The notes beneath the pieces are model-generated. The model made no database searches. It was not told the origin of the DNA and was given only the letters and a program-made list of their open reading frames with translations. Below are positions 1 through 64,000 of a DNA stretch of 64,000 nt, in pieces. Both the position numbers and the translations under genes were made by a program. Source of the stretch: a virus (taxonomy: Duplodnaviria; Caudoviricetes); IMG/VR virus record IMGVR_UViG_3300032007_000067, positions 1 through 64,000 of that record; one strand, written 5' to 3'. Numbering within the stretch: the first letter of the stretch is position 1; each line of letters begins with the position of its first letter.

Positions 1-15
1 TGGAAGAGTGTGGAG

Positions 16-273
16 CTAGGCGGCTTCCCTGCTAGCAAGGTCAATAATAGTGCGCTGTGCTACTCTAACAGTTTCCGTCATTGTGTTTAAAATGAAAGGA
101 ACTGTAAACAATACAGTGCCATTCTTCCGGACCTGCATCTCACATGTATCACGATAAGACCAAGCACGAACCCTTGCTTTAAACTCATTGCCGGCATGAT
201 TAAGAGTAACGAAAGTATTAAACACGGTGTCAGTGTCGCACCATGTAATTTTAACTTTTTTCAAAATAATCAT
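16..273 (-). CDS. Hypothetical early protein
   Basis: ORF 16-318. CATGGAG RBS precedes ATG at 273 (MIILKK), the preferred start; ATG at 318 sits at the predicted +1. Confidence 0.7.
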   Translation of the reverse strand: MIILKKVKITWCDTDTVFNTFVTLNHAGNEFKARVRAWSYRDTCEMQVRKNGTVLFTVPFILNTMTETVRVAQRTIIDLASREAA

Positions 274-370
274 TTTTTCAAATCTCCATGTTATGCGGGA
301 CTTTTTCCCGCTGTTCATGTGTATATGATCTCATAGGTTCGGATCTTTGCAAATTGTTTTTTAATGTTTT

Positions 371-386
371 TGTGAACTGTATCACA
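371..386 (-). promoter_or_regulatory. CRP-type box
   Basis: TGTGA-ACTGTA-TCACA, perfect consensus; 40 nt upstream of a GATCAT -10-like box (330-325), with -35 TTGCAA. Confidence 0.75.
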
Positions 387-660
387 AATTTAATCAAAAA
401 GCAGCTCAGGTGATATTAGGTTACTTTTTAAGCGTATCATATCCAGCTTTTATTATATTCTCAAAATATTTTGTATTTGGTCTGATAGTTTTTATGCTGA
501 TTTTTAAAATTATTATTATAATTTTAAAAGTTATTTCAAGCCGCCAAAGTCAGGTTTCCCGTATAATTTTTCGATATACTAGACCCAGCTTTTTTGGTAA
601 CTCGTATAAAAATATTAAAATTCCTGGGTGTTAAAAAATTGTTACTTTTGGCAATTCCTG

Positions 661-694
661 AAAAAACAAAAACCGGAACTTTTTACAGTTCCGG
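661..694 (-). terminator. Intrinsic terminator after the clamp-like gene
   Basis: CCGGAACT/AGTTCCGG stem followed by a T tract on the minus strand. Confidence 0.65.
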
Positions 695-769
695 CATATT
701 TTAAGATTTTAAAATTAGCCTTTAATTATAATCAGACATAAAATGAACAATATAATCATTTATGCCGCC

Positions 770-2077
770 TTATAATACAATTTTACTGATAATTATAATA
801 TCCCTGTTTTCGGTATTTGTAATTTTAACACTATTGCTTTTTGCTATAAATTGGAATTCTAAAGATGTGTATTTGCTGTCGAGGCTTTTACAGATATCCA
901 ACAAATAATCGCAACTTAAAGCAATTTCAAGGTCTATCATGTTAAATTCATTTTCAGCGTTTAATTGTATTGTTTTATTGTATTCCTGAATTGCACCGTT
1001 TTTACATTCATTCTTTTTTGTTCCTTTTAATAAAATGTGATTATTTGCTCCGGTTCCGGTAATAATCACTGCATGATTCAGTTTGTTAGTATATTCTTTT
1101 ATGCTTTCAAGTCCTTTTTTCAGCTCAGATATTCTAATACTAAAAGAATGATCTGTGTGATTATTCGGTATTATCATTTTCATGTTTGGGTAATTTTCAC
1201 TGTCAGGCAAAAAACCTAAATTAAATCCGGAATCATTTTCAAGTGATATATTGCAATGATTGTCAGAAAACTCAATTATATAATTCTTGCTCAGGTTTTC
1301 TTTTTTATTTGCTTTTATATCCTTCTCCAAAAATAACAGTATGTTTTTAGGAATTAAAAGATTATTTTTTGAAACGTTTTTATTTTTCCCGGCATAACTG
1401 ACCCACAATTTACCAACATTCCCCCGATAGCCATCGCAGGAATAAACATCAATATACGTGTTTATGCAGCTTATTTCCGGCAAAATTATATTCAAATTTT
1501 CTAATGATTTTCTGAAATCATTATCAGCCACAAAGCATTTTTTAGTTTTTATCATATCTAATAAATCATCCCCCCGAACCGATATTTCATTTTTAAACAC
1601 AAAATTATCAATTTTCGGAATAATGCCAATCGCTGTTTTTTCTGTATTTAAAACCGGAACGAAAAATTTGTTATATTTTCCCTGTTTGATCTGTATAACA
1701 GTTTGTTCATAATGATCGATCTGTGAAATCGTAAAGGAAAAATCACTTGTATTTATTCCCGAAAAATATTTAATAAAATCATCGGTATTCATTTTTAAAA
1801 GCAGATCGCTGTTATGGGATTTAATTATAATATTATTGTCATATTCAAACCGGGGAAAAATTTTAAATTCCTGCAAAAACATTTTCCCGTTTTCATAAAT
1901 CCGATAAAGATTCATTCCAAGATCGCAAAATTCAAAATAAATCACATCATTTTTAAGATCTTTTTTAGTTTTTGCAATTTTGAAATTTTTAATTCTGCTA
2001 TAAATCCGGTTAAAAACATCGGTTTTAATTTCAGCTTCATTAATAACATTTTCGGCATTAATTCTTACATTTTCCAT
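770..2077 (-). CDS. DNA polymerase III beta-clamp-like protein with divergent N-terminus
   Basis: C-terminal two thirds resemble clamp domains II-III: VYSCDGYR (cf. V.TDG.RL), LLIPKN, NYPNMKMIIP (cf. YP.Y..VIP), ALSCDYLLDICKSL (cf. FN..YL.D.L). Confidence 0.6.
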   Translation of the reverse strand: MENVRINAENVINEAEIKTDVFNRIYSRIKNFKIAKTKKDLKNDVIYFEFCDLGMNLYRIYENGKMFLQEFKIFPRFEYDNNIIIKSHNSDLLLKMNTDDFIKYFSGINTSDFSFTISQIDHYEQTVIQIKQGKYNKFFVPVLNTEKTAIGIIPKIDNFVFKNEISVRGDDLLDMIKTKKCFVADNDFRKSLENLNIILPEISCINTYIDVYSCDGYRGNVGKLWVSYAGKNKNVSKNNLLIPKNILLFLEKDIKANKKENLSKNYIIEFSDNHCNISLENDSGFNLGFLPDSENYPNMKMIIPNNHTDHSFSIRISELKKGLESIKEYTNKLNHAVIITGTGANNHILLKGTKKNECKNGAIQEYNKTIQLNAENEFNMIDLEIALSCDYLLDICKSLDSKYTSLEFQFIAKSNSVKITNTENRDIIIISKIVL

Positions 2078-2177
2078 GATAAATAGTCCTATATTAGTTA
2101 AATTTGATTTTTTAATTTAATCCCGGTTTTAAAAACCGGAAACATTTTATTTTATTTTTCTGTTTTATTCCTCCGGA

Positions 2178-2732
2178 TCATCTGAAAAAATCTATTATAT
2201 ACTCTGCTAACTGTTTATCATTATCAAAATAATAATCTTTTATTAATTTAATAATATCCGATATTTGATAATGATCAAAACAAAAATCGTTTATTCTATC
2301 ATGCAAAGTACCGCCATAAGTGCAGATATAATTAAACGATTTGTAAAACGTATCTTGTAAATATCTCCCGATCTCTTCTTCTGCATCCTCGCTTTTTAAC
2401 AATTTCTGAATATCTTCAATACTCAAAAAATACGCCAAATCTTCATGATCGTTATAATCAAATATCCCGGAACGATTTTTTAATTCATAAAGATCTAAAA
2501 ACTCCCACAATATCCGTTCCCCTGCTTCTGTATATAAAAGATCCGAAACGGTTTTTATTTCGCTGTTGTGGCAGTAGTCTGTAAAATCACATTCTAAAAC
2601 TTCCCAAAAATCGCATAAATTGCGATCTATATATTGTAAAATATCATTATATATGTGATTTTTGATGCTGTTTACATGGTGCAAAATGTCGTATAAATTA
2701 GTATCTTGAATATCTTTTTTAAGTAAAATCAT
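2178..2732 (-). CDS. Hypothetical acidic early protein
   Basis: 184-aa ORF, CATGGAG RBS, rich in D/E and aromatic residues. Confidence 0.75.
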   Translation of the reverse strand: MILLKKDIQDTNLYDILHHVNSIKNHIYNDILQYIDRNLCDFWEVLECDFTDYCHNSEIKTVSDLLYTEAGERILWEFLDLYELKNRSGIFDYNDHEDLAYFLSIEDIQKLLKSEDAEEEIGRYLQDTFYKSFNYICTYGGTLHDRINDFCFDHYQISDIIKLIKDYYFDNDKQLAEYIIDFFR

Positions 2733-2787
2733 TTTTTAATTTCTCCATGTCTGTAAAATCCGGGAAAAAATCCCGGATGTTAAAATT

Positions 2788-3201
2788 TTACGCTTTTATT
2801 TTTATTCCTTTTTCCCTGCATATTACCTTTATTTTTTCATAACCTTTTTTAGCGTATTTCGCTTGCATTTTTAAAAAGTCTATATATTTATCTTCATTTT
2901 CCCACTGTGTAAACTTCTCCGGAGTTAATAAGGTTTTAGCAAGATCATAATTAGAAATTAATCCGCATCCGCCGTTACTCCACTGTTCAAAATCTTTAGC
3001 ACCGTTCAAAATCGTTTTGATCAAAGATCCGTTGCTCCATTCAATTTTAGAAATGTTTTCAATTTCAGGATCTAATTTTTCATAATCCAAACAATTTGAA
3101 ACATCTTCTAAATGACTAATAGCATAATAATTAATGTTTTTATCTTCCTGAGTATTACAGATCTCATTTTCAATTAAAGCAATAATATCATTGATTTTCA
3201 T
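2788..3201 (-). CDS. Conserved hypothetical phage protein
   Basis: CATGGAG RBS before MKIND; motif LNGA.DF.QWS.GGC.LI.N.D.A..L.TP recalled from gut phage proteins. Confidence 0.75.
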   Translation of the reverse strand: MKINDIIALIENEICNTQEDKNINYYAISHLEDVSNCLDYEKLDPEIENISKIEWSNGSLIKTILNGAKDFEQWSNGGCGLISNYDLAKTLLTPEKFTQWENEDKYIDFLKMQAKYAKKGYEKIKVICREKGIKIKA

Positions 3202-3368
3202 TTTTATTTTTCTCCATGTTTGTAGCAATGCGGGATCTGAAATAATCCCGCAAAAAATTATAAATTTATTATGCCTGTAATGCTGTAAAGTTTGTGAAAG
3301 CTGTTTCGCTGTTCACGATTCTATGATCTCACGATTTGCAGAAAACTCAAAAACTCTTTTATCGTTTT

Positions 3369-3384
3369 TGTGATGCACTTCACA
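3369..3384 (-). promoter_or_regulatory. CRP-type box
   Basis: TGTGA-TGCACT-TCACA, perfect; 40 nt upstream of GATCAT (3328-3323). Confidence 0.75.
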
Positions 3385-3653
3385 AATTTAACGCAAAAAG
3401 TCTTGAAGTCTTTGTATTACAAGCCCTAGCAGGGATCGATCCTTTTAAACCCTTACATTATAAGCTCTGATCTGTTTTTTAATCCCGCCGATCCTTACGT
3501 TACAAGGCTTCGCAGGTTGTCCAGGGGTTTAAATAAAAATTAATCCCGTTCTGAAATAAAATAAAAAATCGGAACTCTTTTTAAGTCCCGATTAGTCTAG
3601 TTTTTTGCAGCTGCCGGATGCCCCGAAGGGATTAAATTTTATCCGTTATATGT

Positions 3654-4556
3654 CTAGTTTTTAAACCTCGTCTGGCTGTTCAGCACTTGCGATCCGACTA
3701 CTTTTATTGACCTTGGTAGCACCTGGCGTTCCCGCCCCCAGTCTGCCATTGACCGGTAAACCTTGACCCAGCTTTTGCCCTCAGATCGCCATCTAAAGCC
3801 TGCCTCTTTAACCTTTTCTTTATCGTCAAAACTGCACTTGACCTCGATCTCAATACTCACCTGCGCCGCCGCCTCGCACAATTCTCGCAAGGTTTGTGTA
3901 GCCCGTAACACCTGTAACAGCATCAAAACATCGTTTATTGCTCTATGTGCTTGATACCAGTACCCGCATAAATACGCCAGCATCTCCAAGTTTTTAGCTT
4001 TATAGCCTTTTTCAGCCCACCTAATTTCGGTCAAACTGTCTGCCCAGTGAAGATCCCAGCTTTCAGGCCGGTTAAAGGTTTTCTCAAAGATTCTTCTGTC
4101 AAAACTCGCATTATGCGCCACCACCAAACACCGCTCCGGAAGGTATTCCGCAAAATCTTCCCACATCAGCCTTTTTTTCAGCATGTCCGGGCGGATGCCG
4201 GTTAATTGTTGGATCTCCTCGCTCGGTTCCCGTTCCGGCTTTGAAAACGCATCAAACAAACAGTCAATGCTCAATACTTCCTTTGTTCTCACGTCATAAC
4301 TGCATACACAAAAAGCCAATTCTATGAGTTCTGCATCAGCCGTGATTCCCGTTGTCTCAGTATCAAGTATCACCAGCTTTCTCACCCGCTTTTCCGGAAC
4401 CTGTGTATCTGAAAGTATGATTTTCTCAAAACTTTTTCCCGCTCCGGAGACAAACCTCAGATCATCAGTCTCCAGCGGATTGCGTTCAATCGCTTTCCAT
4501 CGCTCCGGCTCCGCAATAATTTTCTGTAATTCTTCCTGCGTTACCATATCTCCCAC
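3654..4556 (-). CDS. DEDDh 3'-5' exonuclease (DnaQ/epsilon-like)
   Basis: ExoI ILDTETTG, ExoII VAHNASFD, ExoIII HRAINDV. Confidence 0.9.
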   Translation of the reverse strand: MGDMVTQEELQKIIAEPERWKAIERNPLETDDLRFVSGAGKSFEKIILSDTQVPEKRVRKLVILDTETTGITADAELIELAFCVCSYDVRTKEVLSIDCLFDAFSKPEREPSEEIQQLTGIRPDMLKKRLMWEDFAEYLPERCLVVAHNASFDRRIFEKTFNRPESWDLHWADSLTEIRWAEKGYKAKNLEMLAYLCGYWYQAHRAINDVLMLLQVLRATQTLRELCEAAAQVSIEIEVKCSFDDKEKVKEAGFRWRSEGKSWVKVYRSMADWGRERQVLPRSIKVVGSQVLNSQTRFKN

Positions 4557-5134
4557 ACTCCCATATCATTTTTATGATAAATCCGCTGATTATCTGATCC
4601 ACGATACGGCAAAAAATGAGTTGCGTTTTTATCATATTTTCCATCTACAAGATAATCAAAATATTCTGTAAAATAATAAAAAAATCCGTTTTGAGAATCC
4701 GTTTCCGGTTCCTGAGCGTTCCCGCCCCCTTCGTCCAAAAATCCGTTTACAAGTTCCCGATCTTCTGTTCCCCAGCTCCCGCCGCCTATTTTGTCGTATT
4801 GCAGAACATGTTTCTCATAGCCTGTATAGCACCAAATCTGAATCTTATCGTCAAAATTCCGTTTTACCTGTTGTGCAATCCACAGAACTTTATTCCGGTT
4901 AAAAAGAGCCAGCGGATCACCGCCTGAAAAAGTAATTCGTTTTATTTGCGGCCTTTCTAATATTTCAAATAATTTCTGCAACGTTTCTTCTGTAAATATT
5001 TTTCCCTTTTTCCGGTTCCATGATGCCCGATTAAAGCACCCCTCGCACTGATGATAACAGCCTGACACAAATAATGTCATGCCGTAACCTAATCCGTTAT
5101 TATTTTCACATTCTTCAATTTTTAAATATTTCAT
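4541..5134 (-). CDS. nrdG: Anaerobic ribonucleotide reductase activating protein
   Basis: Radical SAM motif LFVSGCYHQCEGCFN, ITFSGGDPL, WCYTGY, DYLVDG, RGSDNQRI. Confidence 0.93.
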   Translation of the reverse strand: MKYLKIEECENNNGLGYGMTLFVSGCYHQCEGCFNRASWNRKKGKIFTEETLQKLFEILERPQIKRITFSGGDPLALFNRNKVLWIAQQVKRNFDDKIQIWCYTGYEKHVLQYDKIGGGSWGTEDRELVNGFLDEGGGNAQEPETDSQNGFFYYFTEYFDYLVDGKYDKNATHFLPYRGSDNQRIYHKNDMGVWEIW

Positions 5135-5282
5135 TCCGTAAAAATCCGTTTTTATTTTTATTTCCGTTTTTGTTATGTAAAATCCGTTTCTCTATTCTAC
5201 CACCATTCCCCTAACCATGCCGCCCCCTTGCTCACGAATCTGCTAAACATTCTAGTTCCGTTAAATATTCTTTCCCGCAAAC

Positions 5283-5308
5283 AAAAAAAAGCCCTCATTT
5301 CTGAGGGC
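5283..5308 (-). terminator. Intrinsic terminator
   Basis: GCCCTCA/TGAGGGC stem followed by 8 T on the minus strand. Confidence 0.7.
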
Positions 5309-5369
5309 AAAAAGGACTAAAATCATAATCGTATTGTAAAACAAATCTGTTAAAACTTCAATATTTATT

Positions 5370-5714
5370 TTAAATAATTTTCACCTGAGACAAAAATCCG
5401 TTTAAAAGACTGTCGAGTCTCTGCGCAACCTGATTCACTTCTGCCCAAAAAATTTTACTATCAATTTTTTCTAAACTGTTTTTCCGATACTCCAACAAAG
5501 CAACCGAAAAATCCATAATCACAAGTATTCTGTCATACTGGCATTGAGCCTGAAGGAAACTCATGTAATCCATTGTTAAATCTCTTTTCCCGATCCTGAA
5601 TGTGATTTTTATTCCCGGTTCAGATCTTTCAGAACAAAGATCCGTTTCAAAATTCGTCATTTCCTGATTTGCGATCTCGCATATACCCAGTGTGATTGTT
5701 ATTTTTTCCCGCAT
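5370..5714 (-). CDS. Hypothetical protein
   Basis: 114-aa ORF in a co-oriented early gene run. Confidence 0.65.
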   Translation of the reverse strand: MREKITITLGICEIANQEMTNFETDLCSERSEPGIKITFRIGKRDLTMDYMSFLQAQCQYDRILVIMDFSVALLEYRKNSLEKIDSKIFWAEVNQVAQRLDSLLNGFLSQVKII

Positions 5715-5776
5715 ACAATCCGTTTTCCTGCTGTCTGACCGGGAGCAGAACGGCCCTGCCCCCTTTTTGCGTCAGA

Positions 5777-6013
5777 TTATAGCATACCACAATCACCCGA
5801 AACCCGTGACCATTTCTGGCCGTTGTGCATGACCTCGGCCCCAGTCATAAATCCGATTCTATCCACGGTAGTTCCAATATATAACACTGTTCCCTGAAAA
5901 AACTGCTTTTTCAAAGCCTCTTTCCTTGCATCTTTCAGGCTCTCTGCATTGAGTTTAACAGCTTGTCTGCATCTGTATCCGCAATTCTGCAATGTTTCTA
6001 CCATGTAATACAT
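5777..6013 (-). CDS. Small conserved phage protein
   Basis: 78 aa; motif A.SL.DA.K.A...QFFQGTVL.I recalled from other phages; AAGGA RBS. Confidence 0.7.
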   Translation of the reverse strand: MYYMVETLQNCGYRCRQAVKLNAESLKDARKEALKKQFFQGTVLYIGTTVDRIGFMTGAEVMHNGQKWSRVSGDCGML

Positions 6014-6034
6014 AATCTGTCCCCTTATTCCTTT

Positions 6035-6349
6035 TTAAGCCCACTTGTAAAAAGCACCATGCAGAATACATTCAAAAAGTTCTTTTACATTCTTTTTTGA
6101 TCTCGGACGGTTATTTAATGTTAATACCCGATAAAAGTAAGTGACACCCGCCATAATAGCATTTTCATCGCCGTTTCTCAGACAAAGCCCTACAACCTTT
6201 CTCCCGGCCTTATCAGATTTTACAAGATCTAATTCCAAGTGATCAGATACAATGTATTTCATTCTCAGTTCAGGGCATTTTCTAAATAATTCCTGATTTA
6301 TTTCGTCGGTTGCTTTATCAAGTTCATTCAATCTGCTGAATACAAACAT
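6035..6349 (-). CDS. Hypothetical protein
   Basis: 104-aa ORF, GAGGA RBS. Confidence 0.7.
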   Translation of the reverse strand: MFVFSRLNELDKATDEINQELFRKCPELRMKYIVSDHLELDLVKSDKAGRKVVGLCLRNGDENAIMAGVTYFYRVLTLNNRPRSKKNVKELFECILHGAFYKWA

Positions 6350-6403
6350 TTTATTTTCCTCTATGCTTTTTCAAAGCGGGGTCCAAGCCCCGCCGATCCG
6401 TTT

Positions 6404-6838
6404 TTAATCCACTACCTTTGCTTTAAATTCCAAAGTAGGTGCTGCCTCTTTAGTAATCAAAGTCTGGTCCACAATGCCTTTCTGTTCTTCTGTTAGCATC
6501 TTGTATTTTTTGTTATCCAGCGAATGCTTAACTTTGAACAAACTGCCTACGTCAACCCCGCAAATCTCAGCTTCAGCGGCCACAATGCTGAACTTTTCCT
6601 CGTCAACGGTAGTATTGAACTTTTTTGTAAAGATAAGTTCACCGCCCTTCACATCAGCCTTATTCTTGCCCGTAACGGATTCCTTAAAAGTCTCCTGAAC
6701 CAACTTTTTTCTTAAATCCATTTCGTATGCCTTGATAGTTTCAAGTACCTCGCCCGCCTGTCTCCAAGCTGTAAGGATATCCCCGCTGTTTACAAGTGAT
6801 ACGATCTGTTCCTTGACAATTTCATTTAAAGTACACAT
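6404..6838 (-). CDS. Conserved phage protein of unknown function
   Basis: 144 aa; EM.LRK...F...G.N...GG.L...K.N..VD and EAAPTLEF pattern recalled from siphoviruses; GAGGA RBS. Confidence 0.75.
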   Translation of the reverse strand: MCTLNEIVKEQIVSLVNSGDILTAWRQAGEVLETIKAYEMDLRKKLVQETFKESVTGKNKADVKGGELIFTKKFNTTVDEEKFSIVAAEAEICGVDVGSLFKVKHSLDNKKYKMLTEEQKGIVDQTLITKEAAPTLEFKAKVVD

Positions 6839-6862
6839 TTTTTGTTTCCTCTTTAGTTAAGT

Positions 6863-7162
6863 TTACTGCAAATTATTATTTTTCAACCACTGATCAAATT
6901 CTGTTTTCCACGCCGGGTAAAGTTCCTCGGCTAGTTTTTCAATGTCTGACCAATCTTCATAACGGGATTTACACAGCTCATTTAAATCTGCATCTTTCGC
7001 AAATTTCTTTAACTGCCGATCTACTTTATCGGTAATAAACATGATAAAATCTTTATCTGCTTTACCGTTTTGTATGTCGGTCGCAATCCGATATCCGGTA
7101 AACAATGCAAGATCAGTCAAATTGAATTCTTGCGGAATTCCTTTTTCAAACAGCCTTTTCAT
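6863..7162 (-). CDS. Hypothetical protein
   Basis: 99-aa ORF, first gene after the 7266 CRP-type promoter. Confidence 0.7.
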   Translation of the reverse strand: MKRLFEKGIPQEFNLTDLALFTGYRIATDIQNGKADKDFIMFITDKVDRQLKKFAKDADLNELCKSRYEDWSDIEKLAEELYPAWKTEFDQWLKNNNLQ

Positions 7163-7265
7163 AACCTTTTTCCTTATGTTTGAACTTTCCTTTGTTAAGC
7201 CCCTTGCTTAACTGTTATAAGTATATCAAAGGGCAATTCCTTTTTAAATATTCTTTTATCTGTTT

Positions 7266-7281
7266 TGTGAAGTCTATCACA
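7266..7281 (-). promoter_or_regulatory. CRP-type box
   Basis: TGTGA-AGTCTA-TCACA, perfect; 40 nt upstream of extended -10 TGa-TATACT; overlaps the TGA stop of ORF 7277-7711. Confidence 0.75.
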
Positions 7282-7711
7282 TTTCAGTGAACATCTCCGG
7301 TAAAGCCCCAAGCTCTTCACCTTTGCGGTGAAAAAATTCCATCTCCGGATCTTCTTCACCGCCATTCCCGTTAATGCGGTTAAAATGTTCCCTCAAATCA
7401 GCATCCCGCTCCGCAAACTCGGTCAATATCATTCTGATCGCTTCTTTTACGGTTTTATTCTGCCCTTCGGCTTTCTCCTTAACCGTGAGATACACGCATA
7501 AACTAAAAATGTTTTCTTTATCATCATTCTCTACAAGATAATGAAAAGTCTCTCGCAAAATATCATAAACTGTTACTACATCACGAGACCTCATTTTATG
7601 GCCGAACCGGTAAATCTCAAAGCAGATATACAACCGGTTCATAATTTGTAATTTTTTAATATCTGACACCAGTTTATGATCGTTAATAGTTCCGTTGCAC
7701 ATGGTATTCAC
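7277..7711 (-). CDS. Hypothetical protein
   Basis: 144-aa ORF, AGGAG RBS. Confidence 0.7.
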   Translation of the reverse strand: MNTMCNGTINDHKLVSDIKKLQIMNRLYICFEIYRFGHKMRSRDVVTVYDILRETFHYLVENDDKENIFSLCVYLTVKEKAEGQNKTVKEAIRMILTEFAERDADLREHFNRINGNGGEEDPEMEFFHRKGEELGALPEMFTEM

Positions 7712-7716
7712 TCCTT

Positions 7717-7968
7717 TTAAAAAATCTGCTCTGCCAAAAATTCCAAGTCATTTTCATACCGTGCTAAAATCTCGCTTGCTGGCATATCTTTCGCTAAAAA
7801 CCTCTTTTTGTCTGTCATCCTTACTGTGTATCCGAAACCGCTGTTATTATCGGTTTCGTTCTGAAGTTCATGCAAAAATTTGAACAAATCTTCGTAACCT
7901 TCTCCCGTGTAAAGTCTAGCCGCATTTTCACTGTCAATGATATGAAATCTAAAATCGTTAATATTCAT
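7717..7968 (-). CDS. Hypothetical protein
   Basis: 83-aa ORF, CAGGAG RBS. Confidence 0.7.
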   Translation of the reverse strand: MNINDFRFHIIDSENAARLYTGEGYEDLFKFLHELQNETDNNSGFGYTVRMTDKKRFLAKDMPASEILARYENDLEFLAEQIF

Positions 7969-8013
7969 TTTTCGCTCCTGGAGGGCAGATAACCTGCCCT
8001 GTGAAATTGTTTG

Positions 8014-8358
8014 TTATTCAGCTACAACCGCTAATCCGTGAATGTAATCTGCAATTTCTGACAAGCCTTCTAAAGCCTTTTCCAGTTCGGGCTTTTTGCT
8101 CCTGATTTTCTTCAAATTTGCTTTCACGTTATCGATCATGTTTTCAATAGTCCCGACTGTATCTGAACTATCATAGTTTTCTGCAAGGTGCTGAATGTAT
8201 TCAGCGTTCCATGATTTAGGATCCCGTTCCTGATCCTCAACCTGATTACAGCATTCTATAATATGCTCTGCCGTATCCCGGTTAAAGACATTTTCCAAAA
8301 AGTCTTTAAGTTCATACGGGCTGATAAGTTCTTCATCTTTAGTCCTGAAATAACACAT
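8014..8358 (-). CDS. Hypothetical protein
   Basis: 114-aa ORF, TTGGAG RBS. Confidence 0.7.
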   Translation of the reverse strand: MCYFRTKDEELISPYELKDFLENVFNRDTAEHIIECCNQVEDQERDPKSWNAEYIQHLAENYDSSDTVGTIENMIDNVKANLKKIRSKKPELEKALEGLSEIADYIHGLAVVAE

Positions 8359-8464
8359 TTTATTTATTCTCCAAGTTAGTGTTTTTGCTCCGCAACCTTT
8401 CGTTGCTTTCTGATTGTAAGTTTACAGCTATTCCTTCTCACGGTAAACTTTCTTTTATTGTTTT

Positions 8465-8480
8465 TGTGAGTTATTTCACG
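8465..8480 (-). promoter_or_regulatory. CRP-type box
   Basis: TGTGA-GTTATT-TCACG (9/10); 40 nt upstream of -10 TAAACT, with -35 TTTACC and a 17-nt spacer. Confidence 0.7.
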
Positions 8481-8989
8481 TTTCTCAATTCTTCTGCTTT
8501 TGCAAGGATCTGATCCCAGTCCTCAAACCGGGTCATGAGAGAAAACCGGACATCATCTTCCCAGCGTGTCAGCCGTTCCCTGTCATGCCATTTCTGAATG
8601 ATCCTTTCCGCATAATCCATTAACGCTCTTATTTCCGGAGCAAAAAACTCCCACAGATATTCGATCCCGGTTTCCCGGCCTGATACACACCTCCAACCCT
8701 CGTTTTCACGATATACTGCCCACTTGTAATTTACAAGAGTATCAAGATTTCCAGCGTTAATCAGACAGGCTTTCATAATTTCCCAATCTTGCTCCCCGTT
8801 AAACTCACGGTTGAAAGTATGGAACCTTCCGCCCTGTCCAATAATACTTGCATATCGGCACATATCCCCGAAAAATCCGTCCATGTCTTTTTCTTGCAGT
8901 TTTATGAAAATACACGCCTTCACCTGATTCTTTAAGGTTTCAAGATCTTTCGTTTCTGCAATGTTAATGCTGTCGTGAATGAGTTTCAT
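8471..8989 (-). CDS. Hypothetical protein
   Basis: ORF 8471-9052; TTGGAG RBS supports the MKLIH start at 8989. Confidence 0.7.
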   Translation of the reverse strand: MKLIHDSINIAETKDLETLKNQVKACIFIKLQEKDMDGFFGDMCRYASIIGQGGRFHTFNREFNGEQDWEIMKACLINAGNLDTLVNYKWAVYRENEGWRCVSGRETGIEYLWEFFAPEIRALMDYAERIIQKWHDRERLTRWEDDVRFSLMTRFEDWDQILAKAEELRNVK

Positions 8990-9048
8990 AATATTCTCCA
9001 AGTTGTTAATGTTTGTCGTTTCTGAGTAATAGTTTACTACCGTCTGTA

Positions 9049-9282
9049 TCACAAAGAGTTCCGAATGTTTTCCAAAAAATCATACGCCTCGCCAACTTCA
9101 TCTTCTGTCCATTCCTGACGGGAAAGAAAACTTCCGTCACATAAAGCATCCATAATCATTTTGACGTTGCTTTCAAACGTTTCGTTATCATCCCAATAAT
9201 TCTCAAATTCTGAGATAACATCAAAACAACCATTTTCTCTTGCAGTATTTTCAAGATCTTTGTAAGTAGTGAGTTCTTTCAT
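9049..9282 (-). CDS. Small, strongly acidic hypothetical protein
   Basis: 77 aa; about 20 D/E versus 6 K/R by hand count. Confidence 0.7.
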   Translation of the reverse strand: MKELTTYKDLENTARENGCFDVISEFENYWDDNETFESNVKMIMDALCDGSFLSRQEWTEDEVGEAYDFLENIRNSL

Positions 9283-9387
9283 TTGTTTTAGTCCTTTAAA
9301 GTTAAAAAATCACCGGTTGTTGTTCCTCAACCGATGATTCCATTTTACTAAAAGCCTTTTTGACTTGCAGAAGTCTTTTTACAGTTT

Positions 9388-9403
9388 TGTGATATAGTTC
9401 ACA
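9388..9403 (-). promoter_or_regulatory. CRP-type box
   Basis: TGTGA-TATAGT-TCACA, perfect; 40 nt upstream of -10 TAAAAT. Confidence 0.75.
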
Positions 9404-9406
9404 AAT

Positions 9407-9856
9407 TTAGCTATTTCCTGTCCCGGTACTGCCGAATCCACCCGACCCCCGTTCGGTCTCGGAGAGTTCTGTCACAAGGCTTAACTCAGTCTGTAACACC
9501 GGAACAAAAACAGCTTGCAGAATCCGATCTCCCCGTTTATACGCAATTTCCCGATAAACCGTTCCGCTGGTCTCTACATCTAAATGAGCAATCCATTCGC
9601 CACGGTAATCACTATCAATAACTCCTACAGTATTCAGCAATCTGATCCCGTTTAGCCCCGCACTGGATCTCATCATCAGCAAGCCACAATATCCTTCAGG
9701 AATTTCAGTTGCGAACCCTAGCCGAATTACGTTATCCGCTTTTGAATTTAAAATCACATCTTCTTGCAGTTTTAAATCATAACCAGCCGAGTTCCTTTTC
9801 CGCTCCGGCATCAGAAAATTATCACATAACGCTTTTATTTTAATCATCAGGTTCAT
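9407..9856 (-). CDS. dut: dUTPase (trimeric type)
   Basis: SAGYDL, MRSSAG, GVIDSDYRGE, GDRILQAV, ERGSGGFGSTG. Confidence 0.96.
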   Translation of the reverse strand: MNLMIKIKALCDNFLMPERKRNSAGYDLKLQEDVILNSKADNVIRLGFATEIPEGYCGLLMMRSSAGLNGIRLLNTVGVIDSDYRGEWIAHLDVETSGTVYREIAYKRGDRILQAVFVPVLQTELSLVTELSETERGSGGFGSTGTGNS

Positions 9857-10346
9857 ACTCCTTTATAACTATCTTGTCCTGAAAATTGTTAAACAACTCC
9901 GGCTCAATCACTGTATCGCCGACACAAATACATCTGATAACTGATTTTTCTATCCGTTCCACCATTTCCGCATAATCCCGCAGAATTGCCCGAATAATTT
10001 CAGCTCCGCCTATTGCGTATATCTTGCACTTTTCACAGTCATAACTGCTCGCCAGTAGTTCCGCAGTCCGAATCGCATTGCCCAACCCGCATACAAACAA
10101 GAGATGGCTTGTATCCACAAACTTCCGGTTCATCTCGCTGACCCATTTTTCATCACGACTCACCACCACATTGATCCGTTTCAGCAACGGTTTTTCGCCT
10201 ATACTTTCCCATGTTTTACGCCCCATGAGCACCACATTGCCCTCGGTTGCCCGCTTAAAGTCCCGCATATCCTCCCGGCATTTCCACGGAATCCCGCCTT
10301 CGTATCCGATTGTTCCGGTAATATCACAGGCAAATTTAATAATCAT
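9840..10346 (-). CDS. folA: Dihydrofolate reductase
   Basis: IGYEGGIPW..REDM..FK, VLMGRKTWESIG, RINVVVSR, IGGAEI, GDT. Confidence 0.93.
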   Translation of the reverse strand: MIIKFACDITGTIGYEGGIPWKCREDMRDFKRATEGNVVLMGRKTWESIGEKPLLKRINVVVSRDEKWVSEMNRKFVDTSHLLFVCGLGNAIRTAELLASSYDCEKCKIYAIGGAEIIRAILRDYAEMVERIEKSVIRCICVGDTVIEPELFNNFQDKIVIKEYEPDD

Positions 10347-10355
10347 TGCAACACC

Positions 10356-10760
10356 TCACAGCACCTTTATGTAAATCAAAACTCTTGCGTTGTTCTTGTC
10401 AAACCCGCCGTCATTCCATTCTTCATGAATAACAATTCTTTTGTTATCGTCCGGTATTTTTCCGTATGCCACAAGTGCGTCAAGGAAAAACTTGCTCACC
10501 ACGGCCACAATATTCATACCGTCATGAACCCGATTATCCCCGAAAATTATTTCATAGTCTATGCTGACCTTTTTCATATTGTGCGGGAGATCAATAATCT
10601 CATTGTGCATAATCCGTTTATATTCGTCCTTTGCCCGATTAAGCACCTGAAAATGAGCGTTCCGGTACGGGTTCAGGTTCAGCATGAACTTCTTTTTGCC
10701 TACCAAAACACTTATCGGACTCTCTACCACAAAACATTGTGTTTCTTCATCAAAATGCAT
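10356..10760 (-). CDS. RusA-like Holliday junction resolvase/endonuclease
   Basis: D.MN....KFFLDALV..G.IPDDN pattern of the RusA family. Confidence 0.7.
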   Translation of the reverse strand: MHFDEETQCFVVESPISVLVGKKKFMLNLNPYRNAHFQVLNRAKDEYKRIMHNEIIDLPHNMKKVSIDYEIIFGDNRVHDGMNIVAVVSKFFLDALVAYGKIPDDNKRIVIHEEWNDGGFDKNNARVLIYIKVL

Positions 10761-11115
10761 AAAAATCCGTTTTCCTTTGTTTCGTTTTGTTTACAATCCG
10801 TTATTTCAAAAAACCCGTTTTTCCTGAAACAATCACAGAAAAAATCCGTTTTTATTTCAAAAAATCCGTTTCTGAAAAATCCGTTTTTGGCTAAAACTGG
10901 AAAATCCGTTTTTAACCCCCGAAAAAATCCGTTTTGGTTCAAATCTCCTATGCTAACTCAGAAAAATCCGTTTTTAACCCGTATCAGTCACTTCAAATCA
11001 ACTTCAAACTGACTTCAAACCGACTTCAAACAAAATCCGTTTTTCTTCTAAAAATCCGTTTTTCTTCTAAAATCTCCTGAAATTAGAAGAATCCGTTTTT
11101 TAAAAAATCCGTTTT
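10761..11115 (+). repeat. Array of AAAATCCGTTTT motifs plus four ACTTCAAA repeats at 11-bp period; candidate replication origin or protein-binding array
   Basis: 12 exact ATCCGTT cores flanked by A and T tracts, all in one orientation; ACTTCAAA at 10990, 11001, 11012, 11023. Confidence 0.85.
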
Positions 11116-12063
11116 TCAAACCGCCATTTCAAACTTGATCGCCGGACAATGCTCATAACCCGTCAGAACAAAATCGCTTGTCTTAACTGATTTCAAAAAT
11201 CCGTTTATGTCCGAATAATCCGCTTTTTCCGGCAGTATCAGTTCTGGTAGTTTTTTCGGTTCTCTCTGCAACTGTTCAATAACCCCGTCAAGATGATTCA
11301 GGTAAATATGACAATCCCCTAAACTCCCGATAAGGTGCAACGGCTTCTTTCCGGTTATTCTTGCAATAATACAAAGCAATAATCCGTAACTTGCAATATT
11401 GAATGGAATTCCGATTGTGCAATCTGCTGACCTTTGATTCCACATCAGACTCAAATATTCCGCATTTTCGCCGCTCACGTAAAACTGAAATGAGTAATGG
11501 CAAGGTGGGAGGGTCATATAGGGCAGTTCCGCCGGATTCCACGCAGAGACAAGCAACCGCCTTGACCACGGATCATTTTTAATTCCGTTTATGACCTCAG
11601 CTATCTGGTCAATTTCTATTGTCTTATGTTTGCCCCACGGGATGCGTTTGCAGGCATATAATCCGTTTTCTTCACCGGTGTAAACAATTCCGTTAAAATC
11701 ACGCCATTGTTTACCGTAAATTCTCCCAAGTTCTCCGTTTTCGTATCCTAAATTCCGTCCCTGACACTCGTAATTTGCCGTCCAGATCGTCCGTCTTTCC
11801 TTTTCCGTCAGCTCCGTATAAGGCTTGCTATCGTTCTTAATCTCGGCTAAACGGTGTTCATTTGCAGAACCCTCTAAAAACCATAGCAGTTCCGACACAA
11901 CCGAACGCCATGCCAGCGATTTTGTGGTAATTGCCGGAAATCCGTTTCTCATATCAAACCGGATCTGCCGCCCGAATACTGAAATTGTTCCGACTCCAGT
12001 TCTGTCCTTTCGTTCCGTTCCATGAGCCATAATGTCTCGGATTAAATCTAAATACTGCTTCAT
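11116..12063 (-). CDS. thyA: Thymidylate synthase
   Basis: DRTGVGT, ELLWFLEG, GRIYGKQWR, SRRLLVSAWNP, LPPCH, NQRSAD, GIPFNIASY. Confidence 0.97.
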   Translation of the reverse strand: MKQYLDLIRDIMAHGTERKDRTGVGTISVFGRQIRFDMRNGFPAITTKSLAWRSVVSELLWFLEGSANEHRLAEIKNDSKPYTELTEKERRTIWTANYECQGRNLGYENGELGRIYGKQWRDFNGIVYTGEENGLYACKRIPWGKHKTIEIDQIAEVINGIKNDPWSRRLLVSAWNPAELPYMTLPPCHYSFQFYVSGENAEYLSLMWNQRSADCTIGIPFNIASYGLLLCIIARITGKKPLHLIGSLGDCHIYLNHLDGVIEQLQREPKKLPELILPEKADYSDINGFLKSVKTSDFVLTGYEHCPAIKFEMAV

Positions 12064-12377
12064 TTTTCATTCCTTTTAGGATCGTACCATTCTATTACGG
12101 TATTCTTTTTGTCAGAAAGTACCGTGTCCACTCTGATAAACGGTGAGTTAAAATCAGAAAATCCGTTTCCACAATAATATTCATCGTATATTTCCATACG
12201 ATTCTGATGTATAAGTTCTTGAAATCTTTTTAATACAGACGGTTTGAGTTTGCGTCTGGTTCTTGTTAGATCCCTTAGTAGGCAATCCAGTAATTCCGTA
12301 TAACTGTCCACGGCACATCTAAAGCCATCGTCCCAGTCATAAGACGGAAAACGCATACGATCTTTCATATAAGCCAT
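12060..12377 (-). CDS. Hypothetical protein
   Basis: 105-aa ORF overlapping its neighbours (ATGA coupling to thyA). Confidence 0.7.
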   Translation of the reverse strand: MAYMKDRMRFPSYDWDDGFRCAVDSYTELLDCLLRDLTRTRRKLKPSVLKRFQELIHQNRMEIYDEYYCGNGFSDFNSPFIRVDTVLSDKKNTVIEWYDPKRNEK

Positions 12378-13240
12378 GTCTCCTTTAGCTTTTCATAGGT
12401 TTTCTGATTAGTGAAAATCCGTTCCAGTTTTCCATGAGATTTTCCGTTTGCACTCATTGTAGATCGTTTTTCACAACTCCACACTTCTATAAAATTATCC
12501 GGCATTTCGTATTCTGAAATGAATATATCGTCCTGTTTTTCTGCCCATTCATAGAACCGGTCATAGTCAAACTGAAGGCGGTACTGATTGGAATTTTTGT
12601 ACGGAATATCGCAGTAAACAATACGATTCTGTGCAAGTGTAACTTGCTCATAATCCAACGATTCCAACGATTCCAACGATTCCAACGATTCCAACGATTG
12701 CAGACGTTCTAACGATTGTAAACGTTCTAACGCTTCTAAATTCTGTTGCTCCACCCGTTTCAGTTTTAATCTTTCTTTTACAGTTCTTGTTATTTCCTGT
12801 CTGTCAGTCAGATTGTGATCTATTTTACCAATAATCTGTTCTAACTCGCCAAAGTCATGAAACAATATCGCTTTATGCAAAATCCGTTTTAAATTCTCGT
12901 TCTCTCTTGAATAACAATACGTTCTCAGATCGTTTCCAAAACTAAAACATATTGCCGCATACGGATCACTGTCTTTTAATCTAAAAAAATCCTCTCGTGA
13001 GATCCATCTTTTTTCATTTTTAAATCCTCCGTGAATTGCCATCTCAAAGCCTTTGCATACCACAGGATTTATCTCATTGTAAACAACATGTTTCCATTTG
13101 CCTGATAATAATGCACAATGCGTTATCGCTCCGCCACCGCCAAACAGATCATAAAACCATTCTGCACTCGGCAGAAAATCTATGATCTTCTCGGCTATTG
13201 CGTTTTTACTTCCCTTGTAAGGCAAACCGTAATTTCTCAT
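12365..13240 (-). CDS. D12-class N6-adenine DNA methyltransferase
   Basis: LPYKGSK (motif X), FYDLFGGGG (motif I), VYCDIPY (motif IV variant), FISEY. Confidence 0.85.
   Translation of the reverse strand: MRNYGLPYKGSKNAIAEKIIDFLPSAEWFYDLFGGGGAITHCALLSGKWKHVVYNEINPVVCKGFEMAIHGGFKNEKRWISREDFFRLKDSDPYAAICFSFGNDLRTYCYSRENENLKRILHKAILFHDFGELEQIIGKIDHNLTDRQEITRTVKERLKLKRVEQQNLEALERLQSLERLQSLESLESLESLESLDYEQVTLAQNRIVYCDIPYKNSNQYRLQFDYDRFYEWAEKQDDIFISEYEMPDNFIEVWSCEKRSTMSANGKSHGKLERIFTNQKTYEKLKETWLI
12653..12742 (+). repeat. In-frame 9-bp tandem repeat inside the methyltransferase
   Basis: Five near-perfect TTCCAACGA units (12653-12697) plus four degenerate units; encodes LERLQSLERLQSLESLESLESL. Confidence 0.9.
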
Positions 13241-13248
13241 AAATCTGT

Positions 13249-13491
13249 TTACTGCCCCGTTGCTTTCCTGATAATCACTATCTTCATTAACCGCTGGTAA
13301 AGTTCTTTATCAGCCTTTCTCACCACCGGATCCAGTTTGTTCACCACGGGCATCAGGCTTTCTTTGTACTGTCCGTGAACCAATACCTCTAAAAGATCTC
13401 CTGCCTGTTTTTCGTCAAGCTCCAAAATCACTTTTCTTTTCACCGTTCGGGTTCCGGAAATTACCTGAGCCGCTGTCATGGTAATTGTCAT
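13249..13491 (-). CDS. Hypothetical protein
   Basis: TAATG coupling to the primase stop supports the MTITM start at 13491. Confidence 0.65.
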   Translation of the reverse strand: MTITMTAAQVISGTRTVKRKVILELDEKQAGDLLEVLVHGQYKESLMPVVNKLDPVVRKADKELYQRLMKIVIIRKATGQ

Positions 13492-16460
13492 TAACAACCT
13501 CTCTGATCCAATAATTTGTAACATGCGCCCTTTGTTTTGAATACATTGAAAGCCATACCCTTGCTCACAAGTTCAAGACTTCCGTCAGTGCATAATCTTT
13601 CCAAAGTGCTGTTTATTGCTTTTGTGTAACCTAAACGATACTTTGAAAACACTTTCTGTTTACTCAGAACAAAATGCAAATACTTTAAAGGAATAATCCT
13701 CGTATCCTTCATCTTTTTGATAACATCTCCGCTTAAATTTGTCGCATTGCATAAGGATACAATCGCTTTTTCACGCACAAACGTCTTACAGGCATCCAAA
13801 ACTGCCGCCGCCATTGTCTGCTCATTATTCATCGTCAAATTCGTTTCGCCTGAGATAATCATATTATACACATTTGCAATATCAAGCATGACAAGTCGCA
13901 TCGCCCATGCCATGTGCTGTATGTTAATCTTAGGTGAGGTATGATTCTGTGATACGGCACACACACCCGCCAATTTCAGAACTTTAAGCTGACACCGGTT
14001 CCATGCCTGCCGGTAATATTCCGCATCTCCCGCTGCATCCAGCATTTCAAGACACCAGTATTCAAGCCGGTTGTTAAATTCAATCGCTTCCTCTGTCATG
14101 CTGATTGTAACAAATCTGCTCTGCCCTCCGCTTTGTCCGGAAAGCGAATCCTCATCCACACAAAGATTATACAGTTCGTCAAGTATGTAATCCGAGATCG
14201 GCATGTTGAGACCGGCATAGTTCTGAAATACACTTTTGCCGTGGTATGTGATCGTCAGGAACCGGCTTAAAAATCCGTCCTGAGCCATTGTGGGTGTTAA
14301 TGCATCGGCTAATCCGCTTATGGTTGTTTCCCCTACAAGGCTGAATCCCGGAGCGTTGACTTCTGACACATTATTTTCGGAACTTGAATAACTCATTCCG
14401 CTCAAAACATCGCCCATTGCAGAACTTGTGTAGAGCCGAAGATATTGTCCCCGCAAGCCCTGAGCCTGAGAATCACGGGTGTTTTCAGCCATGTTGCCTA
14501 AAACCTTTCCAAACTCTTTCTGAAAGTTTACAAAACTTGCGTACACATCTACCGGAATACCGAAGTTATTCTGTTTCTGCCCCGTTACCGCTCCCGCTTC
14601 CTGAGCGCATCTTTTTACAAGTGCCTGAGCCGAAACAAAATCATCGTCTATCACATGACGCTTTAACCGGCAATTCGGATAACGCTGTTTCATCTGATAC
14701 ACAAGATCGTTTTTGGTTGTGTGAAGTCCCTCTTTTCCGATACCCGAACGGGCACATAGGATTATGTAATTGTTTAATCCGGCACATGTAGGTAACTGCC
14801 ACATTTTTCCCACAATTCCGCTCATTATCGCAATCACGCTCGCCAGACTTACCTCCAGCACGGGTTTGATTCTGCTTGCATAACTCCACTTTGTGAGTTC
14901 ATATATAAGTCCGGAACTTACCGGCGGTACAATAAGAGCATTGTTTTCTGAGATGTTAAATCCCTTTGTGCAGATATAACCTTTGTCCAAAAGGCGTTTG
15001 TAGCTTGTTTCCGCATCGGAATAAAACGGTACATAATCCGAACTCGGTATCACATTGATCTTTTTAAGCTGTTCTACCACCCCGCAGGCAATCAGCGTAT
15101 CCGCAAACAAAGTCGGCAAATCGTATTCAGGATCCGTTTTTTCATTCTGCCACCGTGAATTGACAAGAATCGTCTCCGGATCCACGTTAAGATATTTTTT
15201 GTTTATGAGTTCATCAACAAGGGCTTTCTTTTCAGCTTCTTTTTCTATTTCCTCGCTTTCGTAATTTCCGGAGATATCAATGTTGTTCAGAATTTCCGTT
15301 TCGGTCTTGTCATCGGAAAATGGAAGTTCATATTCCACATTTTCATCAGCCCTTACCCTTTCCACAATTCTGTTTACATAATCAAGTCTTGTGGCTTTCG
15401 GACGTTTTGCAAGTTCCGACTGAGCAAAAATTCCTTTCATGACATCGGCGTTATCGCAATATCTCACCACAATGGAAAACAGGGCGAAATCCGCTTCTGA
15501 ACGTGAAGGGAAGGTGATTTTGTATTCGGGGTTACATACCATTTTGTCAGGATCGGTATAGTCGTAATTGCACCGGTTATTGAATAAGTCTAAAAAGTTT
15601 TCACAGTCCGGCGAATTAAAGATCTCGCAAAGCGTCCAGTTGATCAGACTTCCTAAATCCTCGCTCCCTGACAGTTTTATTTCCATCTCCGGATCTGCTG
15701 TACTTTCCGATACGGGTTTTTTCAGAAGCGCACAGAGTTCGTCAATTTCCTTTTGCCGTTCCTCAATAACTTTCGTTCCGCCCTCCACTATATTCTCCGT
15801 CATTACGGCAAAACGATCCTGAGAATACAGTTCAAACCCTACAATACCAAGATCCTTGTGAACCTTGCCAGATCTGATCCCGCTTGCTCCGGTCTTGCTT
15901 GAATTGGGATACTTTACAGGATCAATACTGCCCCGCACGATTACATGATAACCCAAACCTGACACGCTTCTTTCGGTATAGCTGTTAAACTTTGAGATCC
16001 ATTCATCCTGATACGCTATTTCAGATTGAGTGATACCGTCTTTCCGGTCAAAGTCTATGATTGTGATTCCGAGATCCTTTGTGAATACAAAACCCATGCA
16101 GAACTGAGAATCCCTTTTGATCGGAAACAGCATAATACTGTTCCGGCAGATCTTGTCAGCCGCTGCATAGGTGAGCCATGTCTTTTTAAAATTTTCCGTT
16201 GCTCCGGTATTTGCAAGATCTCCGGAATAGGTTTTATTTCCCTTTTCATTCACAGTGCTGGTGTATTGCAACCACAAATCATCACCGTTCTGAATGTAAT
16301 CCTCATTTCCCGGCTCAAAATAGTCAGGATAAAGTTTTTTGACCTTTTCGATCCATTTCTTTGATACCACAACCGGAATCTTTTCTCCGGTTTTCCCGAA
16401 ACATAAGCACCATTGTGGGGTGTTTTCAATATCCTGTAATGTCTGTATTCTTTCGCTCAT
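13491..16460 (-). CDS. AEP-type primase fused to a C-terminal NTPase/helicase-like domain
   Basis: IIDFD, YTERSVSGLGYHVI, ELYSQDRF (AEP motifs); SRSEADFAL (PriCT-like); CARSGIGKE P-loop. Start MSERIQ preferred. Confidence 0.8.
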   Translation of the reverse strand: MSERIQTLQDIENTPQWCLCFGKTGEKIPVVVSKKWIEKVKKLYPDYFEPGNEDYIQNGDDLWLQYTSTVNEKGNKTYSGDLANTGATENFKKTWLTYAAADKICRNSIMLFPIKRDSQFCMGFVFTKDLGITIIDFDRKDGITQSEIAYQDEWISKFNSYTERSVSGLGYHVIVRGSIDPVKYPNSSKTGASGIRSGKVHKDLGIVGFELYSQDRFAVMTENIVEGGTKVIEERQKEIDELCALLKKPVSESTADPEMEIKLSGSEDLGSLINWTLCEIFNSPDCENFLDLFNNRCNYDYTDPDKMVCNPEYKITFPSRSEADFALFSIVVRYCDNADVMKGIFAQSELAKRPKATRLDYVNRIVERVRADENVEYELPFSDDKTETEILNNIDISGNYESEEIEKEAEKKALVDELINKKYLNVDPETILVNSRWQNEKTDPEYDLPTLFADTLIACGVVEQLKKINVIPSSDYVPFYSDAETSYKRLLDKGYICTKGFNISENNALIVPPVSSGLIYELTKWSYASRIKPVLEVSLASVIAIMSGIVGKMWQLPTCAGLNNYIILCARSGIGKEGLHTTKNDLVYQMKQRYPNCRLKRHVIDDDFVSAQALVKRCAQEAGAVTGQKQNNFGIPVDVYASFVNFQKEFGKVLGNMAENTRDSQAQGLRGQYLRLYTSSAMGDVLSGMSYSSSENNVSEVNAPGFSLVGETTISGLADALTPTMAQDGFLSRFLTITYHGKSVFQNYAGLNMPISDYILDELYNLCVDEDSLSGQSGGQSRFVTISMTEEAIEFNNRLEYWCLEMLDAAGDAEYYRQAWNRCQLKVLKLAGVCAVSQNHTSPKINIQHMAWAMRLVMLDIANVYNMIISGETNLTMNNEQTMAAAVLDACKTFVREKAIVSLCNATNLSGDVIKKMKDTRIIPLKYLHFVLSKQKVFSKYRLGYTKAINSTLERLCTDGSLELVSKGMAFNVFKTKGACYKLLDQRGC

Positions 16461-16470
16461 ATCAGCCTCT

Positions 16471-18144
16471 TTAAGCCCTGCTGTGTCCGGTAGCATTACC
16501 GCTTATGGTTGAACCGTCAAAATCATAGGAAACAATTCTATTATACCCGCCGGACGTTTTTACAGTAATCGCTTTCGGTTCCCGCATTTTTCCGCTCAGG
16601 CACATCACGAGAAGCTCCTGCGTGTTTTTCGGTATATACCCGTCCCTGCTCCGTATCCTGATCCATTCTTTTGCGGCGGTGGCAAAAAATGATTTTTCAC
16701 TTTCTATGTTTATCCAGTCTTTTGCAACTGTCTGTATTCCGCTCCGGTATTCAACCAAAACCTGAACGCCGTTTTTGGTCTGAATTTTTGCATATTTTAC
16801 ATGAGTTACCTCAACTGTCTTTTCCGTTTCCTGTTTTTGTTTCCGTTTTATGATCTCGTCCAAACTTGCATGAGCAGTCAGCTTGGTTTCAGTCGGAAAT
16901 TCATAGTTACATGCCGGACAGAATTTTGCGCTTGCCGGAGCATAACAGTTACATTTCGGACATACCTTGACCGGGGCCGTACCCTCGCCATCATCACGTT
17001 TTTTGCCGGATTTCTTTTTTGGCTGTAACGGATCGTTGATACAACCTAATCTTGCCACATTGCCCGCAAAATCAAGAATGAGACAGTTTTCCTTGTTCGG
17101 AGAATATCTTATTCCCCTTCCGCAAGCCTGAATATACAGACTTACGCTCTGCGTGGGTCTCAGCATTACAAGACAGTCAATATCCGGGTAATTAAATCCG
17201 GTGCTTAACACATTCACGTTCGCAACCGCTCTGTATTTTCCGCTTTTGAATCCGTCTATGCGTTCCCGCCTTGTGGTCATGTCAAGATCACCGCTTATTA
17301 CAGTGCTTGTAATTCCCGCCTTGTTCAGATATTCCACAACATGTTTTGCATGTTCAACGCCGGTGCAGAATATGAGCCAGTGTTTCCGGTCTTTTGCAAG
17401 CTGAATTGTTTCGTTAAGAGCCTGTCTCGTTACGGCATCAGTATCAACCGCCGCCTGTAATTCCTTTTCCACATATTCCCCGCCCCGAATTTTTACATTG
17501 CTGACATCGATCTGAAATTCCGGCCTTCTCGGAATCGCATCGCACATGTAATTGTTCCGTATCAGCCAGTCAAACGTTTCCACGGTACACATGTTGTAAA
17601 CAATATCATCAAAAATTCCGTTTTCGGTTATCCACCCGCAGTCAAGCCTGAACGGGGTTCCGGTAAAACCCACAACCTTTAATTTCGGATTGATTTCCTT
17701 TAATCCGGCAATAAGTCTCCGGTATGTTGTTTCTTCTTTTGCCGGTACTAAATGACATTCGTCAATTACAAGACAGTTTACCTTACCGAACTTTTTATAC
17801 GTTTCAGGCTTGGCAATACTCTGCACACCACAACAAATAATTCTGTTATCGGTCTGCTTTTTATTCAGACTTGCAGAATACACTCCTAACGGCGCACCCG
17901 GCCAAAAATCCACAATAGCCTCATAATCCTGCTCTATCAGTTCTTTGACGTGAGTAATGACAAGTACCTTGCTCATACGGGTTCCGAACTTGTCATAACA
18001 GCGTTTGATAAAGCCCGCCATTGTGGGAGACTTTCCGGAACCTACCGGCATAACAACCACCGGATTCCCACGGTTTGCAGTTTTTTGCCAGTATTTGAAA
18101 ATACTGTTGATAGCTTCTTCCTGATACGGCCTTAATGTGATCAT
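16471..18144 (-). CDS. Superfamily 2 DNA helicase
   Basis: LRPYQEEA, PVGSGKS, IDECH, TGTPFR, NVNVLSTGFN, QACGRGIR, C-terminal CPKC..CPAC zinc finger. Confidence 0.93.
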   Translation of the reverse strand: MITLRPYQEEAINSIFKYWQKTANRGNPVVVMPVGSGKSPTMAGFIKRCYDKFGTRMSKVLVITHVKELIEQDYEAIVDFWPGAPLGVYSASLNKKQTDNRIICCGVQSIAKPETYKKFGKVNCLVIDECHLVPAKEETTYRRLIAGLKEINPKLKVVGFTGTPFRLDCGWITENGIFDDIVYNMCTVETFDWLIRNNYMCDAIPRRPEFQIDVSNVKIRGGEYVEKELQAAVDTDAVTRQALNETIQLAKDRKHWLIFCTGVEHAKHVVEYLNKAGITSTVISGDLDMTTRRERIDGFKSGKYRAVANVNVLSTGFNYPDIDCLVMLRPTQSVSLYIQACGRGIRYSPNKENCLILDFAGNVARLGCINDPLQPKKKSGKKRDDGEGTAPVKVCPKCNCYAPASAKFCPACNYEFPTETKLTAHASLDEIIKRKQKQETEKTVEVTHVKYAKIQTKNGVQVLVEYRSGIQTVAKDWINIESEKSFFATAAKEWIRIRSRDGYIPKNTQELLVMCLSGKMREPKAITVKTSGGYNRIVSYDFDGSTISGNATGHSRA

Positions 18145-19127
18145 GCCGTTTCCTCCTTGTTTTCAGTCATTTTGAAGTCTATTCCCATATAACAATCCTC
18201 CGAGAATTTATCCCCGCCCATTGCACAAGACAGTTCACCGTTCTCACAATTCTGCATCATGCATGTACGGCAATTATGGCTTAATTCCCTGTTTCCGTAA
18301 CAGAAATCCGAAAATCCGCACATTTTGCAGATATAGTAAGATTCACGGTCTGAAATGCCGTCAGGAAGAATTTTGTTGTTGCAGATCTCCGGGACCCGTG
18401 CAAGCATTTGTTCTGCAATGAGATCGTTTCTTTTAACTATAACACCGTGGATATCGTCATTGTTTTTATTTACCGCTAAAAACAACGTATGTTCGATTCT
18501 TTGTGATTTTAAGTCCTTTGTCTTGTCCTGTATCAGACTTGTGAAAATCTCATGCGTATCAGCGTATATGTTCATGCAATGCATATTCACATGGCATTGT
18601 CTTTCGTACTGCGGAAATTCCCCAATTCCTCTCGCCACAAAATTATCAAAATTTTTGTCGTTCATGGTTTTAAATTCGAGCATGACAATCTCATTCTCGC
18701 AATCCGGGATGTTGTAAGCCAGTCCGTCAATACTCCCTGCAAAAATCCCGTTTTTATACCCGAACTGCCTTCCGTCCCCCCGGTCATTCCATACCTCAAT
18801 CCCCGCCTGTTCAAGCAACGCCAGAATCCTTGCTTCTTCCAAATGTCCCCGGTTCCACAATCTTATCAGACGTGCAGAAGGCTGTGATTCCCTTGTTCTG
18901 AATCCGAGCCATACCTTTCTCAGACAATCCCCGCCGATCTGACTTGCTCCCAAATGATCTCTTAATTCCCCTGAATCCGCTTTCCATGCGTCCGAGATCT
19001 GTCCGAACCATTTCTTTTCACATTCTTTGAATTTCTTTCCGTTGTCTTTTTCAATCCCTTTGTCAATGAGATCAAGCGTTTTTTCAGCCACATGATCAAA
19101 CAGACTTCCCAGCTTTTTTACCTTCAT
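18141..19127 (-). CDS. Cas4/AddB-like PD-(D/E)XK exonuclease with Fe-S cysteines
   Basis: HLGASQIGGDC.RK, RGHLEE, GSIDG, LEFKT, Y..Q...M, CKMCGFSDFC. Start MKVKK (19127) preferred because 19241 lies upstream of a terminator. Confidence 0.8.
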   Translation of the reverse strand: MKVKKLGSLFDHVAEKTLDLIDKGIEKDNGKKFKECEKKWFGQISDAWKADSGELRDHLGASQIGGDCLRKVWLGFRTRESQPSARLIRLWNRGHLEEARILALLEQAGIEVWNDRGDGRQFGYKNGIFAGSIDGLAYNIPDCENEIVMLEFKTMNDKNFDNFVARGIGEFPQYERQCHVNMHCMNIYADTHEIFTSLIQDKTKDLKSQRIEHTLFLAVNKNNDDIHGVIVKRNDLIAEQMLARVPEICNNKILPDGISDRESYYICKMCGFSDFCYGNRELSHNCRTCMMQNCENGELSCAMGGDKFSEDCYMGIDFKMTENKEETA

Positions 19128-19194
19128 ACCACACCTTGTCAAACTACCGTTGATGCCGTTGATATCACTTGACACCACCCTGTAAAACCCTAAT

Positions 19195-19232
19195 AAAAAA
19201 GGCAACGTTACTTCCCTGTAAACATTGCCTTT
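19195..19232 (-). terminator. Intrinsic terminator after the SSB gene
   Basis: 12-bp stem with one G-U pair on the minus strand, followed by a T tract. Confidence 0.7.
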
Positions 19233-19259
19233 CTCTCCCACGCTATAAATTATAGCACA

Positions 19260-20066
19260 TCAGAACGGCAGATCATCTTCTGCAACCATATCCGGTTCTT
19301 CCTGAACGGGAGCGGGAGCCGGTTTCGGAGCTGGTCTTGCGACCGGTTTCGGTGCAGGCTTGGGAGCCGGTCTCGGCGTAGTCTTTACCGCCGGTTTGGA
19401 CGCTTTTTGTTCCATAGCTTTAAGCGCATCCGTAGATTCCTGTTCCTTTGCAATTCGCTGTTTGAGGTAAGCGTATGCCTTGCCGATATCCTTTGCCGGA
19501 ACCTGAGCCGGATCTGCGCCTTTCTTTTCGATTAACCACTTTTCCCTTGCGGAACGCTTCTCAGTGTCAAAGAGATTAAACACAGTATAGTTCGCATATA
19601 CCTTGCCGTTCGGAGCCTCGTAATCCCCCGCTTTTCTCAGCACCGTGGCAATAAGCTGAAATTCGTTTGCACACAGACCTTCGTATTTATACATGGGATT
19701 ACCCTGACCGTCCAGCACGTCCTCGCCATCCTTGTTCGTGATTTTGGTTTCCACAAGTCCGGAGCCGTTACCGGTCAGGAAACAAAGTTCCTTTGTCTTG
19801 CTGAAATACTTATCACTGGGTTCAACGGAATAACTACTGCTGAATTTTCCAATCGGTTCATTCCCGTCATTGTCCAAAGCAACAAAGGTGCAGGAAATTG
19901 CATCGCCATTACTTCTATGCACAAGAATTGCGCTTGCGATAAAGCACTTATAAAGTCCGGATTCAACCCATTCAAGATCATCAGTCTTGGTAAAACCGCC
20001 GCCAACGCCCTTTTCAAGGGATTCTTCAAATTCACTGTCATTGTCAAGATCAAGTTCGAGATTCAT
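19260..20066 (-). CDS. Putative single-stranded DNA-binding protein
   Basis: Pro/Lys/Ala linker, acidic C-terminal tail EDDLPF (cf. bacterial SSB DDDIPF); next to RecT and the exonuclease. Confidence 0.6.
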   Translation of the reverse strand: MNLELDLDNDSEFEESLEKGVGGGFTKTDDLEWVESGLYKCFIASAILVHRSNGDAISCTFVALDNDGNEPIGKFSSSYSVEPSDKYFSKTKELCFLTGNGSGLVETKITNKDGEDVLDGQGNPMYKYEGLCANEFQLIATVLRKAGDYEAPNGKVYANYTVFNLFDTEKRSAREKWLIEKKGADPAQVPAKDIGKAYAYLKQRIAKEQESTDALKAMEQKASKPAVKTTPRPAPKPAPKPVARPAPKPAPAPVQEEPDMVAEDDLPF

Positions 20067-20121
20067 AAAAATTCCTTTGTAAAACCTTTAAATCAAGTTC
20101 GTTAATTATATAGCAATCCGG

Positions 20122-21042
20122 TTATTCTGTTACCGTTTCGCTTACCGTTTCAATAACTCCTGTTTCCGTTTCTGTATTTTCCTCCTTGTTTTCAGTTTCG
20201 AGTTCTTTCAGTTCAGCCTTCCGGTCTGCAAACATTTTTACCACAGCCTGAGCATTTTCCGGTTCAATCCGGTTTTTGATCTGAATGTAGTATTTTCCGA
20301 GATCCTTTTCCGACTGAATCCCTTTTAATCCTCCGCAAATATCCTCCACACTCATGGCAGTTTCAATCTTCTGAGGAATTTCCGGTCTTTTGACTTCTTC
20401 GGCAGTTACCGTTTTTCTCACTTTTGCCACAGCCACCACATCAGAATAACTTCCGGTAGCAGTTGTAGGCATGTCATACGCTTCTTCAGTGGTGATAAGA
20501 CCGTGTAAAAGATCGGGGAATACATCACGATAGGCAAATCCCCTTGCCCGCATCTGAGCCATGCGTTTCGGGTATTGTTTCCATACCCCTTTACCCCACA
20601 ATCCGGCTACTTTAGCATCATCAAAGCTGAATGTACGGGTTTCCTCCCCGGCAACGTCTTTACGCTCAACTGTGCAAACCGCCGTCATGGTTTCCTCGTC
20701 AAAATATTCAACCTTTTTCTTCAAAAATCCCGAACTGTAAATTATCGCATTGATCGCATCACCGTAAATGCTCATGTGGCCATTTACATTCATGCAATGA
20801 GTCAGAGCCATTTCCGGAGAAAGTCCTAAAGCCTTGCCGTAAGAGATCACCGCCATCGCCTTGTTAAGACTCTCCTCGCTGATCTGCGTACATTCCTTGT
20901 CCTTTTCATTGACTTTTATGTCAAGATAAGACTTCGGTAAAACTCCGTTCTCAAACATGAATTTCAGTTTTTCCCGGAAATCCTTAACTTCGTCAACACT
21001 CTGATCCACAAAAGTGGGCTGTGCAAGTTCGTTTTGTTTCAT
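20122..21042 (-). CDS. RecT/Redbeta-like ssDNA-annealing recombinase
   Basis: LGLSP.MAL, F...DAK.AGLWGK..WKQYPKRM...RA..FA.RD.FPD.L.G. Confidence 0.85.
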   Translation of the reverse strand: MKQNELAQPTFVDQSVDEVKDFREKLKFMFENGVLPKSYLDIKVNEKDKECTQISEESLNKAMAVISYGKALGLSPEMALTHCMNVNGHMSIYGDAINAIIYSSGFLKKKVEYFDEETMTAVCTVERKDVAGEETRTFSFDDAKVAGLWGKGVWKQYPKRMAQMRARGFAYRDVFPDLLHGLITTEEAYDMPTTATGSYSDVVAVAKVRKTVTAEEVKRPEIPQKIETAMSVEDICGGLKGIQSEKDLGKYYIQIKNRIEPENAQAVVKMFADRKAELKELETENKEENTETETGVIETVSETVTE

Positions 21043-21057
21043 GATTATTTATCCTTG

Positions 21058-21816
21058 TTAATCAACAACTACATCGCCGTTACTGCTTACGTCAGGAATA
21101 ACCTCCCCGCCGTCCTTAATATAATTCTTATACACCAGTTTTTTCAGGTTCATGATTTTGCGCTGCATGACCGTGGAATTAAGACATGCCATTGCGTCAA
21201 AAAACAGTTCCCGATCCGTTGCATCAGGATAGATATCCTTTAACTCTTTCAGACAGTTAATAATTTGTCTCGGAACATACTTACTCCGAAAACTGAACAC
21301 CGCCCGAAACAGGTTAATCGCCCTTATATCAAGAAAAGTATTCGCTTTCAGCTTTTGCGCTATGACAAACAACTGTTTCCGAGGCGTATCTTTTTGCAAT
21401 TCTTCTTCTATTGCCGATACTGCGTCTGTTGTACTGACATCAATACCAAATTTATTTGCAAGAATTTCACAGAACTCCATGTTTTTCAGCAAAATATTTT
21501 GCCTTCCCGCAAAACAATACAGCCGGTTGTTCGCCACTGTCTGACATTGATCCGTATAAACTTCCACGGGAATACGCTTAAACACACCCTTTTCGTTCAT
21601 AAGTTCGGGATGCTGTGCCAGAGTCCGGAGAACGTTTAACTGTACACAGATCCGATAAGGAAGCGCACCGTTCACCGAAATAAAATACCTGCCTTTATCG
21701 TCCTGTTCGTTCTCATAAATGAGAGCCACGTTGATCGGGATATATTCATCGTCCTTTGCAACTTTCATTGCAAGAACAACGGCGTTTTCATAGGTGATCA
21801 TATACTCACCTCCCAC
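21058..21816 (-). CDS. Hypothetical protein
   Basis: 252-aa ORF in the replication operon; probable start MITYE near 21801. Confidence 0.7.
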   Translation of the reverse strand: MGGEYMITYENAVVLAMKVAKDDEYIPINVALIYENEQDDKGRYFISVNGALPYRICVQLNVLRTLAQHPELMNEKGVFKRIPVEVYTDQCQTVANNRLYCFAGRQNILLKNMEFCEILANKFGIDVSTTDAVSAIEEELQKDTPRKQLFVIAQKLKANTFLDIRAINLFRAVFSFRSKYVPRQIINCLKELKDIYPDATDRELFFDAMACLNSTVMQRKIMNLKKLVYKNYIKDGGEVIPDVSSNGDVVVD

Positions 21817-22259
21817 GATTCGTTAATTTCAGGCACGTTAGCCACCGGATTTTTTTCAAGGCGTTTGTCAATTTTCATGTCGAACAGCACCGGATCTTTG
21901 TTACATTTTGACCAGTAAATATACAGGGTATTCTTCTGTAACCCGGTCATGTTACTGAGTTCGGTTGCGGTATATTCTCTGCCATGATAACGCAAATGAC
22001 TGTAAGATTTCACCTTACTTCTGCTGACATGTGAGGGAGTGTATATCACATTGTTACGAACCCATGTTCTGATATAATCAGGATCTACAAGTTCCACAAA
22101 GTCTCTTGACTGTTCGGGGGTACAGCCCTGATCGCCTTTTGCATTTAACTGCTTGCATACCACGAGATATATGTCTGCAAAGTCTAGTCCTTGCTGACCG
22201 GCGGTTTTTGCCAGTTCCGGAGTTAATGCCCATGCGTATGCTCTTGGATCTGTTTTCAT
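21798..22259 (-). CDS. Hypothetical protein with a C-terminal HTH-like unit
   Basis: AAGGA RBS before MKTDP; YHGREYTATELSNMTGL.K.TLY resembles the repeats at 28-30.5 kb. Confidence 0.65.
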   Translation of the reverse strand: MKTDPRAYAWALTPELAKTAGQQGLDFADIYLVVCKQLNAKGDQGCTPEQSRDFVELVDPDYIRTWVRNNVIYTPSHVSRSKVKSYSHLRYHGREYTATELSNMTGLQKNTLYIYWSKCNKDPVLFDMKIDKRLEKNPVANVPEINESWEVSI

Positions 22260-22406
22260 TACAATTCCTTTAAAAGTTATACGATTTAAAACACTATTAT
22301 TTTCAAATTTTCTTTTACTGCTTTTCAAAATTTGTATAAAAGTGTTTGTTCACGTTTCTATAATACTACCTGTTAATCACCTTGTATAGCAAAAAATCGC
22401 TTTTCT

Positions 22407-22940
22407 TCAAAAACTGCGATCATTCTCAAATTTTGCCCGATACTCGCATACGGTTCTGATCACCTCGTCAATTTTCAAAGTCTGATAATATCTGGCTTCC
22501 TTCTCAGCATACGGCTTTATCAGTTCAAACTTTTCAGGGTTTGCCCGATATTCAAGCAGTTTGTTCATGTTGAAATACTGTACCGCTTTTCCCGGTTCCC
22601 TGATACCGACAGAATGATCCCAGCCCCTCATTTCCCGAAGTTTGATCCAGTCATTCCGTACCACACATTCGCAATACGCAATATTTGACAGAATCACAGG
22701 ACGAACCTTTTTCAGCTTTTCCGCAAGTCCGACCACCTGATTATAAGACCAGTCCTGAACACCATTTGCGATAAAGGTAATAGAAGAACTGGTGATCCAC
22801 CCTTTGAAGAAATCCTTTTTCTTCTGCTCGGAAAGAGCCGCAATCTTGTTTAAAGTCTCCCGTGAAAACAGGAAAAGATCATCGTTTTCGTTTTGCATGA
22901 CATACCTCTCAAAAACACTAATAATCAGCAATCCTATCAT
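22407..22940 (-). CDS. Hypothetical protein
   Basis: 177-aa ORF; probable start MQNEN at 22898. Confidence 0.65.
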   Translation of the reverse strand: MIGLLIISVFERYVMQNENDDLFLFSRETLNKIAALSEQKKKDFFKGWITSSSITFIANGVQDWSYNQVVGLAEKLKKVRPVILSNIAYCECVVRNDWIKLREMRGWDHSVGIREPGKAVQYFNMNKLLEYRANPEKFELIKPYAEKEARYYQTLKIDEVIRTVCEYRAKFENDRSF

Positions 22941-23093
22941 AACGGAAAACGCACGTCATTATTTAGCGTTGTATCACAAAACAAAAATTTTTCCGTCTTT
23001 CCTGTCTGTTTTCGGTACACTTTGTTTGTTGTTGTCTCATGCGGGTGATAGGATCTGCAATTACCCCTTTTCGGGGAAAGCAGTTTTTAAAAG

Positions 23094-24233
23094 GTGAATA
23101 AAATGAAAGTAATAAAAAGGGACGGTTCCTCCGAAAACTGGAACCCTGATAAGATCAGACAGGCGGTGTCAAAAGCCGTTGTCAATCACGAGAACACGGA
23201 AAAAGCAGTTGCCATCGCTATCGACCGTATTCAATCCTCTTTTTGCACTATTGATGTAGAGACAATTCAGGATATTGTCGAGCAGGAATTAGGGTATAAC
23301 GGCAATGTAAACACGCTCCGTAATTACGCTCATTATCGGGCTGAACGGGCGAACGTCAGAAGTGTAAATGCAATTCTGAATGATATTTACAAAAAGCAGG
23401 ATTCCACTATTCTGAATGAGAACGCAAATATTGACGGCGAGACAAACTGTGCAAAGCGTGATTTTATCGCCAGCGAGATCTGTAAACAGTGGGCTTTAAC
23501 ACACTTTCTTCCGAAGGACATTGCCAACGCTCATATCCGGGGTGATATTTACATTCACGATCTCGGCTTTTCTCCCGCCGGTGGCTATATCAACTGCTGT
23601 CTTGTTAATATTAAAGATATGCTCGAAAATGGCTTTACAATGGGAACTGCACATATCACAGAACCTAAATCCATTCGGGTTGCCACCAACGTTGTCGCTC
23701 AGATTATTACCGCTGTTTCTTCTCAGAATTATGGCGGTACGAGCGTTGATCGTATTGATGAAGTTCTTGCTCCTTACGTTGAAAAAAGCTATGAAAAGTA
23801 TTGCAATGAAGTTCAGGAAGAATACGGGGATATTTGCGATGCTGATGTTAAGAAAATTGCCATGAAACGCACTGAAAAAGAATGTGAGGATGCGTTTCAG
23901 CAATTAGAATATTCCATCAACTGCTCCCACAACTCTCACGCCCAAGTCCCGTTTGTAACATTAGGATTCGGACTGGGCGAAAGCAAGTGGGCGAAAATGA
24001 TTCAGAAATGGATTCTGAACACCCGTATCAAAGGTTTGGGAAAAGAACGGAAAACCGCAATATTCCCGAAACTTGTATTTGCTCTGAAACGGGGATTAAA
24101 CCTGACGCCGACAGATCCGAACTATGACATCAAACAGCTTGCATTAAAATGTTCAGCACGGAGAATGTATCCGGACATTGTAAGTTATGATAAGGTAACG
24201 GAGGTGACCGGCGGTTTTAAATTTCCGATGGGT
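23094..24233 (+). CDS. nrdD: Anaerobic (class III) ribonucleotide reductase, exon 1
   Basis: ATP cone VIKRDG, ENAN.D, GDIYIHDL, NCCLVN, QNYGG.S.D, IFPKL.F, RMYPD; ends ..FPMG. Confidence 0.93.
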
Positions 24234-24496
24234 GAACTTTAAAGACTGCCCATGTAAAACCTGTCTAAACAGGGGATCTCTTTTGAAATAAAGACAATCC
24301 TGTGCTAAATGACGAAAGTCTAAAAGCTAAACGACTAACCCTGATGAATGTAAGGGTGTAAGGTACAAGCAAATGGTATCTGAAATGATAGGCACTTATC
24401 ATAAGATAAGCGAAGATATAGTCTGATCTGTATGGTGACATACAGCAGTTCATAAGAGAACGGGCGTGAACTTGCGATCCATGCCGAACACAAATG
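24234..24496 (+). mobile_element. Group I self-splicing intron (263 nt, no ORF) in nrdD
   Basis: Exon ends in U, intron ends in G; removal gives ATG GGT TGC AGA AGT TTC (MGCRSF). P1 AUGGGU/GCCCAU has the U-G splice pair; core elements AATCCTGTGCTAAA, ACGACTAA and GAAGATATAGTCTGA are present. Confidence 0.92.
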
Positions 24497-25480
24497 TGCA
24501 GAAGTTTCTTATCTGAATGGACTAACGAAAAGGGAGAAAAACAGTATTCAGGACGTTGGAATTTAGGTGTGACAAGTGTTAATTTGCCCCGAATTGCCCT
24601 GAGACTCACCTCGGACAAAACAGAAGAAAGAATTGCCGAATACTTTCTTGAACTTGACAAGGTGAGTGAACTTGCTCACAAGGCTTTACAAATGCGGATT
24701 AAAAGGCTTTCCACTGTACGGGCAAAACAGGCTCCTATCTGCTGGCAGTATGGGGCATTGACCAGACTGAAACCGGATGATTATATTCTGCCGTCATGTC
24801 AGAACGGACGGGCAAGTATTTCCCTCGGCTATGTAGGCGTGAATGAAGCTGTGCATCAGATTTTTCTTTCCGATGATACGTTGCTTGAAAATGCCGAAAT
24901 GAGAAAGGTAGCCGAGGATATTGTGAAATTCCTTTCAGATAAATGCAAGGAATGGAAGGCGGTTGAACATTACGGGTATTCCCTGTATTCCACACCCGCT
25001 GAAAGTCTTGCTCATGTGTTTGAGAACAAGGACAGAAAAGAGTTCGGGGTTGTGAAGAATGTTACCGACAAGGAATATTACACAAACTCATTTCACCTTG
25101 ACGTGCGGGTGAAAACCGATCCTTTTACAAAGATCGATTTTGAGTCTCCGTATCCTAAATGGGCATCCGGCGGGCATATTACTTATGTAGAGACCCGCAA
25201 TTTAGAGGACAATCTGCCGGCACTGGAAGAACTGTGGGACTATGCTTATGACAAGGTTCCGTATTTTGCTATAAATGCTCCGATTGACTCATGCACCTGT
25301 GGTTTTCACGGTGAGAGTGTGTTTAAGGACGGCAATTTCACCTGTCCGAAGTGCGGTACATCCGATCCGGAAGAACTGCATTGCACACGCCGTATCTGCG
25401 GTTATCTTGGAGAAATAAACAGTCGGGGTGTGAATATCGGCAAGATTGACGAATTTCAGAAGCGGGTAAAGCATTGTTAA
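24497..25480 (+). CDS. nrdD: Anaerobic ribonucleotide reductase, exon 2
   Basis: CRSFL, GRWNLGV.SVNLPR, YSTPAESL, YYTNSFH, SGGHITY, CPKCG, RRICGYLG glycyl-radical loop; spliced product 707 aa. Confidence 0.93.
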   Translation, partial: CRSFLSEWTNEKGEKQYSGRWNLGVTSVNLPRIALRLTSDKTEERIAEYFLELDKVSELAHKALQMRIKRLSTVRAKQAPICWQYGALTRLKPDDYILPSCQNGRASISLGYVGVNEAVHQIFLSDDTLLENAEMRKVAEDIVKFLSDKCKEWKAVEHYGYSLYSTPAESLAHVFENKDRKEFGVVKNVTDKEYYTNSFHLDVRVKTDPFTKIDFESPYPKWASGGHITYVETRNLEDNLPALEELWDYAYDKVPYFAINAPIDSCTCGFHGESVFKDGNFTCPKCGTSDPEELHCTRRICGYLGEINSRGVNIGKIDEFQKRVKHC

Positions 25481-25517
25481 ACTTTGTTTAATTTTGCTGA
25501 ACATCATCAAATTGTTA

Positions 25518-25546
25518 TTGACATTCTGAAACAATCGTTTTATCAT
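25518..25546 (+). promoter_or_regulatory. Sigma70 promoter
   Basis: TTGACA-17 nt-TATCAT. Confidence 0.7.
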
Positions 25547-25571
25547 ATTTTTCGCATGAGAATCGAGAGTT

Positions 25572-25597
25572 CCCCGTCAGAAATGGCGGGGTTTTTT
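25572..25597 (+). terminator. Intrinsic terminator
   Basis: CCCCGTCA/TGGCGGGG stem plus 6 T. Confidence 0.75.
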
Positions 25598-25615
25598 ATA
25601 CTTACCGGAACGAAT

Positions 25616-26146
25616 ATGGCAGAAAAACAGATAAAATCACGCAAAAGAGTTCAGGAACATGCAGAAGTGTTTACAGCCGAGCGAGAAGTCAATGCGATGC
25701 TGGATCTCGTAAATAACGAATTGTTACGTCCTGAATCCACTTTTCTTGAACCGGCTTGCGGAGAAGGAAATTTCACGGTAAAGATCCTTGAACGCAAACT
25801 GACCGCAATTATAAAAACCAATCCTGAGAATTACCGTTATTTTGCTCTTATTGCCTTATCCGGAATATACGCCATTGAACTCTTGCCAGACAACGTAAAG
25901 ATTGCAAGACGGCGTATGCTGGAGACGTTTGTCGCTTTTTCCGTGATTGCAGATCCTGACACTCCGGACAGTTATTTCAAAACAGCCGAACATATCATAG
26001 AAAAGAATTTTGTAAACGGTAACACGCTTACAGGTTTACAACCGGACGGAACGCCGATAAAGTTTACAGAATGGACGATTGACGGGACAAAGATTTACGG
26101 AAGGGATTATGAGTACAATGCTTTAGTGAACGGAACTTTGTTTTGA
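25616..26146 (+). CDS. Stand-alone N-terminal part of an N6-adenine (type IIG-like) methyltransferase
   Basis: EVFT..REV..MLD, FLEPACGEGNF (motif I), IYAIEL; no NPPY/DPPY motif seen. Confidence 0.7.
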   Translation: MAEKQIKSRKRVQEHAEVFTAEREVNAMLDLVNNELLRPESTFLEPACGEGNFTVKILERKLTAIIKTNPENYRYFALIALSGIYAIELLPDNVKIARRRMLETFVAFSVIADPDTPDSYFKTAEHIIEKNFVNGNTLTGLQPDGTPIKFTEWTIDGTKIYGRDYEYNALVNGTLF

Positions 26147-26157
26147 TTTTTTTTCAA

Positions 26158-26382
26158 TCACCAAAAGTAATAACCCTGATCAAGGGGTTTTGCTTTTAGC
26201 CAAATATTCAGTTCTTTCATGTCGTATTTCAGTTTTTCATTCATTCTGCGAAGCTGAATAAGTCTGTTATTCAGGCAAGCCTGACAACCTTTATGGTTAC
26301 GACAATACACGTCAAAGACTTTAGATCCCCTATAAGGTTTCCTATGCTCTTTTCCATGTTCTATTGCTTTATCCAACGACAT
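26158..26382 (-). CDS. Small conserved hypothetical protein, probably Zn-binding
   Basis: MSLDKAIEHGKEHRKPY...CRNH..C..C..NR. Confidence 0.75.
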   Translation of the reverse strand: MSLDKAIEHGKEHRKPYRGSKVFDVYCRNHKGCQACLNNRLIQLRRMNEKLKYDMKELNIWLKAKPLDQGYYFW

Positions 26383-26401
26383 AAAAATTCCTCAGATAGA
26401 T

Positions 26402-26468
26402 CCCGAAATATCGGACTCGAACCGATAACAATATCCTAGGTTTATTTTGCCTGTTAAACTAATTCCGG
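26402..26468 (-). pseudogene. Degenerate tRNA-like element
   Basis: Acceptor CCGGAAT/ATTTCGG, D-loop GTTTAACAGGCAAAA, perfect T arm ATCGG-TTCGAGT-CCGAT; weak anticodon arm; no CCA. Confidence 0.5.
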
Positions 26469-26509
26469 CGATCCATCTTAAATGACTCTTTCTCAAAAGC
26501 TATTTAAGA

Positions 26510-26594
26510 TGGTGGAGAGGGAAGGACTCGAACCTTCAAACCGCAAAGGGGGCAGATTTACAGTCTGCTGTCATTACCATTAGACAACCTCTCC
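26510..26594 (-). tRNA. tRNA-Tyr (GTA)
   Basis: GGAGAGG acceptor, anticodon loop CTGTAAA, long variable region, GGTTCGAGTCC, encoded CCA. Confidence 0.92.
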
Positions 26595-26598
26595 AAAA

Positions 26599-26671
26599 TG
26601 GCGGGGAATCGGGAATCGAACCCGTATTCTGACTGATCATTTCAGAACTCTCACCAGAGACTTTTAACCCC
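26599..26671 (-). ncRNA. tRNA-like RNA with 9-nt loop centred on GAT (Ile-like) and only 4-bp acceptor
   Basis: GGGG/CCCC-G-CCA, CGGG-TTCGATT-CCCG T arm, TTCTGA/TCAGAA stem around AATGATCAG. Confidence 0.55.
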
Positions 26672-26677
26672 ATAAAC

Positions 26678-26752
26678 TGGTACACCCGACCGGATTCGAA
26701 CCGGTATTACCACCGTGAAAGGGTGATGACCTGACCATTAGTCGACAGGTGC
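26678..26752 (-). tRNA. tRNA-Glu (TTC)
   Basis: GCACCTG/CGGGTGT acceptor, loop CTTTCAC, GGTTCGAATCC, CCA. Confidence 0.93.
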
Positions 26753-26753
26753 A

Positions 26754-26827
26754 TGGTTGCGGGGCAAGGAGTCGAACCTTGAACTGAAGCTTATGAGACT
26801 TCAATGATACCCTTTCAATACCCCGCG
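26754..26827 (-). tRNA. tRNA-Met (CAT) with C1:A72 mismatch (initiator-like)
   Basis: CGCGGGG/CCCCGCA acceptor, loop CTCATAA, GGTTCGACTCC, CCA; lacks the three consecutive G-C pairs in the anticodon stem. Confidence 0.88.
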
Positions 26828-26832
26828 ATTAT

Positions 26833-26909
26833 TGGAGGCTCCCGGCGGATTCTGCCACCGCAGCTCGAGGCACTACAGCCTCGTATCCTTACTTTTGGAC
26901 GACAGGAGC
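26833..26909 (-). ncRNA. tRNA-like RNA with 8-nt anticodon loop (CTGTAGTG) and non-canonical T loop
   Basis: 7-bp acceptor GCTCCTG/CGGGAGC, GTCC/GGAT D stem, CGAGG/CCTCG stem, T loop GGCAGAA, ends CT-CCA. Confidence 0.6.
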
Positions 26910-26927
26910 AAAAATGTTCAGAGGAAA

Positions 26928-27014
26928 TGGCTACCCCGATAGAATCGAACTATCAAACATTGAAGGAAAGCTGACGAACAGTTGTTACCGATCATGTTGC
27001 AAACCTGCGGGGTC
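26928..27014 (-). ncRNA. RNA with tRNA-like acceptor and T arm but non-cloverleaf core
   Basis: ACCCC/GGGGT acceptor, GATAG-TTCGATT-CTATC, G-CCA end. Confidence 0.5.
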
Positions 27015-27274
27015 TTAAAATGCGGAATCTGAAATCAGTTAAGTTATCAAACCGTTTTTGAGATAACGGCAAGGATAACCCGTTTTGAGATACGACTTCA
27101 TTCAAACTCCGCTGGACAGCAAAAAACTGAAACCAAATTAAGCGTCCGACAAGCGGAATCATTGTTACAGCCCGTTAAAAATCTGTCCGATCGGATTGTT
27201 TTTGCTAGGACAAACACCGATCTTTTATCACGGTTTTTCTGTTTCGATACCTAGTGGAAACACGGATTATCTCA

Positions 27275-27303
27275 ACTTTATCACACTCAGAAACCCGTGT
27301 CAA
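27275..27303 (-). promoter_or_regulatory. Sigma70 promoter of the tRNA cluster
   Basis: TTGACA-17 nt-TAAAGT with an extended TG. Confidence 0.75.
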
Positions 27304-27322
27304 CAAAACAATGTTTGTTTTT

Positions 27323-27338
27323 TGTGATACACCTCTCA
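27323..27338 (-). promoter_or_regulatory. CRP-type box upstream of the tRNA promoter
   Basis: TGTGA-TACACC-TCTCA (9/10); 42 nt upstream of the -10. Confidence 0.6.
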
Positions 27339-27430
27339 TTTTACAGCCTTACCTACTCAAATTCAATCCGGTTTAATGCGGTTTCAAACGCTCCGATTCC
27401 GGAGAACAAACTCAGTAACTTTATCATAAA

Positions 27431-27616
27431 TCAAACCTCTTCCGGAACATCAGGCCAGTAAACAACCGTAACAACATAGATCTCTATGCGATCATTCCCT
27501 GTAACGGAAACATTAATGCTTTTTACTTCAATATCGTTCTCCTCCAAAAACTTATTGACAGACGCCTCGGCTTTTGCGGCAGTAGCCGCCGAAAAGATTT
27601 TAATTCTCATATTCAT
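27431..27616 (-). CDS. Small protein, Cse60/DUF2758-like pattern
   Basis: IKIF......AE..VNKFL.....EV..I. Confidence 0.6.
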   Translation of the reverse strand: MNMRIKIFSAATAAKAEASVNKFLEENDIEVKSINVSVTGNDRIEIYVVTVVYWPDVPEEV

Positions 27617-27651
27617 CGCTTATATTCTCCTTTGCGTAATTCATAACAATA

Positions 27652-27873
27652 TCATTTTGTTTCCGGAACATCGGTTTTGAATATTACAACAACATCTTCT
27701 TCTCTTTTGCTGAAATAATACTCGGAATATGCCAGGTTAAAAACCTTGTCAAACTCCGTTCCAAGCCTGACATAACTGTTATACAAACAATGATCCCGCC
27801 CCATTATCATCACATGGACAGCATTGTAAATACCCAATAAACGGGATACCTCCCGCCCTATAATTTCATTCAT
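27652..27873 (-). CDS. Hypothetical protein
   Basis: 73-aa ORF; its end resembles the end of 27431-27616 (..DVPE..). Confidence 0.55.
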   Translation of the reverse strand: MNEIIGREVSRLLGIYNAVHVMIMGRDHCLYNSYVRLGTEFDKVFNLAYSEYYFSKREEDVVVIFKTDVPETK

Positions 27874-28004
27874 TCATCTTTCCCTAAATAATTGTCCTGC
27901 CCGTAATCAGTTCCCAATGTCACCCACACCATCACAATGATGGCGGTCAGCCATATTGCAAGCAACACCCCGCCGACAAGCAGAACCATCGTTTCAAGAT
28001 CCAT
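27870..28004 (-). CDS. 44-aa single-pass membrane protein (not in the ORF track)
   Basis: MDLETMVLLVGGVLLAIWLTAIIVMVWVTLG...; GGGGA RBS; ATGA-coupled to the next gene. Confidence 0.55.
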   Translation of the reverse strand: MDLETMVLLVGGVLLAIWLTAIIVMVWVTLGTDYGQDNYLGKDE

Positions 28005-28076
28005 ATTTAATCCCCGAATATACTCACATAACTTCTAACGGCAATCACGGTAAACACCGCAACGGCAATCATTATC

Positions 28077-28925
28077 TTACACAGCAATATCATCATACCA
28101 GTTTTTCCTTTCATTTCTGTGAGGATCAAGGTATTTCTCACAATGATAACGCCCTCTGGACACGGGAACTGTTAAAGCGTATTCCACACTCCATCCGGAT
28201 TGCATCCTCACCCGAAACCTTCTGGGTTGGATACCCCATTTTCTGCACATGGCGGCAATGCTTTCAAACACCTCGCCCGTATGATCTCTCACCCGTTTTC
28301 CGTAATGAGGCTTATACGGCGTTGTCAATGCCTTTTGTACGTCCCCTTCATACCGATCTAACCTTTTCGACAATGTTTTTAACGGCATCCCCCAGTATTC
28401 AGCCATTTCAGTCAGGCTTTCAAACTCATGCCCTTCATGATCCCGACAGGGAATTTTGTTAAGACAGCCGTCAAAGTAAATCAGATCCTCCCGATCTTTA
28501 AATCTTTTAGTTCTCATGCAAAGTGTACTGTGACTCATTCCCCTTGCGTCAGCCCACTCAGTCCGAGTTACCGGAAACCCGTTTTCAGGATCCGTAAATT
28601 TCTGAGCGTATTTTACAGGTGTTGTCAAAGCCTCCTCAATCGACATGCCACGGGAACGTCTCACCCGATAATTATCAGCCTTTATTCCCCATGCTTTAGC
28701 CATGTCCGTCTCACTTTTAAACTCCCGTCCTGTGTGATCCGTTACACCGTGTTTGTGTGTAGTCAGAATCTTCTCTAACGACCACTTATTCCTTGTCCGG
28801 TAATTCCATGCAGAACTGGAAACGCCCCAGAACTCCCGCATTTCCATGACGCTGTCAAACTTTCTGCCGGTGTGATCCTGACATGCACGGTAATGCCTTT
28901 TCAATTCAAACTTATGATCACTCAT
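28077..28925 (-). CDS. Protein of five tandem HTH-like repeats (DH.G..F.S..EM...WG......R...GWS.E.ALTTP)
   Basis: Four clear and one degenerate unit of about 47-52 aa; no nuclease motif seen. Start MSDHK preferred. Confidence 0.75.
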   Translation of the reverse strand: MSDHKFELKRHYRACQDHTGRKFDSVMEMREFWGVSSSAWNYRTRNKWSLEKILTTHKHGVTDHTGREFKSETDMAKAWGIKADNYRVRRSRGMSIEEALTTPVKYAQKFTDPENGFPVTRTEWADARGMSHSTLCMRTKRFKDREDLIYFDGCLNKIPCRDHEGHEFESLTEMAEYWGMPLKTLSKRLDRYEGDVQKALTTPYKPHYGKRVRDHTGEVFESIAAMCRKWGIQPRRFRVRMQSGWSVEYALTVPVSRGRYHCEKYLDPHRNERKNWYDDIAV

Positions 28926-29187
28926 AATTCTGAACCTCATCAACCCCGAACCGGTGAAAGTTCCCGCCACACTCAAACTCAAACTCCTCAAAAAGAGTCT
29001 GTAAGGATACGCTCATATTTCCCAGATGCACAAAAGTCTCCCCGCCATTCCAGGTAACAATGGCGGTGATCATAAACTTTCCGCTCGCAATATAAGCAGA
29101 ATCACCCGTTTTGCGGGAACGAATGTTTACAACCTGTCCTACTGAAAAGAAAACCGAAAACTCAAATCTGTTATATGGTCTGTACAT
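28918..29187 (-). CDS. Hypothetical protein
   Basis: 89-aa ORF, GGGAG RBS. Confidence 0.65.
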   Translation of the reverse strand: MYRPYNRFEFSVFFSVGQVVNIRSRKTGDSAYIASGKFMITAIVTWNGGETFVHLGNMSVSLQTLFEEFEFECGGNFHRFGVDEVQNYE

Positions 29188-29245
29188 AATAAACTCCCTG
29201 ATAGCTGTTTGATTTACTGTTGTCTGATTAACGGTTTGTTACCCG

Positions 29246-29746
29246 TTACTTTCCGACATCTTTCTGACATTTCTTCTTTTTACCGGCAAGTCCGTTGTTT
29301 TTCACCGGTGTGGTAAGTGCCTTTTTTACGCTCCACCCGTTATTGATCCGGTTTACCACCGCCCAATAACTGATATTCCATGCTTTGCACATATCCGTAA
29401 GGCTGTCATATTGTTTCCCTAAATGATCTTTTGAGGATACGTTGTTCAGTTTTCCTTGGTATTTCAGCAAATCTCCTGTGAGATTCTTTTTCAGCCTTGC
29501 CTGTAACCGTGATTCGGGAATTCCTATATATTTCGCCGCATCATAAAGATTGTAAAATTGCTGTCCGTCAATTTCTATAAGCCGTTCACGGTAATGAGTT
29601 CTTTTGCCTTTTGGTGTTGTCAGGGCTTTTTCCTGAGACCAGTGTAATCTCAGTCTCCCGTAATAAATATTCGGATCTATGTTGTGCCATCTGCACATAA
29701 TCGCCACGCTTGGGAATTCTTTTCCATTATGGTCTTTTACTATCAT
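29246..29746 (-). CDS. Protein of three HTH-like repeats
   Basis: KDHNGKEF..., IDGQQF..., KDHLGKQY...ALTTP; GTGGAG RBS supports MIVKD at 29746. Confidence 0.75.
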   Translation of the reverse strand: MIVKDHNGKEFPSVAIMCRWHNIDPNIYYGRLRLHWSQEKALTTPKGKRTHYRERLIEIDGQQFYNLYDAAKYIGIPESRLQARLKKNLTGDLLKYQGKLNNVSSKDHLGKQYDSLTDMCKAWNISYWAVVNRINNGWSVKKALTTPVKNNGLAGKKKKCQKDVGK

Positions 29747-29769
29747 GTATAACTCCACATTCACACTGT

Positions 29770-30033
29770 TTAATTTTTCTTCAAAGCGTCTGCAAGCGTC
29801 ATTTTCTGATAATTTATTCTGCACCACAATGTTGTGTACGGGATATTGTGATGTTCGGCACATTGTTTCAGACTTTGAAAAACCTGCCCGTTCTCGTCCG
29901 TGAACTCCCGAATCCGATACCTTTTCGGACGGTCGTTATGTTCCTTTGCCTTATATTTTCTTACCACGGGTCCCGGCAATGCCCGCCCTTTTTTATGGTG
30001 TTTCTTTACAAAATCATGCAGTTTCAGGTTCAT
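29770..30033 (-). CDS. Basic protein with one HTH-like repeat
   Basis: TDENGQVFQSLKQCAEHHNIPYTTLWCRI...MTLADAL. Confidence 0.7.
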   Translation of the reverse strand: MNLKLHDFVKKHHKKGRALPGPVVRKYKAKEHNDRPKRYRIREFTDENGQVFQSLKQCAEHHNIPYTTLWCRINYQKMTLADALKKN

Positions 30034-30072
30034 AATCGTTGCGTTCCTTCTCTTATTATCTCATTCCCTTAT

Positions 30073-30450
30073 TTACTCACCCGTCAAAGCCTGTTTCAGC
30101 GTTTTATTCGCCCACCTGCGATGCAGAAAAGTATTGTAATTCACTCCCCATGCGTCACACATTGCCTGAATTGTCGGAAAACTCTGTCCGGTGTGATCTT
30201 TCACCGCCCGTCCCTTACACGGAATTTTCACAGCTTCTTCAAGTGTCATGCCGTTTTCAAGTCTCCCCCGTATCTGATACATCTCGGCGTGAGAGGCGAT
30301 TATAACTTCTGAAAACTGCCGGTATTGTTTTCCCTCAAGTTCGTATTCTCCGGCATCGGATCGAAAGTTTTTCACCTTGCGTTTTCTTTTGCCGTGAATT
30401 GCCTTCTCCAGCATAAACTCCGGCTTTTTGTCGCTGTCATAATCACGCAT
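30073..30450 (-). CDS. Protein with two HTH-like repeats
   Basis: LEGKQY...GMTLEEAV; KDHTGQSF...WGVNYNTF...ALT. Confidence 0.72.
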   Translation of the reverse strand: MRDYDSDKKPEFMLEKAIHGKRKRKVKNFRSDAGEYELEGKQYRQFSEVIIASHAEMYQIRGRLENGMTLEEAVKIPCKGRAVKDHTGQSFPTIQAMCDAWGVNYNTFLHRRWANKTLKQALTGE

Positions 30451-30790
30451 CTTTGTCCCGCCCTATCTTTTTGATAATCTGTTTGCGGTTCAGCATAATA
30501 ATGCCATCGTATTTTTCACTGAAAGCATACACGCCGTAATCTGGTTCAAACAGTTTGTTTTTATCGTTTTCGGTCATGTACTTTATTTCCGCAAGCCAGT
30601 AATAAGGCGGGGAAAAACCGTCCTCAATATCGGAATAACACACAATAATGCAGTTTTCCCGCACCTCGGCATTATCCCGTAACACGCCTTCAATTTCCCG
30701 CCATATTCCGTGTCTTTCTGACGGTTCCTGACAGATATTGAGACGGTCTGCAAGCTGAGACAGCCGTCCTTTCTGATTATGACTGAACAT
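30443..30790 (-). CDS. Hypothetical protein
   Basis: 115-aa ORF, GAGGG RBS. Confidence 0.7.
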   Translation of the reverse strand: MFSHNQKGRLSQLADRLNICQEPSERHGIWREIEGVLRDNAEVRENCIIVCYSDIEDGFSPPYYWLAEIKYMTENDKNKLFEPDYGVYAFSEKYDGIIMLNRKQIIKKIGRDKDA

Positions 30791-30807
30791 ATACCCTCAC
30801 TTGTAAA

Positions 30808-31359
30808 TTACAACCCTCTGCAACGGGCTTCTTCTTCCAAATTCTGCCACTGACTCTGACACATTCTTTCCATAGCACCGTTTTCCACGGCACTATTCAA
30901 ATCTTCAAACGCAAGAGCGAAAAATGCAATCTCATTCAAAAGATTATTCTTTCCCGCACATGCGTCATGAACCATATCAAACATACTGATTCCATTCCGG
31001 TCGTATTGAGCAACAATTTTTTTCACCCTTTCCGCACTTTCAAAAAACGGTTCGGTTTTAGCGTCTTTTTCCAGCTTCATTGTGCTGATCCATTCATCTA
31101 TTGCCTTATCGCTGTTTAATTTGTCGGCAATAACATAGAGATAATCTGATTTATAAATGTATTCTTCTGCAATGAAATCCCATACCAGTTCATCTTCCGG
31201 ATATCTGAGATAATAGCGTTCAACCACGCAATTTCCGTCAATAAACAGATCGGCAACATTCCCCCACAGTTCATCATAAGCACGATCCGCAGTATCGTAT
31301 TCATTGCAGGAAAAACTGAATTCGTCAGCAGGGTGTTCAACGGCGTACATGTTGGTCAT
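30808..31359 (-). CDS. Acidic hypothetical protein
   Basis: 183 aa; first gene after the 31518 CRP-type promoter; AAGGA RBS. Confidence 0.72.
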   Translation of the reverse strand: MTNMYAVEHPADEFSFSCNEYDTADRAYDELWGNVADLFIDGNCVVERYYLRYPEDELVWDFIAEEYIYKSDYLYVIADKLNSDKAIDEWISTMKLEKDAKTEPFFESAERVKKIVAQYDRNGISMFDMVHDACAGKNNLLNEIAFFALAFEDLNSAVENGAMERMCQSQWQNLEEEARCRGL

Positions 31360-31517
31360 AATAAAATCCTTGTTTTGTAGTTTGTTGGTTGTTTGATTGT
31401 TTGTTTAACTGTTAAATTCAACTTCTGAATTTAACCTCTGAACTTTGCTGTTCATGAGTTCATTATCCTGAATCCCCGAACGTCTTTCAACAACTTTTAA
31501 AAACTTATTGATGTTTT

Positions 31518-31533
31518 TATGAACCGTATCACA
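31518..31533 (-). promoter_or_regulatory. CRP-type box
   Basis: TATGA-ACCGTA-TCACA (9/10); 50 nt upstream of GATAAT, with -35 TTGAAA and a 17-nt spacer; overlaps the stop of the GalE-like gene. Confidence 0.65.
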
Positions 31534-32644
31534 AATTAACAATAGCCTTTAACAGATTTATCATGCCGTTTTTACTGTTTCTTTCTTGCAGAAGTGTTTC
31601 AAGATCGGCGTAAAAATTCAGATACCGCATGTCAGGAGGAACCACCGCTTTCGGAGGAATGTCAAGCATTTTAGGCGGTACGCATGAAAGGTACATCTCC
31701 GACTGATCTTCACAGACTCCGTGCTGAAATGACGGTTTTCCCGACACTTGTTTCGCCAGATATGACGTTTTTCCCAGCATTTGCCCGTTGCAGGTCATAT
31801 ACAGACATTCACGGGCGGGATAACCTTCAAGCATTGAATCAATAAACCGGAACAAATTAAAAGGCTCAAGTTGGTTATCTTTATTGACAACACCCACTGT
31901 GAGATCGATGTCATTCCGGCTGTCAAAAGTCAGAGCATACATAAACGCTCCGATAACATCATAGGGCGATACCGGATAAATCCATTCCCGCATAGCCTTG
32001 TTTGCATACCCGCATACAACCGGCACATTAACGGCGGTAAGGTTTTTAACCCTGTCAATCTCATTCTCAAGCGTCCTCCCCCTCACAACAGGAACAAACG
32101 GCAGAGTTCCGTACATCATGCCAATGTAAATACTGACAAACTTTGTATCGCAGTTAAAAAGACTTTCTTCGCATATTCTGCTTTTGCAGAGTTTTTTGGA
32201 AACTCCGAGGTAAGACCAGTTCTCCATATCAAGGGAACACAGAGTGTCAGGGAACACAAATTTGTCAGGACGTGTCTTTGACGCAATCAGAAGGGTGTTT
32301 TCAAGGGTGATTATATTCTGACCAAACCGGTTTTTAAGTTCGTCATGATTCTGCTGTCCTGTTTTATCAAACGCTCCGGCACAATGACAGATACCGGTAA
32401 TCCGGCATTTCATATCCCGAATGATTTTAAGACAGTCGAGTGTATCGCTCCGGCTTTCAAGGTTACATTTAATAAAAACCGTATCTGACGGGGAATCGTA
32501 AATTTTTCTGAGCTTGTTCAGAATGTCAGCGGAGTTGTCTTTTACGTCAATTCCTATCAGGTTGTACCCCTGAGCGATTATGGCACTTGCAATGTGCAAT
32601 CCGATATATCCTAAAACTCCGGTAACGATTATGTAATTTCTCAT
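31529..32644 (-). CDS. Divergent NAD-dependent epimerase/dehydratase (GalE-like)
   Basis: IIVTGVLGYIG Rossmann motif, GID, ICHCAG; catalytic region YLGVSK deviates from YxxxK. Confidence 0.7.
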   Translation of the reverse strand: MRNYIIVTGVLGYIGLHIASAIIAQGYNLIGIDVKDNSADILNKLRKIYDSPSDTVFIKCNLESRSDTLDCLKIIRDMKCRITGICHCAGAFDKTGQQNHDELKNRFGQNIITLENTLLIASKTRPDKFVFPDTLCSLDMENWSYLGVSKKLCKSRICEESLFNCDTKFVSIYIGMMYGTLPFVPVVRGRTLENEIDRVKNLTAVNVPVVCGYANKAMREWIYPVSPYDVIGAFMYALTFDSRNDIDLTVGVVNKDNQLEPFNLFRFIDSMLEGYPARECLYMTCNGQMLGKTSYLAKQVSGKPSFQHGVCEDQSEMYLSCVPPKMLDIPPKAVVPPDMRYLNFYADLETLLQERNSKNGMINLLKAIVNL

Positions 32645-32852
32645 GAACAATCCCTGTAACAAACCCGAAAAATTATCACTAAAAACTTATAAAACAGTGA
32701 TCATACCGCATTTTTCATATAGAATTTTGTGATCTGAGATTAAAATATACAATCTTAACAGTACAATATCTACCATGAAAACGGTTTTTTAATTATACTC
32801 TATCGTATAAAAATCTGTCATGACATACATAACTGATAACAGAGGTGCATAC

Positions 32853-33221
32853 ATGATACTGAAAATAGAACCGCAGGAATACAATGAAACGGAATGGATA
32901 CGCAAACAAAGCAATCTGAGAACACGGCAGATTTCAGCAAAACTCGACAAAATCAACACCGCAATCAACGCAATCAATACGGCGTATGAGGATGTTGTGG
33001 AACTGTATCAGAAAACCGCATACGAACATGACGATCTTGCCGACATTGTTCTCGCCCGCATTGCACGGAAATACGGGCATATCTTTGATGTGTGGGGAGT
33101 GTTTATCAGCGAGGATATTATCGCCGTGAAGGATATTACAACCCGTTGCAACCGTTTTCGTGAAAAAATTATGAACAAAACTGATATAAAAACTACACGG
33201 AGTATAGACACCAACAAATGA
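32853..33221 (+). CDS. Hypothetical coiled-coil protein
   Basis: AGAGG RBS before MILKI. Confidence 0.65.
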   Translation: MILKIEPQEYNETEWIRKQSNLRTRQISAKLDKINTAINAINTAYEDVVELYQKTAYEHDDLADIVLARIARKYGHIFDVWGVFISEDIIAVKDITTRCNRFREKIMNKTDIKTTRSIDTNK

Positions 33222-33222
33222 G

Positions 33223-33238
33223 TGTGATACACTTCACA
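33223..33238. promoter_or_regulatory. CRP-type box
   Basis: TGTGA-TACACT-TCACA, perfect; 69 nt upstream of a plus-strand TTGCAT-16-TATTAT promoter; target promoter uncertain. Confidence 0.65.
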
Positions 33239-33507
33239 CAATTAACATTTTGGTGGAATTTTTATGCAAAATGCGGATTTTACGCTTGCATTAAGGAAAA
33301 AGTATGTTATTATTCAGACATCCGCCGGTAACAAAGCGTTATCATTTTTCGTACAACCGTGAGAACTGGTACACTTCGTTATATGGTATGTGATACCTCA
33401 TCTAACTCCTAATTAAAAAAGATCCAAGAAAAAGGGTATGAGCACCAAACATACCCTTTCATGTTTCTGTTCCGTAATTCATATTCTCATTGTGATAAAA
33501 TATATAC

Positions 33508-33744
33508 ATGTATTTCATTGCTATTGAGGACGTGGAGACAGATTCGGAACTTTCCCCGCCGTCCGATTATTTTGTTACTACCGATAACACGATTCCTGAA
33601 AAGAAAATTTTAGCGTCTTTTGCGGAATGGGAGCTTATTTTCTACAAAAACTACTATCCGAACTACAAGACCATAACGTACAATATGTATCTGTCATTCA
33701 TTGAATGGCATTATCAGTTTTTGCGGTACAGGTATTCAAAATGA
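33508..33744 (+). CDS. Small hypothetical protein
   Basis: 78 aa; ATGA-coupled to the polymerase. Confidence 0.55.
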   Translation: MYFIAIEDVETDSELSPPSDYFVTTDNTIPEKKILASFAEWELIFYKNYYPNYKTITYNMYLSFIEWHYQFLRYRYSK

Positions 33745-35336
33745 TCTATAAGTTTGACGGAAAGTTTATCGAAGGCGAAACATGGGCAGTAGCAACAAAT
33801 TCAAACATGCTTTTCGCCCGCAATGAACGTGATCAGTATTTCTGTATCCGATCAGCCGAGGATCTTGAAATTCTTATCGGTTTTCAGAACGCCCACAATA
33901 TCTTCATCACCTGGGACACTGACGTTATCAGGTATATCAGACAAAAGTTTTCATTGTCTCTTGCCATTATCTTTATCCGCATGGCTGGCCTTGTTCGTAA
34001 TATCCCCTATGATCTCGCCTGTATTCGCTCCGGAATTATCAGACTCCACACTCCGCACCCTGAAAACGAACTTGCATTAACAGCAATGAACCTTCTCACA
34101 CTGTATAAAAAGTTTCTGAAGAATGAGTGCAAAATGCTCATATCGTTAAGCCGTGAGTATCATAAGAACTTTTTACAGACAACGACATCAGAAGTAATCG
34201 AAAAACTTGACCGGCTTAAACCCGCATACAACCGCCCTACACTTGAATTTTATTATCAGCCTCCGCAGAACCTTAGTTTTACCATGCCGTTTCTTAATCA
34301 GCTTTTATCAGACATTCTTTCTGAACCATTTAAGGTGATAAACGGCAAGATAACTCATGCAAAACTGCCACAAACATTTACCATAAACAACACTGAAATA
34401 ACGGTAGGTGTAGGCGGTATCCACGGGTTTTCGCTTGAAATAAACCGTAAATCCACCTCAAACAAACTTTTGCGGGACTGGGACGTGTCAAGTTATTACC
34501 CGTCTATGATCTGCTTTGATCCGGTTCTGAAATCAATTCTCGGTAATGATTTTGTAAATGAATATGACAATATCCGGAGAAAGCGTATTGCCGTAAAGAA
34601 AACCGATCCGGTGCTGGCTAACGGTCTCAAACTGGTTCTCAATTCAGCAACCGGAAGATTAAACGATAAAAAGAGCCGCCTGTATAACCCGCAGGCTTAC
34701 ATTCAAATCACCCTCACAGGGCAGCTTTATTTGCTCATGGTTGCGAATATCTGTTACGACAAGGGTATTCCATTCTACTCGCTTAATACTGACGGTATTA
34801 CGCTTTTAGACAACAATACAAACATATCCAAACCGATCTTTGACCGTATGACGGAACTCACCGGACTCAATTTTGAGGATACGGTGTTCACTCATTATTT
34901 TGCCCGTGATGTAAACAACTATTTCGCAATAAAAGAATCTGATGATAATGAAGTTCATATCAAAGGCAAGGGTGTGTTTAATTTTGATAGAAATATAAAT
35001 AGAAATTGTAACAATCTTGCTGTAAACAATCTGATACGTTTATCTTTAGACGGAACTAATCCGGCGGTACATTTAGCAGAAATACCTATATCAGATTTTG
35101 TTGACGTTGCCTGTTCAAATTCTACCAATGAACTTTTCCGGTTTTACCGTTCCATTTCTTCTGATGATTGTATCAGAAACAAAGCCGGACGCAAGATACC
35201 GTCCACCGATCATTGTGTGGCCATATCTGAATTTGCACAGGAAAACGATATTAAAGAAGATATTGACTATGACTGGTATTTAGAAAAGGCAGAACTTCAG
35301 TTAAATAAAATTCTGCCATGTTTTATGAAGAAATGA
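33741..35336 (+). CDS. Family B-type phage DNA polymerase with degenerate proofreading region
   Basis: G.GGIHG, DWDVSSYYPS (motif A), KLVLNSATG (motif B), NTDG (motif C), RDVNNY, KGKG; no intact Exo motifs recognised. Confidence 0.8.
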   Translation: MIYKFDGKFIEGETWAVATNSNMLFARNERDQYFCIRSAEDLEILIGFQNAHNIFITWDTDVIRYIRQKFSLSLAIIFIRMAGLVRNIPYDLACIRSGIIRLHTPHPENELALTAMNLLTLYKKFLKNECKMLISLSREYHKNFLQTTTSEVIEKLDRLKPAYNRPTLEFYYQPPQNLSFTMPFLNQLLSDILSEPFKVINGKITHAKLPQTFTINNTEITVGVGGIHGFSLEINRKSTSNKLLRDWDVSSYYPSMICFDPVLKSILGNDFVNEYDNIRRKRIAVKKTDPVLANGLKLVLNSATGRLNDKKSRLYNPQAYIQITLTGQLYLLMVANICYDKGIPFYSLNTDGITLLDNNTNISKPIFDRMTELTGLNFEDTVFTHYFARDVNNYFAIKESDDNEVHIKGKGVFNFDRNINRNCNNLAVNNLIRLSLDGTNPAVHLAEIPISDFVDVACSNSTNELFRFYRSISSDDCIRNKAGRKIPSTDHCVAISEFAQENDIKEDIDYDWYLEKAELQLNKILPCFMKK

Positions 35337-35337
35337 G

Positions 35338-36483
35338 TCACACTGTCTTTTTGAGCAAGGCGTAAGTAGGCGTGTAGTTAGCAGTATATTTCACACCTGA
35401 ATAAATTGCTAATTGAGCAATACCCCGGTTGTTATGATAATTTAAAGAATTACCATCGTCAACTAAATATCCAAGATAAAACTTCGTAAAATTAAAATGA
35501 TTTGAATTTGTTGCCGTATTGTTTCTTGCCAACGTACCGTTAACAAATAAGTTTACAGTATACGAATCTCCTGTGCGTTTGATTGTGATTGTAAAGTCGT
35601 TAAGATTGTTCATTCTCAAATAGTTAGAACTATATGTATTACCGCTGCTGGCAAAAAAATCAACGTATGAACAATTGCCGCCAATACCGGTGGAGCTCGC
35701 AACGCCGGTAACCAGCGCATGGATGTCGGTGTTTAGAGACACACCATCGTCAATGATCAGGGCGTGTTCCGATGCGGTCATGGGAGAGTTGTTATTCATT
35801 CCAATGCCGAGCAGCCTTGACCCCGTGGATCGCGATTCTGTGCCTATCCATTTCAAAAAAGACAAAGTAACCTCATCTCCGTCAGTCAAAGCAAGGCAGG
35901 GTATGTCATAATACGGTAGATGGGACAAAGGAGCGGAAGTGTTTAAAAAATACGTTTCAGCGCAATTTATCGAAGGCATGGCGGGATTGAGTTCTAAAAC
36001 TGCTGACCCCGCTGAGAGTTCGGTCATTCCGTAATGCGTAAATGTTCCGTCAACTTTTCCGGTTGCACTGTTAATCACACTCCAAAGGGCAATGAGATCA
36101 TTGTCGGCTTCAACCGTGTTATATGCAATACTGACCGATGATTCCGGAATATATGTCGGAATAGCCATCCATTTTGTTGCGTCCCAAGTTCCTGTCAAAC
36201 CGCTTTCCATTGCAATATAAGCCGTAGCGCCGTTTGTTACAATGCTGTTAATATCGTAAACGCTTGCAGGGTTATACTCCCCTTTCCCGGCAAGCCCCCG
36301 GCTGATGCAGGTAAAATAATTCGCATTGTCCGGATCCGTTCCGGCGGTTGCGTCTGCAATACAGAGATACACACTGTTATTGTATAAGAACGTATCCCAC
36401 ACGGTATAAGCCGTGCTTGCAGAATACACACCTTTCCATGTAAAACCGATCTTTCCGATATTGACCGTTGTTGTGCTGGGCAT
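35338..36483 (-). CDS. Tail/receptor-binding protein with KG.Y....Y repeats and a ConA/LamG-like C-terminus
   Basis: FTWKGVYSASTAY..WD, GKGEYNPASVY; C-terminal GIAQLAIY.G.KYT.NYTP. Confidence 0.65.
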   Translation of the reverse strand: MPSTTTVNIGKIGFTWKGVYSASTAYTVWDTFLYNNSVYLCIADATAGTDPDNANYFTCISRGLAGKGEYNPASVYDINSIVTNGATAYIAMESGLTGTWDATKWMAIPTYIPESSVSIAYNTVEADNDLIALWSVINSATGKVDGTFTHYGMTELSAGSAVLELNPAMPSINCAETYFLNTSAPLSHLPYYDIPCLALTDGDEVTLSFLKWIGTESRSTGSRLLGIGMNNNSPMTASEHALIIDDGVSLNTDIHALVTGVASSTGIGGNCSYVDFFASSGNTYSSNYLRMNNLNDFTITIKRTGDSYTVNLFVNGTLARNNTATNSNHFNFTKFYLGYLVDDGNSLNYHNNRGIAQLAIYSGVKYTANYTPTYALLKKTV

Positions 36484-36695
36484 TATTGTTTTTCCTCTTT
36501 GTCCTTGATTTTAAAAATCATACCGTCAATTTTATAAAAAATAAACGCTCCGATAATCTGACCGATAATAACATTAACTGAAAAAGGTACGTCATAGTAT
36601 TTCATTATCAGCATGAATGGCAACATAATAAACCCGCTGATAATCCATCTTATCAGATAAACAGCAAATTTAACCGTCAGAAAATCTTTGAACAT
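36483..36695 (-). CDS. Small membrane protein with GtrA-like pattern
   Basis: Two hydrophobic helices; KF..Y..RW..S and .N.IG..IF..ID..IF. Confidence 0.55.
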   Translation of the reverse strand: MFKDFLTVKFAVYLIRWIISGFIMLPFMLIMKYYDVPFSVNVIIGQIIGAFIFYKIDGMIFKIKDKEEKQ

Positions 36696-37027
36696 TGTGT
36701 TCCCACGTCATTTATATAAGGCGAACGGGTGATAATGGCATAAAGACTGTTATCCTGAGTAAACATCTGCAAATAATTAAACCCGTTTGCATTGTCAGAC
36801 AGGCTTATCGCCCTGAAATTCAAAAAAGACTGCATCCAGTAGGCCGTTCCGTATGCCCACCCGCTTGATCCGGAATACTTGTCAGGAGCAATACCGGTTA
36901 CGGATACCCCACAGATATAAAGAGAGTTATGCCATGTTACCACGTCAAGAGGTTTGTATGTTACAGTTGCGTCATATTCGCCTTTAAACGTCAGTTGCAG
37001 ATTAACCTTTTTGCTCGCCGTTGTCAT
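36677..37027 (-). CDS. Small tail-associated protein
   Basis: LTFKGEYDATVTYKPLDVVTW, the same repeat as the N-terminus of 35338-36483. Confidence 0.65.
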   Translation of the reverse strand: MTTASKKVNLQLTFKGEYDATVTYKPLDVVTWHNSLYICGVSVTGIAPDKYSGSSGWAYGTAYWMQSFLNFRAISLSDNANGFNYLQMFTQDNSLYAIITRSPYINDVGTQCSKIF

Positions 37028-37028
37028 G

Positions 37029-40000
37029 CTACACCTCGTATGTTCTTATAAGATAACCCGTATCTTCTCCGGTTCCGGCAGAATAAACCGTGTGATAATC
37101 GGACGGGGTTGTTACTTCAAGTTCGCCGTTTACAATGGCAAAGGTTGTCGGATTTCTTGTGTTCATTGTCACAGTAAGCTGTCCGGTTGTCAGGTTCATT
37201 CCAAACTCCATCACAAGATCCGGCAATTCACCCTCAAACACCACTTTTTGTATGCTGGCCACACTGTCTCTTTCAGACCACACTTCAATTTTAGCATAAT
37301 CCTCAATATCGCACGGTACAATGATATCGTAACTGCTTGTATTCGGAGACACGTCAGACACGGAATAAATACTGCCGGAACGGTTGCTGATGCCGACTTT
37401 GTAAACCGTACCCGTTTCAACTGCAACCCCGTCAGTGTCAATCCACAGCATGTAATCATCAGCGATCTGAGTGAGACGGTTCCGGTTTTTCCACGTCATA
37501 TTGCCCCGATGATACCAGTCAACTGCTCCCATTTGCGGGAAAAATACTCCGCCGATCTTCACACATGCCGGAGGATAAGGACGATAACAACGTGCGTCAA
37601 ACACCACATTCTGAGTATTGGTAGCCGTCAGATCGGCAAGTGTGTTTCCTGACATGACAGCAACTTTGATCATGTAGTTTTCACCGCCGGTAAACTCATC
37701 ATCATTGCAGATTGAACTGTTATTCAGATTTGCAATAAACAATACCGCACCGGGCTTATGTATTGCGGGAACGGTATCAAACAAACCACGGCTTATCTGA
37801 ACGGTTTTGTAATACGGATCAATCTCTCCGATTCCGACAATTTCATCATCAATAAATCCGACACACCCGTCTGCCACCGAAACAGAACTCAAATTACTGC
37901 CGTTTTCATATCTCATGGACGTTGCAAGCTGGGAGATCTCGTTTACAAGCACACATGACGGAACAAAATCTTCTTTGTTTACTGAGCCGATATAATTAAA
38001 AGACGTGCCGTTTGAGGTAAGATATTCCTCGGCAGAATCAACCTTGACGGTATTGTATGCAGACACAAACACCCCCAGTTTTCCGGCGGTTTTATCATCA
38101 TTCAGCATACCGTCCGGATCCTGTTCAAGTTTGTAAAGAACGTAATAAGGAAGCTCTGTTGCTTTTACATAATCAAAGTTTGTAGTGATTGCGGGAGCGG
38201 TAATCACCGGAGTTCCGCCCGCAGTATAACCGGCAGAATCCGGCATAAAGAATTTGTCCTGAACAAGTTCCATTTGCACATTATTGCTTGAAGAACCGCC
38301 GTAATTGATTTTCAGGATTCTGAATACGGAGTTTTCAATTCCGAGATGCGGGAAATCAAGTATAATACAATCGCCGAGATTAAGCGTTCTGCCCTGTAAA
38401 CCCACGGTAAGCGAACATGTTAAAAACTGACTGGCGTTTTCATAAAGATCCCTCTGAGCAAGTTTTACGGCGGTATCCTTCCAGTACACATACGGATAGT
38501 CAAAATCTGCATTTATCGGTTCACCTTGCTGTTGAAGAAGGGCGAGATCCTGATAAACAAGGCTTGCATCCTCACCCGTTTCCCAGTTTTTGTATTTGAT
38601 TGTTACCTGATTTACACATTCACTTAATGCGGTTCTTTTCACGTCTTTGATTTCAAGAACGTTGTCTGAATTAAACGTCAGAAGATCATCAGTGTCGTAA
38701 TCGTCTCTGAAAAGTTTTAATTGCACAAGACCGGTGGATCTGTCAACTCTTAACACCCCGCCGATAATCCTCAGCACATCGGAAATAAAATCGGAGACTT
38801 TATCATCGGATTCAAACACAAAACTGATACCTAACTGTTCGGCATAAAGGGTATCAGCCGCCGCCCGGAAATTTGCATCGTCAATTACACTTGCGTCCTT
38901 GCCGAGTCCCCATACCTTGCTGGTGATGGCTTCTCTTATGGCATGAGCGGGGTTGTAATCAAGCTGTGAACCGTCATAATCGGCAAGTTCAAAACTTCTG
39001 ACAAAGCGGATCACATAAGTTCCGCAGAACCCGATCATGTAGGATCTTGTCATGACAAAGCAACATTCCGTATCTTCTGCATACGGTAACAGACTTTCAT
39101 ACGTTCCGATCACAACATTTTCAAGGTTTTTCTGAGAGGTGATATTGTTGATTCTGACAATGACATCATCGCCGTTATGAACCATAAGATAGGCAATACC
39201 CTTGTCGGTATCAACACCGAACGCCAGAACCGTATCGCCTGAATCAAACGTTCCCTGACTTGCGTAAAACGTCATGCCGTATCCGGTATTTGCGGTATTG
39301 TTTACCGGTTTTACACCTTGAACCGTATAATTACTGCCTGATTTGTTTCCGCAATAACAGGCACGACCGTCCGTAAATACAATGTAAGAGGATGCAGAGG
39401 TGGTGTTTCCGAAATTACCGCTCACCACATTGTAAACAGTTTCCCGTCCGAAATGTCCGGTTTCTCTTGCTTCTTCAACACCCAATACCCAGTTTAACTG
39501 TGTTCCGGTGCTGTTGTTTGTCGGTCTTTTGAATATCCAGTAGCCGTTGTTGTAGCTTATATCCGATCTTGCATTTATTGTTCTCGGAAAATCTGTGAGA
39601 TCGCCTTTGATCGGTTCGTTGGTGTAAGGGGAGTTGGTGAAGTAGGTATCCTTGTCATAATAAGTCTGTCCGTAAACCGGAAGCAGAATTTTAACCGGAG
39701 TCAAAACTTCTGTATAGATCACCCCTCCCCAGCCTTCCTGAGTGAGTGAATACCGGTTGTGTGTATAAGTCTGCCCCTTTCCGGAAACAACCGAAAGATC
39801 CTTTGCGCTGAACGTATCCACAGTAGCGGATTGCCCTTTTTCAAGGGTAGTGTAGGTATCGTGAGTACCCACGGCATACCCGTAAAGCTCATCGGTTCCG
39901 AGATTACTGGATACACGCCAGTATTGCCCCGTGTTTTTCTTTGCCTGTAAACGGGAGCCGTCAGAACTGCTATCATGAGCAATGGTGGCTTTTTCCCGAT

Positions 40001-40412
40001 ACCAGTTTTCGGAATAATCGTAATTACATAAGGTGCTTTTAATTCTGAAATGCCACGGTTTTGCATAGGGAGACTGCCCGATATAGAAGTCTTTAGCCAC
40101 TATGCTGAGAATACCCCGGCATGCAGAAACAAGTTCTTTTGTTTTATCCGCAAGGTATTGAGATTTTTCCTGGAGAAGATAACCGAATCTTGCCTCGCAG
40201 GATCCGGAAACACCGCCTTCGGATTTATCCCCGCCAAAAAGGTTTGGAGCGTCTATACTGAAAATTTTGCTTTGAGTTATAGGTTCGTTATAGGCGAGTT
40301 CGTCATTTATTTTGATACTGACAATAGCATCCACAGGAGCCATGCAGATCGCCTGTTCAAAGGTTGCGTAATATTTGACGGGGGTGCTTCCCTTATTCTT
40401 TTTGCTTCCCAT
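37029..40412 (-). CDS. Central tail tip/hub protein
   Basis: DYNPAHAIRE, DD..F..AAD.LY.E..GISF, VDR.TGL..L.L.R.DY, RCYRPYPP. Confidence 0.85.
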   Translation of the reverse strand: MGSKKNKGSTPVKYYATFEQAICMAPVDAIVSIKINDELAYNEPITQSKIFSIDAPNLFGGDKSEGGVSGSCEARFGYLLQEKSQYLADKTKELVSACRGILSIVAKDFYIGQSPYAKPWHFRIKSTLCNYDYSENWYREKATIAHDSSSDGSRLQAKKNTGQYWRVSSNLGTDELYGYAVGTHDTYTTLEKGQSATVDTFSAKDLSVVSGKGQTYTHNRYSLTQEGWGGVIYTEVLTPVKILLPVYGQTYYDKDTYFTNSPYTNEPIKGDLTDFPRTINARSDISYNNGYWIFKRPTNNSTGTQLNWVLGVEEARETGHFGRETVYNVVSGNFGNTTSASSYIVFTDGRACYCGNKSGSNYTVQGVKPVNNTANTGYGMTFYASQGTFDSGDTVLAFGVDTDKGIAYLMVHNGDDVIVRINNITSQKNLENVVIGTYESLLPYAEDTECCFVMTRSYMIGFCGTYVIRFVRSFELADYDGSQLDYNPAHAIREAITSKVWGLGKDASVIDDANFRAAADTLYAEQLGISFVFESDDKVSDFISDVLRIIGGVLRVDRSTGLVQLKLFRDDYDTDDLLTFNSDNVLEIKDVKRTALSECVNQVTIKYKNWETGEDASLVYQDLALLQQQGEPINADFDYPYVYWKDTAVKLAQRDLYENASQFLTCSLTVGLQGRTLNLGDCIILDFPHLGIENSVFRILKINYGGSSSNNVQMELVQDKFFMPDSAGYTAGGTPVITAPAITTNFDYVKATELPYYVLYKLEQDPDGMLNDDKTAGKLGVFVSAYNTVKVDSAEEYLTSNGTSFNYIGSVNKEDFVPSCVLVNEISQLATSMRYENGSNLSSVSVADGCVGFIDDEIVGIGEIDPYYKTVQISRGLFDTVPAIHKPGAVLFIANLNNSSICNDDEFTGGENYMIKVAVMSGNTLADLTATNTQNVVFDARCYRPYPPACVKIGGVFFPQMGAVDWYHRGNMTWKNRNRLTQIADDYMLWIDTDGVAVETGTVYKVGISNRSGSIYSVSDVSPNTSSYDIIVPCDIEDYAKIEVWSERDSVASIQKVVFEGELPDLVMEFGMNLTTGQLTVTMNTRNPTTFAIVNGELEVTTPSDYHTVYSAGTGEDTGYLIRTYEV

Positions 40413-40419
40413 ATATCCC

Positions 40420-40662
40420 TCATTCTTCGGAAATATCCGCACTCATTGTATCTGCAAGGTTATCCGCATCGGTGGCAAAATCATCAAGAGTGCCCACCCT
40501 GATAAGCTGATTAACATAATAGTCATTCGGCAAGGTGTCAGAATCTACTCCGTGTCTCACAAAACTTTTGTAATCCACGCCGTTTCTTTTGCACCATTCC
40601 TTTACGCCTTTAAGACAGTATCCGGCTTTCCGGCAGGACTCAACCGTAATCAGCATATTCAA
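40420..40662 (-). CDS. Small tail assembly protein
   Basis: GYC.KG.K.W..R.G.DY..F...G; position between the tail tip genes. Confidence 0.7.
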   Translation of the reverse strand: MNMLITVESCRKAGYCLKGVKEWCKRNGVDYKSFVRHGVDSDTLPNDYYVNQLIRVGTLDDFATDADNLADTMSADISEE

Positions 40663-40874
40663 CCTCCGGTAGTGTAGGAATCAACCCACGCCGTAATCTG
40701 AGAACTTGTAACCCATGCCGTTCCCCGGACAACTGCAATCTTGCGTCCTTCTTCCGAAGTGGGTGTATCCACATCAGCATTGTTATTGCTTGTTTTCGGA
40801 GTTTTCATGACAAGACAGATCGCCACAAGTGCCACAACCAAAGCAATTACCGCAATTATCCCCGCTGTTCCCAT
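40659..40874 (-). CDS. Small tail assembly protein
   Basis: Hydrophobic N-terminus followed by PTSEEGRKI.VV.GT.W. Confidence 0.7.
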   Translation of the reverse strand: MGTAGIIAVIALVVALVAICLVMKTPKTSNNNADVDTPTSEEGRKIAVVRGTAWVTSSQITAWVDSYTTGG

Positions 40875-40878
40875 TTTA

Positions 40879-41736
40879 TCACCCGTTCTTCTGTTCGTTC
40901 ACATAATCCCGCATTAACTGAGAATTGTCTTTAAGGTTTGTCTGAGCCAGCGGGTTTCTTTCAGTCGGGTTTTCCAAAGGCAAAAGAGTAAACCCGCCGT
41001 AATTATCATCGTTGTTAAATCTGTTTCTGCAAGTCTCAATGGTTCTGTCGCACCCCTGATAGACCATAACGGTGGCATATCCGTCAACGGGTTGCAGATA
41101 ACTTGCATAAACAGGACGTGACACAGTGATTATATTGTTTTCGTAATCAACCATACGAATAAAAAATAAAGCCTTGTTAGGCATAGAAATTATACCACCA
41201 TCAATGTTATCGGGCAAATCAGCCGCACTTTTCAAACGATAATCATCAAGTCTTGTCCAGTTGGAAACATAGCTTATATGAGCATGATCTTCTTTGTTTA
41301 CCTTGCATTGTTCACCGTACAGGGCGAACGGGCATTGCCTCTGATAAACAAGTCGCATTGCTCCCCTTTGCGTGTCATACAGCACATTTGTGAATGACAG
41401 GGTAGCCTCCTTCACCGAAAATTCTATTGTGCTTAACGTTCCGACAAACTCGGTTTCCACATCTCCGGTTGCCACATAATACCGCAGAATTTTCAGGGTT
41501 GTCAGATAAGCGTCATACTGTTTCAGGATACTCTGAATGTAATCGGTCTGAACGGATATTTTGACCGAGCATTTACTTTTTGTAACCTCGTCAGAATCAT
41601 GCTCCAAAGCGTCATGAGACACCGGAACCGCACTGTAAAGATTATCATCGTACAGAAGATCCCGATTGGCATTGGTGTAAAAATATTTTTGTTCCCCGTT
41701 GTCAACGGCATAAAGAAAAACCACTCTTGCAAACAT
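40879..41736 (-). CDS. Minor tail protein, DUF2163/BR0599-like (Fe-S cysteines)
   Basis: YQRQCPFALYG..C, GCD.T..TC..RFNN..NYGGF. Confidence 0.85.
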   Translation of the reverse strand: MFARVVFLYAVDNGEQKYFYTNANRDLLYDDNLYSAVPVSHDALEHDSDEVTKSKCSVKISVQTDYIQSILKQYDAYLTTLKILRYYVATGDVETEFVGTLSTIEFSVKEATLSFTNVLYDTQRGAMRLVYQRQCPFALYGEQCKVNKEDHAHISYVSNWTRLDDYRLKSAADLPDNIDGGIISMPNKALFFIRMVDYENNIITVSRPVYASYLQPVDGYATVMVYQGCDRTIETCRNRFNNDDNYGGFTLLPLENPTERNPLAQTNLKDNSQLMRDYVNEQKNG

Positions 41737-41748
41737 AACCCGTCCTTA

Positions 41749-44700
41749 TTATTCTGTTATCTGAACCGCCGGAAGTCTTTCATTCTGCAATTTTGTCATG
41801 ACCGCCTCGGCGTCAAAATCTCCCTGATAATGTTCGTTTTCATACGCTTTTATACAGGAAATATATCTTGACCAGCCGTTAGCCTGTCTGTTACCGCCAT
41901 AATACAAAGTCCCCCATATTGCCCCCTGTCCGGTTCCCGCCTGTTCCATAAAATGCTTGCAGTAATACTCAACATAACCCTTAAACAGACTTGCAATTCC
42001 GCTGATATTCCCCGAAAGTCCGTCAACGGTAACGTTTTTGCGGTTGTATGCAAATTTTGATTTGTACTGATTCCACCATTGTTCAACGGTCTGATATTCC
42101 TTGCCGTTTATCCACACCTTTTCGATCTGCTGAATACTTGAATAGGCGTAATACCCGCCACTGTTAAGAATATTTGTCATAGAAAACTGTACCACTACAT
42201 GAACCGGATTCACATTTGGAGACATATCGGATCTTTGCGGGGTGAGGTGTATCTGATACGGATCAATGCCATCGGGTTCGGGTATGACGCCATCACGATA
42301 ACCCAGTACATAATTGTTCTGATTTATTCTCTGATTCCACTGAGACCAGTAATCACAGCCGGATCTGACAACAAGCCCAAAAACTGCGGAATAACTTGTA
42401 TATTCCGAATTTGCAGGCACTTGATAATCGGAATACAGATCATAATTTTGCAACCATCCGATTTCCATGCTCCACATCTGCATGTGCCGTGAGTCATACT
42501 GACATGTATCTCTGTAAGCAGAACGGTCATATTCCGCAAAACAGAAGTTTACAGGCGGGTTCACCACAAATTCCACCTGTTTGATATGGTGTTCGTTAAG
42601 CCATCGTGTCATGTTTTTGGGAACCCGCAGATCTCCCGGAACTTCGGTTTTTCCCGAATCGCCCAAAAAGTCTATGCTGAACTGATAATCGGTGTAATAA
42701 GCATGTCCTCTGAAATAAAGCGAATTTCCCGTTCTGAGATAATCAAGGTTGTTATTGGAAGGCACAACTGCAATATTTCCGGCTCTTAATATGGTAACAT
42801 CATAGGGCTTGTAATCCCCGTCAGATACACTGTACCGGATTGCGCCTATATCGTTTACCACATCATAAGTCTGTGTTCCGGCATTATATTCCTGATGGCT
42901 CCCGATCCGGCTTTCAAAAAGCACACCTGTACGGTTAGGATAAACATAAAACCACCCGTGCCCGGAGACTCCGGTTTTAGGATCGGTAAGGGTAACGGTA
43001 TATAAGGTGTTTTCCACGGGATACTGAATCTCGGTTTTCTTGCTCCCGTCAGACCATGTTTTATTGCAGATATCCACCTCGGTACATTGTTTGAGTCCGA
43101 GGAAATACGGCGCAAACGGGTGAACGCTTTCAATGTTTTTCAGGGACAGTATTTTTGTGTTGCTCAGATTGTGTGTACCGTATCCCATCGTGAAATGAAC
43201 GGTATGATAATCCCCTAAAGTCCACTCATCTGCCACCGTATAAGATTCGTCAACCGTGAGACATTCTTCAACGAGTCTTAATCTGTGAAGATAATATGTA
43301 CGGGAAGGAAGATTAGTGCCTTTTCTTAAAGCCAAAGGATACACGCTGATTTCACCCGTTTCATTCCCCGCCATGTAGGTATCAAGCGGAGTCATGGCGG
43401 ATCTGACACCATTAACGTATGTTACAATTTTGTTATCCTGACTGCTTACACCTAAAGCAAAAGTTAAAGGTTCGCCGATATTGACGTAAACACCGCTCCC
43501 CATGTTACATGCCTCAACCGTGTACTGCCCGCCTGAAATCAGAATGTTTACCATAATCCCCCGTAACGGGAATATGCATTGTTTTGTCCACGACTGATCA
43601 TCACTGAGAACCATTGTGAACTCAAACCAGAAGTCATGGAACATCTGCATTTCAAACCGGATATTCGGGTGTAAACACCAGTGTATACTGTTTGTGATTG
43701 TGAGTCCGGTAGTATTTTTGGTGTATACGGGACTGGTGTTATTATTTCCGGAAAGCACCGGCTGATCTGCTGTAATTTCCACAGCCCGTCTGACACGGGG
43801 CGAATTTCCGGTTAAAAACTGAATAACGGAATATGTATCATAAGTTAATCCGGAAACACCGTTAAGAAAAGTCTGTCCCATTTGATCATTGTAATTTTTG
43901 AAATCCACAATGCATACTGTTGCATTGTCAAATTCACGTAATTTTGTCAGGGAATAATCATTGAGTTTGTATTCACGGTTCATTACCGACATTTCACCGG
44001 TATAGACATTTAAACCTTTTGCAAGTCTGAACTGCTGAACCGTACCGCCTCTTGCAATCTGATATTGCGGATAGTTCATTGCGCCGTCATAATCGGTAGT
44101 TCCGGCAAACCCGTGCTTGAACAAATCCCGTGAAGTTCCGCATAAAAGACCGTCACACAGGAAATACAATTTGCCGTTATGCCTTTGCACCGCCCATTCA
44201 TGCCAGCCAAATTCATCTCCGAACCACCGATTCATTTTCATGCTAATTTCAATATATCTTGTATTACCACCGGGACGCTTTTCCGCTCCGAGACAAATCC
44301 AGTAATACCCGTTTTTTCTGAAAAGATGAATACAGTAAGACGGCATATTACTGCTTAACAAATACCTTTCGGTATTTCCTTCGTATTCATCAAACTTGCC
44401 TTCCACCTGAAAAACAAAATCATCATCATCACCGATCAGGGATTTTCCCCATGCAGGTTTAAGAATCCATGAGTTTGAGCTGTTTACATCTTTAATGGCA
44501 TAGGTTCCGTCATATTTTCCGGGAACGATAAAACTTTGCCAGTCAGAATTATTGTTTACAATCTGATACCCCGGAGCGTTGGTATTTTCAAAAACGTACC
44601 CGTTTTCCGTAACCTTAAACAAATAAACCGTATTAACATCTCTTACCCTTCCCCATGTATCATCATAGTTTATCAGGGCAGAATCATAAAAGTCGGTTTC

Positions 44701-45861
44701 AATAAAACTGACATCGCAGTTCCACACAGTTTCATTATCGGCTGACACACCGGCAGAACCGAATGTAACAGAATCATCGGCAAGTCGGACAAAGTAAAGG
44801 ATCTGCACACTGTCAATATCCTTGTATTTAAAGGAAAAAGATTCTTCAAGAACAAGAGTGATAAACTCGCCGGAATAATCAGATTCGACCGGATTACCAT
44901 TATCGTCCTGTAATGCGATTACATGTGCATAGTTAGCAGTTTCATCAGTCTGAATGACAATATACGGTCTTGCCGTAAAGTCGTGTTTATTGTTGCGTAT
45001 GCGCAAATACGAGCCAACTGTATCACTTGCGTTTCCCGCTTTCTGAAAATCAGCCTGACCGGACGGCATAAAGCATGAATAAGTCATGCCCCACCGCCTT
45101 TTGATAAAGTTTCTGAAAACCGGAAGTTCGTTTTCCTTGCAGAATACCGTCACCCCGAAAGAGTTATACATGCGGTCAAAAAAGGTGAACCGATCACTCA
45201 CACCTATTTCGTAATCATTCTCCTGAACCGTCTGCCCCGCCTTTACGGTTACTTCGGAGCTGTCAGAAGTCACACTGAATCCGCACCATACATCATGTCC
45301 GAGATATTTTGTGTTCCAGTCGGACACGGCAGAAAATACCGGTCTCTTTGCTCTGAGTGTGAGATTGACCGCATAACACAAACTGTTAGCCTGTGTTATT
45401 TCGGGTTCACCCACAACCTCACACGGAAACAACGGCATAAGAACCGCCGAATCATATTCTACTGTGCTTTCAAATATCAAAGTCCCGTTTCTGACGGTTA
45501 CTTCAACAACTGTCCATACCGCATCGGATACATACAGAACGCCGTATTGAGTTTCCGCAAAGTTTGTCATTGTTACCGGAAATTCGTTATCCCCGCTGAC
45601 TATTGTGTTCAGCGCATGACCGGCTGACCAGTCAGGAACCCATACAGAATCCACATTACCCGCCTTATGGATTTGGCTGTTAAGGTTCAGTGCTTCTTTC
45701 AGATCGGATACAAGGAAACTGTACCCGAACGACATGCGGGGAATATCCCTCTGAGCGATCCTGTCCTCTTTGTTTCCGTAACTTGCAAGCACGTCAGTTT
45801 TGTATTCATAGGTTGTACTTGCGTTCAGTACCGGTCTTTTTATCAGATAAAAATCAGTCAT
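41749..45861 (-). CDS. Large tail protein: Dit-like N-terminus extended by LamG/ConA-like domains
   Basis: YEYKTDVL.S....EDR...R..PR.SF; directly after the tape measure gene; WHEWAVQR..GKLY...DG and ..IVTYVNG lectin-like segments. Confidence 0.7.
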   Translation of the reverse strand: MTDFYLIKRPVLNASTTYEYKTDVLASYGNKEDRIAQRDIPRMSFGYSFLVSDLKEALNLNSQIHKAGNVDSVWVPDWSAGHALNTIVSGDNEFPVTMTNFAETQYGVLYVSDAVWTVVEVTVRNGTLIFESTVEYDSAVLMPLFPCEVVGEPEITQANSLCYAVNLTLRAKRPVFSAVSDWNTKYLGHDVWCGFSVTSDSSEVTVKAGQTVQENDYEIGVSDRFTFFDRMYNSFGVTVFCKENELPVFRNFIKRRWGMTYSCFMPSGQADFQKAGNASDTVGSYLRIRNNKHDFTARPYIVIQTDETANYAHVIALQDDNGNPVESDYSGEFITLVLEESFSFKYKDIDSVQILYFVRLADDSVTFGSAGVSADNETVWNCDVSFIETDFYDSALINYDDTWGRVRDVNTVYLFKVTENGYVFENTNAPGYQIVNNNSDWQSFIVPGKYDGTYAIKDVNSSNSWILKPAWGKSLIGDDDDFVFQVEGKFDEYEGNTERYLLSSNMPSYCIHLFRKNGYYWICLGAEKRPGGNTRYIEISMKMNRWFGDEFGWHEWAVQRHNGKLYFLCDGLLCGTSRDLFKHGFAGTTDYDGAMNYPQYQIARGGTVQQFRLAKGLNVYTGEMSVMNREYKLNDYSLTKLREFDNATVCIVDFKNYNDQMGQTFLNGVSGLTYDTYSVIQFLTGNSPRVRRAVEITADQPVLSGNNNTSPVYTKNTTGLTITNSIHWCLHPNIRFEMQMFHDFWFEFTMVLSDDQSWTKQCIFPLRGIMVNILISGGQYTVEACNMGSGVYVNIGEPLTFALGVSSQDNKIVTYVNGVRSAMTPLDTYMAGNETGEISVYPLALRKGTNLPSRTYYLHRLRLVEECLTVDESYTVADEWTLGDYHTVHFTMGYGTHNLSNTKILSLKNIESVHPFAPYFLGLKQCTEVDICNKTWSDGSKKTEIQYPVENTLYTVTLTDPKTGVSGHGWFYVYPNRTGVLFESRIGSHQEYNAGTQTYDVVNDIGAIRYSVSDGDYKPYDVTILRAGNIAVVPSNNNLDYLRTGNSLYFRGHAYYTDYQFSIDFLGDSGKTEVPGDLRVPKNMTRWLNEHHIKQVEFVVNPPVNFCFAEYDRSAYRDTCQYDSRHMQMWSMEIGWLQNYDLYSDYQVPANSEYTSYSAVFGLVVRSGCDYWSQWNQRINQNNYVLGYRDGVIPEPDGIDPYQIHLTPQRSDMSPNVNPVHVVVQFSMTNILNSGGYYAYSSIQQIEKVWINGKEYQTVEQWWNQYKSKFAYNRKNVTVDGLSGNISGIASLFKGYVEYYCKHFMEQAGTGQGAIWGTLYYGGNRQANGWSRYISCIKAYENEHYQGDFDAEAVMTKLQNERLPAVQITE

Positions 45862-45940
45862 GACATTCCCCGATTATTTGATTGCCCTGTATATACTATC
45901 ACATGAATAAGCCTTATAATTATACCTGTTTTGCAGAAAT

Positions 45941-45964
45941 AAAAAAAGGGCGGTTTCCCGCCCT
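45941..45964 (-). terminator. Intrinsic terminator after the tape measure gene
   Basis: AGGGCGG/CCGCCCT stem followed by a T tract. Confidence 0.7.
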
Positions 45965-45992
45965 CATATCAACCTGTCATGCACTCATGTGA

Positions 45993-48900
45993 TCACGCCG
46001 TTGTTACAATCTGTTTTACGGTTTTCGGATTATGCCGAATCGTATTGAGAATCGCCCTTTGTCCGTCAGGAGTATTCAGGTACGCTTTCAGCATATCAGG
46101 ATCTACCATGTTCACAATGCTTACGGAATTGCCTTGAGAACTTATCTGAGAACCGCCGGAACTGCTACCGCTACCCGCAGTCAATCCTTCTGCTCCTCTG
46201 TGCATCATTTCAAGGTTGTTAAGTCCGATCCGTCTCACATCGTCCTGAGTGAATACATACTCACCCTTATGAACCACGCCCGCGGGATCGTATTTTCCGC
46301 CGTTTCCGGTATAACCACCTTCTGCATAGGAACCGGACATAGCGGCGAGTGCCTTGTTCGTTCCCCATGAGGCGAGGATTGCGGCTTCACCCATTTCAGC
46401 GGCGGCCCCCATAGTTGCAGTTGCTACAAAGGTTGCGGCGGTTGCCCATTCTGCGGCGATTGCGGAGGCTGTTACGGCGTTGGTTGCAACCTCTTTTTCC
46501 TTTGCCGAATCTCCGATTATGGACATCATAAGCTGAGTTGCTGCCCACTGAATACCCATCTTCACGATTGCGCTGATAACGTTCGTCAGGATACTCTGAG
46601 CAACATTGTTCATGGTTTCTCTGAGATCTTCGCCCTTTACAATCGCACCGGCAATACCGTCTGCAAGTCCGTCTGCAAAGGTGGTAAGGGCATTTCCAAG
46701 CGTTTCGGTAATACTTTCTCCGAGACTTGTAAAGCCGTCAGTCAGTTTGCCGATTGCTTCAAGACCTCTCAAAGACCAATCATCCCACACGTTCGGATCA
46801 AGCCCCATACTGACAAGCATACCCTCGCCCTCGGAGGTTCTGCCGAACCCGCCGGAATAGGCATTGTATTTTGCAAGCTGGTCACGGAAAGAACTCATGT
46901 ACGCACCCTTAGACATCATACCGTTCCGGTATGCTCCTAGGGTTGCGACATTTTCAGCACGGATACTGTTATCAGCCGCCCAAAGCCGACCACCTTCACC
47001 CCATGCAATCTGCCCGTATTTCTTTGTAACCTGATCCTGCCATTCCCGTTCCCTTGCGGTTTTCATCAGATCTTCGAGTTCTTTTCCTTTTGGTGCTCTC
47101 AGTTTTTCTTCTTCAAACGCCTTTTTAAGTTCCTCAAACCTGTCAAGCACATTGTTTCCAAAGTCGGAAAGCAGATTCTTTTTCAGCCCTTTTTGGAACG
47201 CCTCTGCAAGTTCTTCCATCGGAGTTTTGAGTTCTTCGAGTTTTTTCTTGTAAATACTTGCGTCCATATTCAGGGCTTCATGTTGCTTTATAAGTTCCTC
47301 TAAAGCCTGTTTCTGATTGTTGTATTCCTCCATTGGTTTCTGAACTTCATCGGTAATCTGCTGTTTTACGGCAAGGATCTTTTCCATTTGCTGGCGCTGA
47401 TCCCACAATGCTTTGAGTTCAGCGTAATCCTGTTCTGTGAGTTTCACGCCTTTTTCAAGTGCCTGTTCTTTAATCTTTGCGACTTCTTCATACCATTTTT
47501 CCGCATCACGGCTGATACCGATAAGGTTCTTATTTCCGCCGGGAACGGATTCCTCAAAAGTTTTCAGGATCTTCTTCGGGTTGTAACTGTCATAAAGATT
47601 GCCGCCGAGACCGACCATGTTCAGCCAGTCAATTCTGAACTTTTCTTTCTGACTGCCACCACCGGAACCACCTTTTCTACCACCTGTACTACCCTTACCA
47701 TCTGCACTGCCTTTACCGCCCGCAGTTTTCAGATCGGGGTTGTGTTTATGAAGTTCTTCAAGATTTTTAGTGTGAAAAGTTGCATAACCCGTTTCTCCTC
47801 GTATGAGATCATAATCTTCTAATTTCACTGGTATTGATTTTGAAAAATCATTTTTAAAACCGTAAAAGATCTTGCCCATCGCATCGAGCCAATATTCGGT
47901 TTGCAGGATATACTTTTCATTTATTTTGGCATCATCTTTCACAAACTTATTAAGTTCATTCAGATGTTCTTCATCAGCGGTCTTTTGTGTTCTCAAAGCG
48001 GCGTTAGTCATTTCTGCAATCCCGCTGTCCTTGCCGGTAAGATCCGCTGTCAGTTCCGGCAACAATTTCGGCAGTTCGTCAACCCATGTGGTTTTATTGA
48101 TTTCGGCAAGATGATTGGCTTGCTCTATCAGCCCGGAAATCTCATGTTGCATCTTGTCATAACTCATGCCGAGTTCCAACATGGTTTTAGACGCTTTTTT
48201 GATTGTCTCATTAAACGTTATCAGTTTTTTTATGTCCATGCGAGAACTTTCCTGATCCTTGTAAGAATCGCTGATATTCTCCCATTTAACAGACTCAAAC
48301 CGGGTTGCGAGACGTTGTATTGCGTCAACTACTGCCGTATAATCCCGTGCCGTTGCAGTTCCGGCGGCAACTTTTTCCTGTAAGGTTGCATAAAGTCCGG
48401 TAGTGAGAGAATATGCCTCTCTGTCCTCTTTTGTTAAGACGCCCGCACCCGTACCCTTTTGCGTAACAACCGACATGGTATCACTGATTTTTGACAAAAA
48501 TTCTTTTCCGGCTCCGTTTAAAAACGCTTCCTGTTCTTTAAGCGTGTCCAGAACATCGGTTTTAAATACCTCAAAACCGTGAGAATCAAACACTTTTTCT
48601 CCGTAAGCGTCAATAGCATTTTGAGACGTTGCGGCGATAAAGTCCCGACTCTTAAATACCTCCTGAATTGCTTTCTTTAATTCCATTCCGGATTTCACGG
48701 TTTCAGATCTGCGGTTTGATGCAATTAAACCTTCTGCAACATCACCCACTGGTGTTGTAAGAGAATAACCGAAAAGCGATTCTGACGCTTTATTCACCCA
48801 CTTTATCGGTGCGGGCAAATAAGAAGAAATGGACTCATACCCCTCTTTTACTCTGTCCCGTACACCCTCGTCTTTTTTCTTTGACTGTTTTTCAAATTCT

Positions 48901-51800
48901 TCCTTGTTAATTATACCGGCCTTGTATTTCACATAAGCCGCCGCACTTTTGTCAATGTCTTTCAGATTGCCAAAATCAATACCGGAAATACCTTTCAGAA
49001 TTTCATAAAAATCCCGCCAGCCTTCGAGTTCACCGCCTTTGCCGAATTTTGCAATAGCGTCAGCATTACCCTTAATCGCCCGTTCGGTTTGTTCGGATAC
49101 CTCCGCCCATTTTGTCCACAGGTTCAGGATTTCATTCAGAACCATCAGACCGCTAATAACCGCCGTCAATTTACCCACTGCGCTCACCGCACCTATTACC
49201 GCCATTTTAGACGCATTAATAGCTGCTGTCTGGCCGTTTATAGCGGCGGCGGTTTGTTGTATGGCGAGAACTCTTTGTTTTTCAGCCGCTATTTCTCTTT
49301 GAATCTGTAATAATCTGCGAGATGCGGCATAGTCATTAGCCGCTAGTGCTTTTGTCAACGCCTGTTGTACCAAAACCCGATCAGCTTCAAGTTTTGTCAG
49401 TCTTGCTTCGACAATAGCCTGTTTGTTCATGATCGAGTTTGCCTGTGTCATAGCGGCGTTCATTCGCTGTTCTGATGCGGCTATCTGTTGCTGAACGGCA
49501 AGTTCTCCGGTCATAACAGAAACATAGCGTGAACGTGCGGCGGTAAGGCTTGTTTGCAGGGCAAGGGTTGTGTGCATGGCCGCACGATAAGCAATAATAC
49601 CGGCGGTAATTAACGCCATTTTACCACTGACATTGATAATACCCCGTCCCCATTTTTCCATCATTGTGGCAACAGAACCGATAATATCTCTGATATTTTC
49701 CAATGCCCCTTCTTCAGCAAAATGCCCGATAAACATTTCCCATGCGTTGTCAAGTTTTGCAAAAGCCTGAGTAATGGTCTCGGTGGTTCCTCCGAACTTT
49801 CTGTCCATCTCGCCTTTCATGTTCTTTAAAGCGTTCAGCAGAATGTCAATAGTCAGTTTTCCGGTTCTTGACCATTGCATAAGCTCTTTCTGTCCGGCCC
49901 CTACAACGCCCATAGCTTTTCCGGCTTCACGGGCTAATGCTCTCATAAGCACAGGTGAGTTTTCCATCACGGATCTGAACTCATCACCGTCTAACTTGCC
50001 CTTTGACAAAGCCTGCGACATCTGGAGCATTACGGATGCCGTTTCGCTTGCGGTTGCACCACCTACTGTCAGTGCTTTTGCAAGTGTGTTAGTCATATCC
50101 ACGGCCTCCTGTGCGGTAAAGCCGTATTTTTCGGTAGCAAGCTGAACTTTTAAGAACGTTGTGGAAAATGCGTCCATACTCGTTCTTGCGTCCTGAGCGG
50201 AACGATAAATCATATCCGTAACTTCAACGGCCTTTTCTTCGCTTTCGTAAAGTCCCCGAATCTTGTTTTTGACAACATTCAGACGGTCTAACTGTTCAGC
50301 CATGCCCTTAACGCCCTGAATGGTATTCTGAACAACATACACCATAGCGGCAACACGTCTTATATCCGAGATCGTGCTTTGCATGGATCTTGTGAGAAAG
50401 TTGAAACCTTCTCCCGCACGTCTTGCGGCGTTACCTAAATCACCCAAACCACGCCGTCCCGCACCGGTAGCACGATTAAGTCCGTTAATGGCATTGTTGC
50501 ATTGTCTGAGATAAGTCGCAAGTCTCATGATAGCGGGAATCAGTACGGTCAGATCTCGGATAAGTTGTTGCAAGTTGGTAAGTCTTGATAAGCCTTTTGC
50601 AAAAGCGTCAAACAACTGACGGAAGTTTGTTGTCATAGCGTTGGTTATCTGCAAACGTGAAAGCCTGTCAAGTTGGGTAACAAAAGACGTGAATCCACGG
50701 GTAACAGAACCAATTCCGCTTAACGCATTTCTCAAATTACCAATGGATGTTGCAAGTCTGTCCACACTTGGAAGCAACGGTGCGATACTTTGTGTGGTAC
50801 GTCTTAAAGTAGAACGCAAGTGAATTAAAGATGTTCCGAGTGCCTGCCAGTTGATATTCTGTATTCCTGAAAACCGGTTTAACGCACCTTCTAACACCCT
50901 GAGACTTTGTGCAAGCTGATTGATAGGATTGACATTGATCGCCCCCAAAGAACGAATAAGCAGATCCAGTGTTTGATAAAAACCGTGAGCGGATTGCGGG
51001 TTCATACCACGCATAGCGGTAATCAGTTGGTTGACACTCTGAGCAAAAGAGGAGATATGGCTAGTAGCGGGTATCCGTCTCACGGCGTTTGCAAGATTAA
51101 TAACCGCCTGTCCGAACTGAGACCAATTACTGACATTTACATATCGCAACTGTGCATCAAGACTTAACAAACCTTTAACCTCAGTAACAAAATAAGGAAT
51201 ATTTGTGTTTGATGGCAGTTTGCTCAACGATCTGCCGAGCATGTCAAGTCCACGAGCAAGCATGGAAAAATCGGTAGTGATCTTAACATTGCCTATTGAT
51301 TGCAGAAAACGGACAATCCCGTTCATTTCATTCTGATTAACTTTAATGTTGTTGAGATTGTTCATGGCGGTTATAAATTTGTCAAAACCGCTGGCATTAA
51401 AATTAAACTGAAAACCTGAGATACTTCCGAGAAAATCTTTAATCTTGTCAATATTGGTCTGAGACAGACCCTTTGCGGCGTTTGAAAGCTGAGTAAGTCC
51501 GGATGCAAGCGTACCTAAATTACGGATATTGCCCTGAATATTTGCAGTAAAATCAATCTTCGGCAGATCCGAAAATTTGTTTTTGATGGCGTCTTTGATC
51601 TGTCTTTTTACAGATGCAAGGCTGTTTGCAATCGCTTTTGTGTCAACGTCTGCGAGTTTAAATTGATAATTAAACTTAATTACATGATCTTCTTCAGTAA
51701 GAGACTTAATCTTTTGTTCAATACCGCTAAGGGCTTTTTCAACCTTTTTATCGCCATCAAGAGATATGTTAGTTTTGACATTGATATTTTCGTCTGCCAT
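45993..51800 (-). CDS. Tail tape measure protein
   Basis: 1935 aa, helical; tape-measure domain QMSQALSKG.L.GDEFRSVMEN.P; C-terminal YAEGGYTG.GGKY.PAGVVH.GEYV. Confidence 0.95.
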   Translation of the reverse strand: MADENINVKTNISLDGDKKVEKALSGIEQKIKSLTEEDHVIKFNYQFKLADVDTKAIANSLASVKRQIKDAIKNKFSDLPKIDFTANIQGNIRNLGTLASGLTQLSNAAKGLSQTNIDKIKDFLGSISGFQFNFNASGFDKFITAMNNLNNIKVNQNEMNGIVRFLQSIGNVKITTDFSMLARGLDMLGRSLSKLPSNTNIPYFVTEVKGLLSLDAQLRYVNVSNWSQFGQAVINLANAVRRIPATSHISSFAQSVNQLITAMRGMNPQSAHGFYQTLDLLIRSLGAINVNPINQLAQSLRVLEGALNRFSGIQNINWQALGTSLIHLRSTLRRTTQSIAPLLPSVDRLATSIGNLRNALSGIGSVTRGFTSFVTQLDRLSRLQITNAMTTNFRQLFDAFAKGLSRLTNLQQLIRDLTVLIPAIMRLATYLRQCNNAINGLNRATGAGRRGLGDLGNAARRAGEGFNFLTRSMQSTISDIRRVAAMVYVVQNTIQGVKGMAEQLDRLNVVKNKIRGLYESEEKAVEVTDMIYRSAQDARTSMDAFSTTFLKVQLATEKYGFTAQEAVDMTNTLAKALTVGGATASETASVMLQMSQALSKGKLDGDEFRSVMENSPVLMRALAREAGKAMGVVGAGQKELMQWSRTGKLTIDILLNALKNMKGEMDRKFGGTTETITQAFAKLDNAWEMFIGHFAEEGALENIRDIIGSVATMMEKWGRGIINVSGKMALITAGIIAYRAAMHTTLALQTSLTAARSRYVSVMTGELAVQQQIAASEQRMNAAMTQANSIMNKQAIVEARLTKLEADRVLVQQALTKALAANDYAASRRLLQIQREIAAEKQRVLAIQQTAAAINGQTAAINASKMAVIGAVSAVGKLTAVISGLMVLNEILNLWTKWAEVSEQTERAIKGNADAIAKFGKGGELEGWRDFYEILKGISGIDFGNLKDIDKSAAAYVKYKAGIINKEEFEKQSKKKDEGVRDRVKEGYESISSYLPAPIKWVNKASESLFGYSLTTPVGDVAEGLIASNRRSETVKSGMELKKAIQEVFKSRDFIAATSQNAIDAYGEKVFDSHGFEVFKTDVLDTLKEQEAFLNGAGKEFLSKISDTMSVVTQKGTGAGVLTKEDREAYSLTTGLYATLQEKVAAGTATARDYTAVVDAIQRLATRFESVKWENISDSYKDQESSRMDIKKLITFNETIKKASKTMLELGMSYDKMQHEISGLIEQANHLAEINKTTWVDELPKLLPELTADLTGKDSGIAEMTNAALRTQKTADEEHLNELNKFVKDDAKINEKYILQTEYWLDAMGKIFYGFKNDFSKSIPVKLEDYDLIRGETGYATFHTKNLEELHKHNPDLKTAGGKGSADGKGSTGGRKGGSGGGSQKEKFRIDWLNMVGLGGNLYDSYNPKKILKTFEESVPGGNKNLIGISRDAEKWYEEVAKIKEQALEKGVKLTEQDYAELKALWDQRQQMEKILAVKQQITDEVQKPMEEYNNQKQALEELIKQHEALNMDASIYKKKLEELKTPMEELAEAFQKGLKKNLLSDFGNNVLDRFEELKKAFEEEKLRAPKGKELEDLMKTAREREWQDQVTKKYGQIAWGEGGRLWAADNSIRAENVATLGAYRNGMMSKGAYMSSFRDQLAKYNAYSGGFGRTSEGEGMLVSMGLDPNVWDDWSLRGLEAIGKLTDGFTSLGESITETLGNALTTFADGLADGIAGAIVKGEDLRETMNNVAQSILTNVISAIVKMGIQWAATQLMMSIIGDSAKEKEVATNAVTASAIAAEWATAATFVATATMGAAAEMGEAAILASWGTNKALAAMSGSYAEGGYTGNGGKYDPAGVVHKGEYVFTQDDVRRIGLNNLEMMHRGAEGLTAGSGSSSGGSQISSQGNSVSIVNMVDPDMLKAYLNTPDGQRAILNTIRHNPKTVKQIVTTA

Positions 51801-51811
51801 TTTTCACCCCG

Positions 51812-52564
51812 TTACTTTATCCTTTTCAGCCCTGCATTAAACGAATCTCGGAATTTTCTTTGAACGTACTCATCCATGCTCTGTGAGTTAAGCGTTACCC
51901 CTGAATTGTATTTACCGAAATTGTTATCCACCATAAATCTTGTATAGTATCCCTGAAATTTCAGGCGTTTAATTTCAGTACCAAACGGGGCTACAAAAGC
52001 ATAGTTGCTAATATAAATAGTATAGCCGTTTTTGGACAGCGGTTGCAAGTCAGGATTAGACTGATTCGCCCTTTCTCGTGCGGTTGCCTCGGCTGTTGCA
52101 GAATGATACATAGAACTTCCGGTACTAGCCTGTGCAAGTGCTTTCAGATATCCTTTAGGGTTTTTGTAATACTTTCCGTGTATCTGATCGGCAGAATTTT
52201 TTGTAAGCGTAACATGCCATGAAAAAGCCGCATTACCGGTAGTCCCCCGTGTTTTGGCAATCAGATCCACGCAAATATCCACGGCGCATTTCAGCATTAA
52301 CGCCCGAAGTTGTTTTCTGAATGATCTGCTTCCTTTTCCGAAAAGACGGGAACCTATTTTGTCTCCGAATACACTGGAATTGTAAAATGCACCTCTTGAA
52401 GAACGCCCGCCCCGCAAAAGATTCAAAGCCTGATCAAGTCTTGCAATCTGCCTTGCAACTTTTTCTTCTCCGGTGGTGGTGAATCTTATGGCATACACAA
52501 TCCCCTGAGACTCACCTGTGTTAAGATCCTGTTTTACAGCCATATACACCTCATAAAAATACAA
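51812..52564 (-). CDS. Putative tail completion/neck protein
   Basis: Position in the tail operon; basic; GNAAFSW and IYISN patterns. Confidence 0.45.
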   Translation of the reverse strand: MYFYEVYMAVKQDLNTGESQGIVYAIRFTTTGEEKVARQIARLDQALNLLRGGRSSRGAFYNSSVFGDKIGSRLFGKGSRSFRKQLRALMLKCAVDICVDLIAKTRGTTGNAAFSWHVTLTKNSADQIHGKYYKNPKGYLKALAQASTGSSMYHSATAEATARERANQSNPDLQPLSKNGYTIYISNYAFVAPFGTEIKRLKFQGYYTRFMVDNNFGKYNSGVTLNSQSMDEYVQRKFRDSFNAGLKRIK

Positions 52565-52604
52565 ATATCCAAAAAATAAAAAGGGATCATCCGATCCCTT
52601 TTAT

Positions 52605-52928
52605 TTACTTGCGTTTCTTGCTTTCTGCCTTTTCCCGTTCTTTTTTTGCCTCATCAGCAACACGGGCAAGATAGTGATCGTCAAGTCCGGTGACAAAATA
52701 TATAAGATTGTCCTCGGTTTCGGGATCGCACCGGTAATGTCTTGAATATGTCAGAATACTTGTGAACGGTATTGCTGACGGAGAAAAACCGCTTGTACGA
52801 TCTCTTGCAAGATCCTTAAAAGCCTGAAAATAGAAAAACATTTCATGTTTAAGTTCCGGCGGCGGTTTACTGAGTTCTGTTTGTATTTTCTCGCTAACCT
52901 TGCGTCCGAACCTTTTTGCCATTTCCAC
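52605..52928 (-). CDS. Tail assembly chaperone, frameshift extension (gpT-like)
   Basis: FQAF.DL..DR..G..P..IPF..I..Y; in the -1 frame of the upstream chaperone with no intervening stop. Confidence 0.8.
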   Translation of the reverse strand: MEMAKRFGRKVSEKIQTELSKPPPELKHEMFFYFQAFKDLARDRTSGFSPSAIPFTSILTYSRHYRCDPETEDNLIYFVTGLDDHYLARVADEAKKEREKAESKKRK

Positions 52929-52990
52929 GGCTCTTATAAGATCCTGTCTTTTCTGACTCCCGCTGTCATAGCAGTAATCAAAAAACGCAA

Positions 52991-53488
52991 TCAGTTTTTT
53001 AAGGCGTTCTCACGGTTTCCGATCAGGAAATTGCTCACATCGGAACTCTGCTTCATAAGCCACTGAGCGACCTCAATGAAATCCGGATCACACAAAAGTT
53101 CTTCTGCGGCGTTCTTGCTGAACGGAACCTCTTTACATACCGGAATCCCGTTTTCATCGCAGATATAAGCACCGGTCTTTTCATCAACCTCGGCAGGTTC
53201 CTTGATATTACGCCAATCCACAAGAAAGTGGTTTATATACGCCTTGAACAAACGCCTGTTTGCATCAACAAACTGAGCGGCGTCCGGAGTATCAGCCTTT
53301 GCAAGTTTCTGCAACTGAGCAAGGATCGGAGTGATCTGCGCCTGATAAGCACGTTCGTACACGGTAATACGCTTAACCTTAAATTCCGGCTTGGTTCCAT
53401 CATCATTGACCGCATCTTCAAAAGTTACCCAAACGCCGGACGCTTCGGAGTTTTTGTTGGTCTTGTATTTGCTTAAAAGTCCACCCAT
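52991..53488 (-). CDS. Tail assembly chaperone (gpG-like)
   Basis: KYKTNK..E..GVW, LVDW.NI, VPFSK.AA.ELL; between the tail tube and tape measure genes. Confidence 0.85.
   Translation of the reverse strand: MGGLLSKYKTNKNSEASGVWVTFEDAVNDDGTKPEFKVKRITVYERAYQAQITPILAQLQKLAKADTPDAAQFVDANRRLFKAYINHFLVDWRNIKEPAEVDEKTGAYICDENGIPVCKEVPFSKNAAEELLCDPDFIEVAQWLMKQSSDVSNFLIGNRENALKN
52994..53000 (-). other. Programmed -1 ribosomal frameshift site A-AAA-AAC
   Basis: TTA AAA AAC TGA; the -1 frame reads KLIAFFDYCYDSGSQKRQDLIRAVEM into ORF 52605-52928. Confidence 0.85.
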
Positions 53489-53623
53489 TTTTTATTCCTT
53501 TATTTTACAAAATTAAGGGAGATAACACAAACACAATCATTATAACACATTTCATTTTTATTTGAACAAATAATAAAAAAAGGGGCATTTCTACCCCTTA
53601 CTCTTTTTTTTATTTATACAGCT

Positions 53624-55147
53624 TTATCCGAGAATATTGTGGTTAGTGGCCATAGCAACATCCGGCAGATAACGGAAGTTCTGGAAAGCAAAGGTATAGC
53701 CGTACTTAGACTTAGCACCGTTTGCAGTCAGATCCATGGTGATAGGTTCTCCTTCAGATACGCTAGGAATACTAGATCCCATACCCATCATCGGAATATC
53801 GAATATAATTCCTTCATTGTTGCGGCTCATAATTACCTGCATACCAACGTCAACATTGTTCTGCATGGCGGTTATAGCTTCAACGTCTGAAAAATAAACT
53901 GAGGGACTTGCCGTACAATCGAATTTGCCCACAGCCACATCAAACGCCCCCAAAACTCCAACAGCCTTCTGAGGAGAGGTGTTGTTGTTGATTGAGATAT
54001 TACCGGAACTCATGTAGGCAAACAAAGGATCGGGCTTGGTGGTTTCAGCGTCAGCGTCAACGATTGACAGACAGGCAAGGTACACTTCATTAGCGTTGTT
54101 GTAACCCTTTTCGTCCCACGGTTCCAAACGGGTTCCGGTGGCGAGAGTGCCCTTCTTTGTGTAGAACCGGCAACCGGTAAAGGTGTACTGGATCTTGGAA
54201 AGAGCGGAGTTTTCAACGGTAATGGTCATTTCAGAAGGAACACATCCGGACACATAAGAAGCCTGCGGAGTAGTCTGTTCCTGATCGGCGTAACCAAGAC
54301 GTTCCTCAATGGTGTAGGTGGTGCGCTTGATCTTGTCAATATCCTTTTCGTTGTGAATGGTGATACCCCAGTAAATATCAACGGTAGTAGCGGCTTCGGC
54401 GGTCAGGGCGGTGCTATTGGTAGTAAAATCAAGCACGAGACCATCTTCCTCGATCTTACCGACACGGGCAAAGAAAGTACCGTTATCGGAGAACTTATTG
54501 CTATCCCCGCCGACAAAGATCCACTGACCGGGTTCAAGACCGAGTTCATCAGCGTCGGTGAAATTCAGTTTAACGTTTCCAACTACAGAAATGCTTGCGG
54601 AAACTTCACAACCGACAACTTCAAGCCAGCCGTTACCCACATCTTCAGCGGTAACACCACTTGCGGAAATTACACCGGAATCAATGGCAGTAACCTTTTT
54701 CACACCGTTATTACCGGCGGTTTCAAAACCGGAAGCCTTGACAAGAGAACCTACTTTCAGACCGGTAACAGCGTAAGAGGTGTTGCCGAGAGTGTAAGTT
54801 CCCGAACCGGCGGTAACAGTAGTGCCGGTAGTGTTCATAGGCTTGGTAGTCCACGGTTCATGAGCCTGAGCAAAGCAAAAACCCTGCATAAGTTCATTAG
54901 CGTTGTTCTGAGAAAGTTCCTGAGTGAAATCAGCACTTGCAGAAAGATCGGTGATAGCACCACGATTGTTCTGACGATCAGGCCGGATAATGGTGCGGGA
55001 TGTCTGAGTGGTTTCGCCGCCCACATCACCGATCTCAGAAGGTTCAAGCTGTTGCCATACCGGAGTAACAGGCAGAGTATTCAGGCTTGCTTCCTTTGCC
55101 ATGTAAAGACCCACGGAAGCGGAGTCAATTTTAAGTGTCTTAGTCAT
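53624..55147 (-). CDS. Major tail (tube) protein
   Basis: IDS..VGL..A.E.S...LP..PVW..LEP; Q..RG.ITDL.A..DF; upstream of the chaperones, with its own promoter. Confidence 0.88.
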   Translation of the reverse strand: MTKTLKIDSASVGLYMAKEASLNTLPVTPVWQQLEPSEIGDVGGETTQTSRTIIRPDRQNNRGAITDLSASADFTQELSQNNANELMQGFCFAQAHEPWTTKPMNTTGTTVTAGSGTYTLGNTSYAVTGLKVGSLVKASGFETAGNNGVKKVTAIDSGVISASGVTAEDVGNGWLEVVGCEVSASISVVGNVKLNFTDADELGLEPGQWIFVGGDSNKFSDNGTFFARVGKIEEDGLVLDFTTNSTALTAEAATTVDIYWGITIHNEKDIDKIKRTTYTIEERLGYADQEQTTPQASYVSGCVPSEMTITVENSALSKIQYTFTGCRFYTKKGTLATGTRLEPWDEKGYNNANEVYLACLSIVDADAETTKPDPLFAYMSSGNISINNNTSPQKAVGVLGAFDVAVGKFDCTASPSVYFSDVEAITAMQNNVDVGMQVIMSRNNEGIIFDIPMMGMGSSIPSVSEGEPITMDLTANGAKSKYGYTFAFQNFRYLPDVAMATNHNILG

Positions 55148-55191
55148 TTCAATGTCCTTTAGCTAAAAGAGGGAAAAAGAAAACAAAGCGT

Positions 55192-55220
55192 ATTATACAT
55201 CAGAATATTTTTTGTTGCAA
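55192..55220 (-). promoter_or_regulatory. Sigma70 promoter of the major tail gene
   Basis: TTGCAA-17 nt-TATAAT. Confidence 0.75.
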
Positions 55221-55269
55221 AACAGGCTAAATAAACCATGTGTAGCCTGAAAAATCATCAGTTGAAACA

Positions 55270-55707
55270 TCAGAAAATATAATCATAATCAAACCTCATT
55301 TTCACGATTATTCTGAAAAAATCCCGATAACGCTCATCATCTTCGGTAAAAGAAAAATCTGAAAAATTTATCTGACAGTCTGCGGGCGGTCTCCGGAACA
55401 CATTCATAGTCCCCTGTGCAAGATCGTATGCAAGATCCATAGCGGTATTTGACGGAACATAAATACTCACGGTTACATACCCTGTCTGCCGGAATCTCCG
55501 CCGTCCTTCGGTTCCTGTCAGTGTAGCCTGATCCGCCATGACGTGAATGACATTGAGTTCGGCATACGGAACCTGATCATTCGGTGTTTTCATAGCCACG
55601 TTGTCATAACCGCATTTGTATTTAAGTTGCTGTCCCCAGTAGTTATTGAACAATGTTTTGATATAGTTTACGGCATCTTTTGTATTCATATTACCTTCCC
55701 AAACCAT
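55270..55707 (-). CDS. Tail terminator-like protein
   Basis: ..DN..., R.RQ.G.V.VSIYVP.N.; position before the tube gene. Confidence 0.65.
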   Translation of the reverse strand: MVWEGNMNTKDAVNYIKTLFNNYWGQQLKYKCGYDNVAMKTPNDQVPYAELNVIHVMADQATLTGTEGRRRFRQTGYVTVSIYVPSNTAMDLAYDLAQGTMNVFRRPPADCQINFSDFSFTEDDERYRDFFRIIVKMRFDYDYIF

Positions 55708-56143
55708 ACGAGAACAATATCACCTTTTCAGCCGGTTTCATGGTATCGGAGAAATACACCTTGTATCTTACCGTATTCTGCCCGCTCACGTCCTTTGCGA
55801 GAATATGTGTAGCCTCAGATAAATCAACAATCGCTCCGTTTTCATCATAAACCGGCAAAACAAAGCATGACAGTTTATCGGTCAGCATGTCCTTGTCAAA
55901 GGTACTGTGAAAGCCGAAACGGGTTCCCTGAAAGTAAATACCCCGTACAGGCGGCATGATAACTCCGGTTGTTTTGTATGACTTAATCTTTTCCGGTTCT
56001 TCGGGATCGGGCGGAGTGATACGGAACGGCGCATCAGAATCCCCCGGATCAAGACCGAGAACAATTTCAACTTCGGTTCCGTATTTTGTAATCAGTTTTT
56101 TCGCCATGTTTACATATTTGACGTAATCTTCTTTCTGTGCCAT
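55691..56143 (-). CDS. Head closure/head-tail joining protein
   Basis: Y...A.KLI.KYG..V; position after the adaptor. Confidence 0.6.
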   Translation of the reverse strand: MAQKEDYVKYVNMAKKLITKYGTEVEIVLGLDPGDSDAPFRITPPDPEEPEKIKSYKTTGVIMPPVRGIYFQGTRFGFHSTFDKDMLTDKLSCFVLPVYDENGAIVDLSEATHILAKDVSGQNTVRYKVYFSDTMKPAEKVILFSYGLGR

Positions 56144-56195
56144 AGTCTCCGCCTTTGACGTATTCGGGAAATTGTTTTGTTCATATCAGACCCGT

Positions 56196-56774
56196 TTAAT
56201 TCCGGATACAGCGCATAACATTGGTCTGTTTCAGAAGTCTTGCAATAAGGCTGTCTGCAAGGGTGTAGGTTGCCCACAAAGAACCCTCGGCAGAACCCGG
56301 ATTAAAGTATTCGGTATCAGTCTGCAAGGTTCCCACCTGTTCTTTCTTGCGTTTGATACGATCTCCGGTTTCGGTGGTTTCATAATTGACCGCAAGGCTC
56401 ATTGTTTCCCCGTCAACGGCAATAGCATATTCACAGGCTGCCATTAGAAGCGGAGCGGGCATAATCGGAACGGTTGTTTTCTTACCGCTTATCGGATCAG
56501 TCTCAGTTCGTGTCCATTCGTCACGGGGGAATTCAAGTGTCTGATCAGCATAAAACTTATCTCCTTTAAACTGTCCGAACCACCTTGCATCAATATACTG
56601 AGTAGCAACGATTATTCTGCTTTGTTTTGCGGTTGTGGTCAGTTCTCCCCATGAGGTAATACCCCGATTTTCAAAATAAGCGTCAGCGTATTCCACGCTT
56701 ACATAGGCGTTAGCACCTGAAACGTCTGTTCCGTCCTCTACAATAAATTCAACAGTCATACCCGCTCCGTCCAC
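56196..56774 (-). CDS. Head-tail adaptor (DnaT-like family)
   Basis: VEDGT.V.GAN.YVSV..AD.YF, ATQYID, Q.LEFPR, A.CEYA. Confidence 0.8.
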   Translation of the reverse strand: MDGAGMTVEFIVEDGTDVSGANAYVSVEYADAYFENRGITSWGELTTTAKQSRIIVATQYIDARWFGQFKGDKFYADQTLEFPRDEWTRTETDPISGKKTTVPIMPAPLLMAACEYAIAVDGETMSLAVNYETTETGDRIKRKKEQVGTLQTDTEYFNPGSAEGSLWATYTLADSLIARLLKQTNVMRCIRN

Positions 56775-56869
56775 TTGCCGTTTAATGTTATCACGTATAA
56801 AAACAAAAACTGCGAATAATTATACCATTACTCGCAGTTTATCTCAAAACGTTGCTAAGCTAAAACAGG

Positions 56870-57328
56870 TCAGTACCCGAATCTTTCTTTTGCAATTGCC
56901 AGTTTTTCCTCGTCCGTAAGAACGCATTTAAACGCATGGAACCGGTTTTTGAATCCGGTAAGTCCGTAATTGGTTTCGATTACATCCACCGTACACCCGA
57001 ATTTCAGTCCGTAAAGTTTCTGAGTATTAATTGTGCCGTTCTGACATTCCGCATTGAACAGTTCTTCTCCCAGACAGGCTTTGAATATCTGATTGCGTAT
57101 GCTATTGCCTATTGCAACCAGTCTTTTATTTTCAGAACTGTAAACCGTTTCGATCTTACAGGTCTCACCGATCTTGCTTTCATCATCAGCTTTCAGAACT
57201 TTGCAGACAATTTCTACAATTTTATCATCGCTGGCGAACCCGTCCCGAACGTATTCAAGAACATACTCCCCCGCCGGTAAAGGATCTTTGAGATCATCAC
57301 TGAGATCAAAACTTGTGTTAATTTTCAT
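56870..57328 (-). CDS. DUF669-like protein
   Basis: D..DPLPAGEY.L, acidic N-terminus, L.G..F...V. Confidence 0.5.
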   Translation of the reverse strand: MKINTSFDLSDDLKDPLPAGEYVLEYVRDGFASDDKIVEIVCKVLKADDESKIGETCKIETVYSSENKRLVAIGNSIRNQIFKACLGEELFNAECQNGTINTQKLYGLKFGCTVDVIETNYGLTGFKNRFHAFKCVLTDEEKLAIAKERFGY

Positions 57329-57981
57329 AATTCGTGCTCCTGTTTCATGCGTTTTTCGGCGTCAATTCTTTCAGCAATTTTATCTGCCATGTGTGTGATA
57401 CGCTCTGCAAATTTATCTGTCCCGTCATTGTCAACCTTGTAAACATATTCCCATTGCAACACCTTTCTTGCCTTTGTGTTATCCGCAATCTGCCGATGTC
57501 CCGCAAGAACGAACTCATACATTTTGAGCCATTCACCTTGCTTCCATGAATCATCGATCCGGTTTCGATTGTCTCTTTTGTCTAAAAACCCTTTCCGGTC
57601 ATATTCCGGTGTTGGACGAATGTAAAAGAGTTCATGCGGTAAAGTACATTCTTCAATATGTGGTAACAATTCCGGATGAAGTGTCAATACGTCCTGATAA
57701 ACAAGAGTGCTGAGACTGTACCGGTCTTGCAGAACCACATCAAACTCTTTCAGTCTTGCTTGCAAAGGTGAGTTCATGTAGCGTCTTGCGATCAATACGG
57801 TAAAAAGCTGAGACAGTTGATCCCGATTGTGAATGACAATATCTTTCAATTTCTGAGTAAAGGAAGATTTCCAGTCGTTCTCCGTTGTCACCAAATAACC
57901 TTTGTCGGTAAGAATTTTTTCAATCATTTTGATTGCCATTGTTTTACCAACACAATCAATTCCTTCAAACGCTATCAGCAT
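57325..57981 (-). CDS. tmk: Thymidylate (dTMP) kinase
   Basis: LIAFEGIDCVGKT P-loop, VVLQDRYSLSTLVYQ. Confidence 0.88.
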   Translation of the reverse strand: MLIAFEGIDCVGKTMAIKMIEKILTDKGYLVTTENDWKSSFTQKLKDIVIHNRDQLSQLFTVLIARRYMNSPLQARLKEFDVVLQDRYSLSTLVYQDVLTLHPELLPHIEECTLPHELFYIRPTPEYDRKGFLDKRDNRNRIDDSWKQGEWLKMYEFVLAGHRQIADNTKARKVLQWEYVYKVDNDGTDKFAERITHMADKIAERIDAEKRMKQEHEL

Positions 57982-58001
57982 ATTATCCTCCCTGTTAAGA
58001 A

Positions 58002-58271
58002 TTATGCTATGAACGCACCATCGCCTTTCTTAAATTTTGCATCGCACTCGATCAGAGCGTTTAACAAAACCTTGTGTCTTGACAGCAGAACAATACATGC
58101 GTCAAGCAATGCGTTGTTTTTCACTTCTTTTACTCCGCACTGATTTTTCACAAGACATTTATGAGAATACTCATTCCGGAAAGCGGTAAGATCGTTCACA
58201 AGACTTTCGGTAATACTTATCTCCTTTTTAAGGTGTTCGATCTTCTGTTCTCTTGTCATGTTTTCAGCCAT
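58002..58271 (-). CDS. Hypothetical protein
   Basis: 89 aa, GAGG RBS; first gene after the 58379 CRP-type promoter. Confidence 0.7.
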   Translation of the reverse strand: MAENMTREQKIEHLKKEISITESLVNDLTAFRNEYSHKCLVKNQCGVKEVKNNALLDACIVLLSRHKVLLNALIECDAKFKKGDGAFIA

Positions 58272-58378
58272 TAAAAACCTCTTGTCAATATTGTAAAACC
58301 TGTTGACTTTTGTCAGTCAGATAAAGCAGATACAGTTTAATCCCGCTTTGTATTTTTCGCAAAACTTTTATTGTTTTA

Positions 58379-58394
58379 TGTGATAACTGTCACA
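58379..58394 (-). promoter_or_regulatory. CRP-type box
   Basis: TGTGA-TAACTG-TCACA, perfect; 39 nt upstream of TAAACT, with -35 TTGCGA and a 17-nt spacer. Confidence 0.75.
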
Positions 58395-58412
58395 TGATTT
58401 CATTACGGCAAT

Positions 58413-58485
58413 AAAAAAGCCGGTCAGGAGGATAACCGGCAAAAACGCTAAACAAGGAGTTAATAATCCGCAACGATTATGAACG
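58413..58485 (-). ncRNA. Candidate small RNA of about 73 nt
   Basis: Promoter TTGACA-17-TAGTAT (58520-58492); terminator GCCGGT/ACCGGC plus 6 T; no ORF; contains AACUCCUUG and UAUCCUCCUG. Confidence 0.55.
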
Positions 58486-58520
58486 TAAACAATACTAGCA
58501 GATATTTATCACCATGTCAA

Positions 58521-58736
58521 TTAATCCCGATTCTTTTTATTGCCAAGCTGATAAACAATCATACATGACGCAATATCCACAAGCATCTGATCGGTTCTTG
58601 TTCCCATAGCAAGCATGACTAATTTTTGTTTCAAGGAGTTTTCAATCTGACTTTGAGACACTCGCTGTTTCATCAGATACAAAGCGTTTTCTTTGATGGC
58701 GTCCGTATATTCTGCAACATCATTTTCCCTTGCCAT
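58521..58736 (-). CDS. Hypothetical protein
   Basis: 71 aa; last gene of the Gly-rich module. Confidence 0.65.
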   Translation of the reverse strand: MARENDVAEYTDAIKENALYLMKQRVSQSQIENSLKQKLVMLAMGTRTDQMLVDIASCMIVYQLGNKKNRD

Positions 58737-58737
58737 A

Positions 58738-59301
58738 TCAGTTTATCCCCAAAGCGTTCATGTCAATATCGGGTTCACTGACGGTGGATTCATGATGGTT
58801 GTCAATATTTTCAAGCATTTCCACCCCGCATAAAGCCGACAGTTTACTCACTCTGCTGTCCTGTATCTGAGCGGTATAAACGTTCGCCCGTCTCCATTCA
58901 TTCCCGCTTATCATCTGCGGAGTGAACTGAGCGTTATTTTTTGTGCTGAACCACTGATAAAGCACCCGAACGGGACGTTCTGTTTCAACCCTCGGACGCT
59001 TTATGCCTTCAACAACGTAAATGAATACCTTGCCGTTTGAGTTCGGAAAATCATGGTTCCAGTAGTCGGTGATCTGCACAAACTGAGGATCGGGAACTTC
59101 AACACTGGCGTCATTTGCCGACTTAACCAGTCTCCACGTCTTTCCGTCAGAATCTTTAAATTCCCGTGTGATATTGAAGTTCATCATTTGCCTGAGACCG
59201 AGAATACCCACAGTTTGCATATTCATCTGAATATCGGTACTGGTATTCCCGGTCAGTCCGGGTATGGTATTTACAAGCGCATTGTAATTATTTGCCGTCA
59301 T
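58738..59301 (-). CDS. Hypothetical protein
   Basis: 187 aa, GGAG RBS. Confidence 0.72.
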   Translation of the reverse strand: MTANNYNALVNTIPGLTGNTSTDIQMNMQTVGILGLRQMMNFNITREFKDSDGKTWRLVKSANDASVEVPDPQFVQITDYWNHDFPNSNGKVFIYVVEGIKRPRVETERPVRVLYQWFSTKNNAQFTPQMISGNEWRRANVYTAQIQDSRVSKLSALCGVEMLENIDNHHESTVSEPDIDMNALGIN

Positions 59302-59635
59302 GCTTATAAAGTCTCCATGCGTTCAATAAAGCTACTGAAAGATGGTAAATATTTTCTTCCCATCCTTTCATATCGCCTATTTTAGCACACTTCATAAGTT
59401 CGTCATATTCCATCTTGATAATATCATTTGCCCCAACAATATTCTTAGCGTATGCTTTCCATGTTTCGGGACGGTTTTCATCAACTTCATGACAATGCTT
59501 CATGTATTCCCAATCCGGATTACTTTCGTTATCACATGGATCATTGTTCTTTGCAACGGTTTTAACATTGCTTTCATGATCGCTGTGATGAGCGTCAGTG
59601 TGTTTAACAACTACAATTCCTCGTATCATACACAT
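59288..59635 (-). CDS. His/Cys-rich helical protein
   Basis: HTDAHHSDHE; EYDEL...K.GD...WEE..HL is weakly reminiscent of MazG or ferritin-like helices. Confidence 0.7.
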   Translation of the reverse strand: MCMIRGIVVVKHTDAHHSDHESNVKTVAKNNDPCDNESNPDWEYMKHCHEVDENRPETWKAYAKNIVGANDIIKMEYDELMKCAKIGDMKGWEENIYHLSVALLNAWRLYKHDGK

Positions 59636-59656
59636 ACCCTCATTCTATCCAGTTAC

Positions 59657-59680
59657 TAAAAAAGGGGATTACTCCCCTTT
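59657..59680 (-). terminator. Intrinsic terminator after the Gly-rich gene
   Basis: AAAGGGGA/TCCCCTTT stem plus T tract. Confidence 0.7.
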
Positions 59681-59697
59681 CTCTATCTTCGTTCCAA

Positions 59698-60435
59698 TTA
59701 CGCCCCTGCGGTAGTAGTGGCAGGTTTCAGTGCATTGATAATGGTAGTTACCGCATTACCAAGTGCCTGAGTAGTGAAGATCTGATTAGCAAGAACCGCC
59801 TCACGGGCACGAGACTGATTCAGTTCATCAACCTTGTTCTGATACTGGATCTCTCTCTGAAGTTCACGATTTGCACAACCCTCACGCTCAATAGCAGTCT
59901 TTACCTCACAACAACAAGCCTGTTGCTGAGAAGCCAACTGCTGTGCCTGTAAGCGAGACTGATACCCCTGTTCGGTAATGTTGTTATTCAGAACGCCAAC
60001 ACCCTGATTGATAGTAGTATTTACACCACCAAAACCCTGACACATAGCAAGGTTAGTAGCACCCTGAGTCTGAGTCTGAGTAAGAGTATTCTGAAAAATT
60101 CCGGCCTGAGTATCACGAGCATTTGCATTGATAGCACCAACGATAGCGTCACCAGTGTTATTTACAAGATTGCCTACAAACTGATTACTGTTAGCAGTCT
60201 GCATCAGAAGGTCACGATCAGCGTTAGCGATCTGAGTCTGAACATTGCCAAGCTGATTAGCGATACCGTTGATTGCTCCGGTATCATAGCCGACACCAGC
60301 ACGATTACCACCCCAGCCACCAAAACCATTACCAAACAAAGCACCGCCGATAATACCGCCGATGAATCCTGAGCCAAGACCGCCGAATCCCATTCCGGAC
60401 GGCTGATCAAGGATAGTATGAGTTACTTCGTCCAT
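59698..60435 (-). CDS. Gly-rich N-terminus, Q/N coiled-coil, CCC-motif protein
   Basis: GFGGLGSGFIGGIIGGALFGNGFGGWGG; AMCQGF; QQQACCCEVK; family recalled from gut phages, function unknown. Confidence 0.85.
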   Translation of the reverse strand: MDEVTHTILDQPSGMGFGGLGSGFIGGIIGGALFGNGFGGWGGNRAGVGYDTGAINGIANQLGNVQTQIANADRDLLMQTANSNQFVGNLVNNTGDAIVGAINANARDTQAGIFQNTLTQTQTQGATNLAMCQGFGGVNTTINQGVGVLNNNITEQGYQSRLQAQQLASQQQACCCEVKTAIEREGCANRELQREIQYQNKVDELNQSRAREAVLANQIFTTQALGNAVTTIINALKPATTTAGA

Positions 60436-60486
60436 TTTGCAATCCTTAATAAAAATTAAAAAACCGTATCTTTTGGATACGGCTAT

Positions 60487-60515
60487 ATTTTATACTGATA
60501 CTGAGATCAATGCAA
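60487..60515 (-). promoter_or_regulatory. Sigma70 promoter of the Gly-rich gene
   Basis: TTGCAT-17 nt-TAAAAT; +1 overlaps the upstream terminator hairpin (60464-60482). Confidence 0.7.
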
Positions 60516-60529
60516 AATGGGTATAAAAA

Positions 60530-60805
60530 CTATGCTAATATGACAACAAGCAAAAAAGAATTATCATCAATGCAAAAAGTCATACCTTCGTCATTGGTGG
60601 CGTCTCTGTCAAGAAAACATTCAACATGAAAGGAATCACAGACATCTTCAATCATTCTCACAACATCATCGGCAGATTCATATTCATTGCTGTCAACGGT
60701 AAGTTCAACGTTATCTTCATCATCGGTTCTCACGTAACCCTTGCGACATAAGGCTGAAACAAACCTGTCATACAGCATAAAACACCTCGCAATAAAATAT
60801 TTCAA
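60530..60805 (-). CDS. Small acidic protein
   Basis: 91-aa ORF; GAGG RBS supports MLYDR near 60778. Confidence 0.55.
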   Translation of the reverse strand: MKYFIARCFMLYDRFVSALCRKGYVRTDDEDNVELTVDSNEYESADDVVRMIEDVCDSFHVECFLDRDATNDEGMTFCIDDNSFLLVVILA

Positions 60806-60944
60806 ACATTAAAAATGCAGACAGGCGATAATGAATTTATGCAACGGGATCTGTTGCACACTACCTGTCTGCTCCTTTCACCAATAGAGAATGTAAAGCA
60901 ATTATAACACATTCTCATAAAACACAACACCAAGCTTCTGTAAT

Positions 60945-60960
60945 CGTGATTAATCTCACG
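60945..60960 (-). promoter_or_regulatory. CRP-like palindrome
   Basis: CGTGA-TTAATC-TCACG; 38 nt upstream of extended -10 TGt-TATAAT. Confidence 0.55.
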
Positions 60961-60994
60961 TTATTTGATTAATCAGCCATAAACTGTTATCAGA

Positions 60995-61474
60995 TTACAG
61001 ATTAAATTCCTGCTGAATCAGGTTTATTCTCTGTCTCCAATAAGCCCTCTGTAGTTTATCCGGAGCATACTCTTCCTCAGTTAATTGCCCCTCTGCATAC
61101 TTGATAGCTTTATAGTCAGTATCAGAGAGTTGTTTCTTAAGCTGAGTAATTTCTAAGCGATATTGATCCTTGAGCTTATCTTCCTCCGTTTTCATGGGAC
61201 AAAGTTCTTTCTTGTAAGTCCATCCGTTAATATCAGATTGCTGAGTATCTTCTATTGCGATGTAATTATTCTCAATATCCCATCCTGACTTATAGGCTAA
61301 TTCTGCTGATTGAGTAAAACTGCCTAAATGACCATCAGGATACATTTTCTCATAAAAATAAACATTCTCCGGTGCATTGCTCCAAGGGTAAGTAATAGGA
61401 GATTCATAAATTCCATCATCAATGGAGTGAATACCCTCTAACTCATTAAATTCAATTTCTGTGTTTTCTGTCAT
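60995..61474 (-). CDS. Tail fibre-associated (assembly/chaperone-like) protein
   Basis: Directly after the fibre; LK..L..TDYK.IKY.EG.L..EEY......R..WR..IN pattern. Confidence 0.65.
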   Translation of the reverse strand: MTENTEIEFNELEGIHSIDDGIYESPITYPWSNAPENVYFYEKMYPDGHLGSFTQSAELAYKSGWDIENNYIAIEDTQQSDINGWTYKKELCPMKTEEDKLKDQYRLEITQLKKQLSDTDYKAIKYAEGQLTEEEYAPDKLQRAYWRQRINLIQQEFNL

Positions 61475-61483
61475 ATTTGCTCC

Positions 61484-64000
61484 TTAGACGTTTCCTAGAC
61501 AAGGATAAAAACGAGCATAAAATAATGTTCCGCAAACCGTTCTAATGCGAACTCTGTTACCTGCTACAAGCGGAAGCATTCCGAAAATCGTATTGATATT
61601 AGCAGGAGCGAAACTCGCTCCCCATCCGTTATTTCTATCGCAGTACATACTGAGGGAGGGAGAATTGTTCCCCACGCATACACTGATCCAGCCGTTAACA
61701 GCCGGTGTGTAGAAATTATCTGTTCCATCCAGATTAGTTATATTACCGGAAATATCCGCAAAAGATGCAGCATCAGGTAAACTCAACGCCCCCGGATTCA
61801 CGCCGTTGAGGGTTTTCCATTTGTTTGTGGATGTGCCGAGATCAGTAACATTATTAGTGATAGGCTTTAAACTGTTTTCATTACCGTCATTTGTAACCCT
61901 GACCGCCTCCATCATATCCATGATCAGATAATGCGGGGCTACTCTCCATAAATTAAATGATGAATCGGGTGTATAGCCATCATTAGTGTCTCCTTTCTTA
62001 TCTGTAGATCTCACAAGTTTAAATTGAGCGTTTCTATCCGGAGAAGCTCCTGTTGAGTAACCAGCAAACAAAAAGGTACCATATGACGAATAATTTGAGC
62101 TGCCACGAGTATTAAAAAATATTGTATTACTATTTGCAGAAAATCCTAATGTTGGATCGTTTAACGAAGATATACTTGATAACGGAGCATTTTTATTAAA
62201 TCTGTTATTTTCAGACCACGCATTTACTTTATCCAACCCCCAAGCAGTCCCATTATAATAGTAGTTCTTTGCATAGAGGTTGTTCCATTGATGTGTAGAA
62301 TCACCTATATTAAATGTCTCAGTTGTGTAAGGATAAAGCGAGTTATTAACATATCCACTCCAATTAAAATAAGAAGTACCATTTGAAGTAATCGTCTGTT
62401 TAACACCCTGATAAGCCTGAGTTCCTGTAGGATCAAGTGCTCCATTTTTATATTTGTTTGACACAAGCATTTCAATAGAGATGTCACCGCTTGTATCATA
62501 TTGATGTCTTAACCAACCGATATTAACTCCGTTTTTATCCTTAAATAACAGTCCGTTGCGATTTTGGGCATTTGGAGCAACGCCTATCTCAGTACCGTCA
62601 ATAACAATATTTTGATACTTAGTATAGGTATTATCACCTGTCCACACATTAGCAGAATTAAACAAATCCGTAATATCTGCCTTGCTATGTGTATGAGCAA
62701 CCGGGGTTCTTGCGTTTGATAACCTACTGTCATTTCCTTCGCAGAAAGTATTTGCGGCATTTCCGAAACTGCCTGCCTGAACAACGCCGCCAGTTCCGGT
62801 AATTAAAGGAAGGTTTGCGGTTGTTCCTAACTTTCCGTCATTCGTAATACTGCCGTGAACGTGGTTTGATGCTGAAAATTCGGAAGCATTGTGAGTTGCA
62901 ATATCTCCGAATGCGGTTGTGCCGAGATAATATGAATCAGCATAAACAGATTTCCATTTATTAGAAGATGTGCCTAAATCTATAACAGAATTTGTTGGTT
63001 TAACTGAATCTGGATTGAAAGAAACTTCGACTGAGGTAGTTCCATCATTTGATTTTATTTTTGATGAGCCATCATCTTTTAAAACGAATTCCGCACCATC
63101 ATACCAATTAGCATTTCTTAAATGCCCTATTTCTAACTTATCATTATAGCTTCTGATTACAGTTCTTGAAAGCCCTGTATTATCATTAAATCTGATATTG
63201 CAAGAACCTGAAGAAGTTCCTTTTTGAATGGATAAGTCTACATTTGTTGAATTTGAAAAAGTCTTGGTTCCTGAAATCGTCTCATTTCCTGTCTTATGAA
63301 CAACCCCAGAATCATCTGCTTTTGCATTCAGTTGTGTCTGAATTGCAGATGTAACCCCTGAAAGATATCCAAGTTCCGTATCCGTAACCGAAGAAACCGT
63401 GATTTTCTTAGAGGAATCTGAAATCAGAGCACGAGAAGCAGTCGGAAGTTTACCGTCATTACTCACGTTGCCGTGAGTATGACTTGAAGGCGTAAAACTT
63501 GAAGGTTTGCCTGTAACACCAGACCACGGTACTGAAGTTGCCGAACCGGCAGTAAATTCAGTATAACCATCAGCAGAATCAAGTTTTGTTTCATCAGTAA
63601 CAACATACATCACGCCGGTATCAAGTTGCTGAACCGTATCCCCTAACTGAACATCATCAGTTGTCAGGGCGAATCTTGCGGCTTGATCCGCAACCTTTAC
63701 AAGCCTTTCAAGTGATCCTTTCGGCAATCTTGCAATATCAATAGTCCCACTTGTGATCTTGCTTGCGTCTAAATTCGGTATTCTTGCGATATTGAAAGTG
63801 CCGGAGGTTACATCGCTTGCGGCATGAGTATGAACAAGCGGAGCCTTGCCATCAAGTTCAGATTTTACAACCTTGTTCTGCAAAGCGTTTTCAGACGTTG
63901 CTGACAGTTCATTGTCAATAGGATTGTGCTGCGTGAGAAAGCCCGCATCGTTATCAAGTTCAGAAGTCTTTGTCGGTATTGCCAGATTAGCCGTTACATT
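61484..64000 (-). CDS. Tail fibre protein, 5' truncated by the window edge
   Basis: Frame stays open from 63883 to 64000 (NVTANLAIPTKTSELDNDAGF...); HTH/HVH metal repeats; three P....LG.S..KW..LY junctions. Confidence 0.88.
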   Translation of the reverse strand, partial: NVTANLAIPTKTSELDNDAGFLTQHNPIDNELSATSENALQNKVVKSELDGKAPLVHTHAASDVTSGTFNIARIPNLDASKITSGTIDIARLPKGSLERLVKVADQAARFALTTDDVQLGDTVQQLDTGVMYVVTDETKLDSADGYTEFTAGSATSVPWSGVTGKPSSFTPSSHTHGNVSNDGKLPTASRALISDSSKKITVSSVTDTELGYLSGVTSAIQTQLNAKADDSGVVHKTGNETISGTKTFSNSTNVDLSIQKGTSSGSCNIRFNDNTGLSRTVIRSYNDKLEIGHLRNANWYDGAEFVLKDDGSSKIKSNDGTTSVEVSFNPDSVKPTNSVIDLGTSSNKWKSVYADSYYLGTTAFGDIATHNASEFSASNHVHGSITNDGKLGTTANLPLITGTGGVVQAGSFGNAANTFCEGNDSRLSNARTPVAHTHSKADITDLFNSANVWTGDNTYTKYQNIVIDGTEIGVAPNAQNRNGLLFKDKNGVNIGWLRHQYDTSGDISIEMLVSNKYKNGALDPTGTQAYQGVKQTITSNGTSYFNWSGYVNNSLYPYTTETFNIGDSTHQWNNLYAKNYYYNGTAWGLDKVNAWSENNRFNKNAPLSSISSLNDPTLGFSANSNTIFFNTRGSSNYSSYGTFLFAGYSTGASPDRNAQFKLVRSTDKKGDTNDGYTPDSSFNLWRVAPHYLIMDMMEAVRVTNDGNENSLKPITNNVTDLGTSTNKWKTLNGVNPGALSLPDAASFADISGNITNLDGTDNFYTPAVNGWISVCVGNNSPSLSMYCDRNNGWGASFAPANINTIFGMLPLVAGNRVRIRTVCGTLFYARFYPCLGNV

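Follow-up and report, generated by a model that had tools for sequence, protein, structure and literature searches.

The window, by which we mean the whole 64,000 nt stretch that was analysed, belongs to the 77-kb genome of an uncultured phage from the cattle gut. Small genes of unknown function, genes of nucleotide metabolism, a tRNA cluster and a thymidylate kinase gene (tmk) lie downstream of promoters marked by the palindrome TGTGA-N6-TCACA, referred to here as the box (Table 1). An earlier, sequence-only reading had reported six perfect boxes and four near-perfect ones and had put the chance expectation below 0.1 perfect matches per 64 kb. All six perfect boxes are present, at 371, 3369, 7266, 9388, 33223 and 58379, against 0.07 expected from dinucleotide shuffles, and none of 100 such shuffles attained six. 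Sites with at most one mismatch number 13 in the window against 2.6 expected. Three of the near-perfect sites (8465, 27323 and 31518) hold with one mismatch each; the fourth, at 60945, has two mismatches and does not. The one-mismatch sites at 13948, 24665, 29847 and 37158 lie within genes, show no promoter features and occur at chance level, and the last 13 kb of the genome carries no box. When a weight matrix was built from the sites of related phages alone it recovered seven sites in the window, compared with 0.33 matches in simulated genomes.

The group of ten sites shrinks on inspection to eight that share a single promoter class, namely the eight P-numbered entries of Table 1, all of which lie on the minus (coding) strand. 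The box is perfect in five of them and has one mismatch in three. The site at 60945 is no member and the perfect box at 33223 has no promoter block. Overlap of several boxes with the stop codon of the upstream gene, also proposed earlier, was confirmed at 7266, 8465 and 31518.

Table 1. Boxes and associated promoter elements in the window. Gap is the distance in nucleotides from box to -10.
Feature	Positions	Strand	Box	Promoter elements	Gap	Context and orthologues
P371	325..390	-	386-371	A tract; -35 TTTGCA/TTGCAA; -10 TGaGATCAT	40	orthologue C48_47013
P3369	3323..3388	-	3384-3369	AAAACGATAAAAGA; -35 TTGAGT; -10 TGaGATCAT	40	downstream of exonuclease gene; orthologues C48_43803, L021_11041
P7266	7220..7285	-	7281-7266	-35 TTTAAA; -10 TGaTATACT	40	box includes TGA stop of ORF 7711-7277
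P8465	8419..8484	-	8480-8465 (CGTGA, one mismatch)	TTTACC-17-TAAACT	40	box includes TAA stop of ORF 9052-8471; orthologues L021_5863, C31_6197
P9388	9300..9407	-	9403-9388	CTGCAA-17-TAAAAT	40	box 3 nt from upstream stop codon, that of dUTPase; conserved hairpin and T6 (9341-9306) directly after promoter
P27323	27275..27342	-	27338-27323 (TGAGA, one mismatch)	TTGACA-17-TAAAGT with TG	42	heads tRNA cluster
P31518	31462..31537	-	31533-31518 (TCATA, one mismatch)	TTGAAA-17-GATAAT	50	box includes TGA stop of SDR gene; -10 one helical turn further; orthologue C48_16312 also at gap 50
P58379	58334..58398	-	58394-58379	TTGCGA-17-TAAACT	39	inside structural region; downstream 89-aa ORF, thymidylate kinase (57981-57325), 152-aa ORF
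33223 box	33223..33238		perfect	no A tract or fixed-distance promoter		end of plus-strand ORF, DNA polymerase block; perfect in relative too (C48_14510)
60945 site	60945..60960		CGTGA-N6-TCACG, two mismatches		38	not a class member; adjoins box-less extended -10 promoter (TGTGTTATAAT) of structural-gene class

In every class member the box is followed in turn by an A-rich tract of the form AAAAC.ATAAAAGA, a -35 that is weak, a spacer and the -10. The A-rich tract of 17 nt separates the box from the -35, which has the form TTGCAA/TTTACY, and a spacer of 16-18 nt, typically 17, leads to a -10 of the form (TGa)GATAAT/TAAACT/TAAAAT. Distinct sigma70 -35 and -10 elements follow the box in all members. 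The gaps between box and -10 given in the sequence-only reading were all reproduced on the minus strand (Table 1). With an unbiased promoter score, 14 of the 21 non-redundant sites have their -10 at a gap of 39-40, while one orthologous pair has it at a gap of 50. Relative to start sites predicted from the -10, the box centre falls between -59.5 and -62.5, most often at -60.5, and at about -70.5 in the one orthologous pair. A conserved TAAAAG tract lies between box and -35, at +9 to +14 downstream of the box, its centre 19 bp from that of the box.

In class I complexes CRP sites are found at -61.5 and the C-terminal domain of the polymerase alpha subunit (alpha-CTD) touches about six AT-rich base pairs centred 18-19 bp from the CRP site's midpoint (PMC2859248). 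The boxes match the core of the CRP site, TGTGA-N6-TCACA, as is characteristic of a CRP-dependent promoter of class I, and the TAAAAG tract would provide an AT-rich contact of the appropriate size and position for alpha-CTD. The class II layout, with a CRP site centred at -41.5 that overlaps or replaces the -35, is absent since 17 nt lie between the end of the box and a separate -35 downstream. The resemblance to E. coli class I promoters of the lac P1 type extends to a recognisable -35 that is weak alone. By the predicted start sites the phage boxes would also be centred near the -61.5 of such promoters, one variant being displaced upstream by a further helical turn. There are also differences. 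The phage has a regulon of at least eight promoters per genome and not a set of host catabolic genes, and its predicted centre is 1 bp nearer the -10 than in lac.

The boxed promoters are of the sigma70 type and are accompanied by Shine-Dalgarno sites. A conserved ATGAACAGC after some of the -10 elements raised the idea of leaderless mRNA, which we rejected: ATGAACAGC lies within a 5' hairpin and the downstream ATG is preceded by GGAG. An assignment to crAss-like phages of Bacteroidota, with -33/-7 promoters, was likewise discarded because of the sigma70-type promoters with Shine-Dalgarno sites and because the large ORFs encode a tape measure and tail proteins.

All of the boxed promoters stand upstream of non-structural genes, and all non-structural promoters found carry the box, both in this phage and in its relatives. 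Box-less extended -10 promoters mostly precede structural genes. The boxes had been said to control early unknown genes, the tRNA cluster and the tmk operon; the tRNA cluster and the thymidylate kinase unit are indeed downstream of P27323 and P58379, while early expression is something we infer. A domain search gave no integrase domain, in agreement with the earlier description of a phage without a visible integrase. ORF 770-2077 has no relatives among viral contigs. No fold could be recognised for many of the small proteins of the phage, and a protein that binds the boxes could be among them.

The same combination of box and spacing recurs at syntenic positions in three related phage contigs. 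One of these (L021), with an exonuclease of 58% amino-acid identity, holds four perfect boxes and one near-perfect box in 14 kb. The second (G005:C48) holds seven perfect boxes and one near-perfect box and the third (C31) holds two, and DNA identity at the syntenic boxed positions of these two contigs is only 68-78%. When orthologues are compared, differences affect 1.4% of half-site positions, against 55% in the N6 spacer, 55% in the flank and 21% in the TAAAAG tract. A distant relative with a genome of 95 kb (primase 58% identical, GC content 34.6%) has neither the box nor an alternative class of palindrome, which marks the boxed design as specific to a lineage. A search for the promoter block across viral contigs yielded four single matches, near chance level; one of the four contigs (L018) has several boxes and no named relative. 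A megablast search of positions 1-12000 of the window against named phages gave no match.

We consider that the boxes are very probably true protein-binding sites of a promoter class, judging from the sequence comparisons. The conservation, the substitution pattern specific to the half-sites and the A tract of alpha-CTD type, at its distance of 19 bp, strengthen the original proposal of a class I regulon.

What kind of host might supply the binding protein is suggested in part by lysis genes. The phage carries a complete Rz/Rz1 spanin cassette, which points to a diderm host, and the named relatives of its tail and primase genes are all on Proteobacteria. Scanning named genomes with the portal protein gave no match and no host link, and the tail fibre drew nothing informative about the host from a protein atlas. 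The corresponding ThyA scan gave no host link either, its results being bacterial matches of at most 46% identity and two related phage contigs in a metagenome-assembled genome labelled Eubacteriales. This bin, the sole one with related contigs, is monoderm-like and has neither LpxC nor a Crp-family protein. We rejected it as the host since the lack of LpxC conflicts with the spanin genes of the phage, and the related contigs in it are probably mis-binned. A host bearing CRP-type machinery is plausible given the diderm signature of the spanins, the relatives on Proteobacteria and the sigma70-type promoters.

Six-frame searches of the phage found no match to HTH_Crp_2, cNMP_binding or Ogr_Delta, and there is no DNA-binding Pfam domain among 40 phage proteins. 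With no Crp/Fnr-type or Ogr-type gene visible in the phage, we favour an activator of the CRP family supplied by the host. Our model, in which the boxes are class I-type activator sites of non-structural sigma70 promoters and the binder is a host CRP-family protein, is a joint claim drawn from sequence that we judge to be marginally probable. A dimeric protein that reads the TGTGA/TCACA half-sites would bind centred at about -60.5, or -70.5 at one promoter, and would recruit RNA polymerase by contact with alpha-CTD, which would dock on the TAAAAG tract, placed after the box and before a -35 that is weak by design. Occupancy of the box would then turn on the small unknown genes, nucleotide metabolism, the tRNAs and tmk; activation rather than repression is what we infer from this geometry. 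The binder would most likely be the CRP-family global regulator of a diderm host, its identity and that of its effector being presumed. TGTGA-N6-TCACA is common to several regulator families with differing effectors.

The sequence-only reading went further and saw a class I regulon apparently wired to host cAMP and carbon status. The class I geometry, the non-structural regulon and the lack of an integrase bear out part of this; a host CRP that responds through cAMP to sugar starvation is not supported. That version, in which gammaproteobacterial cAMP-CRP binds the boxes and the programme is gated on host sugar starvation, is a subset of our preferred reading and we regard it as possible but doubtful. 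It draws on all the evidence for a host CRP-family activator and, in addition, on the named relatives on Proteobacteria and on the make-up of the rumen, where most Proteobacteria belong to the gammaproteobacterial family Succinivibrionaceae. Against it, the two scans of named genomes provided no host link and the box has T/A flanks (TTGTGA...TCACAA) where the E. coli consensus has A/T. Siphovirus T1, long regarded as lytic, offers a precedent that favours a host CRP-family binder, in that host cAMP-CRP directly regulates its promoters pir, dam and recE; in T1, however, CRP represses, and glucose favours lysis (PMC6737242). The sign of any carbon response therefore cannot be presumed. Neither a fixed class I architecture nor a genome-wide promoter class is described for T1, whereas every non-structural promoter found in the present phage shows an activating geometry.

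It is well established that some phage activators make contact with alpha from a dyad upstream of the -35. The boxes may in the same way serve a dimeric activator of unrecognised fold encoded by the phage itself, the boxed promoters then being a middle class that follows an immediate-early product, on the model of P2 Ogr, Mu Mor/C or phi29 p4. The confinement of the boxes to one lineage and their absence from the 95-kb relative favour this idea, as do the dozens of small ORFs without a family match and the presence of box-less promoters usable by unaided host polymerase. The latter, however, mostly precede structural genes and not small regulator-like genes, and the domain searches described above weigh against it. 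In P2 and P4 late promoters, served by the Ogr/Delta zinc-finger proteins, a TGT...ACA dyad upstream of the -35 likewise mediates activation via alpha. P2 has TGT-N12-ACA, centred at about -55, in front of late genes, in contrast to TGT-N10-ACA at a predicted -60.5 before non-structural genes here, and no match to the Ogr/Delta zinc finger (PF04606) was obtained in the phage at E<=1. Since the site is the exact CRP-family consensus and the tract is placed as in CRP complexes, a phage-encoded binder would have had to converge on both. Overall, we think such an activator rather unlikely. The specific form in which an unrecognised phage protein copies CRP specificity and alpha recruitment, giving an autonomous middle class by mimicry with no readout of host physiology, we consider unlikely.

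That the boxes are operators, bound by a Rex-type redox repressor, a phage shut-off protein or the like, is quite improbable. The Rex operator consensus is TTGTGAA-N4-TTCACAA, and the 18-bp extended core at most of the phage sites, TTGTGAW-N4-WTCACAA, overlaps it. In addition, the 33223 box and its orthologue lack a promoter block, so not every box requires a promoter at fixed distance. Rex represses from sites within reach of the core promoter, which they overlap; the phage boxes end at a predicted -53, clear of the -35 and -10, and each has only one Rex-like 7-mer half. The fixed 40-nt register, its one-turn variant, the weak -35s and the alpha-CTD tract all favour activation. That the palindromes are instead RNA hairpins, which would terminate transcripts of the upstream genes or mark their 3' ends for processing, is hardly credible. 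Boxes do adjoin or cover stop codons and have a weak folding potential (-4.9 to -6.7 kcal/mol). On the coding strand, however, an A run and not a T run follows; the loop is free to vary but the stems are invariant, without compensatory changes; and the real terminators of this genome have T runs behind GC-rich stems of -15 to -20 kcal/mol.

Should the boxed promoters indeed be driven by a CRP-family regulator of the host, a virulent gut phage would have tied its whole non-structural programme to one global sensor of host physiology, and the success of infection would hinge on the metabolic state of the host. This would bear on rumen phage-host dynamics, on the prediction of hosts from promoter grammar and on the use of phages under changing nutrients. 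A conserved and optimised class I family with a docking tract for alpha-CTD would, if true, constitute a clear new example beyond the repression of a few genes observed in T1.

Six perfect TGTGA-N6-TCACA boxes had been claimed for the window, and all six are present, against 0.07 expected from dinucleotide shuffles; allowing up to one mismatch gives 13 sites where 2.6 would be expected. A search of the final 13 kb of the genome gave no box. Eight sites (371, 3369, 7266, 8465, 9388, 27323, 31518 and 58379, named by box start) have one much longer block in common on the coding (minus) strand. The block begins with aWTT and TGTGAW-N4-WTCACA and continues with AAAAC.ATAAAAGA, a −35-like hexamer at +18 to +23 (TTGCAA, TTTACC, TTGAGT or TTGACA), a spacer of 16–18 nt and a −10 element (TGaGATCAT, TGaTATACT, TAAACT or TAAAAT), often with TG upstream of the −10. 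The gaps from box to −10 proposed for these eight sites were reproduced (40 nt in five, 39, 42 and 50 nt in the others). The suggestion that boxes overlap the stop codon of the upstream gene holds at 7266, 8465 and 31518, where the stop lies inside the box.

Eight of the ten CRP-type sites of the sequence-only reading are thus confirmed, and comparative evidence strengthens them; the other two differ. Site 33223 is a perfect box that lacks both the A tract and a promoter at the fixed distance. Site 60945 carries two mismatches and adjoins a promoter of another class, TGTGTTATAAT, identical to that at 53.5 kb. The four remaining one-mismatch sites are intragenic and fit the chance level. Downstream of box 33223 a conserved element, GTTGCAACGnGTTGTAAT, is also found in a related contig and may be a second operator.

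Among viral contigs, the relatives that the primase brought up were too distant or did not include the boxed region; a 95-kb relative (primase 58% identical, GC content 34.6%) lacks both boxes and any palindrome class of its own. Three contigs were informative: L021, a metagenome contig with an exonuclease 58% identical, and C48 (49.4 kb) and C31 (6.4 kb), found via ThyA (83–84% identity) in a metagenome-assembled genome (MAG) labelled Eubacteriales. C48 is collinear with window positions 47705–304, with tail genes 96% identical and an early region only 68–78% identical. L021 has four perfect boxes and one near-perfect box, C48 seven and one, and C31 two. All lie at syntenic gene boundaries and each is followed by the same block. 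The 2.8-Mb MAG contains 12 perfect boxes, nine of which are on C48 and C31; the other three equal the control count. An independent position weight matrix trained on the relatives' sites only recovered seven window sites, where simulated genomes yielded 0.33 hits; its scan of the window gave no additional sites. Separately, an unrelated 41.5-kb viral contig (IMGVR_UViG_3300010885_022071; GC content 45%) has three perfect boxes (486, 1714 and 3593) within 7.6 kb. After two of these come an A-rich tract and, at a gap of 34, GGGTGTAGGATT; the contig represents a separate phage lineage of similar design and different spacing.

An unbiased −35/−10 score was applied at offsets of 25–70 to 21 non-redundant sites. 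The best-scoring promoter lay at a gap of 39–40 in 14 of the 21, and at a gap of 50 in the orthologous pair of 31518 and C48 16312. In ungapped comparisons between positional orthologues only one of 70 positions differs in each half-site (1.4%), against 55% in the N6 spacer, 55% in the 30-nt upstream flank, 54% in the promoter spacer, about 40% in the −35 and −10 elements and 21% in the TAAAAG tract. This pattern points to a dimeric protein that reads two fixed half-sites.

CRP class I promoters, with the activator site near −61.5 and the α-CTD of RNA polymerase docking between that site and the −35, are textbook cases. The conserved TAAAAG tract (+9 to +14) has its centre 19 bp from the box centre; in CRP class I complexes the α-CTD contacts some 6 AT-rich bp at 18–19 bp from the middle of the CRP site (PMC2859248). 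The phage promoters thus copy the box, the box–promoter distance and the site at which the CRP-recruited polymerase domain docks. A CRP-like dimer bound to the box, with activation of class I type, is the best model, and to this extent the CRP interpretation is upheld in part; gating by host cAMP or sugar starvation, which was also proposed, is not established. In the siphovirus T1, host cAMP–CRP represses pir, dam and recE, and lysis is favoured by glucose (PMC6737242), whereas the geometry here is an activating one. We found no description of a phage-wide family of class I promoters in the literature searched.

The box motif is common to several regulator families. The extended core in the phage, TTGTGAW-N4-WTCACAA, and the E. 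coli CRP consensus, AAATGTGATCTAGATCACATTT (PMC2859248), differ in their flanks, which are T/A in the former and A/T in the latter. Six-frame searches of the phage genome for HTH_Crp_2, cNMP-binding and Ogr/Delta domains found none, nor did a Pfam scan of 40 phage proteins show a DNA-binding domain. It is therefore more economical to assume a host factor, and we regard a host CRP-family regulator as the most likely candidate, with a probability near the midpoint of the scale. The main rival, a phage-encoded CRP mimic that binds the boxes, seems rather unlikely given the same searches. The boxes might instead be operators of a repressor such as Rex, whose operator consensus overlaps the extended core, but the activating geometry of the boxed promoters speaks against a repressor. 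An RNA hairpin or terminator is very unlikely, since a hairpin would tolerate compensatory changes where the half-sites are near-invariant, the fold is weak and the box is followed by a run of A rather than T.

The virus record (77,217 bp, uncultured, estimated completeness 88%) represents a phage present in bovine gut metagenomes and metatranscriptomes; two of the runs contain 59% and 39% of the sequence words of window positions 1–10000. Nearly all ORFs of the window are on the minus strand. The phage has a siphovirus gene set (tape measure, tail tip, tail terminator, head–tail adaptor, portal, major head and terminase), a primase/helicase/polymerase replication module, genes for dUTPase, DHFR, ThyA, NrdG, a split NrdD and Tmk, and three tRNAs; no integrase domain was found in its genome. 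The nrdD gene (anaerobic ribonucleotide reductase) has a group I intron between its two halves, and its T4 counterpart is likewise interrupted.

The complete lysis cassette, of Gram-negative type, comprises genes for a lysozyme/transglycosylase-like protein, a holin-like protein with membrane segments and an Rz-like i-spanin; an Rz1-type lipoprotein with lipobox LAGC (MNTRLLLLTFVTVSISLAGC...) is embedded in the spanin gene in another frame. The spanin and lipoprotein imply a host with an outer membrane. In the MAG holding C48 and C31, neither LpxC nor a Crp-family protein scored above the cut-off. We rejected this Eubacteriales-labelled MAG as host, as it lacks LpxC and the phage carries a spanin cassette; the presence of the two contigs is best explained by compositional mis-binning. 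C48 and C31 represent two different strains of the phage lineage, and their placement in this public MAG is a likely binning artefact. The host is a diderm of the cattle gut with σ70-type promoters. For the tail and primase proteins, identity to named phages is only about 30%, and the hosts of these phages are all Proteobacteria, which makes Proteobacteria the most likely host group; Negativicutes are a second, less likely possibility.

Several RNA features lie near the promoters. The promoter at 9388 is directly followed by a strong hairpin whose stem covaries across four phages, with the predicted start inside its 5′ arm; it may stop upstream transcripts and let its own through, act as an attenuator or yield a very short RNA. 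Two promoter–terminator pairs with no ORF between them are candidate small RNAs. A small GC-rich stem-loop (for example GCGGGA-aaaag-TCCCGC or GCGGC-aata-GCCGC) is predicted in the first 10–35 nt of most boxed-promoter transcripts, including the leaders at 371, 3369, 7266 and 8465 and their orthologues, and may be a 5′ stabilizer. A short ATGAACAGC is conserved after the −10 in five promoters.

Coordinates of features in the phage (window positions unless marked; G000, whole genome; L023, its end part)
Feature	Position	Strand	Details
Box-less promoters, window	~45.9, 53.5, 55.2, 56.8, 60.9 kb	-	strong extended -10; sequences for this and the next row: TGTGTTATAAT, TGGTATAAT, TGTGTAAAAT, TGTGTGATATAAT
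Box-less promoters, rest of genome	G000 67.2, 68.2, 73.4, 75.2 kb	-	same class as in window
Lysis cassette	G000 73377-72005 = L023 13377-12005	-	
Hairpin after promoter 9388	9341-9306	-	-15 to -20 kcal/mol, then U6-7
Orthologues of this hairpin	L021 ~5560-5600; C48 ~39520-39560; C31 ~5625-5660		
Promoter-terminator pair	5361-5291	-	TTGAAG-17-TACAAT, then GCCCTCAGAAATGAGGGC-T8
Promoter-terminator pair	58520-58413	-	TTGACA-17-TAGTAT, then GC hairpin and T run
Element near box 33223	33180-33140	-	imperfect palindrome TTGCAAC / GTTGTAA; C48 ~14590
Group I intron in nrdD	24214-24445	+	Rfam RF00028, 69.6 bits, E 1e-16
nrdD ORFs flanking intron	23094-24242; 24494-25480		Pfam NRDD positions 1-250 and 264-562

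Between 1 and 10 kb, boxed promoters drive small genes of unknown function and whatever lies downstream of the dUTPase and exonuclease; elsewhere their targets are the tRNA cluster, a unit behind the SDR gene and, inside the structural region, a small unit encoding an 89-residue protein, Tmk and a 152-residue protein. The promoters upstream of head, tail and lysis genes are box-less, with a strong extended −10 (TGTGTTATAAT, TGGTATAAT, TTGCAA-17-TATAAT and TGTGTAAAAT). They often stand directly after a terminator, and may form a late class in which the −35 is not needed. Two promoter grammars therefore exist in the phage, with box-less promoters at structural and lysis genes and boxed ones elsewhere. 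The boxed grammar is limited to non-structural genes, and the genes that it drives would be expressed early.
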